Shown piece after piece: positions 1 to 64,000 of a stretch of 64,000 bases of DNA; within the stretch, counting starts at the first letter, position 1; each line of letters opens with the position of its first letter. The notes below the pieces were generated by a model. The model had not been told where the DNA came from and ran no database searches. It saw nothing but the letters and a program-made list of their open reading frames with translations. A program made the translations under genes and the position numbers. The stretch comes from Amoebophrya sp. A120 (taxonomy: Eukaryota; Protista; Dinoflagellata). The stretch spans positions 11,368,542-11,432,541 of the forward strand of contig CAJINV010000004.1 of NCBI GenBank assembly GCA_905178155.1. The letters run 5' to 3'.

Positions 1-421
1 TCACAGGCTCTGAGACTCCAGATCTCTAGTCATTCTGGGACCTACTTCCCACTCTGTATGGGTGCGATTTTATCAGGGACGGGGGTCCCTGGTAAAGTTT
101 TTATCTAGGTCGGAGCTCCTTGATAAAGTTTTGAACTAGGACGACGGTCCTTGATAAAGTCATCATCCAGGATTTGGCTAGGATCAGGACCATTCTGAGA
201 TCGGTCAAATCGGTACCGTGGGAGCCTGCGTAGGGATTTCATCTGGGACCCGGGTCCCTGGTAAAGATTTTACCAGGGTCGCCGGTCCTTGATAAAATCC
301 GAACCAAGAGAACCTGATTTGCTCAAATTCTTCATCATTTGCATTTGGAGGACAGGCATTTCGGGATCTCGTAGACGCTTCAGGCTTGCGCGGAGGTAGG
401 GCTTAGATCACATGACCAACA
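1..421 (-). repeat. 3' LTR (partial)
   Basis: Colinear with 5798-6218 and ends ...gaccaaca on the plus strand. Confidence 0.95.
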
Positions 422-430
422 CCCCTCCTC
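422..430 (-). promoter_or_regulatory. Polypurine tract
   Basis: GAGGAGGGG on the minus strand directly before the TG of the 3' LTR. Confidence 0.8.
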
Positions 431-515
431 AATCGATGCAGTCTGTAGCCCCTAAGAGTCCTACTCAACCATGTTCCTAAATAGATACAAAGTTGCATAA
501 ATTCCCCCTCTCGGG

Positions 516-3500
516 TCAAAATCCAAAGTCTACAGCGTACTCGTACAACACTAAAGCTACTCCACTATCATCGTAGAAACTAGTATAGAAAGAAGCATCA
601 AAATCATCCTCATCATCCGACTGGGCGCCAGGATGAGAAGAGTCACAGGAGATGACTGGATTGCTTTGTCTACGTGATGCAAAAGCAGCCTGCGCTGTGG
701 CACTGAGCATCCATTCCAGCTTCGTAAGCCCATCCGCCTTCATCAAATGCGTCGGGCAGAAGACTATACGACTGGCAGCATCTCGCACACGCAAATAGCG
801 AAGAGCGTAATGCCGTGACTTCGGTTTTGTGTCTGTGCTTTTGGCTGTAGCGATTGCGGATTGGTTGTCCACCCACAAGATGGCATCATCCAGGGACGGA
901 GATAAGCCGCACTGCGTTTCTACCATTCTGGTAGGGAGAGGAGCGAAGAAGTCAGCGAAGTCGTTCTGCTCACTGAGCACAATAATTTCAGAGGCTGCGA
1001 TATACTCGCTTTCCGCCGTCGAATACGCACGCACAGTCTGCCGATTGCTGCGCCAGCAGATCGGGAACCCGCGGTAGTACATAATCGAACCGGTGGCAGA
1101 ACGCATCGTCTTCAAGCAATTCGCGAATCCAGCATCAGAGAACAGGCTCAGACGTGGCACGTCCCTGCCCTCCGGCACTAACTTCTGATAAATCTCATTG
1201 AACGCCTCTTCCTCCTCTGGACTGTACGATAGTCCCACTTCCTTCGTTGTCAGGAGGAACTTTATCACTTTCCTACAGGCGTAAGCGATCCTTTTCGTGG
1301 CTGGTTTGCTCACGTAGCGAGCTAGAGAAGAAACCGGCACACAAATGTCAGGACGCGCAGTGGTCGCGATCCATTGCAACGCACCAACTACGGATCTGAG
1401 AGGATAATCCTTCAGCTCTTCAAGATCTTCTTCCGTCAGAGCTGACTCGTCAAAATTCGGAGAACGTACCGGCTTGCCAAGCGTGACAGCGAACTTGCTT
1501 CTTAGCAATTTTCTCTATATACTCCTCCATGGTCAAACGCACTGACTTGCGCTCCCTAGAGTAGTACACAATCGCCCCAAGGAAGTCGGACTTTTGCCAC
1601 TCGATACCATTGGAATCGGTAAAGAGCTCGACAGCTATCTCACGCCCGGGGACGCGCGACAGAGTCTTCTGCAATTCGGCACGAAGTTCAGCAAGATCAG
1701 GCCCGGCGATCAAGTTGTCGTCGACATAGACAGCAAGCTTGAGATATCTTCCTGGGTGCGATAGACTTGGCTTTCTCCACAAACCAGGCGCAGAAGGACA
1801 GGGCTCCCAACCTAACTCGGTCAAGATGCTCTCATACTTCTTGAACCAGGCTCGCGGTGCGTCCTTTAGCCCATAAAGCGCTTTGCGTAGCTTCACGACT
1901 GCCGTCTTGTGCTTTGCTGCCCAGATGGGTGGCAAGCGGCAATAGACGTCGCGATCGATCCAACAAGGCATTAAGGAACGCGCTATCGAGATCATGCGGG
2001 ATGACGTGATCACCGTCTGCGGCGGCAGATACCAGTAGCAAGCGATTAGCTGCATGCGAGACAACTGGCGCGAAGGTGTCAATGTCACCCGATCGATCAA
2101 GATTGCCAAGCACACCGGCTCGAGCTTTATACGTCCCGTCGCGCTTAACGGTCAGCATGATAGCGATTGGAAGCACTTGCTTCGCGGTAGCTAGCTCCTC
2201 GTCAGAGGCTGGCTTCCACGTCTCATATGCTAGCAGACGAGCTTCCTCCCTGTCAGTTACCTTCTGCCACTTAGCTGCAAGCTCAGCGTCAGGCAATCTG
2301 ACAGCCTTCTCAGCGGAAAGATAAGTTTCCCAGGAGTCAGCATTCGTCAACATCGCTATGGCCTCGACGATCTCCTCACCATCGTCAAGCATGCCAATAG
2401 CGTTCCAATTCGCTGCGGCAAACGCCTCTGCGTTCTTCTTCAACTTTTCGAGCTGTGCTTTTGTGCGCCGAGAGCGTTTCTTCTTATCCTTGGCCCCTTT
2501 TGGACGTCCGCGGCCCGGCTTGGAGATGCGGTTGCCAGCCACAACCCTTGCCGGTGCGTGACGCACCCTAGCAGGACTAGAAGACGCTTCTCGAGCTTGT
2601 TCCCCTCCTCCACTGTTGCTCGCTGCGAGGTTCCCCTCCTCAGCTTGCGACAGTATAGGAGCTTCCGGGGACTCTGCTGGACCTTCTTCCTCTCTGTCCA
2701 GTGTCTCCACTTGAAGTTCTAATCCGGCGGTCGATTCCTCCGCGTGCCCCGCCCCATGAACCTCCAGGCGATGAGCCGAACTAGATTGCGAGTCTAGCCG
2801 TCCAAGCGCGGGTGGAACCGGCTGCGATGCGCCGCGTTGGAGATCTTCCAGGTAGTCCATCTGAACGAAGACTCCCTTCGAACTGGGTAGGAGCCAGCCA
2901 ATGCTCTTGACGAGTATATCCTCCCGAAACTTGACATCGCGAGTAGAATACTCGGCCCACCGATGCCCGTCTCTTGTCCGATCGTCTTGAACGAAGGTGC
3001 CCACGAGCCAGCCCGAAGACCTAGGACAAAGCCCGAGAAACACACCTCGACGAAAGGGCGGACTGAGCTTGGGACCTCCTTGTCCTTCTCTGTCCGTCTT
3101 GATTTGTTCACGAAAGTAAACAAGACAACCAAAACGCCTGAGCAGGCCAATGCCTTGCCTCGCACTGTTCCTTCCTGTCCTCTTCTCAAAGATCTCTATC
3201 GGAGTCCTTCCGTCATGCTCTGGCATCTTTGCATATTTATGCGGCAGCCGGTCCCAACAATCACCGCTGTAGACTATGGCATAGGACCACAGTCGGCGAT
3301 CGACGTGAACCAACAGTGTACGGCAGGAGCCGAACAGCGTCCGCATAAAACGCTCGCAAGTTCCGTCTTGCTCTGGATTGTGAGGAACAATTGGAGCGTC
3401 ACAGATCTGCAGCGATTGCATGACCTTGGTCATGTGCTCACTGCCCAGAACTGGCTCATTGTCCCGTCTCAGGAACCAAACGACCTTGTCATCCAAGGAC

Positions 3501-4415
3501 AATGACCAGTCTGCGCGAATGCCTTTGATAATATCTCCCAACTCCTCCACGCAGTCGCTCTTGTACAAAAGAGGCCTGACAAAACACTTCTTGATGGCGT
3601 CACAGATACCAACAAGGACACAGGTGTGCTTCATGATAGACATGGGCTCCACACCGACACCGAAGTCAAACGCTACTAATTTTAGTGGTTGAGGTTTATA
3701 ATTCTCAACGTTTCTCACTTTCGCATGTGGATTCCTCTGTCCTTTAGTTCTATCGCACTCGGGGCAACTGACGCTGAGCCCGTCCACATGGAAATGTCCA
3801 AGACGTCTGTGTAGCTCTAACTTAGTCAAGTAACAACTACTAGTAGATACCTCGGCGACAGACGTACAGACAAAGCCGTCCACAGCGTCTGCCTCCTGCA
3901 GGTCGAACAAGTTGCAACCAAGGACGGGAAGGCACATTCTGGGATGATTCTTTATGTCCAACACGCGGCCGGTACCAGTGTGAGCAATGGCTCCGCCGGT
4001 GCTGTGACAGGTAAGCTCCCATCCTACTTGTGACATGTTACCAACCTTCACCGAGCCAAGGCAAAATCCTATCAATATCCTTTGGCAGATCTTTGAAATA
4101 GACACCATGTCGCAGGTTTAATTGGTTGGGTTGCAATTCTCCTATAAATCCATCCCGTGCGCCAGCTGTTCCGTTGATGGTACAGCGTCGGCCCGTGATG
4201 TTCTTAAAATCATCAGCGTGCTTCGATAAGTATCTATTTGCACAGCTGTCAACTAGGTTTACCTGCTTTACACCTAGGTAACTGGCTGCACAATAATCAA
4301 CAACAGACAACATGGTAGCAGCAGAGTTAACCGAATCTACGAAACTCTTGCAATACACTTCATCCTCCTCAAAATTCAACCAACATCTTCCCCGTTCCGG
4401 ATCTTGATCCTCGTC
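516..4415 (-). pseudogene. pol: Pol (protease, integrase, reverse transcriptase, RNase H), frameshifted
   Basis: LVDSCAN protease motif; HRRLGH...CPEC integrase zinc finger; LRKALYGLKDAPRAW and YVDD in RT; FSDAGFA, STAESEY, VDNQSAI and ADGLTK in RNase H. Split over 4 ORFs. Confidence 0.93.
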
Positions 4416-5554
4416 TCAGCTCGGTCCGGGCTTGCCGGATCCCGATCCAGCGCTAGCTTCATGCCAGACCCAGGCACCGCCCCAGTCCTGGTAGACCGTA
4501 GGTTCACCGAAACCGGTGTACGCGTTGCCCCCTCCTTTGCCTTTGCCTTTGGGTTTCCCACCCGTAGACGCAGCAGCGGTAGGACACTCCCACGCGTAGT
4601 GACCCCAGTCATCGCACTTGTAGCACTGAGTATTCTTCTTGTACTCCTTGAACTTCTTGCCCTTCTTGCCCTTCCCCTTCTTGCGGGTAGAAGGATCACC
4701 GCCCTGGCTTGCGTGGACTTCGGCGGTAATTTTCTTTTTCAGTTTAGCCTTGAACCGCTTGAGAGCAGTCTGAGACATGAAAGCTTTACCGTCCTCATCG
4801 TTACCACTAGCCTGGGGGCGCTTCTTGGAAGTGGCAGTCTTGTCCTCGTCGTACTCAACCGCCGGGAACGCCTTGCCGAAGCTGGAGTTCTCCACCTTGT
4901 ACTCACCGCCCTTGATCATGGCCTGCAGACGGGTCGCCAACTTGTCACCCATCTGCTGCATCGTCAGCTGGGCACCGTCCTCGACCATGCGCGCGATCGT
5001 GTCCTTGAAACCCTTGGAAAACATCTTGGGCAGGTAGTCTAAGATGTTCTGGACCTGTCGATCTTCAGGAGCACGGGCGAGGTCGGACGGAAACACCGCA
5101 GGGGACTGATCCATGACGCGCTTGACCTTGGCGAGAAAGGAAGGCGGGTCCTGAGGTTGGTCGCGGTCATCGAACTTCATCGATTCGAGACACGCGCCGC
5201 GGATTTTCTGCTGGGTCCTGTTCTGCTGGTTGTAATGACCTTCATCACGCAGCTCCAAATACAACTCTCCGGCATTCAGAATGTTATAACTCGGGCGAGC
5301 GTGCAGCCAGGTCTTACAAGAACCAGTCAAGGACTTCAGCATCGCGGCTTTCAGGTTGCGCCATTTCTGAGCAACCGTCTCAGCCTGCTGACCGACTCCT
5401 CCGGGGAGACCGGGCTGACCGAGATGGACGCGACGTTGTCGAAGTAAACGCCTAGTCCGAGGCGCTCGACCTCCTCACGGACAGAGCGATCCCATTCGAT
5501 CCAGCCAGTCGCATCCGGCAGCTTCGCAGTGATCTCTGCGGATACCGCAGTCAT
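4416..5554 (-). pseudogene. gag: Gag with CCHC zinc knuckle (frameshift near 5390)
   Basis: CYKCDDWGHYAWEC knuckle in ORF 4416-5342. The N-terminal part is in another frame (5351-5554). Confidence 0.85.
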
Positions 5555-5750
5555 CTTGTTTTCTTAATGAATCTACTGTCACTAGTGTAAAGTAGCACAG
5601 ATTGGCGCCTAAGTCGCAACGCAGTGTTGGACTTTGAACACACCTGCCACACTGAGTGACCAAAGCTTCTACCTTCAAGAGGTCCCTAACACGTTCAAAC
5701 ACTTCAATCTCTCAGCAGACAGGGCGAAAGCCTCTGGCTGCGTTGCATCC

Positions 5751-6218
5751 TGTGAGGATTCATCAATCAAGGTTCATCATAGACATCATTCCACTCATCA
5801 CAGGCTCTGAGACTCCAGATCTCTAGTCATTCTGGGACCTACTTCCCACTCTGTATGGGTGCGATTTTATCAGGGACGGGGGTCCCTGGTAAAGTTTTTA
5901 TCTAGGTCGGAGCTCCTTGATAAAGTTTTGACCTAGGACGACGGTCCTTGATAACGTCATCATCCAGGATTTGGCTAGGATCTGGACCATTCTGAGATCG
6001 GTCAAATCGGTACCGTGGGAGCCTGCGTAGGGATTTCATCTGGGACCCGGGTCCCTGGTAAAGATTTTACCAGGGTCGCCGGTCCTTGATAAAATCCGAA
6101 CCAAGAGAGCCTGATTTGCTCAAATTCTTCATCATTTGCATTTGGAGGACAGGCATTTCGGGATCTCGTAGAAGCTTCAGTCTTGCGTGGAGGTAGGGTT
6201 TAGATCACATGACCAACA
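5751..6218 (-). repeat. 5' LTR
   Basis: Right boundary 6218 is fixed by the LTR-LTR match. Left boundary is guessed from TGT at 5751 because the matching part of the other LTR is outside the window. Confidence 0.8.
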
Positions 6219-6277
6219 TATTCCTATATACTGAAATTGCCTTTGCGTGTGGGACAGGTACTTTTATCACCTTGATA

Positions 6278-9200
6278 TCGTGTGGTCGCAGCTCTCGCAC
6301 GTGATAGTGCCGCTCGTCGTGCACGCTGCCCCCGTTGCGGCCTTCCCATTGCTGCAGCTGCAAATCTTTTGTGGACTACAAACGTGTCTGGTTCTGGATA
6401 ACAAGAATGCAGAATTGTAATCCTGTAATTTGAGGTACGGGCTTTTGCTTTTTATTTCATCCTTGCATGGCTGTAGATTTGATTCTGTGATGCATTTTGG
6501 GACTTTGACTTTGCCTTTCATTATCGTTTGTATAGTATGTCGAAAATAATGCCATTTTTCATGCGTAATACGCAAAATGAACAGAGCTCTCAAAAAAAAC
6601 TGTCATGTTTGCTTACTTTTGGGCGTCCTAGTCTGTGGATCACCAACGAAAGATAAGGGGGGCCACCTGCGTTCCAAACGACCAAGACACATTTGCAGTA
6701 GATAGATTTTGGAAGCAGTGAAAGTTCGTGTCAAGGGTGAAGCCCGCATTGTCGCAGGCGGCGCAAATGTGCGAATCGTGAACGCTGCAGGAGATAATCT
6801 GGGTAGGTCCCGCTTGGACGCCGTTTATGCATTGCAAAAGAAATTCTCACTCTGGCTCAGACAGGAATAAACTGCATACGTAGATCCAGAAAGATAAGCT
6901 CAATTTGGTTTCCAGGCTCATTCACGATCCCCTCCCGCTACTTTGCGCGGCTTTTATACTACGACTCCTTCATGAAAATGCCACGCATTATTCGTGGTCA
7001 TCTAGAAGCACTGCAAGAGCAATTCCTTCGCGCATACACTAAAAGTACAGCAAGAATACTTTTGCAGGGGATACCGTTGTCGCAGCGGCAAATGTTTTGC
7101 TTGCAGTGGCCGTTTTCCAAACGATAATTTGCCGGGTCGTCACAGCTCTCACAAATGTGACCCCCGTCGGCTGTGCAAGCGCTGCCGGTAGCTGGAGCTC
7201 CGTCATCACACTTGCAGACATTCTGCACGCAGCGGTTGGTGCCATCGCTTTCGCCCACGATGCGATATCCGTCGTTGTCGCACTTGCTGCAAATATTGCC
7301 ACCATTGATGGTACACAGCGGACCTGTTTCAGCATCTCCGTTTTCGCAGTCGCAGACATTCTGCAGGCACTTCTCGTTCTCAAGTCGGTAGCCGTTGTCG
7401 ACGCAACGCGTGCAAATTTCTTCACCGTCGCTGGTGCACGCGGCACCGGTAGCAGCGACTCCATCGTCACAGCTACATACGTTTGGCTTGCACAGCTTGG
7501 CCACGGCGTCCAGGTGGAACCCGTCAGCCGAATTGCAGGACTTGCATACCTGCTTGTTGTGCTGGACGCAACTCGGGTCGCCGGGGTCAACCGCGTCTCC
7601 ATTCGTGCACTTGCACTCGTTCTTGATGCAAGTGTGATTGAAAAGCCGATACCCGGCATCACAGCTTTTGCAGATGGTCGCACCGTCCGCGGTGCAGTTC
7701 GCGCCCGTGGCTTGCGTGCCACCCGGACAGCTGCACTGATTGAGGGCGCAGGAGTAGGTGTGCGCATCGAAGTGATACCCTGCTGCGGTGCACGCCGTGC
7801 AGTTTTGCGTGCTACCGTCTTCGTCGCACCCTGCGCCCGTCTTCGGCACCCCGCGGTCGCATTTGCACGTGCGTAGCTTGCACTCGTCGCTACCGTCAGC
7901 AGCTGTGCCAGTGTAGTAGTCTTCGTGGCTGCAGTCGGTACACTTTTCCGTATTGTTCTGCGGGCATTCCGGTCCCGAAGCGGGCGTGCCTGTGAGGCAG
8001 TAGCATAAGTTGGGCGAGCAGATCGTTTTTGTCGGATCGGTCGGGTCGGCTTCGCTGTGGTAACCATCATTACACACATCGCAGTCGGGCGTATTATGCA
8101 CGTCACACGCGGTGCCCGTCGTACCCGACCCGAAGTCGCAGACGCACTGCTTTTCCACGCAGGCCCCGTCTTTCAGAACCGTTCCTGCGGTTGCGCAAGA
8201 GGTGCAGAACGGAGTGGCGTCGACGTCGCAATCCGTGCCCTCCGCTGCGTCGCCAGAGGCGCAGGTGCACTGATTTAGTACGCAGTCGGTGCCCTCCAGG
8301 TGGGACCCATTGTCGCAGGTGTCGCACAGATTCGCGTTGTTGGCCGTGCAGTTTTCGCCTGACTTCGGATCGCCGTTGGCGCAAAGACACACATTTTGGA
8401 AACACTTCTTGTCCGCATCCAGCGTGTAGCCAGCATTTTTGCAACGCGCGCAGATGTCCCCGCCGTCTTCCGTGCAGTCGGACCCTGTGGCGGAATCTCC
8501 ATTGAGGCAATCGCAAATATTTTCCAAACAGTGGCCGTTCTTCAAGCGATAACCGTCGTCATCGCACCGCACACAAGTGTTCGACCCGTCTTGTTTGCAG
8601 GCTGGTCCTATCGAATGCAAATACTTTCTATATGTACTTATGGGTCTGGAGAGGTGCAGCAAATTTCTGTTGCTGAGTCTTGCATATTACCATAGATACA
8701 CAGTGGTCGCTTATACGGCAGTACGGCATAACGAGTTAGTTTTACGGCACTTCTTGCAAATTCTGACTCATTCGCCAATCGCATGATACCAAATATAGCC
8801 GCCGAGGCGGGGGTAGTGAGGTCGCGCGGGGTCTTTTTGACTGGACGACGCCGGGTCTTTTTGCTCTTTTCAGAGGAGAAACGCTCTCCCGCACGCTATG
8901 GCCCCACAAGGGCCTCCGCCAGGGTCGGCCCTTTGGGCCCCCCAAATCGGGCCCACAGCGTGCGGGTTGGCTTGCTGCTTTTGGCGGGATTCCCGTCCTT
9001 TGGCTTTTTTTGTTGAAAAGCCGCGCCCCTGCCGCCTCCTGAATCGAAACGCTTTCCCGCATGCTATAGCCACCCCAGGGCCCCCACCAAGCCCGGCCCA
9101 ATGGGCCCCCAAAATCGGGCCCATAGCATGCGGGTTAGCTTTTAGCTTTTGGCGAGCTTTCCGCTTTTTGTTTTTTTTTTGTAAAAAGTCGCAACTTTTT

Positions 9201-12200
9201 CCCTGCTCCCCGCCTTACAAATGCCCGATTTTGGTGGCCGGCTTTGCGGCCTTCAAAAGTTGGCCAAAATGGGGCCCATACCATGCGGATTCAGGGTTTT
9301 TGTCAGCTTGGCATTTTTTGGGCGTCCCTTTTTGGGCGCCCCAAATCGCCAGAAACCAAGGCGGCGGGCGCCTCGGAAGGGCGCCCCTTTTGCCGGCTCC
9401 CCTGCGTCGTTTTATCCAGTGCGAATCGATAGAATCCGCTCGGGCTTGTTTGATGGCAAAGCCCCGGCCGCTTGATAAGTGAAAACTTTTTATGCTCAAA
9501 AACACTTCCGGCCGCTTGAAAACTGCCGGTCGTTTTGCATAAGACATGTCAAAAAGATCGCTAGATTAGAACGTTCGTGACCTCACTACATACTACTGCC
9601 TTCCAACACGTCAAAAAATCTCGCCACTCATCTCCATGCATCAACACAGATCGTGTTGCTCTCCGAGTCTCGCATTTCACAAATGATCCACACCCAGACA
9701 TATTAAATATTTGCAGTGCATAGGCCCCGTCGCAGCGTCCCCGTGGTCGCACGTGCAGATATCGCACGAAAAGACTGCTTCTCTGCGACTGCGACAGTCT
9801 TTTTTGCATGAATGGCATGACAGGTTTGTCACTCACGACAAAGTAGAAATTAGAAAATTTGTCATGCGCGCTTGATCGTACTTTACTACAACGGAATAAC
9901 AATAAATGGTGCACAGCTAGAAATACCCTTCTTTCCATTTCGCCCAGCACAGCTACTCCCAGTTCTATCTGTGTTGCATGTTCTGCATCGCAAGTTCGCG
10001 GTGAAACAGTTCTTTTGGTGGATAGCATTGGTTCTGGATGCAATGGAAGCTGGCGTCGAGGGTGAAGCCCTCGTTGTCGCACTCCGAGCACATGTATGAA
10101 TTCCAAATATGTCTGGTGTTCTGGAAACAAGACCTTCATACTGCCCAGAGGTAAGAACGACTTGAAATTGAAAGATGTAATATGTACAGTGAGAACTAGG
10201 ACGTCCCCTAGCATGCGAAGCTAAAACTATATTGAGCAGTTCGCGCATTATAACACACTTCTCGCGTCTGGTCTGCTGGATGAATGCACACGTTTGCCAT
10301 GCAGTTGTTGCATGACCCCGAAACTCTCCTCTGGCATGCAAGCAATAGCATCACGGGTGTCAAGGAGGTCTCTCATTTTCAATTCCTGGTCGTATTCCGC
10401 ATGAGAAATCCCTGATTTTGATCAAAATACTTTTGCCGTCCACACATCATGACAGGTTTTTGTGTGATCTAAAATACGCATCACAAGTGTGCACTCTTCC
10501 CGACCCAGATAACGACAACATATTTGCAATGCATAGCATGTGCGAATTGTGACTGCTGCAAGCCACGGCCGTTCCCGGCCCCGCGGGGCTTCCGTCTACG
10601 CAGGTGCACGAGTTCTGTTTGCACTCATCGCCCTCCAGCCGGAAGTTGTGCGGATCGTGACAGCTGGCACAGATGTTGGCGTTGTCGTGCGTGCAATCAG
10701 ACCCGGTCGCCGGTTCACCACCCGTACAGTGACAAGAATTTGACACGCATTCGTTGGTACCATCCGCGACGTTCTCTACGACGTGATACCCCTGGTCGCA
10801 CGCCTTGCAGATGTTGCCCTGGTGGATATCCACCTGAATAGAAACGTCCCCACCCCGAAGTCCTCAAGCTCTTCATTTTGCCACACAAACCAACAACCTT
10901 TATGTGTTGCGAGTAACAGACTTAGCCTCGCATTGCAGTAGTACTTAGCAAGTCAGCCACATCGCAAATTGATCTCCTGAAGATGGTGGTTCATCTAGCG
11001 CGACGAAATTCAAAACACCACTAGAAAATACTTCTCATGGGGCTGCGCACCATCATCATCAGCATCATCATTGAGTGGATCGTTTGCGCATGAGAAACAT
11101 TTTAGGCATGCAGGGAGGTCCACCGTGGGGACGTTTTTACAAGACAAGCATCGGGAGACGGGGACGTTTTTACACAGGTTAGTGGACCGTGCAGTTCGCA
11201 CCCGTCGCACGCTCCCCGTTTGCACACTCGCAGGTGTTCTTCTTGCACTCCTTGTTGGCGGTTAGGCGATAGCCCGCGTTCTTGCATCCCTCACAATTGA
11301 TTGCCTTGTCGACTGTGCAATTTTCGTCCTTCGCTGCGTCTCCGTTGGGGCATCGGCAGACTTTCGGCTCACAGGCGTCGTCTGCAGTCAGCGTGAACCC
11401 GGCGTGCAAGCAGGAAGCACAGATATTCGCCCCGTTGGCAGTACAGTTGGCCCCCGTGGCCGGGGTTCCGACCGACTTCCCCTCGTCGTTGTCGCACGTG
11501 CACAGGTTCTGTTCACAGTGTTTCTCCAACCCACTGGGGCCCGCGACATCGACGAGGCGCAGTCCGTCGTGGTCGCAGCGTGCGCAGACCTCGATTCCCT
11601 CCGTGTGGCACGAGGCGCCGATTACGGGCTCCCCGCCCGAGTTGCAGGTGCACACGTTCGGGATACACCGAGGCTCGGTCCCGTTTTTTTTGTAACCCAG
11701 GTCGCAGGCGTCCGCCGCGCTGTCGCAGATGTGCCCGTCGGCCTCGGTGCACTCCGGCCCGGTGGCCGCTCTGCCGTGGTCGCAGGTGCACGACGTTGGA
11801 TAGCACTTTTTGTCTGCCACGTGAAACGCATAACCCTGGTGGCAGCCGGTCTCTGCGCAAATGTGCGCGTTGTTAGTCGCGCAAGCAGTGCCAGAGGCGC
11901 TTGCACCGTTGTCGCACCAACAGTGGTTCGGCTCGCAGTGGTCGTCTTCGAGGTGAAAGCCCGGATCGCAGGCACGGCAAATGTTGTCTCCGTGGCCGGT
12001 GCAGTGCTCTCCGTCCGCCTCGGTGCCGTTTTCACAGTCGCACTCGTTCTGCGAGCATTTGTGCAAGGCATTCACGTGCTCGTACGCAAATTTGCAGGCT
12101 GTGCAGATGTGCGCGTTATCGCTAGTACACAACGACCCGGTCGCCGGCGTTCCGTCGTCGCAGAAGCAAGAATTCTGCACGCAGACGTCACCTTCAATGC

Positions 12201-15200
12201 GAAATCCGTCGTCCTTGCAGTCAGTGCAGATTTCTGCGCCGTGCTGGGTGCACGCTGCGCCCTGGGCTGCCGTCCCGTGGGTGCAGGTGCAGGAGTTCTT
12301 CAGGCAACGGATGCCACTGCCTTGCGTCTCGAGCCGGTAGCCGTCGTGCTTACAGGTCTTGCAAATGTGCCCATTGTGTATCGCGCAATCCGTTCCGGTA
12401 GCCGCGTCCCCGTTGGTGCACGTGCATTGGTTCTCCTCGCACCGCGCTGCGCTGGTCAAATGGTAGCCGGGCTCATCGCAGTCAACACACTTGAGCTGAC
12501 CGCGCACCGGGCAGTCTGCCTGCATCGCTGCGTCGCCGTTATTGCACTGGCACTGGTTCTGCACGCAGCGCTCGTTGTCGAGATGGTACCCGGCCACCGT
12601 GCAGGTGGTGCATTTTTCGACCGGATTGCTGTTCACTGGCTTGCAGCCCGCACCCGACGCGGCGTGGCCATGCAAGCACGTGCACTCGTGCTCCTTGCAA
12701 ATACCGCCGTCCATGAAATGCACGTCGGTGTCGCTGCATGCCGTGCACTTCTCCTTGGGGTAACCGGCCTCCCCGGGTGCCGGACAATCTGGCCCCGTCG
12801 CAGCCGTACCATCGTCACACGAACACTCGTTCACCACGCACGCGTACTTACCGGTGGTTGCGTCGACTGCCACAGAGTGGTATCCGCTGTCGCACTCGCC
12901 ATCGAGACACCCTGGGGTCTGGCCGTCGGCATCACACTCCGCGCCGGTCAGCGGCTCTCCGTGCGGGCACGCACAATCGTGTAGCGCACAGGTGATTCCC
13001 TCCGTAGCCCCGTCTTCTTTCGCGCAAAGGTCCCCACTACCCCATTCGGTGATGCCGTCAACATCCGTGCCGGGCGAGCGTGGCGTGATCACACTGTAAA
13101 CCCGGGTCCGGGTCTCTCCGGCACCCGTACACTGTTGCTGCAGCTTATTCCTCCACGCACCAGTGACGTCCCACTGCCCGACGCAGTCCGTTGGGCAGGT
13201 GATGGCTTCTTTCGCACCATCCGCGGCTTCGCAAGCCTGTCCCCCGTTCTGGCTTGGGGTCGTGACGGTGTACGTCCTCTCGCGTGTGGCACCGTCACCC
13301 GTGCACTGTTGCTCTAGCGTGTCGATGTCAGCAACACTCCAGTGGCCCTCGCAGTCGATCACCTCTAACTCGCAGCCTTCCATGCGTAACTGTTCCCCCG
13401 GCCCGTCACAAAAAAATTCCGGGTCCGCCCCCGTCCAAACGCCGGCCTTGCAGGTGACCTCGTTGGGCCTCGCGATCGCCACCGGCGTGACGTCAGCAGC
13501 CGGGACTGCCGACCCCGTCCAGATGCACGCCCTATCACACGACCCGCCCATGCCGAGGCAGACGCCCTGCGCGCCATCGCTTGTGCGCGTTGCCACCAGC
13601 TCCTCCACGGTGCAGAGCCGGCGGTTCCCATGCTGCTTGCAGATCCGCACCGCTTCGTCGTAAGTCTTCAAGACGTTGTCCTCACACATCTGCTTCCCTT
13701 CCAGAGTGGGCGTGACGCAGTCAACCTTATTCCCGGCGACAGCCAGATACTTCCAATAATTGAAGGACGACGTGACCTGGCCCTCATCTCCGCAGCACCG
13801 AAAGGGAAAAAGCCCATTTCCTCTGCTCACTGCAACACTGGGACTCGCCGCCCGCCCGTCTTTGCTACACTGTGTAGCAAAGACGGAAAGCATGTTGTCT
13901 AAATTCTGCGCGGAGCCGCGCCGCACAAAAATCTCCGTCGGCGGCAGCGCGTCTTCCTCCGCCCGCAACCACGCTAGCCAGCTGAAACCGGCACTCACAC
14001 TCAACTTTGCAGTGGCCGCGGCCGCCGGGGGTTGGCACCCTGCACGACAGCAGCTCGAACGGCACTGCACTTGCGGCCAGCCGGAGGCGAATGCATCCGT
14101 CAGGCCTTCGCAAAGCCGGTCCGCGGGCGAAGGAACGAACGCGGAGGGCCCTGCCAGTGCGTCGCAATTCTGGTCACTGCTGGGGCCGCACGTGGGAAGG
14201 CAAGAGGTTTCGCTGGCCGTCGGGTAGTGCGGAAAGAGCGCAAATTTTTGGTCGTCGTTGCACTTTTTGCAGTGCTGTGCGTTGTGGGCACCGCAGGAGC
14301 TGCCCTCGTCGACCTCCCCGTTGCTACAAAGACACTGGGTCGTGGTGGTGGTGGTGGTCGTCGTCGTACGGTATCAAACAACAAAGAAGTACACCCTCCC
14401 ATACGACCATACTCGGATCATCATCTTCATTTTTGTTTGCCATGCATTCTTCTATTTTCATTTTTCTGATATCAAGAGCCCTTCGAATTTTTCCAGTTTC
14501 AGAAGCGCTTCCTGCCCGGAATTGGTCCGCACGTGTGCCTGGTCTCGTTCTGGTCGAGGTTTACCACCACGGTATCAATGTGTTGTAGGCCCGCCAGCAT
14601 ATAGGTGCTGCAAATAAAAAACCCTCCTTACCAAAAAGTCAGTAGAGGACTCAGATTCACATATTTTTGCGGTGAAAAACCCACACCAAGTTGCAGTAAA
14701 AGCCGGAGCGGAATACGACAATCAGTGATGTTTACTTGAGTAGAGAGATGGCGGCCGGCGCGCGTTCTCTGAACTGTGAAGCTGCGACTATCTACGCTTC
14801 ACGCACCTTCGCTGCGTCAGCTGGATAAGGCCGACGCGATTTTATTTCACACACTTCCAAAAAAAAACAGCACGCCCCCTGTGCTATGAAAAAATGATGC
14901 CTCTTTGATTCGGTTCTGCCTCGTCTGGTCGAAGCCTGGTCTTGCAGGAGGACTCTGGTGCTGCCGTCTCTTGTGCGTGCGGTATCCTGCAAGAAAAATG
15001 ACGCCTAAGATCTTCTCGAATTTATTTGCTAGGTGGATGAACAAGCCGCATTCTATCATTTGCCTAAAAATCTTCTGTGCGGCCTGTGCAGTTTTAGCAG
15101 GGGGTGATGACTACAAAGCCAGCACGATATAATTTTTTTGAGCGCGAGAAGCTTTGCACAGCACCACGGCATCGGCACTAGATCTCCTGTAATACATTTT

Positions 15201-17601
15201 TTGGTTAACATGCCAGAATCTAAACGATTGCATCTAAACTTTCAGACCTAAACGAATAGGCGTCGAAACGATCGCCCGCGGGTCTAAACTATCAACGCGA
15301 CGTCGCGAGCCTTGCTGGGATTGCAGTCCGCCTGTGCTTTCTTGTTGTCGGAGACTGGACGACAGGAGAGGGGCCGCAATGGTGGCGAGAAGCAACCAAA
15401 AGGAGGCAGAGGGGGAAAGAGTCGAGGAAGGGGAACCGCAGGGGGGCCGGCGAAATACAGCGAGAGAGAGAGTCGTCGGCCAGGGCAGCCGCCGCCGGCC
15501 GGCCGGCCGGCGGCGGCTGCCCTGGCCGACGACAAGAAACCCCAAACCCTAGACCCAAAACCCTAACCCTTGAACCGTTTTCACTTTTGTATGCAAAGTT
15601 GAGAAGTTTAGAGACCTTTCCAAACGTTTACGCGTTTGGTCCAAACGTTTAGTTCCGGGGGTGCAGTTTAGATTCTGGTATGTTAACCACATTTTTTCAT
15701 CGTCTACCTTCTGTTCCTAGTACACATTTTCACAACCTGCAAGAGGGCACTAAGATGCAAACACAATCAACAAACATTCTCGAACTTAAGCGTGGTTCTG
15801 CTTTGCAACTGCAGGGGGAATATAGTCGCCATTGATTATCAGTATTTTAACTGTTCCCTATGCACATTTCTGTTTGTCGTGTTACCCGCAGCGGCCTTTC
15901 GTCCCCGTCCCCGCAGTGCAAGTTTGAGTTTTGCGCGTGTCCTTCTCCCCCTCCCAATACTGCATAGGGTGGACGTACTTATTCGTATTCGCAGTCTGCG
16001 TTTTATCGCATAGAGAGACCACATGGCGGCTGTGGCTCTCAACATCGCAGTACACTCACCACAACACTCACGATCGCAGCCACTTAGGACTATGCATAGT
16101 TGGAGCTCACCACTGAGTCCGGATGAATCGGATGAATGATATTCCGGATGAAATCACGATGAGAATGCCTGGAGAGTCAACGATAGTAGCGAAAAACAGT
16201 ACAAGAGCTATGCTGGGTGTACTTTTCTACATTTGATACGGCGTAGCTCGGAGCGAACATACCGCTCTTGTCCCAACATTTACACTCATACCCCTTATCC
16301 CAACGAAAAAAACTAGCTGCGCATCATATTCGTATAAATAAAAACGCAAAAATGAATACACAAGAAATAGAAAACGATCTGCGTTGCTTGCCTTCAACAG
16401 CATTCTAAGGTGCTTCTACCCACCACGGAGATAATTATTCTCCCACCTCATTTTTGCATAGTAAACACAAACAAACATGATATGCTGGGCTTTCTCTGAA
16501 GGGTATCCCTGGGGCTGGTAGAAGCAGCTCCACGCGTCATAACGATGTTTGCAGATGGTGGTGCCACAACTGATTCGGCTCCCGGCCGTATAACTCCAAT
16601 CCACAGTGCCTTTTACGCACTTGACCGACTTCCCTACTGCGGTCTGCTCGTTCACATACGTGGTGAACCAAGCGCGCTCCTGCTCGGAAATCTTGCTTCT
16701 GGCATGTATTTCGAGAAAGGGGCGGCTAGGCTTCTTCGGCAGATGAAGTGCTTTTTCGGTTTCTTGCTCAACACCAAGAGCATCGTCTTCGTCTTTGTCA
16801 TCTTCTTCGCCTTCCGACCTCGTACCATCCTTCCTCCGTGGACCATCACCAAGACGTCGCTGTTGTGCCAGTACAACTTATCGCAAGGAAAAATCCCCCC
16901 TCCCCATATCGAAAAGAAAATTTGTGATGCTTTTTTGTGATGCTGATTTGTGGCCACAAGTCAACAGCTTTGTCTTGCGTACAAGGCAAACGACACCCAT
17001 GTGGCGCATTGTATAGCGAGTCTGTCACGCGTTTTCATCTATGTCAGACTTGTTTCTCATGCTCAGCTGCTAGCCGGATGCGTACCCAAATGGCCTTAGA
17101 ATCAATATGCCGACAAGCTCTTGCTGCAATACAAAGTTCATTTGTGTACACAAATCCAGCAAAACAAATTTTCTTTGGAATGTGGGGTGGAGGCTTTTTT
17201 CACTTTGATACAACTTCACGCCGGTGTACCGCGTACGCGCCGACAAGTGTTCGCGGAGGCACATGCAGTGCTTGAAACATATCATCTGCAAAAATGTCTG
17301 GGTCTGGAAGAACGCAAGATTTGTCATGCATATTTCTCATGACCCATGATGCCTGTAATGCATGACCTAGCATCGCAGACTTTTAGAGGGCTTCTTGATG
17401 CACCTCCCGCCTGAGAAATGCCCTGTCCGTATAGCACAAATTGTGCCCCTCTTGCTGGTCATGCAATACAATTTTTTTTAGAGTCCAAAAACAGCATGAC
17501 AAGTTGCAATCTTCCAGACCCAGACATTTTTGCATTTGATAAAACAGGAGCCAGTGCCAAACTTGGCCAAGGGCGAGGGAAGTCGGCACGCGCCACACCA
17601 T
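6278..17601 (-). CDS. Giant secreted Cys-rich repeat protein (about 37-aa six-Cys repeats, two spondin/TSP1-like modules); multi-exon, 3' end beyond the window
   Basis: ATG 17601 MVWRVPTSLALGQVWHWLLFQAL (signal-like). Exons approximately 17601-17542, 17279-17211, 16878-16506, 16295-16239, unresolved exons in 14480-16000, 14371-11182, 10826-10536, 10094-10025, 9759-9723, 8608-7074, 6825-6705, 6369-6278. The joins rebuild the CxC-x2-G-x2-ATG-x2-C...CxxC...GY repeat. Confidence 0.85.
6370..6704. mobile_element. Decayed TAT..ATA intronic element (ACA end)
   Basis: Sense DR aaatc/aaaga; join FQNICSC. Confidence 0.7.
6826..7073. mobile_element. TAT..ATA intronic element
   Basis: Exact DR ccgtt; join CDNGVQAG. 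Confidence 0.85.
8609..9722. mobile_element. TAT..ATA intronic element with internal GC-rich insertion
   Basis: Sense DR gggcc/ggacc; join ATGPAC. Confidence 0.8.
8880..9181. repeat. Two diverged ~135-bp GC-rich direct repeats within an intronic insertion
   Basis: aacgct.tcccgca.gctat...aaatcgggccca.agc.tgcgggtt.gctt at about 8880 and 9047. Confidence 0.7.
9760..10024. mobile_element. Decayed TAT..ATA intronic element
   Basis: Sense DR aatgc/tctgc; join QNQCTC. Confidence 0.75.
10095..10535. mobile_element. Decayed family A intronic element
   Basis: Sense DR catgc/catgt; join SHMCSEC. Confidence 0.85.
10827..11181. mobile_element. Family D intronic element (TAA start)
   Basis: Exact DR gtgga; AAACGTCCCC TIR; join TVHQGNIC. 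Confidence 0.85.
14372..14471. mobile_element. Short decayed TAT..ATA intron
   Basis: Sense DR cttga/ccgta; frame restored into the poly-Thr stretch. Confidence 0.65.
15203..15688. mobile_element. Mutator-like MITE in an intron
   Basis: 23-bp TIR GGTTAACATRCCAGAATCTAAAC and 9-bp duplication ACATTTTTT on both sides. Confidence 0.88.
15472..15533. repeat. Perfect 62-bp spacerless GC-rich palindrome
   Basis: GTCGTCGGCCAGGGCAGCCGCCGCCGGCCGG followed by its exact reverse complement. Confidence 0.95.
16296..16505. mobile_element. Decayed intronic element (TAC start)
   Basis: Sense DR aggga/agggg; join PQGYECKC. Confidence 0.72.
16879..17210. mobile_element. Family B intronic element
   Basis: TIR TATC..AAGGAAAAATCCCCCCTCCCCAT; exact DR caact. 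Confidence 0.9.
17280..17541. mobile_element. Family A intronic element
   Basis: TIR TATCA.ATGCAAAAATGTCTGGGTCTGGAAG; exact DR aaaca. Confidence 0.93.
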
Positions 17602-18206
17602 TGGCTTTGGCACTTTAAGTACCTATAGTTCTTTTGCTGTAGTGAGTAGATCGCTGTCATCTATCCATCATGTGAAAAGCAACCAAGTAACACGACATTA
17701 TACGCAGGCAAATATTGGCACCAAGCAAGCTGAGTAGAATTTTTGTAGAGTAAGAATCTTCACGCTTCAACCAGTTTTAACTTTTTCCCAAGTTTTAATT
17801 TTTTTTCAAAAAAATACACCTGTATAGCTTTTGCGTGTAACAGTATTGGGAAAAGAACGCTCAGACTGTACGACTTCAAAACAAAATGAATTGAGTTGTA
17901 GTTCTAGTTCTTCAAGCGCTAACGACCCCAGTATGTAGCTGAGAACCTATTCGCAGAGTGTGCTGTGACTTGTGTACGTACACCTTTTCCCTTTACTATT
18001 CTACCTACGTACGTGATCATGACCTCGCAGCCGGAGCCCTCTGTCGCACTGTCGCTTAACTTTTACTGTCCCTACGAAGCACTTGAGCAGACGGAAGAAC
18101 TCTGTATTGCAGTTGGACCAGCTATTGCCATGCACACTTCTTTTTACAAGCAGACATGCATAGACGAGTATGGTCGTAGTGTGTGGTTGTACTTTTGTGC
18201 GGAATA

Positions 18207-21200
18207 TGACCAGTACGCTATCAACGTGAAAAGTGCCCCTACCCCAGACTTAAAGTTGGTGATGCAAGCAATATAAAAACAGCTGCAAGAAGAAAAAGTA
18301 TCTTTATCAGAATGGCAATGGCAAATCTTCGACCCAGAAGTATAACACGAAGACGAAGCTGTATTGCGCAAAACCGAATTATAAGCGACATCCATCGCGT
18401 TGAGCTTGTTCTTCACGATAAGCACTTACTCTTGCAAAAGTGGCCAAGATTCTGCAATTGAATGCAGCGCATTGATGTCACTTTCATGCATGCAGCAATA
18501 CAAAAAGTTTTCATGTAAATAAAGGAAAGTATGCAACATACAAAACCTTGGAACTTCTGTGGGCGGGACAGTTTTCAATACGATAGACGCACTCGTGTTG
18601 CAAAAACGGTATTGCTATCCAGTGCAAAACAAAATGTCTGGGTCCGGAAGGACACGTACTTGTCACACAAACTCATTCTGTATCACGCAGAAATTTGTGT
18701 TGCATGAGCGCCAAAACTTTTTCAGTTTTTGCAACGCAAGCAGAAGCACCCAGTTTCTCATGCTGGACGGGCTTCAAGAGACCTGGACAAAAATTGATGT
18801 AGATGTATATGCTTTTGCGTGTACTATTCCAGAGCATCTGTTCTGCGTGATCCGAAGGATGCATGATAAATAACTCGAACTCCTGCAATCTTCCAGGCCC
18901 AGACATATAAATAAATTTGAAATGCATAAGCGCCGCGGAATCGGTCTCCAATTTGTCCGACAAGGGAAACCCGTCCTGCTATGCTGCGTAAAAACGTTCC
19001 CACTCCAGACTTGTCATGCCAAACAAAATGCAGCACACTTTGCCCCCCCATTGCACCATGGCCGCAGATGGCTTGACGCATCATGCAAATCTGCAAGCCT
19101 CAAATCTTGTTTCCCATACATACTTATTAGCCCCATGTTGAGCAGCATTTCCTAGTATTGCAGTCTGGCAGTTTGTCATGCTGAAATCAGGATAGGATGA
19201 TCGAGCTGTGATGCGGTTTCACAGGCTAAACAGCATCACACTACAAGAGCAAGCTTGTTATGCGCAACACACAACAAAGTGCAAGCGTGTCATGCGCAAC
19301 ATCAACTCTGCGGTGCGAACGTTTTATTTCACTTTTGATACCTGCACCGCTCCACACTCGACGGGCTGCCCACTTTCGCCCTTCTTGCAGCAGGCTATCC
19401 TCAGGAAAAACGTCCCCGTCCCATAGTCAGCCAGGGAACTCTGCTACACAAGTCCAGAAGCGCATTTGAGACTTTCCACGCACGACAACGAACTCTGGGC
19501 ATTCACTGTGCTATACAGTAGAGGTGCCTAGCTGATAAAGCCGCATGGCCGCACCAGATATCACCTGTCCTGTGTTGATTAGAGCATGACAAGTGAAGAT
19601 CATCATGATGTCCACATAGGAACATTCATAAAGTCGCTCTCGTGGCGAGTCGCATTACACATGTTCTGGCGGGCATCAGTAGCGGCAGGGGCAGCATGCA
19701 GATTTGCATGACGAATATGGGCGGGTGCTGACATCATTTTTACCCCGAATACAGGCTCCGACCAGCTTGCTGGGTCCGTCCGGACAGAATCCCGGACAAA
19801 GTCCCGGTGAGGCGCATTTTCCAGACCCGAGACAGGACTCGTAGTCGCGCACCCACGTCGGTACGGCCACACAGGAGCGGTAGCCGGCAGGTTTACTCTG
19901 CCAGTTGTCCAGGTACCAGGCAGTCACAGACTTCTGTACACTCCAGTCCTTCAGGGCCGTGATAATCTTACATTCCCGCGGGTCGTCCTCGTGCCACTGG
20001 CCGTTTAGCTGACCGTCCGTCGAGATCCAGTGGCAGCACGCGCCTTCAAAGAGCGCAAAATCCTTTCCCCCGTTCACGCTGCAGGCGTTGCAGTATCCGG
20101 ACTCGTCGGGCGAGCAGTCCGCAACCCCGCCGCACGCCATGTGCCCGTCAGAAATCTGGTCCGGATCCGCAGCGACGACTCGAATGCGCAGCCGCTGCCC
20201 GAGCGGACTCGGCTTCTTTGCCCGTGACACCGCAACGAAGCTGAGCGTGACGCACTCGTGGTAGTAGTAGTCTTCTGGCGAGGGCGTAGGCGCCTGCCCG
20301 GCGATCGGGAAGGAGCGGGCGCGGGCGCACGACCCCGGCCCGGCGGCGTCCCCCTTCAAGCAGCAGGCCGTTTCCCAGGCGGGCTCGCCGGCTGACCGGA
20401 CGTTTGCGCAGCTGCTGCAAACCCCGGCGGCACCGCCACACTTCGGCAGGCACGTGGGTACCGCGTGGCACGCGGGCGCCGCCGTGTACTTCCCCTGGGT
20501 CAGGCCCGTTTCGTAAGCGTTACTGAGGAAGAGAGCCGGGTCCGCGCCCAGGGCCACGTCCTCGTTCAGCAGGTTGCACTCCGGAGAAAGCTGCTGCCCG
20601 CCGCCAACCACGAAGGCTCGGTCCCCGACCGTTCGGCTCGGGTCGTAAGTGCAGCACATCCCTTTTTTCTCCGCCGGCAGCTCCTCGGCGGCACCGGGCA
20701 GGGCCCCCGGGCCGGAAAGGCTGCACTTGTCGCAGAACCCATCGCTGCACGCTGGGCCCCCCGCGGGGGTTGATGGGTCCGCGCAGTGCAGGGGCACGTA
20801 GGGCTTTGTCCAGGGGCAGTCTATCAAATGTAAAAATGTCTGGGTCTGGAAGATTCTGCGACTTGTGATGCATGTCTGACATGAGTCGAGAATCTGTGAT
20901 GCGTGGGCACGAACCGGCTCTCCTATCTGTCATGCAAAAACGCAGTTTCTCATGCGGAATACGCAACACGTAGCCGCTCAAGAATTTGTCATGCTTGGCT
21001 GCGTATTGCAGTCCGGGCATCATCCACTTTTAGCATTACAAGTTTCCAGACCCAGACATTTTTGCATTTGATACAGTCTGCCTCCGAGCAAGTGATGTCC
21101 ACTCCAGCGTCGGTACCAGAGGAGCTGTATCCTGCAAAAAAAACACAGCACACCCACAGTAACAGAAAGACAATTGAACTCGTGTTGCGCGTTCCGGTGT

Positions 21201-24200
21201 CTCGACGTTGATATCTATAAGCGTAGTTGAGATGCTTGTGGTACAACCAACTATTTTTTTCATGTGATGCATCTCTTCTCTTCGTCGTCGCTAGAGCAAA
21301 TTCCAAACTGCATCTTCCTGCATGGCCACCTCCAAATAATGCATCTTTTTTGGTTTCCGCATTCATTGGAGTGAGCATTTTGAGGGACGCAAATTTAGCA
21401 TGCAAGACCTTTAGCATTTTTTTACTTTCTGGTATAGGACGCAAATTCATTTTTTTACTTTCTGGTATAGATGTCCCGGTGAGAATGACAAGACCCTTCA
21501 TCTACAACACACAGAAATAAGCAACAACATTCATTTTTGTCTAGTATCAAGGTGCACTTTATTAATTTCAGTAGGATAATGTGATCGCGTCCGGAATCTC
21601 AACGTCGCATCCGCTGGACAGTTCCAAGTGGCCACCGGCGGAGGAACAGGAGAATTTTGGCTGTCCCCCGTCCGCGCTCTCGAATTTATCGGGCTTGCAG
21701 TTCACGTTGTCCAGCACCACAGCAGCTGCGCCCGGTTTAAGCTTCATGTCGATCAGATGGTCCTTCCATCCGCCCCAGGTGCCGCTCTGGTCTAGCCTCG
21801 CCAGGGCCGCCGCGTTTGGAACTTTGCAGCCTTCCCAGCAGCAACCCGCTTTGCACTCGTCTTTGGGGTAGGAACCATCGATGATATCCTGATTGGTACC
21901 GGACAAATTAGGGCAACGACGGTTAACATTGGTAGACGCGATGAAGTAAACCCCCGAGCCATTCGGTTGCGGGCAATCCTGATTGGCCGCATCCCCACAC
22001 TTCGGCCAGCAGGCGGCTTCATCCGAGTCGGGAAAGTTATCACGCTTTATCCAGGGATAATTGCAGGATGCGCACTTGTACGCTCCATGTCGGTTGCACG
22101 TCGTAGACACCGTCCCGTGCGGGCACAGGCACTCCTGCTTGTCGCATCCGCTCGTCAGGGTGAGAGCCTGGCCCGCTACCTTGCACTGGAACCTGGGTGC
22201 GTTCCCCCCCCATTTGCCGTCGCAGCCGACCTATCCAACAAAAAAACCGTCGCACCAGTCGCAAAGTACCTTCTGGGCACTCAGGAACATCACAAAATTG
22301 GGAACGAGGATATCAGAAGTCTCTGATGCCTGGCTGACAAGAGACTCCTGGATAAAAATCCGCCCTTTGCTCGCTTCTTACGGTGTGCGAGTAACTGTCT
22401 AAAGTATGCAGCTAATGAATCCTGAGAGTAAATCCTTTGCGAAAGTTCGAGAGAACTAACACACTACTACGAAAATAAAAAACCTTCAATAATCAAAGAA
22501 GAAGAAGTGGAGACTGAGTCATAGACAGTTTTTTTTGTTGTGATACAACGCCGAAAATGCCCAAGGGGCCATGTTCGCCCGGTTCAAATTTCTCTTTTCG
22601 CAGCTCGTTTGCCATCCAACAGAAAAGCAGAGCCGTAGTACCAGAAATAAAGAAATGTTGCTCTGTTCCTGTCCCAAAACAAAGCCCTGTAACCGCAAGG
22701 AGAACTACTGCCTGTCGTGCAGAATGCACTTTATACAACTTTGTTTGTCGGCTAGAGGGGTACCAAAAAAATTTGCAATGCTGAACAGCTGCCAACAAGG
22801 CCTTTTTTTTAACTTTCAGCAAAACAGCATAAGCAGGCAAATTTATATTTCTTTCTTTTTTTCTTTTGCAAATTCGAAGTGGATGGGCATGCTTTTCTGT
22901 AGAGTATCTGCCCATCCCGTCCAGGTTGCGGCTCGGTTTAATTTCGCAAGAGCTGCCGTGTCCGGCACTTTGCACCCCTGCCGACAGCAAGCTGTGGCAC
23001 ACCCGAATTTAATGCCAAAATAGCCAGTGCCTGCAAAAAAATCGGCGCTTGTTGAAGATTCCAGAATGTGACGGGAGAAAACGCTCCCCACGGAATGATC
23101 ATCGCAGCGCACGTCCGGGTCCGAGGGGATCCGGTACACTCCCCCTATTTATTCTCTGCAAAAGTCCTATCGGACTGGCACACATCAAAATTGCGGCACA
23201 GCAGTAGCAATCTGCTTTCTTATTCTTTTTCCTTCTCTCAGCATAACAAGTTCGTCTGCAAAAATGCTTGCCGCGCTTATACTAGTGCGATAGTGCTTTT
23301 GCAATGCATACGGATTCCGTACTGGCGCAGTTCTGCTGCGCCTCGGACCCACAGGCAGGATAGCAACCCGTGTTCTGATCTCGTCCGGCGTTAAATATCC
23401 TACAGAAAATGAAAAGCACACCACATTGCAGAATAAATAAGTATAAATTGAAGTTAGTTTTTTATCTAAACAAAAAAACGGCTTTTGTCTGTTCAGCATC
23501 TATCACAAATCTTCGTGCTACCTCAACCTGTACTCTGGTTCCACGACTTTTCTGCATAGTTGTAGTCTCAGTTATACATGCAAAGTTTTCATCGCCCGTC
23601 ATCTTCCGGACCAGAAACAGAATCACAAAGATTCTTGCGCCATAAAAACAGCGATGCAGATGCACATCTACTTTTTTTTCTGGTATGATTGTACTTTTCC
23701 TTTTCTGCTGAATATCAAACTGGGGCTGGCCGTCACCAAGGAACGACGTCGAGGGCCACCCGACGCGCTTCACCATGTGCTGCGTCTGGCCGTCCGAAGC
23801 CACCACGCCCGTATGGCAAGAAAAAACTGCTTCACTGTGAACTTGTGATGCAGAGAATGCCACACACTAGAGGTGTTTTTCTTGCTAGAAAGGGATCAGC
23901 TTTAGCCGTGTCTTCCCCAGGAGAGCACGCATGGCGAATTTTCTTTGTCATATGCAGCGAAACTTGTAATGCAGATCTACGATCAAAATCGTCGCACTAA
24001 AACAGTTTTTTCGTGGGATAGTCTGAACAGGAGGCGCAGTGTTGCGCTTGGTGGAAGGGACACTATCGAATGCAAAAATGTCTGGTGTTCTGGAGACAAG
24101 ACCTCGATACAGCACAGAGAAAAGAACGACTTATATCAGCATCATATTTATTGCGCGTGGCCTTGTTGCTGGTTCTTCATCGTCTTATTTATATTTACCT

Positions 24201-27200
24201 CATGAGTGGACGGGCACAAAATGTAAAATGACAATGCCAATAAATATGGCTTGGTCAGAAAGGTTCCAACGGCTGCAGTACAGGCTTCGCATACGCATGC
24301 CCCAGAAGTTTGGAATGCGAGCTGTAATCACAAGTTTTGAGAAGGCCCCGCGCCCCTGCATACCCTGCATGAGCAATGCCACCATCTATTTTCAGGCGCC
24401 AAAAAGTCACTGTAATTTTCTGCTTGCGCAATACAGAATTTTGATTTTGATTTCGTATCAACCAGACCTAGCATGAAGGCATCAATAAACTCGGTCTGTC
24501 TTTGTTCTTCCCGCCCAGACCCAGACATATAATTTGGAGATGCAGTCCATAGACACAGACCAGTTGCCAATGTGCCCCACTTGCAGGTACACTCGACCTC
24601 CTGGTCGCACCCGCGCAGGGAAAGCGCCCCGCCGACGTTCTCGCATCGGAATTTCGGGACGACCGGCGTGCCAAACCACAGACCTTCCCTGCAGCGGACA
24701 CCGGAAATCGGCTTCCACGTTGTCTGCGGTGCTCGAAACTCGGCGGTGCTCAACTTGGTGGACCACGTACTAGCATCATGTGTAAAAACGTACCCAACCC
24801 AGATTTCTTGTTCTGCAGATTCGCACTTGCCGGGACACTTCCGATGCGCCTCCGCACGATGAGAAGCTTTCTCTGGTCCTTGTGCTAGAGAATCAATTTG
24901 TAGCGCTGTAACCGGGAAGATGAAGGGACATAAGCACATAGCTTAGCGATGCGGCCGCTGCGCTAGCTGTGGTCCAGTTGGACCGAACAAAGACCTTGGC
25001 ATGCCTAACTCCCAAAACCTGTGGATTTGTCCTGTCGAAGTCACATCTTGGGTGAGGACTGCGGGGCGGGTAGTACGTTTTATTCAGAAATGATAACTAG
25101 CCATGCCCGAGGCATCAATCCTGCTCAAAGCCGTACCCGACGGCTTGGTGCACGGACCGCGGATCTTCGCGCTTACAGGATATGTATTGCAAAAATGTCT
25201 GGGTCTGGACTGATGCTAGTTTTGGAATCCAAAAAAATCTGTATTGCATGAGCAGCAAGAGGCGTCCAGTTTTTGCTCCGCGGAGAGGGGATTTCTCATG
25301 CAGGATAGGCATCAAGATGCCGGCAAAAAATTTGTGATGCTGGGGCATACATCACAAACATCACGGGCCATGCAAAATGTGGATGACAAACCTTGCAATC
25401 TTCCAGACCCAGACCCTTTTACATTTGATACAGGATCGGTCTTCACAATGTCGCCGGGCGTGATGTACTCTCCGACGATGGTCGTGCGAGCTTTCTGATT
25501 AGGATTCGGACCCTGTTGAGGCAACTGCCCAGGCGTGCCGGTTGCGAGGGTGTTGCCGCACCTATACTGCCAGCTCGCGAGATTCCACCCGTAGCCGTTG
25601 CAACAGGCGCTCTGCCTGCATTCGTCGGTGTATCCGACAGAAAAAAGCAGGCGGGGTAGTGCAAAAATAAATACGCAGAAAAATCTGCTATGTGCGGCTC
25701 CATAGCATGCTGCTTAGGATATCCAACGCAGACTTTTTGTGTGTGTTTATTTTTGCATTACAAACACGACCTGCCAGCTTTTTTCTGTGTGATACGTTGT
25801 ACGAGGAACCGGTTATAAGATTGTACTTGTCCGATGCAATGCCTCTGCCACCGTTTTGGTGCGCTTTCGCGTACGTCGACAGGTCCATCTTGATTCCCAC
25901 ACCCCAACCGTTTCCATAGGTCTTTAGCTGGCACGGCCGGGGCTTGCACGTCATGGCGATGATCACCTCCGCGTTGTTGCCCGTCTTCGTCACGGTATCA
26001 AAAAGAAAAATCCCCCCTCCCCATATCGCAACGGTATGACTCCGAAAATTTGCGCTGCTGATTTGAGACCACGCATCACGTCTGTCATGCAAGAAGACAA
26101 GCGCAGAGGCTTCCGCGCCATTATGGAGGCGGCTTGGCATGCTGTTGGGCCTAGGGGACGGCCGCTTGTAATGCTAAAGAACGTGACCCAAACGCCCCTA
26201 CCTAGGCTGAGGATCTGGCTGCAGTGCCTTACTGCAAGACAGCGCGCATCTGTGTACGGAAATCCAGCATCAGAAACTTCGTCTCGATATGGGGAGGGAA
26301 GATTTTTCCTTACGATACACGGCCGCCTCCAACCTGTTCTTGATCCCGCTCCACTTCGATCCGCCGCCCTCATCCACGCGATCCCAGGCCGAGGGAGCCA
26401 ACTGCGTCAGCCAGTCATCGGGCAGCGGGATGGTGGTGGGACCGAGTTTTCCCCAATTTTCATCCGCGTAAATCTTCTCCTGCCGGGTTAGCATGCCGTT
26501 CCGAACAATTGTCAACACGGCGTGACACCCTCCGCCCGTTCTTGTTGTTCTTGAGCACTCGTTGAACAACATCTCGGTCCACTCCTTGACGCAATTAACG
26601 TGCTGGTCCGCACTCACGCCTGCACCTTCCTCATCGGGGCAGTGCGTCCAATCATACAGCCACGGACGAGCGACACTGTTTGGTGACCGCTTGTCGTGCC
26701 ATGCGGACCCCACTCCGGTTTTCCGATTGAAGACGCGAATCACGTTGAAGGGGCGGCAGTCCTCACAGTACCAACCGACGGCAGTATTCGGCTTCGTTTC
26801 CTCACTTCGGCCGATGTCTAACGGCAACGCGTGCGCGGACCTCTGTACGACGTCGCTTGGAGTGATGTATTGGCTAGGGTTATCTATAGAGTTCTCGAAC
26901 GTTAATAGCAAGAGTGAAAGGGGGAAGATTGCTCTTCTTGCAATACAGGTTTGGCACAGATCTAGATGCTGTGTAGCCCTTCGGAAATTTGTCATGCGAG
27001 GTAGCTTGATGGTGTAGATCTAGAAAGATGCTGGTGATGAGAGTTTTGCATGACAAATCATGTTGTAACAGTTGAGAATATAACGGTTGAGAACGCCATA
27101 TTATCGACGCGAGCTTTTTGGTCGGGGTTGTTAGGAGCGCCAGGCCATTGCCCCGGATCTTCATCCCAGGTGGTCTTGTCGCACGCATAATTGTACTCGG

Positions 27201-30200
27201 TATCACCTCCACCCCAGCTCCTCCTGCGTCTGCTCCGGCGCCTATTCGCATAATCCCCGTCGTTGCTGCGTCCCCAGGAATACCCATTGCAGCAGGCGCT
27301 GCTTCTGCACTCGTTGTTGTAATCATCGTCATAATACGTAGTCGCCGAGCCCCGCCGCCGCACCCCCACCCCCCAGCCTCTGCCTCTGCTCATCAACTGG
27401 CACGGCCTGGGTTTGCACGTCATCGCGATGATGTCCTCGCCATTGGTTCTCGCCTGCTCCAAGCGTGGCTTGATATGCATTGCAACTCTTGGTCTGGAAA
27501 CTTGTAATGCTAAAAGTGAATGAGAGTTCCACTGCGATACGGAGCCAAGCATGACAAATTTTTGGGCTCCTACGTGTTGCGTGTTCCGCATGGCAAACTG
27601 CGTTTCTGCATGACAGGTAAGAGGACCGCTTCGTGCCCATGCATCACAGATTCTTGACTTGTGCCATGTCAGACATGCATGACAAATGTAGCGATCTTCC
27701 AGACCCAGACATATTTGCATTTGATACTTGATAACGGCGTTCCACAGCGGTGCCATGCCGGCGTCGGTGCGGTCCCAGGCGGACGGGGCCAGCTGCGTCA
27801 GCCAGTCGCTGTATCCAGGAAAAAAACGTTGTTAGTGTAAATTTGTGATGCGCAACATTCAAGCTGGTTGCGTCTGTCATGCTTGGCATGCATCGTAGGG
27901 TTCATTAAAGGGCGTTTTCAAGTAGTATCTGCGCATGACAGGTTTTTGCTGTCATGCGCGAGATATTTGTCATGCTAATCCTCCAAGAAAGTTACACCTA
28001 CAATGTTTTTGTCTTGGATACGCTGGGCAGCGGGCTCAGTGTGTGGGGGCCCACCTTGTCACATCAAAAGGAAACATCCCCCCTCCTCATAACAAAACGG
28101 ACATCTGGGACGCGGGACTTGTGTACACTTGCAGTAGAGAACTGCGCACAGATCGCAAGCCTAGGCGGGGGCCTTTTGGTGTGTAGGCGCCTAGCATGGC
28201 ACCAGACTTCTGCCCTGTAGGTGTACTAGGTAGGAGTCCTTACAGCATTACAAATCGCCCGCATAACGTGGCGGACAGCCCGCGCTTGCCTTCTTGCAAG
28301 ACAGACAGGATTAGGATTTGTGGTAGCAAATCTGCATCACAAATTTTCAGGAGGATGCGTTTTCCGTATGGGGAGGGAGATTTTTCCTTGCAATATGTCA
28401 CCCCAATCCTGGCCCTTCCAAATCCGTTCCGTCCGTTGCAGAGACTTTATGAGAGTGCACAACGAACCCCTCCTCCCTCATTTGTCATGCATACCCGACT
28501 GCACCACATCAAAAACCTTTGCCCCTTCGCCGCAAGCAGCTTCGGACGCAGGAGATCTAGGGTAATGCCAAATCCAAGTGCTGCTGCGTGGTACTGTTTG
28601 CATGACAGATTCCGGAACAAGCCCAAACAGTTGTACTACACTAGGTGCATGAACTTGTCATGCGCAGGCTCCACAGGTGGGGGTGTCTGTTCTTATTCAT
28701 TGCTGTTCATGCAATACAATATACAAATGAGGGGGAGGGGGAGTTGTGCACACTCATAGAGTTCTGTCCGCCACGTATCACGGTAAGCACGGAGTGACAT
28801 CCCTGCGGGTTAGACGCGCATTCTGCCCACAGCTTTTCCGTCCGTTCCCTGGCACAGTCGAAGTGTCGGTCACTTTGCGGATTGTCCTTGTTCGCGTTGT
28901 AGGTATTCGGGCAGTCCTCCTCCCCCCATCCCCAAGACGCAACGCCCAACCGGGTGCCTTCGTCTAACCGAATGCCGTGCTCGTTGTTCGGCGACCGTTG
29001 GTCGTGCCACCCGACGCCGTGCCCGGTGTCCGGATTCAACACCCGAATCACGTTGAAATGCCGGCAACTCTCACAGTACCAGCCGACGGCACACCTATCC
29101 TGAGTAAAAATGTCCCCACACCAGAGTCAAGATGGGAAATCCGCTAGACAAATCCACAAGCTTTGGCTGTTTCGCATGACAAATTTGGACGCGTAGTGTA
29201 GTACTGTTTGAGCTAGCTAAGCAGCATTACAGATCTAGTATCTCATGCTGATTGGCGCATTACAGATTTCCAAACCACATATAGAAAATGCTTCTCATGG
29301 GGCTCCGCATGAGAAACATTTTAAGCATGCAGAGTAGCATGACAACTATGGTGTGGGTACGTTTTTACACAGGATAACACCGAGGCGAGGTTCTTTCCGT
29401 GCGGCCGATGTCATTGGCGCAGCTTTCCGCGGGAGACTGTGGGGCATCACCTTTCATTTCCATCAGAGCTGACTCTTGCGAATCTGCATCCTGTTCTGCG
29501 TCACCATCGTAAGTGTCGTCAAGGTCGTCTTCATCTTCCGCATCCCCACGTGCATCATCGAAGCCGTGACCTGCATCATCCTCGTCGTCGCTACTTGTTG
29601 TACTTTCCTGCTGCCGCGCAACATCCGCGCTGAGCTCCCGCTGCTCCAGAAATAAAGCGCCGCCGGGTGGAACAAGTAGGTCATCTTTTTCTTCACGTGA
29701 TAAACCTGCACGACCTGCTTCCTTCTCGCCGAGTTCTCCTTCGCCATCATCTTCGTCTTCACTATCTTCGTCTTCACTTGTCTCCTCCGCCTTCTGTCTC
29801 CGTTTTTCCTCTGCCTGCCGTTGCAAGAAAGCAGATGCGGATGCCATTCCGTCCATAACTGTACTGCGATCTTCCTCTCGTCCCCGCAGCTTGCTCCCTG
29901 CTCTCCTTCCGAGACGATCCTGCTGCAAAAACGGGATTTTGTAGTTTTCCTCCGTCGGAGGTGCCGCCGTGGCCTTCTTCTCCACCGTGGCCAGATTGAC
30001 CACGCGGTCCGTAGGAACAGCTCTATCCCTTGTCAGGAAGGGCTTTTTTTTCTCGTCCGTCGAAACCGGTGCAGCGACGTGGTCAACATCTTGCTCCTGC
30101 TCTTCGATCTCCGAAGCAGAGCCGACAGAGAAAGCAGACACTCCCAGCAGTGGAGGACGTAGTGTGCGGTCTTGGTCAGAAAAATCTACTTCGTGCACGC

Positions 30201-30276
30201 GAAATGAAAAGCGCACGAGCAACAGACGAAGCGGGAGCACGGCAAGACCTTCGAGCAAGCACCACTTCTTGGACAT
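18207..30276 (-). CDS. Large secreted multidomain Cys/Trp-rich protein with at least 22 non-canonical introns; C-terminus uncertain
   Basis: ATG 30276 with signal-like N-terminus and acidic pro-region. Two copies of an AVGWYCExCRxFNVIRV...WLTQLAPSAWDR...IIAMTCKPRPCQ...SACCNGY domain, then further Cys modules. All 22 joins keep the frame. Confidence 0.85.
18219..18585. mobile_element. Decayed TAT..ATA intronic element
   Basis: DR tacgc/gacgc; imperfect 21-bp TIR. Confidence 0.65.
18616..18928. mobile_element. Decayed family A intronic element
   Basis: Sense DR gcgct/gcaat; join AALPFLQHECV. Confidence 0.72.
18980..19340. mobile_element. Family D-like intronic element
   Basis: Exact DR cctgc. 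Confidence 0.82.
19396..19751. mobile_element. Family D-like intronic element
   Basis: Exact DR caggc; join VGACCKKG. Confidence 0.82.
20822..21073. mobile_element. Family A intronic element
   Basis: About 30-bp TIR; exact DR cagtc; join EADCPW. Confidence 0.95.
21128..21578. mobile_element. Decayed TAT..ATA intron
   Basis: Sense DR cacat/cagct; frame restored. Confidence 0.7.
22232..22545. mobile_element. Decayed TAT..ATA intron
   Basis: TIR tatc(a)caacaaaaaaa; join IFGVGCDGKW. Confidence 0.75.
22613..22906. mobile_element. Decayed intronic element (TAC/ATG ends)
   Basis: TIR ..acagaaaagca; sense DR gcaga/gcaaa; join GWADEL. Confidence 0.72.
23150..23310. mobile_element. Decayed TAT..ATA intron
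   Basis: TAT-N4-TGCAAAAG at both ends; join ESGGVY. Confidence 0.7.
23396..23714. mobile_element. Family G intronic element
   Basis: 25-bp imperfect TIR; sense DR tttga/tttaa. Confidence 0.8.
23812..24020. mobile_element. Decayed TAT..ATA intron
   Basis: TIR tat..ca.gaaaaaactg; sense DR cagac/cgggc. Confidence 0.75.
24064..24551. mobile_element. Decayed family A intronic element
   Basis: Exact DR gacac; join TGLCPFH. Confidence 0.85.
24891..25095. mobile_element. Strongly decayed intron (ATT end)
   Basis: Frame restored by the plus-5 rule; DR poorly kept. Confidence 0.5.
25181..25430. mobile_element. Family A intronic element
   Basis: Exact DR cagga. Confidence 0.92.
25631..25794. mobile_element. 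TAT..ATA intronic element
   Basis: TIR tatc...cagaaaaaagc.ggc; sense DR caacg/caccg; join YNDECRQSACC. Confidence 0.85.
25996..26317. mobile_element. Family B intronic element
   Basis: Exact DR cacgg; join EAAVTKTG. Confidence 0.93.
26885..27100. mobile_element. TAT..ATA intronic element
   Basis: Exact DR ttatc; TIR tat.g.gttctc.a.cg. Confidence 0.85.
27474..27726. mobile_element. Family A intronic element (left TIR partly deleted)
   Basis: Exact DR cttga; join VIKPRLE. Confidence 0.9.
27812..28020. mobile_element. TAT..ATA intronic element
   Basis: Exact DR cgctg; join LPSDWLTQL. Confidence 0.88.
28062..28395. mobile_element. Family B intronic element
   Basis: Exact DR tgtca; join WGDKVGP. 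Confidence 0.88.
28448..28758. mobile_element. Family E intronic element
   Basis: TIR TATGAG.GTGCACAAC; DR gactt/gagtt. Confidence 0.88.
29096..29376. mobile_element. Family D intronic element
   Basis: TIR TATCCTG.GTAAAAA.GT.CCCACACCA; exact DR acacc; join PRCAVGWYC. Confidence 0.92.
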
Positions 30277-31776
30277 ACTCTATTCCGTCTGCAAAAATAT
30301 CGCACTTGCTGTAAGTAGTACCTAGCAGTCAAAGTCAGGCACCACTCAGACTCAGCATTTTAATTTTATACAATTTTTCTGCACCTTGCGAAAATCTGTA
30401 CATACACTTATACACTGGTACGATGGTTTTACAAAGCATAAGCTCGGAACAATTTTCGGGCCCCGAGACGCGGAGAACCAAACCCCGAGTGGCGGAGGAG
30501 GGCCATCCGCGAAGAAGAAGATTTCCCCCCGGCTGCGTAACATAATTCCCTTTCCCCCTTCAAATTTGTGATCGCACAAAAATATTCATCTGCTTCTTCA
30601 AGGTACTAGACTGGTGAAATTATCACATGCAGACGAGGATTATCCCGTGCGGAAGTCGTGATGTGGTTGTACCGTTGCAGAATAAAATAAATGCATGAGT
30701 AAGGATGAAAAACATTCATTACAGCTCCAATCCGAATACGCGGATCACGACGACCGAGCCTGTCACAAAAAAAATTGAAAATCGTCACCGCGAAGAAGCA
30801 GATGCACTTTTTTCATGCGATACGTTACTTGCTTTCCTCTTCAGTAGGTCCTTACTGTCGCCGCTTCGCGTTGTTCGCCTGGGAAAGTCATAGTGCGACT
30901 ACAGGCCCGCCGATCTGCTGGCCCCAGTCTTTGCCGGTTTGACTTCTCGAGTGATCCGCCAGTCGGTGTTCCGAAATAAAAGAATCCGAGAGCCGGGCTT
31001 CTTTACAAACTATAGACTTTTATTTCCTCTTGCGAGTTGATACAAAGCTCGTCCGGCAATAAAGTTCTCGGACTTACACTTAGGTCTTCCAGGGAGTTCT
31101 ATCGAAAATGTCACTTTGCAATTTCTTTGCAATTTTTGCATCAACGCAATAAGTTTTCTTTACGTTTCAATGAACAACGTTACTTATTTCTGGCTCGTCC
31201 CCCCGCGCCAGGACCGCTTTGAGAGCAGAAAAAAAAGCCTCCTGTTCCTTCCAGTAGTGAGTTTGCGCAACGATCTTCCGTTCTTCCTACTTATGACTTG
31301 TCTGGGTCTAGAAAACAAGGCCTCGAACTTGCAATGCCGGTCTTAGTAGATTCCTACGAAGAAATACGAAGAAATCTGTGAATGTGTTGTGGTGTGAGCA
31401 ACAAATAAAGCCCAGCTTGTCCTCATGCCACGCGCACTACAAATCTCTGGGTCTGAGTTCTCTCAGCCTTTTGGTGTTTTTCTCCGTTTCCCTCGGTTTT
31501 TGTTACAACTTGTACGCGCACTACAAATGAGAAAGTGCTCTGAAAGGTTGTCAACATCATGCCTCCTGGTGGCTATTTCTCTTCGTCTTCTCCTCAGTTC
31601 TGAGCATGACAAGTTCTTGGCAGCAGACTCAGAGGCCTATAATCGATCGAGAAATACTGAATAGGAAAGAGCTTTATTTCAACATTTGGTACCTTCCTCA
31701 GTGTGCGATCGACAAATCGAGGCGCATTCCTCGACAGACACAGAACTCGAGAAATCGAGAACTCTCGCCGAGCAAC

Positions 31777-31838
31777 AGCGATGATCGAGGGCAAAGCGAT
31801 GATCGAGGGCAAAGCGATGATCGAGGGCAAAGCGATGA
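31777..31838. repeat. 18-bp tandem repeat x3.4
   Basis: (AGCGATGATCGAGGGCAA)3 plus AGCGATGA. Confidence 0.9.
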
Positions 31839-32598
31839 GGATGATCGAAAGAACCACACGAAAATCGAAATGACTGGTCCTTCAACCACGAAAATGATCT
31901 CCTTTTTTCATCTTCGTTCCTCACTCCACGATCTTCATCATGCAGAAAAAGTAGCTAGCACTTTTACATCGGCCGATTGCTTTCAATGCAAAAATAAATG
32001 AGCAGAGAAATCAAGAAATCTGTTCATGGACAGTAGAATGAAGCGTCGTGCTACTCGTCGTGAAAAACTACAGATCTTTTTGGCTCAGTTGCGCCCTTTT
32101 ATTCATTTTTGCATTTATGCAATTGCGGGGGCAAGCTTCTGATACTGTTCTCCAGGCTACAAAACTAATGTGGATCTATGATCGGTTTGTGATACACATA
32201 CACTCATATACAACAATCGTTCATAGCAGCGACGTCAACCGGCTCTTCTGGAAAAAGGATCATTTTCTCGGCTTTTTGTTTTCGTACTACTCTGCTGTAC
32301 CGCCCGCACGAAGACGATCGGCTTGCTTTCGCAGCGGTGCTGGCTTTGGAAGACAAACTGCTTCTTCGTCTTCCTTCCATAATGCCAATATCGAAGACAG
32401 GAAAAGAAACGAGACATTTTGAAATGTTTGCAAAGGAATTACTTTCATCGTCGTTCCGAGGAAAAAATGGGGAAACAGCACGCTCTTTGATACTTTTTGT
32501 TTTTTCTCATCCTACAAGAACGAGAAGAGGACGACAGTGGTCCCGTCTTCTGCGCACAGGCGCTTCAATTTTTCTCAGAAAACATTTGTTTGTTTTCT

Positions 32599-35500
32599 TT
32601 AGTCCGATATGGATTGTAAAAATGTCTGGGTCTGGAAGAATGCAACTTGTCATGCTAATTCTCGATAGCGCAAAAATCTGTGTTGCATGATTACCAAAAG
32701 CTCTCCTCTTTTGACCAAACTGAGAGGGAGTTTCTCATGCAGACGAGGCATGATAGGGGTCGAGAAGAATCTGTCATGCTGGGTCATGTATCTATTACAG
32801 ACCTCACGCGTCATGGAAAACCCGCATGACAAGTCTTCCAACCTTCCAGACCCAGACATTTTTACATTTGATATCCGAGGTGGCCGGGAAGGCCCATTTG
32901 GTGACGTCCGACTCCTCCGCAGCCAAGTGGTGCAAGGGGTGGGTCTATGCATCGCAAAAATGGCTGGGTCTGAATTTCTTATGCCAGATTTGAAAGATGC
33001 CAGGACGATCATCTGTGATGCATGGAAGATATGAGTCGCCAGCATTTTTCTCGTCCTGGGAGCCTGTTTGTCATGCGTCTTGTGTTTACAACGAATGGGT
33101 CTGCAATAATTATAACTAAGTCTCGCAAAATTTATTAACAACAAGATGCTGTTAATATGTACTACTCTGCGATGCGAGTACCAGCAACACAAATTTCCAG
33201 CCCGAGACATATTTGCGCGTGATAGGGTCCGGCGCCACTTGTGGGACTTGTTGTACTCGTCGATGTTTCCGGTTTGCGACCTATCCGCAGAAAAAACGTC
33301 CCCACCCCATTTTTGCTGTCATGCAACATGCAAGTCTGCATCATGCCCAAAATATTTCTCATGCGCCGCCCCGACAACATGAGGAGCCTTTTCTAGTGCT
33401 ACCTGAGGATCATGGGAAGTTGTCATGCTATATGCAGGATGAGATGATCGCACTAGAAGCTAAACCCGTCTACACTTCAACATAATGCGCAACGCCCAAA
33501 TAAACTTCTTGGCTTGTGTAGCAAAACTGATATCTTGACTTGAGTCTAATATTACTATTCGAAATTAGCATCACAAACAAATAGGATATTCGAAATTAGC
33601 ATTACAAATTCCATGTATAATGGGGTGAGGACGTTTTTACACAGGGTACGACCTTGCCACGCCGTCGAACGAGGTGATGTATCCTGCAGAAAATGAAAAG
33701 CACACCCGTGTCATGCGTAGAAAATGCAGTTTTTTCTGTGATAACAGATGACCACGGCTTTTGTTTGTTGCTGTTCAGTATTTTTACAAATCTTCTGGGT
33801 ACAACGTCTCTGAAGCTGGTCCCTTTGCCTTTTCCGCATCTCAGTTTAAGCATATTTTGCATGACAGGTTCTCCTCGCTCGTGCGGATCATCAGGATGAT
33901 CATCATCATCATCATCGTCATGTGAATCGACGGTAAAAAGTCTTTTTCCGGATCAGGATCAGCATCACCAAAGGCAAAGAGTTCTTGTTCTTTGTGCCCT
34001 AAAAATATAAAGTAGCAGCCACAAAAATTTCGTTTTCTTCTGGTACTGGTGTCCTTTTCTGTAGGATATGATGGCCGCGCCGCGCAACCGGGTCAAGGCA
34101 CGAAACACGGACCGCTTTTCCTCCGCCACCTGGGCCCGCTCGATTTGGTCCACCATCGCATCCGATTCCTTGATGGAGTCCTCGGTTAACTCCTGCGCCG
34201 TGTCCTCGCGGCCGAACCGCTCATGCATTGCAAATATGTCTCGGTCTGGGAGAATGCAATTTTGTCATGCTTGTCTCAACACATGACTCTTCCTCTTGTT
34301 ATTAAATCTGTAAATGCATAAGCAGGACAAAGACCACCTAATCCTATTGCCTGTCATGCAAAGTAAGATGCAGTAACCCATGCGGAAGGCGATAAAAATA
34401 AGCGCTCAAAAACTTCTCACGCGTAAGAACTGCGTATTTTTGCAGTGCGCCCACCATTGTTTCACGAACTAGCATCACAAGTTTAGTGTTCCAGACTCAG
34501 ACATAGTTGCAATGCGTAGGGCTCCAATTCGCCGTACGGCATCTCAGTGTCGATGTCCACCCCAACGTCGTCCTGTTTTATGATTGGACAAAATGCAAAA
34601 ACGCAGTAGTGGCAACCCCAATAGATATGGCTTTTTTGGCCCTCCACCCAAACTGTTTGGGCTGATGCAGATCCGGAGAACCCCAATGCGCGAGCAATTG
34701 TTGGAGCGCGGTACGCCGCGCCCCTTCGCTTGTCCGGGCGACATGACGGCGCACCAAATTGAACTGCAGTGCGGCCGCCCAGCTGGTATATGCATCCTCG
34801 GGCCGTAGATTGCCCGGTAAATTAGCGGCATGGCCAACAAAATATTCACAACCCCCTGGCCGCCACAACTCCAACAACTGTGGGCCCGCGCACGAAAATA
34901 GCCCCCGGGCCTATCAAGCGGCAGCGGGCAACACAGCCACCCCATTTGCCGGACGCTGCCCATGCAAATTGCCGGCTCGTGCCCGCTGCCTTTCACATCC
35001 AACCACAAAGAGGCAAAACGACAAAGACACAGGAGCCACAATACCCCGGGGCGCCGCTGCGTTGGCACTGGGCCCCTCGTCGGCGGGCAGCCAGCGGGGC
35101 TGTGCGGCGGCACAATGAACCCGGTGCGGGCCCATCGGGAGGGGGCGCGCCACGCACATTGCACACAAGACACAAGGGCGGCGCGCCCTTCGCTTCCACC
35201 TCGCCCCAGACCCAACCCCGCCCCCCCTCCCCGTGCGGCCCCCCCAGCCAATAGAATTGGGGCGCCTGTCCTATTCTATTCGGCCGGCCCGCCAGAAATC
35301 GCGCACGTGCGCCAAAATGGCCAGCCGGCCAAATAGAATATGGCCCCGGTCCGAATTCTATTGGCCCCAGGCCCCGAACCCAAGCCGCTGGCAACGCACC
35401 AATGTCGGCAACCCGGATCCCCGCAACCACAAATCCCAGCAAAAGTGCCAGGGGCTGCATGGCCGTGCGGTCCGAGCCAAGCAACGGACAAGGCCACTTG

Positions 35501-37645
35501 GCGCGGAGGGAGACTGCGCGGAAACGTATCTCAGTGTCGATGTCCACCCCAACGTCGTCCTGTTTGAAAGAACATCAGCTCGTCGTGGATCATGCGTGTA
35601 CAACTAGCTACCCAAACCAAGCGATTGAAAATTCGTAATAATAGGCAAAACACGCCAGAGCAAGGGCAAGCTGGAAGCAAATATGCAACGTAGTTGATTC
35701 GTCGGCATGACAAAAGATCCCCTTTTGCTGGTCCTTCTCTTTCCGCATTCAGCACATGACAGATCGCTAAAAAGTAGTTACTTTGACTTACCTTCTTCGG
35801 CGGCTCCGACGCTGCCTCGGCCGGGTCATCCTTCGCGACCAGAAATGAGTACAGAGGTGTGTCCCGGACAAGCGGGCTGTCGGGAATGCCGGCCTGTTGC
35901 TGAACCGCGTTTACGCAAGGGGCCCGCCTATGCATTGCAAAAGCAACGTAAAAACAGTTGTAGGAAATTAATAACCGATCCCAAATTTGGGCTCATTCAG
36001 GTCGTTGGGAAAGATATTTGTGATGCAGGACAACTGCAGTTCCAACGAGATTCCGCACTTTTGCAGAGCATATGGCCCCTGAAACACCAACTCGACCAGG
36101 ACATCGGACTTAGCCGTGCCTATGGATGCGTCAGATCGGAAAATTGCAAAATCGGATAGAAAAAATGGCGACGCATATGTAAATGCGAACCACTACAATG
36201 CTCCTGTGTATTTCTATTGATCTTATGCATGGCAAAAAATGAATTTCATTTTGAGAATTCTTTCCGATCTGCCACTTCCGTAGTGACTTGGAGAAACGTT
36301 TGCAGGACGTTGCTATCATCTGTAAAAATGTCTGGGTCTGGAAGGTTGAAACTTGTGATGCTAACTTTGGAAGCCTGGAAGCCTGAGGCGATGCTACTAA
36401 GGGAAAATGGAACAATCCTCAGTCCTTTGGACTCTAAAAAAATCTGTATTGCATGGCCAGCAATAGGAGCCCAGTTTGTGCTACGCGGGGAGGGCATTTG
36501 TCATGCGGGATAGGCATCAGGAAGGCCTCTCCGAATATGTGATGCCAGATCATGCATTACAGACATCCTGAGTCATGTAAAATATGCATGACAAACCTGG
36601 CAACCTTCCAGACCCAGACATTTTTGCATTTGATAGTTGGTTTCCAGCACTTTGATCTCCGCCGCCGGACACTTGAGTCCGCTGGTCATGGTCGCTTTGG
36701 CCACGGACTGCGCGAACAGGGCGTTGAAATCCGCGGGGAGGGGCCCGTTCACGTCCAGCTTCCCCGTCATCATCACACGATTTTGCACGTTGTGCGATGC
36801 TATGGATTGTAAAAATGTCTGGGTCTGGAAGGTTGGAACTTGTAATGCTAGCTTTCCATTGAATTGAATTGAAGTAGCATACCTAGAAAATCTGTACTGC
36901 ATAACCAACAAAAGTCGCAGCCTCTTTTGTCATGCAAAAACGCAGTTTCTCATGCGGATTGCCTATGAGAAAGCGTTTTGGGAAGTTGTCATGCCGGACT
37001 GCATTCGGAAGTGTTTTCATCATGCACATTTTAGCATCACAAGTTTCCAGACACAGACATTTTTACATTTGATAGATGCGGAGTGCTCCAACTTGTCCTC
37101 CAGCTGCTTCATTTTGCCCATGATCTGCTGCTCGGCGGACGGCACCTGCTCCGGCGCGGGCGCTTTGGGCGCGGGCGGTGGTGGACCCGCGGCGGCGGGC
37201 GGAGGCGGGGGCGCTTGCTTCGCACTACTTTTCCCTTCGATGGTGGACTTTGTGATGGCGTGCTGTGTTATGGTTTTCTTATTTTTTCAAGGCCGTGCAC
37301 AACAAGAACCTCTTACGTACGCGCAACAGGGTGGAGCATTGCTGACTAGTAGCGAAGTAGTTCGTCTTGTCCTCAAACACCTAGACGAGCTGCAGCTTTT
37401 TTAGTCTTAGTGATAATGTGCAACACGACTCAGCCATGAGAAAAACTCTAGATGAATTGCTATTGCATCTAGGTCGTCCCCTTCGGAGATAGTGATCACG
37501 AGTTGCCATACTTTAGTACCAGCGCCACCGCCTGTGCCTTCTTGTGGTGCTTTTTGTGGTGGTGGTGCTTCTTGTGGTGCTTCTTGGCGATCTCCACCCC
37601 CGATGCGGCCACGGCGAGGAGCACCAGACCGACGCTACGCCGCAT
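32599..37645 (-). CDS. Secreted dinoflagellate-type protein of unknown function, His/Lys-rich N-terminus, 12 exons
   Basis: MRRSVGLVLLAVAASG signal peptide, KKHHKKHHHHKKHHKK, Pro-rich linker. Reconstructed C-terminus PYGELEPFGREDTAQELTEDSIKESDAMVDQIERAQVAEEKRSVFRALTRLRGAAITSFDGVARSQTGNIDEYNKSHKWRRTHPLHHLAAEESDVTKWAFPATSD*. 9 TAT..ATA introns plus 2 GT-AG introns (37263-37519; 35791 to 34573 or 35560). Confidence 0.85.
32608..32873. mobile_element. Family A intronic element in the last sense codon
   Basis: Exact DR tccga; removal gives GAC TAA. Confidence 0.92.
32946..33224. mobile_element. Diverged family A intronic element
   Basis: Exact DR gggtc; join WRRTHPLHH. Confidence 0.88.
33282..33648. 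mobile_element. Family D intronic element
   Basis: Exact DR cgacc; join VARSQTG. Confidence 0.88.
33680..34068. mobile_element. Family G intronic element
   Basis: Exact DR tgatg; join AAITSFDG. Confidence 0.88.
34222..34518. mobile_element. Diverged family A intronic element
   Basis: Sense DR agccc/agcgg; join LEPFGRED. Confidence 0.85.
34579..35527. mobile_element. One-ended GC-rich insertion flanked by a 38-bp direct repeat
   Basis: TAT start at 34579; 34541-34578 is identical to 35528-35565. Confidence 0.8.
35929..36072. mobile_element. Short decayed TAT..ATA intron
   Basis: TIR tatgc..tgcaaaag; join FQGPAPCV. Confidence 0.78.
36121..36282. mobile_element. Short decayed intronic element (TAC start)
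   Basis: TIR ta.gga.g.g.cagatcggaaa; sense DR gtcac/ggcac; join FLQVTAKSD. Confidence 0.8.
36314..36635. mobile_element. Family A intronic element
   Basis: DR gttgc/gttgg. Confidence 0.92.
36801..37074. mobile_element. Family A intronic element
   Basis: Exact DR gatgc; join EHSASHNV. Confidence 0.92.
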
Positions 37646-38625
37646 CGTGTTTGTGCACGTTGTGCGATGCTGGTCAATCGAAAAAAAGCAGAAGTGACAC
37701 GTTCAGAAAGACTATGACTGATTCTGATTCGGACTTTTTAGTCTCTTCTATCTGCTATTCCGAGAAGTAAAAACGAAGGCAACCACCACCAGCACCACTT
37801 CGCCGTCGAGCAGAGATCTTCACGCGCCAAGAACTAGAATGAAGTTTACAAGGCCGTTATGGAGGTGTTTTTTTAGTTCATCTGTCTCTAGTACGTACTT
37901 GCCTCTTTTGTCCTGAAATTTAATTTTCAGTCCAACGTGAAATGGCACTCTAAGTGGTACCACCAACCACGACTAGCATCGCAATCGCTTATGTCGTGGC
38001 ATTAATGATAAGTGGTACTTGTACTTCAGTTTACAAGTTCAAGTTCAAGTCACAGCAATGGTTGAATTTTCGTTGTTTTCTTTCCATCATCTTCACCAAT
38101 TGGAACCAACAGCAACACCATATGCATGTCCTCGTGAGGACTTTGCATTTTACGAAGCAGACGAAGAAGAAACCAACGGGATAGAACGTCGCAGCCACAA
38201 TCTGGCTTGAAACTTCATTTGAAACCGCCAAAACGTGGTTTTTGCAGCTACCACCTCGTCAGGGGCGTAACACGAACACAATTTCTTCAATGAGAGTGGA
38301 ATATCAATATTTTTTCTCGCCGCACAATACTTCTGTGAAGACGGAATTATAAATATGCTGAAATATAATGTCGCGTAGACGACTCGGCACAGCACGTACA
38401 CTGTTGGCACGTACTGTCGCTCGCCGAATCAAATGGCTATATATATAATCACTGAAGTACTCAAAAACGTCGCTTATTTTTCTCTTCGAACGCTGCCAGT
38501 GCCACACCTTCTGTGATATACAACACAACAGACCTATCACAACAAGGGCGCTTAGAACTACTTCTACTCACGACACTTTCCGCTACAACATCTGCACTTC
38601 CGCTCATGTCAGCACGCGACAATCC

Positions 38626-40707
38626 TCATGCAGTGGACGTGACTGCAAGCTGGAGCGGCAACGTCGTCGCAGCGGGCTCTGCGTAAGAACTTCCCACAGT
38701 TTGTTCATCTTCAGCAGCTGTTCCGTTATTTTCCGCGGTTGTGCAGTGCTTTGAGCTATGGCCTTTCCTCCCGCACCGGAAACACGTTCCGGTAAACTTT
38801 TTGTTCAGTTGCTCCAGCGGGCGAGGCTGGAACATGTCGAACTTGGCGCCGTAGAAAGGAAGCGGGGCGGCGGATGGATGTTGAGAGTCCTGCGGGACGA
38901 TCTGTCTCGGTTTTCGGTCTGCTCCTTCTACTGAATCTGATGCGCTAGCGCTGGGACTTAATCCATTTGTTGCATTATTCTTACCGATAGAAAAAGCAAC
39001 TTCGTTCTCCCGATACAAATCGCTTTTTTGGACGTCGGCTTTCGAAATCGTGCTTGCGCCACTGCCTTGGTATTCATCGGCATCAGGTGCTATGCCTACT
39101 GTTTCACGTAGACGTAGGCCACCTGGAATTTCATATGTTGAAGCATCAATTTTTCTTGTTCGTGCAGCCCAGTACTGCACCGCACCGTCAGCGTCGCGTG
39201 CTTCTTTTTCCTGGTCTTCTTTGTGCTGCCCGACGCCATTCCCGTGAACGCCCTTGGCACGATCCGTGTTGCCGCCCGCCTGCCCTCGCCCGCCTTCTGC
39301 CTCCGCCAATTTGCGGCCGCTGAGGTGGTACACCACGGGGCCCATATTCTGCCGCAGCACGTGGCAGGGCAGTCCGAGTTCGTAGCTCGACAGTCTTTCG
39401 TTGAAAAATACGTCCTCGATAAAGCTCGGCGGGGGGAATTTGACCTTCGCGAACAGCTGCCGGTACGTGGCAACGCGGCAAAGGTGCGTCTTGTCATACC
39501 AAATCGGCATCTTCTGGAACTCCAGGCCGTGAATCCTTTCGACCAGCAGCTCGTCCTTCTTGACAAGTTTAGTACTCACTGATGTAGTTTTGGCGGTGCT
39601 TTTCGCACAGTGCGGGCGGCCCGGGGGGAGGTTCTTGTCTCTGTCATGAGCCTCAACTACATCTGCCAGGCAAGAATTTATTTTAGCATTTTCCGCCGCA
39701 TTTGGATTTTCATCTGCAAACAACCCTGCGCACGACGAGGGCCCAGCAGCGTAATTATATTTCTGATCCCTCTCTTCACCCAAAGCTGTAGTTGCTGCTG
39801 CTGAAAATGATGTCGCTGCGCCTACTAGCTTCTGTTGCCTCTCGACCTTGTAGGACCATTCTGTCGTTGTTAAGGAGTCGAACCCAACGTAGCCGAGCCG
39901 GTCGGGGTGGTCTTCCATCGCTTGAAGCACCTCGCTTAACGGAAACGCCTGGATCAGCATGTAGTCATGCTGGGCGACCAGGACGTATTTCGTCCGCACG
40001 ACTTGCTCCACGGCAAACTGCATAACTTTCGCAAAGCCCCAGTTCCCCGCGCTGCCAATTCGGTGGACGCGTATTTCTGGGTGAAACAGTTTCTTCATAG
40101 CTGTTGTGTTTGTGCCGGCGGAAAACACCCTCTCATAAAGCCCCGGATCGCACAGATTTTCCACGAATTGCTCGTAATTTGCCGCTTGCTCTTCCGTTAT
40201 CCTGCATTTTTTCCAACTGGGCTTTTTTGGCTGCCGCCCCTTGCTATCCAGCACGTCCGCCCGGGTGTAGCCGTCACAAAAAATGTGCACAGGAATCGGT
40301 TTCCATTTGCCGCGCCTTCGTACAACTTCTTGTTCTTCTGCCGGTCCTGTACTAGTGCTCCTACTTCCATAATTGTTCGAAGATCGGCCTGCTTCTGCAC
40401 CTCGACCTTCGTCCACTTTCAGGTTTTGCGCGAAACTCTGCAGCAGCACCTCGATCAGCTTGGTGCTGGGATTCAGTGGAATGGCCGAGGTGGTAATCAC
40501 GAGAGTGACGTCCTGTTCTGAACAAAGAGATTCCTCCTCCTGTGGTCTTGCGGGGCCTCCCGTGAGAAAATCCTCGGAGATGTCGTCATCTTGACTCGAT
40601 GTCTCAACCTCGGTGACATTGCATCCCCTAAACGGGGGAAAGAACTCCACCGTCGTCGTGAATACACGCGGCCCGGCGTCTGTTTCCTCGTTTTGTGCAG
40701 CTGCCAT
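38626..40707 (-). CDS. Hypothetical protein, possible glycosyltransferase-like core plus C-terminal CCHC zinc knuckle
   Basis: Intronless 693-aa ORF. TKYVLVAQHDY resembles a GT-A motif; CFRCGRKGHSSKHC is a knuckle. Confidence 0.75.
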   Translation of the reverse strand: MAAAQNEETDAGPRVFTTTVEFFPPFRGCNVTEVETSSQDDDISEDFLTGGPARPQEEESLCSEQDVTLVITTSAIPLNPSTKLIEVLLQSFAQNLKVDEGRGAEAGRSSNNYGSRSTSTGPAEEQEVVRRRGKWKPIPVHIFCDGYTRADVLDSKGRQPKKPSWKKCRITEEQAANYEQFVENLCDPGLYERVFSAGTNTTAMKKLFHPEIRVHRIGSAGNWGFAKVMQFAVEQVVRTKYVLVAQHDYMLIQAFPLSEVLQAMEDHPDRLGYVGFDSLTTTEWSYKVERQQKLVGAATSFSAAATTALGEERDQKYNYAAGPSSCAGLFADENPNAAENAKINSCLADVVEAHDRDKNLPPGRPHCAKSTAKTTSVSTKLVKKDELLVERIHGLEFQKMPIWYDKTHLCRVATYRQLFAKVKFPPPSFIEDVFFNERLSSYELGLPCHVLRQNMGPVVYHLSGRKLAEAEGGRGQAGGNTDRAKGVHGNGVGQHKEDQEKEARDADGAVQYWAARTRKIDASTYEIPGGLRLRETVGIAPDADEYQGSGASTISKADVQKSDLYRENEVAFSIGKNNATNGLSPSASASDSVEGADRKPRQIVPQDSQHPSAAPLPFYGAKFDMFQPRPLEQLNKKFTGTCFRCGRKGHSSKHCTTAENNGTAAEDEQTVGSSYAEPAATTLPLQLAVTSTA

Positions 40708-41733
40708 GATTAGCTACTTCATCATCATTCGAAGAGATTCTTTATCATGGGAAGCAACTACGAAGTGGAACAGAGCCCACTCTACTGCAGACAGATGGTG
40801 TAGATATTGTCAAGTTAACGATAGCAGAGCGCCATATGTACGACATCATTACGATATATTTTTACTCGGACGCGGTTTTTGTCTAACAAGAATCTGGGTC
40901 TGGCTCGGCTTACGGGTATCGGAAAACAAAAAGCTATTGAGCTTTACTACTTCTTCTACACACGGCAGTTTGCTTCAACTCTTCCACCTGCTGATGAATG
41001 TAAAGGAACGAATAGATATGGTAAAGACATGCCAACGAATGGAGTTAGATAGAACCACTTTGTCAAGATAGAACAAGCACGACAGGATGGAATAATGGCG
41101 GGAGCATCATTTGTGTAATTTCCTGAGATCTTTAGATCGTCACTTCTTTACTCAGGATTCTCAACGAGCCTCCGACAAGACCGTGCAATGCACGCCGACG
41201 TAGCTACACTCTCCACCATTCTGCGACCTCTCCTACCAACAGCCTGAAATTCTTTAGAGAGAAAATAAAAGATCTAGTTTTACATGATGATCCGTCTGTC
41301 TCTGTTCCCACCGATTTCAATACTTTTATACATTTGTGATAGTGCAGCTTCATGCCAAGAGCGACGACTTCTTCGTACATCCGGATGTAGAGCTTGACGG
41401 TGCTACTGAAAGAAAATGAAATGAATCAACATCATTGACATAAATCTGCGGGGCAGTGCAATCTTTTCTGCAGAAGTGCGTCTTTTTTTGTCGATCGTTT
41501 TTGTCGCGGAAGTTGTTGTACAAAAGATATCATAGGTCGCGCGAGGTCCTCCTGGGGAAGTAGAGGTTTTTTTAACACTTTCATCACAAGAAAGACGACG
41601 AGCTCGTCGGGGGGCGCCGCACATAGAAGATATAATTGCACACAAACAAAAAGATCTTCGCGAACCTCCCGGATGTTGACGTGGTCGGACTTCGACGGAT
41701 CCTGCAAGACAAAAGTGAATCGGGTCGTCAGTG

Positions 41734-43307
41734 TCAATCGGTCATCATTTCATTTCCTGTCGCTGCTACTAGTGGAGACGGGGACGTCGAGGAGCCAGCA
41801 CCTCCCCCGGCGCTGATGTAATTGTTTTCATCTTCGTGCTATCAGGTGTAAAAATGTCTGGGTCTGGAAGAATGCATGTTTGTTATGCTTGTCTGGCATG
41901 ACTCTTGAATCTGTCATGCACGTTACCCAAGAGCTCCACGTTTCTGTCATGCAGAAACGCATTCTGTCATGCAGAATAGGCAACACCTAGAAGCTCAGAA
42001 ACTTGTCATGCTGAGCCAGCACTTGTGGCCTCATCATGATACGCCACCCAGCATCACAAGTTTCCAGACCCAGACATATTTGCAACGCATAAGTGCTTGC
42101 CTTCGGTGACCTCCACCAGCGCCCGCTCGCAGGCCGCGCCAATCTTGTCCACCACCGTTTCCTATCAAATGCAAAGATGTCTGGGTATGGAAGGTTGGAA
42201 CTTGTGATGCTAACTTTGGATTCTAAAAAAAATTGTATTGCATGACCAGCAAGAGGAGTCTAGTTTGTGCTACGCGGGAAGGGCATTTCTCATGCGGTGG
42301 AGGCATCAGGAAGACCTCTAAAAATCTGTGATGCTAGATCGTGCACTACAGACATCCTGGGTCATGCAACGCATGCATGACAAGTCTCAGAATCTTCCAG
42401 ACCCAGACATTTTTGCATTTGATATTTCCAGCTTGCCGCCGTGTCGTACCATCAGCTGGCCCCACGCCTTGTCGAACTTTGCCTCGTCGACACCGCAGGT
42501 GGCCATGGCCTTGCGCAACAGGTCGAGCTTTTTCCGCGGTTCCAGCGTCGCGTTGCCGTCCTGGTCGATGCGCTGCGGCGCGTTGGCCTCGCGGAGGTCC
42601 GTGCCGCCCAGCACCTGCTTCTTGGCGGCCACGGTGCTGTGCGGCCCCCACTGGCAGCCGGGAATCTTCTGAAATTCGTCCCAGTCGTAGGCCTTCTTGT
42701 CGGGGCAGCAGCTCCACCACTTCGCCGTCTCGTGGAAGATGGGCGGGCTCTTGTGGTGGCGGCACTCCTGCGGGCCGCCCTCCGTTACCGGGTCGAAGAA
42801 CTTGCTGCACCCGAAATTCTTGCACCGCACCTTGCCGGCCGCCTCGGCCGCCTTGCGGGCCTGCTTGGCAGCGCCCTCCGGATCGGCAGAGGTACAAGTC
42901 GTAGTACCATTTGCAGCGTCGCCAGCAGTAGAGGTGGTCATATTATTCTTCGAAGCGACAACCGGCGAAGCTGATGCCGATGCTCTCGTCGAAGGTGTGG
43001 AAGCAGATGCAGCCGCACTCGCTTCCGCCGGCCCGTCCTTGTGGACGACGAGCACCTCCGCCCCGTCGGTCACATAGTCCGCAACCAGGTCGGTGGACGC
43101 TAGGCGGTTGCCGCCGATGATTTTCAAAAAGTGGTCCGCGCAACAAAAGGGCGTGGAGTCCGGCTGCTCCGCGGCAAATTTTCGGTCGTGTTGCTTCGCG
43201 AACAAAGCGAGCAACTTGTCGCCCGTCATATCGTGTAACTGCTTCTGCGGCAGCGTGACCCGAATGGCCAGCGGGCTCAAGCCTTCACACTTCAAAGTCA
43301 CCTTCAT
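41734..43307 (-). CDS. CHORD (Cys/His-rich zinc-binding) domain protein, 3 exons
   Basis: CKNFGC...CRHHKSPPIFHETAKWWSCC...WDEFQKIPGCQWGPH. Introns at 42163-42424 and 41840-42091. The stop is at 41734, or at the second junction if TAA is formed there. Confidence 0.88.
41840..42091. mobile_element. Family A intronic element
   Basis: DR cgtgc/agtgc. Confidence 0.9.
42163..42424. mobile_element. Family A intronic element
   Basis: Exact DR tttcc; join KLETVVDK. Confidence 0.94.
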
Positions 43308-44124
43308 TTTCTGTGCTTCGTTTCTCCGATAATGTGGAGTTTTCTCAGTGACACAAATTGAAATAAGAAATTTTATTCTCCTTTGGGTACGACTCGTCGT
43401 GTGCAAAAAATACTTTAAAGCCGGTGGTCGGATAATTCTTGCGCTATTTCATCTCCTTCGGTCACATAGTTTTGCTCGCTGCTCAAGCAGTTGTGTTGGC
43501 GCTAACCAGTGATGATTTGTAATTATTCACTGCGTGCATCTGCAACCTTTCGTACGAAAACTCTTGAAACTGGCTATGAGAAGTGCGAAAAAAGGCTACG
43601 TGGTACTTTTGCGCTTCTAGTGCATTGTACATTTATGAAACAACTCGTGACTAAGACTCCCTAATAATTTCATTGATTGCACACGACCGCGACTCTCGAG
43701 CCTGTCGTAGGATGGAAAAAACACAATGCCATGAAAGGGATGAAGATGAACATCAAATGACTACAAAACGATGGCAAAACAGATTGACTGCGTTTCAAGT
43801 GCAGACATTCTCATCTCTACCTGTTATTTCGGAACTGCTTTGTTTCCTCGATTTTCATTCTTCATTTTCCAATATCATTGTGTTCCTTTCGAAACTACGA
43901 CCTAGATGATCATACAGTCTGCTTTTTGCGAGTAAGTGTTGCAAATTTGAAAAAAAATCTCGGATCGCGACGTGCAGGGAGAAGCAGATGATCGAATTTC
44001 TGTTGTAGTACTTATATGTACGAGCAAGATCTACTTAATCGTGGAAGCACCAGGAGGGCCGAACTTGCGGTACACGACGCCGGTCCACGCAGGAGCTTCC
44101 ACTTCCTCATGGCGGATTCCACTC

Positions 44125-45063
44125 TATGGCAACGGCAAAGACTTTTTGAAAAAAACTTTTTTTTTTTGCTACATATGATTTCACGGCACTTTATAGGCAT
44201 GCCAGCGGGTATGCGCAGAGTAGAATAGCAGAATAGCTTCGGCGCGGCTTAGGTGATAGCTTGCTGGCCCGAAGGCAGAAGGAAGGCCGCCCCGGCTGCA
44301 GACGCTACCATGGGTTCGGTCTTTAACGCTTTAGCCTCAAGGTAAGTAGCACGCCAGCCCCCCGCCGCGGCTCTGGGGTATCGAAAGGGGACTCAAGATA
44401 AGTCACCGCAGCCCTGGCTGGTTCGCTCGGGAGCGGCAGTCTCAAACGAGCACGGCTACGAGACGTGGCCCGCCCTAGCTTTCGCAATGCCCTACGAACG
44501 AAAAACAGAGTAGGCTCACGCCTTTGTCGTCTTTGATTCTATTCCCGGCCGCATTGTGCTACCTTCCTTCGGGGCCGCATCCGGGTTATCATTTTCAAGG
44601 ACGCAGCTCGCCAAAAGCAGCAAACTTGCGGAAACGAAAAGGGGGGCCGGGCCCCCCCTCGAGGGGGGGGGTTTGGGGGACCCCCCTTCGTGGAGATACC
44701 AAGGGGGACTAGCTGTCTGCGAAGGCCCAAAAAGAGGGGGGGTTTGGGGGACCCCTCGGGGGGCCCCAAAAGGGATTTCGGATTGCGGATTCACGAGGAG
44801 TTCTATCATTTTCAAGGAAAAACCGCCGAAGGCGAAGAACCGCCTCCCGCGACCCAGCTCCCCAGGAGATTTGCGGCCGCGGCATCAATGTCGCCGGCAG
44901 TGCCGCGCACGGCTTGGAATTTTTCGAAAGCCGTGCGCGCCGTCTGTTTCGCCTGTTAAGGCGTGGGCCCTCCACTGGCTTCAACGCGCAGCACACCCGG
45001 CCTCGGGCTGGCTGCGCTTTTCTTTCATTCAAGCAGCAGCAGTGCAGGGGTTGGCTGTCCAAC
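44125..45063. mobile_element. One-ended family C-related element flanked by a ~100-bp duplication
   Basis: Left end TATGGCAACGGCAAAGACTTTTTG resembles the end at 52262, and the G/C-tract core is shared with 52750-52910. 44016-44124 is repeated at 45064-45162. Confidence 0.85.
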
Positions 45064-45144
45064 ATGTACAAGATCTACTTAATCGTGGAAGCACCAGGAG
45101 GGCCGAACTTGCGGTACACGACGCCGGTCCACGCAGGAGCTCCC

Positions 45145-47334
45145 TCATGGCGGATTCCACTCGGGAACGTCTTCCTTCTCCACCAGCCTGTCGATCTCGA
45201 TTTCCATTTTCTCTACCGCCTCCTCATTTTCGAAGTCCTCGGCAATAACTTCCTCCACAGTGAGGCTTCCGACTTTCTCCAGAATCTCGCTGCCTTCCGC
45301 TTGCTCCCTGACAAACTCCCGCATTTCCTTTGTCCTAAAACCCAACAGCAGCGAGCCACTCAGCACGTTCAGCTTGTAGTGCTTGCCCTCGATCAGATTG
45401 AAATCTTTCTGCATCTTGTCGTTCAATTCGATGGAAGCGGTGAACAGCGCCCGGCGGTTGGTTTTCCCGAAATTCAGCTCCAACATCTGGTGCTGTGGTG
45501 AATCTTCATCTTGTTCGTCTTGCATTTCATTATCTTCCCCTCCGACACCTTCGACATTGTCCTGCTCCGCTTGGATGGCAAAGGGGTCAAACTTCATCGA
45601 GTGTTTAATATTATCTGTGTGCGGGTCTTCTACTCTGGGCGGTAACTCTGGTCCCGGCAGTGCTGGAGCGGCACCAGAGACTTCTGCGGGTTGCTGCTCG
45701 TCCCGTCCAGCACCAGGAGTCGGGGGTTCTTTTATCGTTGTTTCGATTTTTACAGCAGCCGCCACAGCACCTATGGAGGACGTAGCGGATGCAATCTTCT
45801 GCGACGTGGCCTGATCTTTTTGTTCCGTAGCTGGGGATTCAGCGACCCGTGTTTGCGGTTTTTCCTCTTGCTCGAAAAGTTGTGGCTTTTCATCTCCTGC
45901 TGGTGCTTGCTGTTCTTCCAGAAAACCGTCTACAGCGCCCACTTTGTTCACTTCCATCCCCAGAACATCCTCTCCGTCCTGGTCCGCCTGTGGCATTGCT
46001 ACGTCTTTGGTACTACCGGCACGACCACGCTCGAGAAAAGGCGCAACAGCCGCACCACTTGGCACTCCCGGAGAAGAGGTGGAGCCAACTTCTTGCCCCA
46101 TCGGAACGTCATCATCCGCAAGCGGCACCGCCTTTATTTCTCGCTTTGGCATGGCCTCGCCTGGAGTTCTGGAGCCATTTTGAAGCCTGTATGTCTGACC
46201 ATGTTGTTCATCTGCCGGCGCCATTTCGACATCTGAGTCGACGTCTTTTTGTGACTTGGTACTGCCATCCACAACACCAACTTGCGCCACATTGAGCGAT
46301 GTTGTTTCCGCCTTTGCTGGGAGCGACACGCCCTCGAACTTATCCCGGATGTTCTTCAGTGTGACCACATTAGAGGTGTCACATTCTTTTTGCTGGTCTG
46401 CGACAAGAACAGCCGTCGTGGAGGGCTGCATCTCCACTAGTACTTTCGCGCACGGAAAAATAAGCCCCGACGGCTCTTCTGGGTGGTGGTCCTGTGGATG
46501 CAATGTGGTCGCCGTGAACGGGCGTGGTGGCTCATCATCATCTTGCTGCTGCAAAAATAAAGTAGCCTTGTCGTTCTCTCCGACGTCCTCCGGGGGAGAC
46601 AAGTGATCATCTTCATCTTTTTCATCTCGCCCGCATGCTAACTCCTCGCGCCGCTCTGGCCGTCTGACGACCTGGCTATCGTGCTGCACACTGGGATTTG
46701 AATTGTTGTCGCACGTCCCCACGTCCACGCCAACTGGTTGCTGGAATACTGGTGTCGCCGTCGTACAACTTCTACCCCAATCATTTTGATGTTCCTCTGG
46801 TCGTTTAGTATGCGTCGATTCTTGGAGCAGGACTTCTGTATCTTCTTGTCCCGGCGCTCGTCCTCCCCAATCCTCGTTTATTCCGACATGATGATTCTCC
46901 GCGCCGCCCGCTTGGTGGTCCCAGTCCCCCGCACCCCAACAAGTACTTCTTCTAGATCCCGCAGTCGTGGTCTCCACCGCAAGCTGCAAGTCCACCCCAA
47001 CATCCCACCCGTCGTCCTCTCCTGTAGCAACTGGTGCGGCAGGCGGCTCGAGATCATCTCCCCAAGTGGAGTAAGCACCATCGTTGTTTTCCGCCGTAGA
47101 GGTCGCCCAATTCTCCTCCCGGGGGAGGGTACTACTACCCCAAGCAGAACTACCGTTGCCGACGACCATTCCCCAAGAATCCTCGGGAGCTCCTTCTATG
47201 CGGTTCGGCTCGCCCCACGAGCAGTCCCCGCCTGGTCCGCCGGGAAGAGTCGGCGGCTGGATTTCGTCCCAGGATTCATTCTCAACCGTGGGGGAGACCA
47301 GCGGGATCGGCGGTGGAAGCTCGTCCCAGGACAT
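45145..47334 (-). CDS. Acidic low-complexity protein with N-terminal WG/WD repeats
   Basis: Intronless 729-aa ORF with SWG, AWG, TWG, GWD, CWG and DWG motifs in the first 190 aa. Confidence 0.75.
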   Translation of the reverse strand: MSWDELPPPIPLVSPTVENESWDEIQPPTLPGGPGGDCSWGEPNRIEGAPEDSWGMVVGNGSSAWGSSTLPREENWATSTAENNDGAYSTWGDDLEPPAAPVATGEDDGWDVGVDLQLAVETTTAGSRRSTCWGAGDWDHQAGGAENHHVGINEDWGGRAPGQEDTEVLLQESTHTKRPEEHQNDWGRSCTTATPVFQQPVGVDVGTCDNNSNPSVQHDSQVVRRPERREELACGRDEKDEDDHLSPPEDVGENDKATLFLQQQDDDEPPRPFTATTLHPQDHHPEEPSGLIFPCAKVLVEMQPSTTAVLVADQQKECDTSNVVTLKNIRDKFEGVSLPAKAETTSLNVAQVGVVDGSTKSQKDVDSDVEMAPADEQHGQTYRLQNGSRTPGEAMPKREIKAVPLADDDVPMGQEVGSTSSPGVPSGAAVAPFLERGRAGSTKDVAMPQADQDGEDVLGMEVNKVGAVDGFLEEQQAPAGDEKPQLFEQEEKPQTRVAESPATEQKDQATSQKIASATSSIGAVAAAVKIETTIKEPPTPGAGRDEQQPAEVSGAAPALPGPELPPRVEDPHTDNIKHSMKFDPFAIQAEQDNVEGVGGEDNEMQDEQDEDSPQHQMLELNFGKTNRRALFTASIELNDKMQKDFNLIEGKHYKLNVLSGSLLLGFRTKEMREFVREQAEGSEILEKVGSLTVEEVIAEDFENEEAVEKMEIEIDRLVEKEDVPEWNPP

Positions 47335-48326
47335 GGTACTGTGGGCTGAATCTAGAGCGAATCAACATCAAAACCGGGTATTTATTACGTAGCCACGTGC
47401 GCAGGCAAGCGCGACTTGAAAAAAAAAGACAACTAGCACAGCTAAGGAAATGGAAGTACCTGCTGACAACAATACCTGCTGAGAATTCCGCCGCGATACA
47501 GTGCTTGGAAAGCCCAGGTACACAAGTGTGGATGTTATCCTTCAGTTTGTCACAGCTACTTTGCACCAGCTACTTGAATGCAGAACCACTGAATCTACCA
47601 AGCGAAAACTTCGAAACAAAACCCAAATCACCCAGACACGACCGAACCTAAAATTGCCCCTAAAACCCCGCCACTAAAAGACCGAATTGGCTTCGCCCGT
47701 GCAACCCGTGGGTTCAAGCATCTAATAACGCCGATAATTCTTGTTCATCCCGAAAGCAGGTGGAAATGACACGAGCATGGATGTGTAAAGGTGGTCCGAA
47801 GCAACGAAGCGTGTCCCTGTTTCAACTCCATGTGCATACGACCCCCGCCATGCAGAAGATACAACGCAAGTACTACAACTGTCGCAAAGAGATATATTTA
47901 TAGAAGCAGTTGCTTCTTGTTGTATTTGCGAGTGCATCATGTCTTTCTTCTTTCTCTGCAACTTAACGAGTGGTTGTATACACAGTTGTTCCTCCAACGT
48001 TAATTTCTAAAAATGTACAAAGAGTCCTTTGTGATCAATTTAGTGTACGTATGAACTTGTTACTATCTTCATGCACGTGCGTTGGTAAATTTCGATAAAA
48101 TTTCAATTTTTTCTTCTGAAGTGTAAAAAATGAAACCACCTTCCTACGAGTCCCGCTCCGACCCGCTCTTGTCACCGTCGTCCGCATATGCACCGCAAAA
48201 GTGTCACTGCCACTATGCAAAGATTTTTGTCTCTCTGATCATGACCCCGAGAAGCAAGGAAGTGTATGCATCGCGTTTGTTGAAAAAGCCGGTAGTTTTT
48301 CCGCAGTAGGAGTAAGTACTGTAATA

Positions 48327-49797
48327 TTAACCTTCATCCATGCTAAATGAAATCCCTGAAAACGACACTTTTGCTTGGCATACCGCGTTGCTGCTTTCCT
48401 CACACAGGTCCTCTGTACTGGCGACACTGAGCTTCGACCTTTTCTGTTTCTCCGCAGTAGTACTCGCACCAGATTGATGAGCAGTCCGACGTCCTCCGTG
48501 AAACGCGTCTGGTAGATGCAGCTTCTCGCCTCCGCAACTAGCATGATCTCCACTACTGCTAAGAAGTTCAATCAACCGCGCCTCCGCGTTTCGATCACAG
48601 AAGACCACTTGCTGTCCGAAGTGCTGGCCGAGCTGGAGTTGTGATGATCTTGGTCCACCGGGAGCGGATGTCGTGTCATCTCTGCTTTTTCTATTTCTCC
48701 GCAGTAAGAGAAGAAAGTTGACCTCGGGTCTTGTACTCCTGCTGTAGTTGAAACAACCCGTTTTTATTCCCCAGGGAGACGAAGCAGCTCCGCAATGTAG
48801 TCCTTGCAACAACTCCTCCTCCGCTGTTCGTCCGCTTCTTTCACGGCCACAAGTAGAAACCACAAGGTCACTGAGCGGCTCCCGCAAGATGTGACTTCCG
48901 TCGTCGTGCCGAAAGAATTATCAAATGCAAAAGTGTCTGAGTCTGGAAGGATGCAACTTGTGATGCGCATTTCAGAACAGAGAGAGCTCTCTCATGCATG
49001 GGTAGCAAAAGCTGCCCACTTTCTGTCACCGAATAATTGGGGGATTTGTCATGCGGATTCGGCATTACGGAAGCTTCTCGAAACCTGTAATGCTAGAGCT
49101 TCCTTGCCAGACCTTCTGTGTCATGCAAAAACAGCATGACTCTTCCAGACCCAGACATTTTTACATTTGATAAGAATTGAGTGGCTTCCGCTTCGGAGAA
49201 GGAAATCCCGAGAACACTGCCAAATTGCTGGAACTTTTCCTGCAGAGGGGAGGCTCTGGTGCCTACGACCTGGACAACGTACACGTTGTCCGTCGTTACC
49301 ATGTAGTAGCAATTGCCACACCGCTCCGCGTCTCCGTAGGTTTCCACTGCTTCAACCAGATTCGCGATCAGATGCAGAAGACAGGACGCGAAGATGACCA
49401 GCACAACCGCCGTTTGGTCGCGAGAGAGCTGGCAGTGGAAAAAACCAGCTTCGACTTCTTCGAGCCTTTTTCTGGAAGTGATATCTTCACTTCTCCAACC
49501 GCCCCAGTAGATTAGTACTGCTGCAGACACCGCCGTACACACGGCGGCGAGGGCGGAAACTGCGAGGGAGTTCGCTTTCTGCTTTTCGAGCAGTTTCATG
49601 TTTTCTTCTCCAAAACGCCAGATGGTCTTGATCTTCTCCTCTTGCGTGTTAGTGTTCGTGTGCTGTCCTTCAGAGATAGCATTTTCTCTGCATTTGTCCT
49701 TTTTTGTCTGCAAATACGCGTTGAAAAAAGCGGTCCACAGGAGGGCATCCTCCCCTGTAGCGCCGGAGAGCAGCAGCTCGGTAGAGGACATCGACAT
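48327..49797 (-). CDS. Hypothetical membrane protein (two hydrophobic segments), 2 exons
   Basis: Removing 48919-49172 plus 5 nt fuses ORF 49093-49797 to ORF 48327-48887 (ATQFFRHDDGSHILREPL). Confidence 0.7.
48919..49172. mobile_element. Family A intronic element
   Basis: Exact DR agaat. Confidence 0.92.
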
Positions 49798-50799
49798 GGT
49801 TTTTGAGTTACGTGCCTATAATAAAATCCACCATATTTGTTCTATCTTCTGTAAACACTGAACGCCAAACAGAAGGCGGCACTTAAATAATGTCACACAG
49901 CACCATTTTGTTGTTGCCACACCGGACTACATCCGTCGGAAGAAGTAAATGAGCTTGTACTGGTACGCGACACGACATAAGTAATTAAAGCCGCTGCGAA
50001 AGTAAAGGCAAAATAAACGTACAGGCTAAGAAGAAAATGAAAAACTAGATCTTTGTGCGACGATAATTCTTGCCGTTCTTGGTTTCCGACGATAATTCTA
50101 TACCCAGATTCTGAATACTAGGCAGAAGACCGCCGCGACGAATACAATAAACAGACGACTGTGCGGCGCTGCACCCCCTGTGCGGTACAAGATCAACATC
50201 GCCTTCCACACCCAAACGACAGTTTTTGCATGACCCTTAGGCAGTGCGCCATAAGAACTACGACCTAGCGACCCCTAAGGGCGCGAGCATGATCCCAGTT
50301 ATTTTCATTTACTTAGACTGATCAAGCCTACGGCAAATCGTCCACACGAAAAATCGTCCACACGACCGATGAAGGTGAAGCACGCGTACGAATAGGAATT
50401 ATACCACGGACGTCGTACCACGAATATTTATTATTTATGTAACACCACGCACTGACACAAAAAAAAAACTTCAGGCCTCATAGTCCTCGTCATGACGTCG
50501 TACTTATTTTCAAACGAAAGCTGGAAAATCTTTCGATACCGGTATCTCTTAAGTGAAAAATCTCCACCATGACGAGGGCATCTAGAAAAACAAAACGCCC
50601 CGAAATGGATGCGCAAACTTCGTGGTAGACGATCAATATAGGTCCTGCTTAGCATTGGCGTTCAACACTGCTACGAAATAGCTCAGGATCCATCAGAAAG
50701 TCGAACTTCAAAAACAAAGGGTACGGGGGAAAAAGAAAAAATAAGCCCGAAATCATGACTACTAGGTAGGAGATGATCAAAATATTTTTGCGTTCTAGC

Positions 50800-53700
50800 T
50801 CAGTCCGCTTTTAACCTCGAAAATGTGATTCGAGTATCTATATCGCGGCAGTACGGAACGAGCAGCAAAAGAATAACGATAGCGGCCGAAAACATAAACA
50901 TGAGAAGGAAATAAAACGAGGAGCTGCTAAGTATACGTCTTCTCATTTGGGTAGAAACTCCTCTTCATCGTCCGACCTACTCCGTCTTTCCGAACATGCC
51001 TTGCAAAACTTTGTTCTTCTTCAGTGCCTCCTGTTCTGGCGTCAGCTCCGTGGTCATCTCAATGCTTGTACTCCCCCCCGGAGCCCCCGAGCCTGTGCTC
51101 ACGCCCCCTCCGTCTGACGCACCACCCCCGCCTCCCTCTGGCGTCGTCTTCGACGAAGCTTGTTGTTTCAGCTTACTCATCGTCCGTCCCCACAGGCTCG
51201 CGCCGCGCGACATAAAGCCCTGCGCCTTCCCGGAAGCTGCGCCGAGATTGCCGCGGGAATTCGACTCCTTCAGCAACTTCGTTTGTTGCTCCAGCAATTC
51301 GGTCTGGTGGTGCTTTTCTTGTTCCTCCGCCTTGTCGTGGCGCCACACCTCGAACCGGGTCAGCGCGATGATAAAAACCAGAATTGCGACGGCGATGTAG
51401 AACAACACCATCAGGTAATTCGACAACCAGGTTGATTCCTCCCCCTTCGGCAGGTGCTCCTCCGCCATCAACAAGAACACCACGAGAGCAAGCATCAGTG
51501 TGACCATGTAGCCCACCCGTTCCCCGCTCTGCCACGGGATGAAGGGGGCGAGGAGCAGCATCATCAGCAACAGAATCACACCCGGGACGACGAAAGTCGC
51601 CGTGTAGACCTTCGACTGCCGCTCGGCCTCTAACGAAAAGTGGAACGTCTCGTACGGGAAAGGGCAGCAGTTCCAGAGCTTGGAGACCAAATACCCTTTT
51701 GTTCTCGCGATTTTCCACTCCGAATTGACCATCACCTCCTGCGCGTTGATGTCCACGCCGGATGTGAAGTCGTCATTTGGTGCGGAGGTGTCGTAGGGCA
51801 GCAGCTTTAGGGCGCCGGCGTCGTAGCCCCAGCTGCCCATCTTGTACTCGCAGGTTTGCGTGTCGTAGGGAAAATCGGCCAGCTTGAAGTTGCACAGTGC
51901 CTGCGGTTTGATACAACAAAAATCTCTATATGTACGTACGACAACATCATTCAAGAAAGCGTACAACATGGCAAGGAGATATTTTTCCGACACCATCGTG
52001 ATAGCTGCGGCGACTTCTGAAACGAAAAAAGAAAAACGTTCACGACACAGGCATAAGTAAATGAAGCAAACCTCAGTACCTTCGTCATCCCCGGTCGACT
52101 CCAGATCACAAGCCCGCTGCGGTACAAGCTCGCTTGGCTCTGCACGAGGTTGTCGAACGGTTTTTCCGCGGTGTTGTACAGTAACAGGTCCTATCAAATG
52201 CAAAAATGTCTGGGTCTGGAAGAATGCAACTCTGGAACTTGTGATGCTGCCTTTGGATTCTTATGGCGATGGCAGAAACTTTTTGCTCCAAAACTTTTTT
52301 TTTTTTGGGCATGCAATTCATTCATCATGAAAACCAGACACCTTCTGGGCGGTGAATATTCCGCGCATGAGCAGGGCGGCTTTTTCTGTAGGCTGAGCTA
52401 GCTAGTCTGAATACAGGCACAAGGCCCGCCGGCCCGTCGGCTGCGTCACGGATTCGCCCTGAGCCCTTTGGCCTCGAGGTGCGTGACAGCTAGGTCCCCT
52501 GCCGCGGCCTTGGCGTATCGAGAACTAGTTCAGGATTTGGCAGCGCAATGCTGACTGTTCGCACAAGAGCGGCAATCTCAAACGAGCATGGCCAGGGGGC
52601 CTGGCGTGCCATAGCTTCCAAAGTACTCTGCGAGGCACAGACAGTGTAGGCGTACAGAGCCAATAAAGTCGCCCAGTTTATTCCGGGCCCGATTGTGTAA
52701 AGCCCGTCCTTGCGGGGTTCGCGTGATCATTTTTCCTGACATTGCTTTTGAAAAGCTGCAAACTTGCGGAAGCAAAAAGAGGGCTCGGGCCCCCCCTTGA
52801 GGGGGGGGGGGTTTGGGGGACCCCCCTTCGTGGAGATACCAATGGGGAGCACCCTTCTGAGAAGACCCAAAAAGGGGGGGGGGTTTGGGGGTGCCTCTGG
52901 GGGTACCCCTTGAAAGCTTTTGCTTGCTTCCGGAGACACAAGATTCTTTTGCTCTTTGCAAAGCAACCGGGGCTGAAAAGGGCTGGCCCGAGACCAAAAC
53001 CCGAAGTCGCTGCGTATCCGCGGCGGCTAAGTCGTCGGCGCCGTCGCGCTTAGCTTTCAACTGTTTGACAGCCGAGTATGACCACATTTTTTGCCTGCCG
53101 GGGCACGGGCCGGCTGTTTGCCACGGACCGCGGCACAAACGGCCACGGTTTGGCTGCGTATTTCTTTTATTCGACCAGTGCCATCCCATGCGGTGGCTAT
53201 CCGGCTCCTGCGCATGCCGTCACGGACCAATTCCGGGACGCAACCGCCGGCGAAGTTTTCCTTGTTTCTGCTTACAGGCTAACGAGCTTCAGAGAGGCAC
53301 AAAGCCGGCGCGCTCATGCGTGAGATATTTGCCGCTGAGAAGATGGCTACTTTTCGCGCTGGGTGATTCGCATGCCCAAAAAAAAAAAAGTTTTGAAGCA
53401 AAAAGTTTCTGCCATCGCCATAATTCTCAAAAAATCTGTATTGCATGAGCAGCCAAGGGAACGCGTTTTTTGCTACGCGAAGAGGGCATTTGCCATGCGG
53501 AATAGGCATCAACAACTCCTCAAAGAATCTGTGACGCTAGGGCATGCATCACAGACATCATGGCTCATACAAAACGCGCATGACAAGTCTCAGAATCTTC
53601 CAGACCCAGACATTTCTACATTTGATAGGTCCGGCACCCAGACCGACCGGCCCTGAATCGGGTCGGTGGGTACGGAGATCATCGCAGGCGTTTCCACCTG

Positions 53701-54805
53701 CCGGGTCACCAGTGTATACCCCAGCGACTGCAGTACCGTGGCGTCCTCTTCGTTCACGATCTTGAACGAGTTCGGGTCACCGCTGGCGATCAAATCTGGC
53801 GTCCCCATCACGGTGGTGACGTTCAGGAACTGCGGGTAGACCAGGCGGTGGTCCGTCCATTTCTGCCGCAGCCAGATCGCGATCCGGATGGTGCCGTCGA
53901 GTTGGTCCAAGTTCTCCAGCGCTTGCACGTAGATCTGGATCCGCACGTTGGTCGCGGGCACGGAGGGGAGGGTAAAGTTCCCCGAGGAAGTCCGGATGTC
54001 GTTCAGCGCCAGCTGGTCGATCGGCCGGGAGTCGGCTTGGTACCCCTTGAAAAGGTATCAAATGTAAAAATGTCTGGGTCTGGAAGAATGCAACTTGTCA
54101 TGCTAAATCCGAATCATGCAGAAATCTGTGTTGCATGAGTGCCAAAAGCTGTCTCCTTTTGACCAAGTTGAGAGGGAGTTTCTCATGCAGGAAAGGCATG
54201 ATAGAGCCCTAAAAGAATCTGTCATGCTGGGTCTCGCATTCCAGACCTCATGGGTCATGGAAAACCTGCATCACAAATCTCGTATTCTTCCAGACCCAGA
54301 CATTTTTACATTTGATAAAAGGTTCGCCTTCAAAACCTCCTCGGCGGTGAGCGACCGCCGCGTCTCCGCCTATGAAAAGGAAAAATCCCCCCTCCCCATA
54401 TCAAAAGGGAAGTCTGTGATGCTGGATTTGCGTACACAAATCAGATTTGTATTGCAGGAAGGCACTGCGGCCAGATCCCCAGGTTAGGGAGGGGCGTATG
54501 GATCTAGTTGGTCAGCATTGCAAACGGCTGACCTTTAGACCCAACAGCATGACCAATCGCTTCCATAATGGGGCGGAAGCTTCTGCCCTTGTCTTCTTGC
54601 AAGACAAATGTGATTTGTGACCTCAAGTCAGCAACAGAAATTTTCGGAAAGATACCTTTTCGATATGGGGAGGGGGGATTTTTCCTCTCAATACCGCCGG
54701 GTGAGTGTACTGCGCGGCGGCAGACTGGGTCTGCTCGTTGTGGACGAGACTCAGGAAGAAGAGCGAAGAGGCTAAACGCCTCCGCGCGATCTTCCAGGAG
54801 GACAT
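50800..54805 (-). CDS. Pentameric ligand-gated ion channel, nicotinic acetylcholine receptor alpha-like
   Basis: Reconstructed EEVLKANLFKGYQADSRP, WLRQKWTDHRL, WVPDLLLYNTA, Cys-loop CNFKLADFPYDTQTC, vicinal CC in WNCCPFPY, GERVGYMVTLMLAL (M2). Three TAT..ATA introns, a GT-AG intron at 51901-52079, and a probable 54-nt GT-AG intron at 50927-50980 before M4. Confidence 0.92.
52192..53627. mobile_element. Family A intronic element hosting a nested element
   Basis: Exact DR ggtcc; join WVPDLLLYN. Confidence 0.95.
52262..53422. mobile_element. Family C element nested in a family A element
   Basis: About 53-bp TIR TATGGCGATGGCAGAAACTTTTTGCT...; exact DR attct. Confidence 0.94.
54056..54317. mobile_element. 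Family A intronic element
   Basis: Perfect 34-bp TIR; exact DR aaagg; join NLFKGY. Confidence 0.95.
54371..54693. mobile_element. Family B intronic element
   Basis: Exact DR ccgcc; join HPAETRR. Confidence 0.93.
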
Positions 54806-56109
54806 AGTGGTTTCTGGGATAGTAGGGTTGGGGATTCAAAAACAGCTCAACATTCCAACATATTACGTATGATTGGTTTTTAAGATGCTACGCGCGATTT
54901 GGTCGCGCCTGCAGGTATAGGAGAGCTACAAATGAGGAAATTTGTATGTAATTGTATGAATAGCTGGTTCTGGGAGGTCCTGGAAGAAGTGGAAAGATAG
55001 ATAAATGCTCAGAGTCCCAAGAACAAATTGTAGGACGATTGCACGAGCACGAGCTGCACGGACTGCACGATTGCAATTTTTAGGCACGAGTACCGAAGAT
55101 GCTTGTTGTGTTTCGCACGAAGTGGAACCAACCGAGAGTGGAGCAGCACTTAGGAGGAACGAACGTGACTGACTTCGCAGCGTCTACGGCTGTCGGACTT
55201 TACGCTTCAATGAATAGGGTCAGAGTCAGTACCGAGGGCAAAAGATCTTGACCAACCGACACAGCAAGTACCACAGCGTCCAGGTAATATCAAATATATT
55301 CTGTCAGTCTTCCATTTGTCATGAAACCCGAAACGGAAATTCAAGAACAGACAAGACCATTCTCACACAAATTCAATCATGCAGCTTGTCAAGAGGACGG
55401 TACTTATCCAACATACTTGAAACGCGACTGACTCGGTCTTGTTCTCGTACGGTGAACACAGCAACCTCCCTGTCAGTTCACAACTTGTTGCAGTCGAACA
55501 GTGTTACACTGCGGTTGACTTTGTGAATTTTCGATATCATGAAGCCCCAGGCCCCGTCCAGATCCAGTGTGGCATTGATGTTGGTGAGAAACTATGGTAT
55601 GGGTTATTCATGCGTCGCTCCAATCAAAATACACGGTGAAAGAAACAGGATATATTTCCCAAAATACTACTTGAAGCCTTTGCCACAACTTGCTTCGCTG
55701 TCGCCATAGTACGAGTACGACTAACGTATCTGCTTGTACATGAGAGACATACGTGGTGGTCTCTCTCCTTCAATTTCAAACAATGAATTTGTACAGTACT
55801 CTTGGCAAACGTACTTACCCATTATAATGTTCAAAGCCAAACCACCTCGAAAAATCAGGTATCCTGACACACTTGCCATTCTGCCCCCCGTCAAACGCGC
55901 TGACGCAACAGCAAAAAATATCTACGATAGGAAAACTCGGTCGATTTGCATGGGTAGAGAGAATTAAGTAACACGAAACGGGTTGAAAGATCAGCAGGCC
56001 AACAACTGATCAAGTCTTATGAGTTTGCGTCATAGGCATAGGGTAAGTAAAATACGTAAAGAAACACGCGCTGCTGCAAAGCTACGTTACCGTGAGGCGA
56101 AGGTCTCCA

Positions 56110-58694
56110 CTATCGGCGCGCTACTTTTGGGGACCGATCACCCCCGTGGCTCTCCTCAGCATTGGACCGTTTCCTAGCGCCCCCAACTGGCGAAGACGCG
56201 CCGCTTTGTTCTTGCCACGCACGCAAACTTTCGCCCGCAGCCCGATCGCTCGGCTGCAGCACCCTGGACCCGCGTGCGTTGGAAGACCGCGGATGGTCCA
56301 GCGAGTCCTGGGACGTGTTCCGCGGAAGCTGCATCTCCGGGCCGTCCTGCGTAGAGGGCAACCCGTTGCGCGACACGCTGTTTTCCAGCACCGCCTGCGG
56401 ATGATCCTGGGCCCCATCCAGCGGATCCTGCTGGCTCACCGACGGAACCGAGCGCCAGCCGAACGGCTTCGCCTGGTACTGCGCCAACAGCGCTTGCATC
56501 CGGCGCACCACGACTTCGCGCTCCGTTTCGCCAAACTCCGGCGCTTTCGGTGGGCAAAACCACAACAGCCGGATCTGGTTCTTCACGTGCGGTTGCCCGC
56601 CACCGTCGCCGCTGGAGTTGGGCTCGAAAGCGGGTTCCACCTTCTTGTCGTACCACGCCAGATACAACCGCGGATCCCGCTCGCCGTTGCCGTTGTGAAA
56701 GACCTCGTCGTTCACGTACAAACAGCTCAACGAACCCTCCTGCAGCGACTCCGTCATGTGGTCTCGGAGGATCTTCTCCGCGCTAGGGGAGAGTTTGTAG
56801 TCAGCCCGATTGAACCGTACACTCCTACTAGTGCCACGCAGGCTCTCAATCCAGGCGTTCCAGTCGATGTTGGGCAAATTCGTCACCAGGAAATCGTGCA
56901 GCTCCCGCTTCACCTCCTCCTTTCTCGCCTTGCTTTGGAAAATCTGCGACCCAAACGCGGATCCCGCAAAGGTAGAGCTGTTAACACTACCTCGTGGCTC
57001 CCACACGTAGCTGCCGACGTCGATCAGGGTCTCCTTCGCGCGTTTTTGCACCACCTGGTCGTGGAACTTGCTAGCTTCGTCATCATCCGCAATCATTTCC
57101 TTCACGAACGAGTCCGTCAACCGCAGGTAGTTGTCGACGCTGAAGTTTTCTTCGGTCAAATCCGAAAAGCGCAGCAGTTTCTGGAAAGCCGCCTTGCTGT
57201 GGGTTTTCAACAGCTGCATCTCCCGCAGCTTGCACCGCTCCATGCGGACCACCACGGGGTGGAGGTACATGCTCTGGTACACGCGACTGCGAAAGTCGAA
57301 CACGGCCGAGTCGCGGTCCTTGGACGGAAAGGCGGCGGTGAGGACGTACGTGTCGCGCCGCCGCTCTCGCGCTTTTTGCTCGATCTGCCGTGGCGTCAGC
57401 TTCGCCTTCATCTTCGCAGCGGTAGTTGTAGAAGCGTTGGGATTCTTGTTAGTATCAATCCGTTGCTCAACATAATTCTCGGAATGATTATTCTCCTCCC
57501 CCTCCTCGTCCCCCTCGCTCCTCGTTCCGCTGGTGGATCCGGGGCACGCGGCCTCCTGGTGCGCCACCACGCGGATCGAACTCTTGACCCGGTTCCAGCA
57601 GATCGGACAGGACACCTTGGCGTGGTAGGTGTCCCGCAGGAAGTAGTCCAGTCTATCCACATCCAACCCGCCCCGCCAGTTGGACAGCAACTCAAACGTC
57701 CAGGCGTACTCGATCGGGCGGGACTGGATGTGCTTGCCCCACTCCTCGTGCAGCCGCCCGGTCCGCAGCGCTTCCTGCAGCTCCTTTTTCCCCGGAACGT
57801 CGATCAGCTCCTGGATGTACAGCAGGTCCTTCTCGTTCCAGTCCAGCACGTATGAGAGTGCACAACTACTCCCTCGCCTCCCCCTCATTTGTATAGCATA
57901 ATCGGCATCACAAGCAATGGCACAAATGTGGCTGTCGCATGACAAATCCACGTACGGACTGGAGTGCGGTTTGGGCATCGAGAACTTGTCATGCGTTTGG
58001 TGCCAAAGAGCAAGCGGGGATTTCTTGGCATTTTGCATGACGAATCAGGGGGACGAGGGGGAGTTATGCACTCTCATAGCACGGGGATCAGCGGCTCGTG
58101 GTCCTCGCAGAACTTCCAATACTCCTCCTTCATCACGTCCTTCACGTCCTCCCAGACCGCCTGCACCAGCAGCTTGGAGGCCGTCTCGTGCGACCAGGTG
58201 GGGTCGTCCCCGTTTTCCCGGCGGAACACCTCGAACATGTGGGAGAACGGGGCGTGCCCCAAATCGTGGCACAGCGCCGCCACGATCAGGCAGATGCGGT
58301 CCTTGTCGTTCAGCCGCAGGTTCTCCCGGACGGCCAGCACCCAGGGGTCCTTGATCTTGCCCTCCTTCACGCGGTTGAACTTGACCAGCGCGGTGAACTG
58401 CTCCTGGTCAAACTCCCGCAGAAACGCGCACATCAGGTACCCCACGCCGATGCTGTGCGCGAACCGGCTGTGCGTCGCGTCCTTGTACACGTACTCCACC
58501 AGGGCGAGCTGCTTGATCTCCCGCAACCGCTGCACTATGCGGTGGTCGATCACGCAGTTGAAAATCAACGGCAGCGCCACCTCGTTGTACACTGCGTCGT
58601 TCGTTGTCCACGAGGACATGTGCCACAGCTGACTCTCCTCCCAACCAGAAGGGAGGGTGGAGATTGAGCCGGCGTCGTCCGCAACTGTTGCCAT
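56110..58694 (-). CDS. SAMHD1-like HD-domain dNTP triphosphohydrolase, 2 exons
   Basis: QRLREIKQL, ATHSRFAHSIGV, ALCHDLGHAPFSH, WSHE, DVDRLDYFLRD, MYLHP. Intron at 57851-58078. Confidence 0.92.
57851..58078. mobile_element. Family E intronic element
   Basis: Exact DR gcacg; join IPVLDWN. Confidence 0.93.
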
Positions 58695-59744
58695 TTTCTT
58701 GGAATTTTTCAACTACTTTTAAGTTTTTATATACGCGATAAAGTCCCTACGATGGTCCCCCGGGGTTTGATACTTTCGACCTCGTACTATTGGTGAAAAA
58801 ACGAGTAGAGCTAGGAAAGCTGATGATTTAGGATTCAGCAAACCGCGTAAGCATTTGCCTCTTCGATTGTGTTCATGACTGGGCACCTAGTCGTCTTATA
58901 TGTACCTGAAGCCCCGCCCATAGGCTTCAAACATATAACAAGTTGGGACTCAGTACTAGTTATTCCCCCACATAGGGGGTAGTAGCACGTACCACGGGCC
59001 CTGGTTCAGTTTTTTACTTTTGGAAAAATCCTGTAACCGTAGTTTTCAAATCTTTGACAAAACACACAAACGAATACGATTACGTTCACGAATGATAGAA
59101 TTAGGTCTGCTGCACTGCATGGTAGCAGTTACGATCCAGAAATAAGATCTACAGTTGCGGCTTTACATTCAATCTAGACGAATTTTGGTGAGTGTGTGCG
59201 GGTTTATCGCTTTGTAGGAGCTACGTACTCACGAGCACTTGACGACGTTTTTCAAAGCTTTGGCTCCGCAATAGTTCTTGGAAGTCATTAACGTTTTTTG
59301 CGACCTAGTTACTGAAAAACCGATTCAGGAGGATCCAGGAGCGTGCTTGTTCCAGAGTTCACAATCAGCTTCATGCCCTTTTCATCGACCGTGGCTTTTC
59401 ATCGACCGATTTCGTTTCTGAGGTCTTCAGTTCGAATGCTTTTTATTTTGATCCCGCAGCAGGGGCATGGAACACTACTATCTCAAGAGCCAGTGTGGAG
59501 ATTTGTTTAAGCGATAGTGCGAGCGAGCCGACTATTTTGCGGTGCCAGGAGGGGGCTGATTGCTGAGGTGATGTGACAACAGCTCCTTCAATGCAAAAAC
59601 TCCAAATGTTTTAAGTACGTGCCGAAGGTATGTTATCTCGTACTGGAGAAAGAGTATTGCTGTCCCGTTGAGTCTATGCAATTTCATGCCTAGCTGAAGT
59701 CTACCAATTTCCTGGGTTGACCAAGAACTCTACTTACAATCTTA

Positions 59745-62700
59745 TCACCTTCCCGAAAACTCGCTCGCCGAAGCCGATGGGTCGGTTACTGCCAAGTCAT
59801 TTGCCGCCTGCCGCAGCACCCGCATTTCCTCGCGCCCCGCCTCGAGCGCGAGGTTCTGCCCCGTCGTGGGCCTCGCCGTGCTGAAACTCCGCGCCGCGTA
59901 GTTGACACTGACGTGACTCGCGTTGCTGACACTCCGCGAACGCGAAGTTACCCCAGCCGCGTTACTGCTATCCGAGTAAAGCTGCTTCGGGTGCTCATCT
60001 TCACCGTCGTCCCCCATGGGTAGCAACTCTTTATTTCTGACAACTCCACTAGCCGAGGCGCTCGTCAGAACATTCGTTGTTGCCGCGGAGTCGCCCCGCG
60101 AAAGCACCACCCTGGCGCTCCGGCTCGCCTGCGAGTACGCGCCCATCGCGGTGTCAGTCGGGTCGCCCAGCCGGCGGAAGGACCCGTCGCTCGGGACTGT
60201 GTAGAGCGAGGAAGCCTCGGTCCGGAACAGAAAGTAGACGACGACCAGGAGAATTCCGAGCACGATGAAGAAGGTCAAGCACCCCAAGCCCAAGCTCGGC
60301 CCGGCGATCAGAATCACCCAGGAGGCCTCTTCCTTGTCCGGCTTCGCCTCGACGGTGTCCACGATCGGTAACCCGGGCGGGATGGTGGACACGGCGTGTT
60401 CGATTTCCATCGGGAATTGAGAATCCACGAACACTTTCTCCGCGGTGGCACTGTCCTGCACGATCAGGTGTTTCTCCATCAACTTCCCGGCAACGGTGCA
60501 CCGCTCCACCGTGAACGCCCGCTCCGAGAGCAGCTCGTGCGGCACGGGCTTGTTTACTGGCGGCGAGCCGGCGCCAGCGGTGCCGTCCACAGTAAAGTAG
60601 TCGCCGCCGGTCTTGCTCATTGATGCGCTAGCGCTGCCCCCACCCAGCAGGAGCACCGCATCTTTATCGGAGGATGCGGCTTCCGGGACCTCCTTGTTCG
60701 GTGAAGGAGCACGACCACCTTCTTCCACCGCGAAGATCGTTTCGTACCACTGCTTCGGATCGAAGGTCGGGGGAAAGAGGCGGCACTTCTGTTTTCTGGT
60801 GTCGTAGGTGAACGCCACGCAGTCCCGCAGGGTGTCCGATTTGCCGCTGTGAAACCACCACTGCGGGTGCCGCGGATTCCACTTGCCCGACACCTTTAAC
60901 CTTTTCCGCAGCGCGGGGCTGCTCTGGTAGGCGTCCAGCCCGACAAAAGACGGACCACACTCGTGCTCCGCCAGGCACTCGCTTAACGACTTGTCGTCCG
61001 TTTCGTTTGCGAACTGCCCCGCATGAAACACCCACGGCTGCACGTTGTCGTTCGCGAGGACCGCCAGCTGCTTGCTGTTGACGATGTCGATGTAGCACTT
61101 CCGGCACTGCAGGACCCGCTTCCGGCGGTCCGCGCACTGCAGCCCGCAGGACTCGGAGAGGCCGAGCGTGCTGTACGACCCGAGTGCGTTGTGCACCTCC
61201 TCGCTGACCGGGTCCGTTTCGTAGCTGCTCCAGTGGAACACCTCGGTTTTGTTGTTTCCGTCACGTTGCGCGTGAGTTACGCTTCGAACCGCGTACTCCA
61301 CGCTGTTGTCCGCGCCGCTCCACTCGCGCACGTGGTCCAGCGCGGAGGCCATCTCAATGTCCACGGCCTGCGAGCAGGGACAGGAGGTGTGGGAGTGTCA
61401 GGTTTGAAATCGTCAAAGTTGAAATAGTTTGCGATGCATAAAATGCAAGCCACAAAGTGCTTGTCTTGCTGAGTAGGCAAGGGAGGCAGATTGTATGCCT
61501 GTTGAGGGGTAGCAGTAGAGCTGCTAAAGTAGCATGACAAAAGGCGTCTTCCTTACCCAAACAGCATGACAAACTGGGTTTCTGCTCTTCCCAAATTTGT
61601 CATGCGCCAGCTGGAAACTGGACACCAACGGGCATCCATTTTATGCATGGCAAATCATTTCAACTTTGTCGATTTCAATCCTGACAGTTCCATATGAGAA
61701 GAAGACGCGGTACTCCACGGGGGACCCGGCCATCTTTTTCAGGCCCTGCTCCACGCAGAACTCCCGCGGGGGCCACGGGTCACTAGCCGTGTAGGTGGTC
61801 GGTGGCGGAGCTTCCGGCTCGGCTGGTCCTTCTTCCTCTTCTTCCTCGTCCCCCGGGCCACTTGCCTGTCCTGCTCCGTCCAGATGACTTACGTCCCCGA
61901 GGTCAGAAGAACGACCCTCACCCGAGGCGCCCAGAAGCACGGGCACATTGCGCCTTCCCTGCAATTTCGCCCGCCAAGCGGCTTGGTTGTCCTCGTCTTC
62001 CGCAGCCTTGAGCAGGTGCAGAGCGTCCTCCTCAACCGGGAGTCCGTGCTTCTCCGCCACCTCCCGCAATTTCGCCAACGCCGCAATCAGCACGCCGCCC
62101 GTTTGCGGCGCCTCCGGGTCGGACTCGGAGGTGGCCTCTTGAAGCAATAGGTACGCCTGCAGAAGCTCCGGGTCCTCCGGCTTGCCCGTCGCGTCGACAG
62201 ACACAGCTACGCCGTCCTTCTCTAAGCCCAATTTCACGCTGCACCACACCTTTTTACTGCTTGATGTTGTCCTTTCATCATCCGGATCCTGTGGTACTTG
62301 CCTTTGGGGAGATTTACCGGTCTCCTCGAACAAGGCGAGCACCTCCTTGCGAACCCGCTTGGGCGAGCCTCTCGCCTCGAAAACGGCTGCAAACAACTGC
62401 GAGACCGTGACTACGGGGGTTGCTTCTCTGTTTAGAATCTCGGCGCAGGACTGGTCCTGCGCCTGCTTTACAACTGCACGATCTAGCGGAGCCGGTGGTA
62501 ACCCCGAAGATGATGAAACTGCGAGGTCTACTGGCACCTCGGCCGCCTCCACCTCATCCTCTGTCGCCATTGCTTTGCTGTTGTCTGCCGCTTCGTCAAC
62601 ATCCGGCGAGAGGGTCGGCTCTGGCACCGCATCTGCCGGCTCATCTCCTTCGCTTCCCGCAGAAACAGCGGTGGTATTTTGATGTTGTGAATTTTGTTGA

Positions 62701-62975
62701 AGCTCTTCTTCCCCTCGACCCAACTGCCGGCGCGACAACTCAGCCAGGGTGGAGAGCGTGCTCGTCGTAAGAGCGGAACTGTCGGCCGCCTTCTCGTTGG
62801 TATTGACGTTCCCGACCGTGGCGCCGCTTTCACTTCTGCTATGCGCCTGTTGTTCCGTGTTGCGCTTGTTCTTCAAGCGCAGCAGGTTCCTCTCCACGTC
62901 AATTTGCACAGCGACTGCGAGTCGCAGGAATGGCAAATGCAGGGGCAAAAATGATCTCTTCCAGGAGTGAGGCAT
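59745..62975 (-). CDS. Type I membrane protein (signal peptide, Cys-containing PAN/apple-like ectodomain, one TM), 2 exons
   Basis: MPHSWKRSFLPLHLPFLRLAVAVQ; CVAFTYDTRKQKCRLF; TM LGCLTFFIVLGILLVVVYFLF. The join VFFSCPCSQAVD spans 61388-61694. Confidence 0.78.
61388..61694. mobile_element. Family F intronic element (ACA end)
   Basis: About 55-bp imperfect TIR; sense DR tctca/cctcc. Confidence 0.85.
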
Positions 62976-64000
62976 ATTGGAAAAAAAAAGGATTAAACAG
63001 GAAACAAATCGAAACAAAACAAACAGCAGGCAAACAGCACACCGGCTTACTAGAGGCACTTGCAGCTGGGTGCTGATCCAAACTGAAAATGAAAAAGCAA
63101 AGGATGGGTGGGTCAGAATATGAAAGGTCAAGACGATAAACAGGGTTGAAATCTAAATCGAAATTTTTGTGTGACGAAGGTGTTTCCTTTTGTCTAGCCA
63201 AACTGCCCCAAAATTTCTGAGATTGATGATGCGCAAAAAAATGAAGCACGAAGGTCACGAGGACGACACAACATGTGTAGTGCCAAGGAGATCACGATCA
63301 CGGCACGAAACATTTACGAACGACGAAACCGGGACGTCAGATGAACTAGGGTTTCTAAATGCAGCAAGATTTACCTCGCCACCGAGAACGATTCGTACGA
63401 TGTGAGCCGTGCTGCGTGCGACTATTATGCTTGTGGAAACGGCAGTACGAATGGAAAGGACGCGAATACAACGACTGGACGGTTGAAAAGATCTTTCTCG
63501 GATCAGAGAAAGGCGAGAAGAGTAAAGCTAAACTTTGACTAAGCCTCGCGGAGTAACTACCGAGTGGCGTAGCTACTCCATAGTACTGCGAGGTACCGTG
63601 CGTGAAAATGTTTTGAACTTTGTCAAATACAAATTGAAATTTCATGGAGTTGTCCAGTTCAATAGTCAGTGCCTTGAAGCACTTCCTCTGCGCAATAAAA
63701 CTAACATCTTATTCCAGAAGGCGCTCCGCGTAAAACTGAAAAGCCGCTAAACCTCAAATAAACATGAAAATCCTATGTCACGTCTGGCCACAGCATTGTG
63801 CGAGCTGGTTTTGCTGCGAGGGCGCGATCCCCAGAGAAATGCCCGGCCCTTTGGACTCGAAATCTGCGAGCGAGCTTCTTCTGCTCTGGCGGTTATAAAT
63901 CTCCTGCAAGAGCTGCTCGAAAACGTGTTTCACGTTGTAATTGGAAACGGAGCTCGCTTCTGCGAAGAGTAAGTCGTGCTGCCGTGCCCACTCCGCCGCA

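What the first reader, a model, noticed from the sequence alone, without database searches (positions are those of the whole stretch)
6370..61694. Pervasive GT-AG-independent introns made by TAT..ATA inverted-repeat elements with 5-bp duplications
Seen in sequence: 49 insertions interrupt coding exons of 8 genes. Each is bounded by TAT-N7-(A-rich)...ATA inverted repeats and a 5-bp direct repeat. Deleting the element plus 5 nt restores the frame and conserved motifs (WVPDLLLYN, NLFKGY, Cys repeats). The 5-mers are arbitrary (ccttt, ggacc, tgttt, gataa), so no fixed splice dinucleotide exists at any register. Only about 4 GT-AG introns coexist in the same genes. Established knowledge: similar introner elements were reported in Amoebophrya, with the excision mechanism unresolved as far as I know. 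Inference: a second, structure- or TIR-guided removal pathway works alongside the spliceosome.
Basis: partly seen in the sequence, partly recalled or inferred. Interest (0 to 1): 0.95.

Follow-up and report, generated by a model that had tools for sequence, protein, structure and literature searches.

The report
Published Amoebophrya A120 introner-element introns

Summary
With conservative criteria I recover 38 TAT...ATA inverted-repeat elements, plus one nested inside another, between 6826 and 61694. They are flanked by 5-nt direct repeats; shuffled sequence gives about one.

- **Frame:** removing each element plus 5 nt restores reading frames. In 12 of 13 confident junctions, and 13 of 13 after one boundary correction, the frame fits. 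One 936-aa ORF appears across nine joins.
- **Source genome:** two proteins deposited for Amoebophrya sp. A120 match the window at 100% identity. They join exons exactly by the element-plus-5 rule at five elements, next to one GT-AG intron.
- **Splice sites:** only 3 of 38 elements could be GT-AG in any register.

All of this is published for this genome (Farhat et al. 2021, PMC7789003): the TAT + 7 nt + A-run inverted repeat, 5-bp direct repeats, about 30,000 repeated introns, RNA-seq support, and an unresolved mechanism. Other windows of this scan flagged the same thing.

My RNA test failed for lack of coverage, so the proposed second removal pathway remains untested.

Small additions:
- the last base of the 5' repeat copy is intronic (two cases);
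- a 1.2-kb nested insertion is tolerated;
- both element orientations sit inside ORFs.

Novelty: already known.

The parts
6826..7073 (-). Introner element (IE), 248 nt; 5-nt repeat in sense AACGG/AACGG
   Evidence: frame fits element+5
8609..9722 (-). IE, 1114 nt; repeat GGGCC/GGACC (1 mismatch, synonymous)
   Evidence: lies in a 606-aa joined ORF
9760..10024 (-). Older IE, 265 nt; repeat AATGC/TCTGC (3 of 5 match)
10095..10535 (-). IE, 441 nt; repeat CATGC/CATGT; the conserved Cys needs the T of the 3' copy
10827..11181 (-). IE, 355 nt; repeat TCCAC/TCCAC; one terminal base diverged
16879..17210 (-). IE, 332 nt (C-run family); repeat AGTTG; weak coding context
   Evidence: (I6)
17280..17541 (-). 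IE of the main family, 262 nt; repeat TGTTT; opposite orientation to most copies; weak coding context
   Evidence: (I13)
18219..18585 (-). IE, 367 nt; repeat GCGTC/GCGTA; weak coding context
20822..21073 (-). IE of the main family, 252 nt; repeat GACTG
   Evidence: (I24); lies in a 522-aa joined ORF
22232..22545 (-). Older IE, 314 nt; repeat CGTTG/GGTCG (3 of 5); GT-AG possible in one register
23396..23714 (-). IE, 319 nt; repeat TTTGA/TTTAA
23812..24020 (-). Older IE, 209 nt; repeat CAGAC/CGGGC (3 of 5)
25181..25430 (-). IE of the main family, 250 nt; repeat TCCTG
   Evidence: DNA contig crosses its edge
25631..25794 (-). IE, 164 nt; repeat CAACG/CACCG
25996..26317 (-). IE of the C-run family, 322 nt; repeat CCGTG
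   Evidence: (I16)
26885..27100 (-). IE, 216 nt; repeat GATAA
27474..27726 (-). IE of the main family, 253 nt; repeat TCAAG; opposite orientation, yet inside the 936-aa joined ORF
27812..28020 (-). IE, 209 nt; repeat CAGCG
28062..28395 (-). IE of the C-run family, 334 nt; repeat TGACA; one terminal base mutated
28448..28758 (-). IE, 311 nt; repeat AACTC/AAGTC
29096..29376 (-). IE, 281 nt; repeat GGTGT; GT-AG possible in one register
32608..32873 (-). IE of the main family, 266 nt; repeat TCGGA; weak coding context
   Evidence: (I9)
32946..33224 (-). IE, 279 nt; repeat GACCC
33282..33648 (-). IE, 367 nt; repeat GGTCG; GT-AG possible in one register
33680..34068 (-). IE, 389 nt; repeat CATCA
34222..34518 (-). 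Older IE, 297 nt; repeat AGCCC/AGCGG; both terminal triplets diverged by one base
   Evidence: (I22)
36121..36282 (-). IE, 162 nt; repeat GTCAC/GGCAC
36314..36635 (-). IE of the main family, 322 nt; repeat CCAAC/GCAAC
   Evidence: (I14)
36801..37074 (-). IE of the main family, 274 nt; repeat GCATC
   Evidence: (I23)
41840..42091 (-). IE intron 2 of the CHORD gene, 252 nt; repeat GCACT/GCACG; the deposited protein uses the G of the 3' copy (a T would make a stop)
42163..42424 (-). IE intron 1 of the CHORD gene, 262 nt; repeat GGAAA
   Evidence: (I18)
48187..48382 (-). IE, 196 nt; repeat CGCGG/TGCGG
   Evidence: lies in a 403-aa joined ORF
48919..49172 (-). IE of the main family, 254 nt; repeat ATTCT
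   Evidence: (I25)
52192..53627 (-). IE intron 3 of the Cys-loop channel gene (splits WVPD|LLLYN); 1436 nt, a main-family element carrying a nested insertion; repeat GGACC
   Evidence: (I10)
52262..53422 (.). Nested 1161-nt TIR element (122-132-nt arms, repeat ATTCT on +) inside the previous IE; removed together with it
   Evidence: (I1)
54056..54317 (-). IE intron 2 of the Cys-loop gene (splits AN|LFKGY), 262 nt, perfect 34-nt arms; repeat CCTTT
   Evidence: (I11)
54371..54693 (-). IE intron 1 of the Cys-loop gene, 323 nt (C-run family); repeat GGCGG
   Evidence: (I12)
57851..58078 (-). IE, 228 nt; repeat CGTGC
   Evidence: lies in a 789-aa joined ORF
61388..61694 (-). Older IE, 307 nt, 62-nt arms; repeat TCTCA/CCTCC (3 of 5); the frame fits only with these boundaries
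   Evidence: (I2)
51901..52079 (-). Canonical GT-AG intron (179 nt) in the same Cys-loop gene
51133..54805 (-). Cys-loop ligand-gated channel gene. With the 3' repeat copy counted as exon, the exons are 54699-54805, 54323-54370 (48-nt micro-exon), 53633-54055, 52080-52191 and 51133-51900. Deposited protein P0001 (Amoebophrya sp. A120)
41737..43307 (-). CHORD-domain gene; exons 42430-43307, 42097-42162, 41737-41839; deposited protein P0004 (Amoebophrya sp. A120)
25087..30279 (-). 936-aa ORF that exists only after nine IEs (+5 nt each) are removed; no homologue, no transcript evidence found

Best explanation
These are the introner elements (IEs) of Amoebophrya sp. A120. They are short, non-autonomous MITE-like DNA transposons with TAT...ATA terminal inverted repeats. 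They inserted into exons and duplicated 5 bp of target. The elements stay in the DNA, are transcribed, and are removed from the RNA as exactly 'element + one copy of the 5-nt repeat', which rebuilds the original codons. The cut sites are not set by splice-site dinucleotides. They sit at a fixed total offset of 5 nt from the base of the hairpin formed by the two arms, and the 5' cut lies at least 1 nt upstream of the element. My leading guess for the machinery is the strain's own re-tooled major spliceosome, reported to lack U1, helped by the hairpin. Shown here: the anatomy, the transposon character, the frame and motif restoration, and agreement with deposited gene models. Taken from the literature: the genome-wide RNA-seq support. 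Inferred: the hairpin as ruler, and the spliceosome as executor.
For: - **Identity:** P0001 and P0004 are 100% identical to window exons and are named Amoebophrya sp. A120. The assembly has 115.5 Mb.
- **Anatomy:** 38 elements against about 1 by chance. In 34 of 36 folded elements the two arms pair, median z -4.2. Two examples form stems of 30-34 bp starting at or within a few nt of the termini, z -10 and -8.
- **Transposon character:** the main family has 3406 first-look candidates. Its top copies are 93-99% identical, and the flanking 5-mers are perfect and differ between sites.
- **Precise removal:** five IE joins in deposited proteins follow element + 5 nt. The joins are colinear with orthologues. 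The frame test gives 12 of 13, or 13 of 13 with corrected boundaries; one third is expected by chance. A 936-aa ORF spans nine joins.
- **Old insertions:** old elements with 3-of-5 repeats still sit in open frames.
- **No splice code:** GT-AG is possible in 3 of 38.
- **Termini matter, content does not:** a 1.2-kb nested insertion is tolerated. Both orientations occur in ORFs.
- **Register:** two imperfect repeats show that position 5 comes from the 3' copy.
- **Literature:** Farhat et al. 2021 report RNA-seq-supported non-canonical introns, the same motif, a near-complete set of spliceosomal proteins, and U2, U4, U5 and U6 but no U1. Relatives with canonical introns have U1. U6 is present here with an intact ACAGAGA box.
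Against: - No transcript read was laid on this window. The two raw RNA runs gave 0 reads, and the presumed RNA contigs covered only repeats.
- The gene models I rely on come from the same RNA-seq that the paper used, so they are not independent of it.
- Reverse transcriptase can jump between short direct repeats across a hairpin and fake such joins.
- A spliceosome that accepts arbitrary terminal dinucleotides has no precedent.
- My own U1 search is uninformative, because the same tool also missed U2, which the paper reports as present.
Confidence: 0.5

Rival explanations
1. Same elements and same RNA-level removal, but carried out by a dedicated non-spliceosomal activity. An endonuclease would recognise the terminal hairpin and cut at measured distances, and an RNA ligase would join the ends. 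This is comparable in logic to the nonconventional introns of Euglena.
For: There is no conserved dinucleotide in any register. Both orientations and a large nested insertion are tolerated, so only the symmetric termini seem to matter. Strong terminal stems are present. In Euglena, splice positions are defined by spacing from a paired CAG/CTG motif. The original authors favour a mechanism distinct from the usual machinery.
Against: No candidate enzyme is known. The exon flanks cannot form a bulge-helix-bulge, because the repeats are direct and not complementary (inference from sequence). The reported loss of U1 only in the strains rich in such introns points to a changed spliceosome rather than a bystander one.
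Confidence: 0.3
2. A polymerase jump between the two 5-nt direct repeats across the hairpin. Either reverse transcriptase does this in vitro (an artefact in the RNA-seq), or the transcribing polymerase does it in vivo.
For: The signature 'intervening hairpin + one repeat copy lost, any repeat sequence' is what template switching gives. This rests on established knowledge of RT artefacts, not on a test here.
Against: An artefact alone cannot explain conserved genes that are open only after removal and colinear with orthologues. It also cannot explain a genome with about 30,000 such insertions. Old elements whose repeats match in only 3 of 5 positions still sit in intact frames. At 41840 the transcript keeps the 3' copy's base, which fits poorly with a jump after copying the whole first repeat.
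Confidence: 0.05
3. IES-like removal from DNA in transcribing nuclei, as in ciliates, so that the RNA never contains the elements.
For: Precise loss of a transposon plus one target duplication is what ciliate IES excision does. No life-stage DNA series was examined.
Against: In DNA run X1, unbranched contigs at single-copy depth (33-47x) cross the exon-element borders of eight elements. No listed joint skips an element precisely. Element sequence is present in the presumed RNA contigs. No germline/soma split is known in Amoebophrya (established knowledge).
Confidence: 0.03
4. The insertions are not removed at all. The interrupted genes are young pseudogenes, and the gene models are wishful.
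For: The nine-intron ORF at 25087-30279 has no homologue, no deposited protein and no transcript contig.
Against: Conserved genes (Cys-loop channel, CHORD) carry IEs and remain 72% and 53% identical to relatives across the joins. Diverged old elements lie in still-open frames. RNA-seq support is published genome-wide.
Confidence: 0.02

Closest known systems
Introner elements (IEs) of Amoebophrya sp. A120, Farhat et al. 2021 (PMC7789003)
   Same: Same genome. Same inverted-repeat motif (TAT, seven variable nt, then an A-run). Same 5-bp direct repeats at the exon/intron borders, hairpin, repeated families and coexistence with GT-AG introns. The mechanism is stated as unknown.
   Different: Nothing essential differs. 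This window adds only details: position 5 of the repeat comes from the 3' copy in two cases, a nested 1.2-kb insertion is tolerated, and both orientations occur within ORFs.
TIR/TSD introners of Micromonas, Aureococcus, Polarella and others (Gozashti et al. 2022, 2025; PMC9860276, PMC12130899)
   Same: DNA-transposon-derived introns with terminal inverted repeats and target duplications, spreading in bursts. A120 is listed among introner-rich species.
   Different: Those elements carry a GT or AG splice site, or recruit one from the duplication, and are ordinary spliceosomal introns. Here 29 of 38 cannot form GT/GC/GA-AG or AT-AC in any register.
Nonconventional introns of Euglena (Nomura et al. 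2025, PMC12501133)
   Same: They coexist with GT-AG introns. Borders are variable, the intron ends pair, and cut positions are set by spacing from the paired motif. The machinery is unknown.
   Different: The Euglena code is a short CAG/CTG pair with 3 nt and 5-6 nt spacers. There are no 20-60-nt inverted repeats, no 5-nt direct repeat rule, and no recognisable MITE families in that paper.
Internal eliminated sequences (IESs) of ciliates
   Same: Transposon-derived insertions in coding sequence, removed precisely together with one copy of the target duplication, without a splice consensus.
   Different: IESs are cut out of DNA in the somatic nucleus by domesticated transposases. Here the DNA keeps the elements at full depth and removal is reported from RNA.
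Non-canonical introns of Fritillaria and other tunicates (PMC13326754)
   Same: A majority of introns escape GT-AG and are handled by an altered major spliceosome.
   Different: The tunicate introns still show preferred terminal patterns and are not hairpin-ended transposons with target duplications.

Membership tests
Amoebophrya A120 introner elements (Farhat et al. 2021) | Located in the A120 nuclear genome | tested here: met
   P0001 and P0004, named Amoebophrya sp. A120, are 100% identical to window exons on an 11.76-Mb contig. The assembly has 115.5 Mb.
Amoebophrya A120 introner elements (Farhat et al. 2021) | Inverted repeats at the intron ends that start with TAT, then about seven variable nt, then at least three A | tested here: met
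   against the paper's text.
Amoebophrya A120 introner elements (Farhat et al. 2021) | Direct repeats of 3-5 nt (5 bp in their Fig. S19) at the exon/intron borders | tested here: met
   23 perfect, 10 one-mismatch and 5 two-mismatch 5-mers. Young copies elsewhere in the genome have perfect 5-mers that differ between sites. Paper.
Amoebophrya A120 introner elements (Farhat et al. 2021) | Repeated families | tested here: met
   3406 first-look candidates for one family; top copies 93-99% identical. The elements reach huge summed depth in DNA contigs.
Amoebophrya A120 introner elements (Farhat et al. 2021) | Removal from transcripts at non-canonical sites, supported by RNA-seq | tested here: inconclusive
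   No RNA coverage of the stretch laid. Five joins are supported indirectly by deposited gene models and orthologue colinearity.
Miniature inverted-repeat transposable element (MITE, class II) | Terminal inverted repeats, target-site duplication of fixed length, small size, no coding capacity, many copies | tested here: met
   Lengths are 162-441 nt, apart from two larger composites.
Miniature inverted-repeat transposable element (MITE, class II) | A cognate autonomous element with a transposase | not tested
   None in this window. Farhat et al. found no transposase in A120. Gozashti et al. 2025 report integrase-like TIR elements. Other notes of this scan name candidates, unchecked.
Spliceosomal (U2- or U12-type) intron | GT-AG, GC-AG or AT-AC termini | tested here: not met
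   Possible in some register for only 9 of 38 elements (this count also includes GA-AG); GT-AG for 3 of 38.
Spliceosomal (U2- or U12-type) intron | Branch point and lariat | not testable with these tools
   Needs branch-spanning reads.
Self-splicing intron or ribozyme (group I, group II, hammerhead and others) | Match to a known catalytic RNA fold | tested here: not met
   No Rfam family matches at E <= 0.1 anywhere in the window.
Ciliate-type IES | Excision from DNA | tested here: inconclusive
   DNA contigs of one run keep all eight tested elements at single-copy depth without branches. No life-stage series was available.

The most novel reading that the evidence does not exclude
IE introns are removed by a sequence-blind, hairpin-measuring RNA excision and ligation activity that is not the spliceosome. 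It would cut at a fixed 5-nt total offset from the base of the terminal stem, with the 5' cut at least 1 nt upstream of the stem. It would work in either element orientation and ignore what lies in the loop. That would be a third kind of nuclear mRNA intron removal, co-adapted to the 5-bp stagger of the transposase that spreads the elements.
Probability: 0.3. Interest if true: 0.85.

Novelty: already known. Interest (0 to 1): 0.3.

Why it matters
The biology is remarkable. Thousands of transposon copies sit in coding exons and are removed without any splice-site code. This bears on how introns are born and on how far splicing can drift. But it has been in print for this very genome since 2021 and has been taken up in later introner surveys.

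For the scan, the result shows that a sequence-only reader can rediscover the phenomenon accurately. This class of finding from this genome should be pooled, not rescored window by window.

What remains open is the removal machinery and the exact cut register. The imperfect-repeat trick used here would let the published RNA-seq answer the register question directly.

Tried and rejected
1. **RNA reads.** The single read-laying run (24400-30399) gave 0 reads from two raw RNA runs. A presumed RNA contig set covered only repeats.
2. **HMMER search.** The largest exon of the nine-intron ORF against 1.84 billion representatives gave no hit, not even itself. That gene has no deposited model.
3. **Word search with the 738-aa ORF at 45148-47361.** It returned only the window's own unspliced ORF call.
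4. **Closed or exhausted tools.** The orientation and register statistics therefore stayed small.
5. **First frame test by open-codon length.** It was too noisy in this GC-rich sequence and was replaced by a codon-score test.
6. **snRNA searches.** U1 gave no hit, but U2 gave none either, although U2 is published as present. I reject my U1 negative as evidence.
7. **Brute-force listing of GT-AG options in the gaps**. The output was unreadable; I read the gaps directly instead.
8. **Register inference in 26 extra loci.** No informative stop-codon case was found.
9. **Joined models.** Searches were by single exon or ORF reference. Joined sequences were used only inside scripts, for frame counting.

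Full report
**Source of the window.** A word search with an ORF of the channel gene returned a 486-aa protein that is 100% identical. It is named 'unnamed protein product, partial [Amoebophrya sp. A120]' and lies on an 11.76-Mb contig. A second search returned a 349-aa CHORD protein of the same organism, also 100% identical, together with its A25 orthologue. The assembly has 115,520,608 bases and the window is C4:11368542-11432541. So the window is from the genome in which Farhat et al. 2021 described 'introner elements'.

**Observation.**
- A strict scan required TAT...ATA ends, at least 14 of 20 complementary bases in the terminal inverted repeats (TIRs), and a perfect 5-bp flanking repeat. 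It found 19 elements against 0-1 in shuffles.
- A gapped-TIR scan with one repeat mismatch found 41 candidates against 0-1. Allowing two mismatches added five credible older elements.
- After removing chimeric pairs I keep 38 elements plus one nested element. Lengths are 162-441 nt, with two composites of 1114 and 1436 nt. Together they make up 23% of the span.
- Of the 38, 23 have perfect 5-mers, ten have one mismatch and five have two. The 5-mers are all different.
- The elements fall into several families. The largest has arms beginning TATCAAATGYAAAAATGTCTGG. A second has a C-run (TATGAAAAGGAAAAATCCCC).
- Reading gaps by eye turned up further degenerate members that my scans had missed.

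**Do they behave as introns?**
- All positive coding signal is on the minus strand.
- I determined the coding frame independently on each flank by codon scores. The length that must be removed agrees with element + 5 nt at 12 of 13 confident junctions. The thirteenth (61388-61694) agrees once its degenerate ends are placed as. One third would agree by chance.
- Removing all elements + 5 nt yields single open frames of 936 aa across nine joins (25087-30279), 1200 aa across two, 606 aa across two, and so on.
- In the Cys-loop channel gene, the deposited protein P0001 maps to five exons. Three introns are IEs (54371-54693, 54056-54317, 52192-53627). The fourth is an ordinary GT-AG intron (51901-52079).
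- The joins recreate the N-terminal helix (...EEVLKAN|LFKGY...) and the WVPD|LLLYN motif inside the Neur_chan_LBD match. A relative that is 72% identical is colinear across them.
- In the CHORD gene, P0004 maps to three exons separated by IEs 42163-42424 and 41840-42091. The A25 orthologue is colinear across the first join.
- Old elements whose repeats now match in only 3 of 5 positions still sit in open, in-frame exons. This argues that the host genes stayed functional long after insertion.

**Absence of a splice code.** Because the flanks are direct repeats, six cut registers give the same mRNA. Across all six, GT-AG is possible for 3 of 38 elements. Any of GT/GC/GA-AG or AT-AC is possible for 9 of 38. 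No Rfam family, ribozymes and group I/II introns included, matches the window at E <= 0.1.

**Structure and transposon character.**
- Folded as RNA, the two arms pair in 34 of 36 elements; the median z-score against shuffles is -4.2.
- For 54056-54317 the stem is 34 perfect base pairs starting exactly at the termini (z -10). For 54371-54693 it is about 30 bp (z -8).
- The family of 54056-54317 has 3406 first-look candidates in the genome. The 30 best copies are 93-99% identical. Each has a perfect 5-nt repeat, and the repeats differ between insertion sites. This marks a recently active class II element with a 5-bp target duplication.
- In DNA run X1 the elements reach summed depths of 10^3-10^5 against about 45 for unique sequence.

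**RNA and DNA reads.** Two raw RNA runs under the species label laid 0 reads. The presumed RNA contigs of X4 covered only element sequence, not the unique exons. The join rule is therefore not tested by reads for this window. The same call does bear on DNA-level excision. Eight unbranched DNA contigs at single-copy depth (33-47x) run across exon-element borders, and none of the listed joints skips an element precisely.

**What is already published.**
- Farhat et al. 2021 (PMC7789003) report 66,565 RNA-seq-supported introns in A120, more than 60% of them non-canonical.
- They report inverted repeats of 8-20 nt and direct repeats of 3-5 nt, and 29,850 repeated introns making up 17% of the assembly.
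- Their Fig. S19 shows 5-bp direct repeats. Their Fig. S23 places the repeats 1-5 nt from the splice sites.
- They note coexisting canonical introns at conserved positions, a near-complete set of spliceosomal proteins, and U2, U4, U5 and U6 but no U1. They conclude that the splicing mechanism should differ from the usual one.
- Later work lists A120 among introner-rich species. Two later papers restate the facts without a mechanism.

**Small additions from this window.**
1. **Register.** At 41840-42091 the two repeat copies differ (sense GCACT upstream, GCACG downstream). The deposited protein reads ...GKHEDENNY, which needs the G; a T would make a stop. At 10095-10535 (CATGC/CATGT) the conserved Cys of the repeat motif needs the T. 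In both cases the last base of the upstream copy is intronic. The 5' cut therefore lies at least 1 nt upstream of the element, not at its first T.
2. **Nested insertion.** The intron that splits WVPD|LLLYN is a 270-nt main-family element that itself carries a 1161-nt nested element with its own 5-bp duplication. The 1436-nt composite is removed as one unit. Loop content therefore does not matter.
3. **Orientation.** Main-family copies lie in both orientations relative to the coding strand, about 21 to 8. One opposite-orientation copy (27474-27726) sits inside the nine-join ORF. The signals that matter should thus be in the symmetric termini. The sample is small and some coding calls are weak.

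**Mechanism.** That the elements are transposon insertions with 5-bp duplications is shown. That the mature coding sequence lacks exactly element + 5 nt is shown at the level of gene models, homology and frames. At the level of RNA it rests on the literature. That the hairpin sets the cut sites is inference. For the machinery:
- **Altered spliceosome, about 0.5.** I lean to this because the reported loss of U1 tracks the strains with such introns, while relatives with GT-AG introns keep U1. Tunicates also show that a spliceosome can be re-tooled.
- **Dedicated endonuclease and ligase pathway, as in Euglena, about 0.3**.
- **Polymerase or RT jumping between the repeats, 0.05.**
- **DNA-level excision, 0.03.**
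- **No removal, 0.02.**

My own snRNA searches add little. U6 is present with an intact ACAGAGA box. U1 gave no hit. But U2, published as present, gave none either, so the negatives are not informative.

**Verdict.** The feature is real and accurately observed, but it is already known. The interest lies only in the still-open mechanism.

Noticed in passing
window 1-6097: Copia-like LTR retrotransposon on the minus strand. Its 300-nt LTRs (1-300 and 5798-6097) are 99% identical. ORF 1835-4108 has sub-threshold RVT_2 and retroviral SH3 hits. Each LTR holds an inverted-repeat structure of about 230 nt.
   Followed up: partly
window 25087-30279 (-): A 936-aa ORF that exists only after nine IEs are removed. 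It has no hit among 1.84 billion representative proteins, no deposited model found and no transcript contig. It is either an orphan gene or a young pseudogene.
   Followed up: partly
window 52262-53422; also 44329-44763: A 1161-nt element with 122-132-nt arms and its own 5-bp duplication is nested inside another IE. Pieces of about 150 nt recur at 44.3-44.8 kb.
   Followed up: partly
window 15472-15533: Perfect GC-rich palindrome, 31 + 31 nt with no spacer, between two genes (I20).
   Followed up: no
window 35247-35365: Inverted repeat with 48-nt arms and a 23-nt spacer in a GC-rich stretch. It is not of the TAT...ATA type (I7).
   Followed up: no
window 54323-54370 (-): A 48-nt micro-exon of the channel gene lies between two IE introns of different families.
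   Followed up: yes
whole window: All ORFs with a positive codon score lie on the minus strand. This is a unidirectional gene cluster, as reported for this genus.
   Followed up: partly
G000 (whole assembly): the genome search found U6 (106 bits, eight full copies) but neither U1 nor U2. U2 is published as present, so this tool's snRNA negatives on this genome should not be trusted.
   Followed up: partly
L004-L032 (30 loci of the main family): Flanks of 1.5 kb around young copies hold about three further IEs each, roughly one per kb. L009-L012 are two pairs of duplicated loci with a 583-nt composite element.
   Followed up: partly
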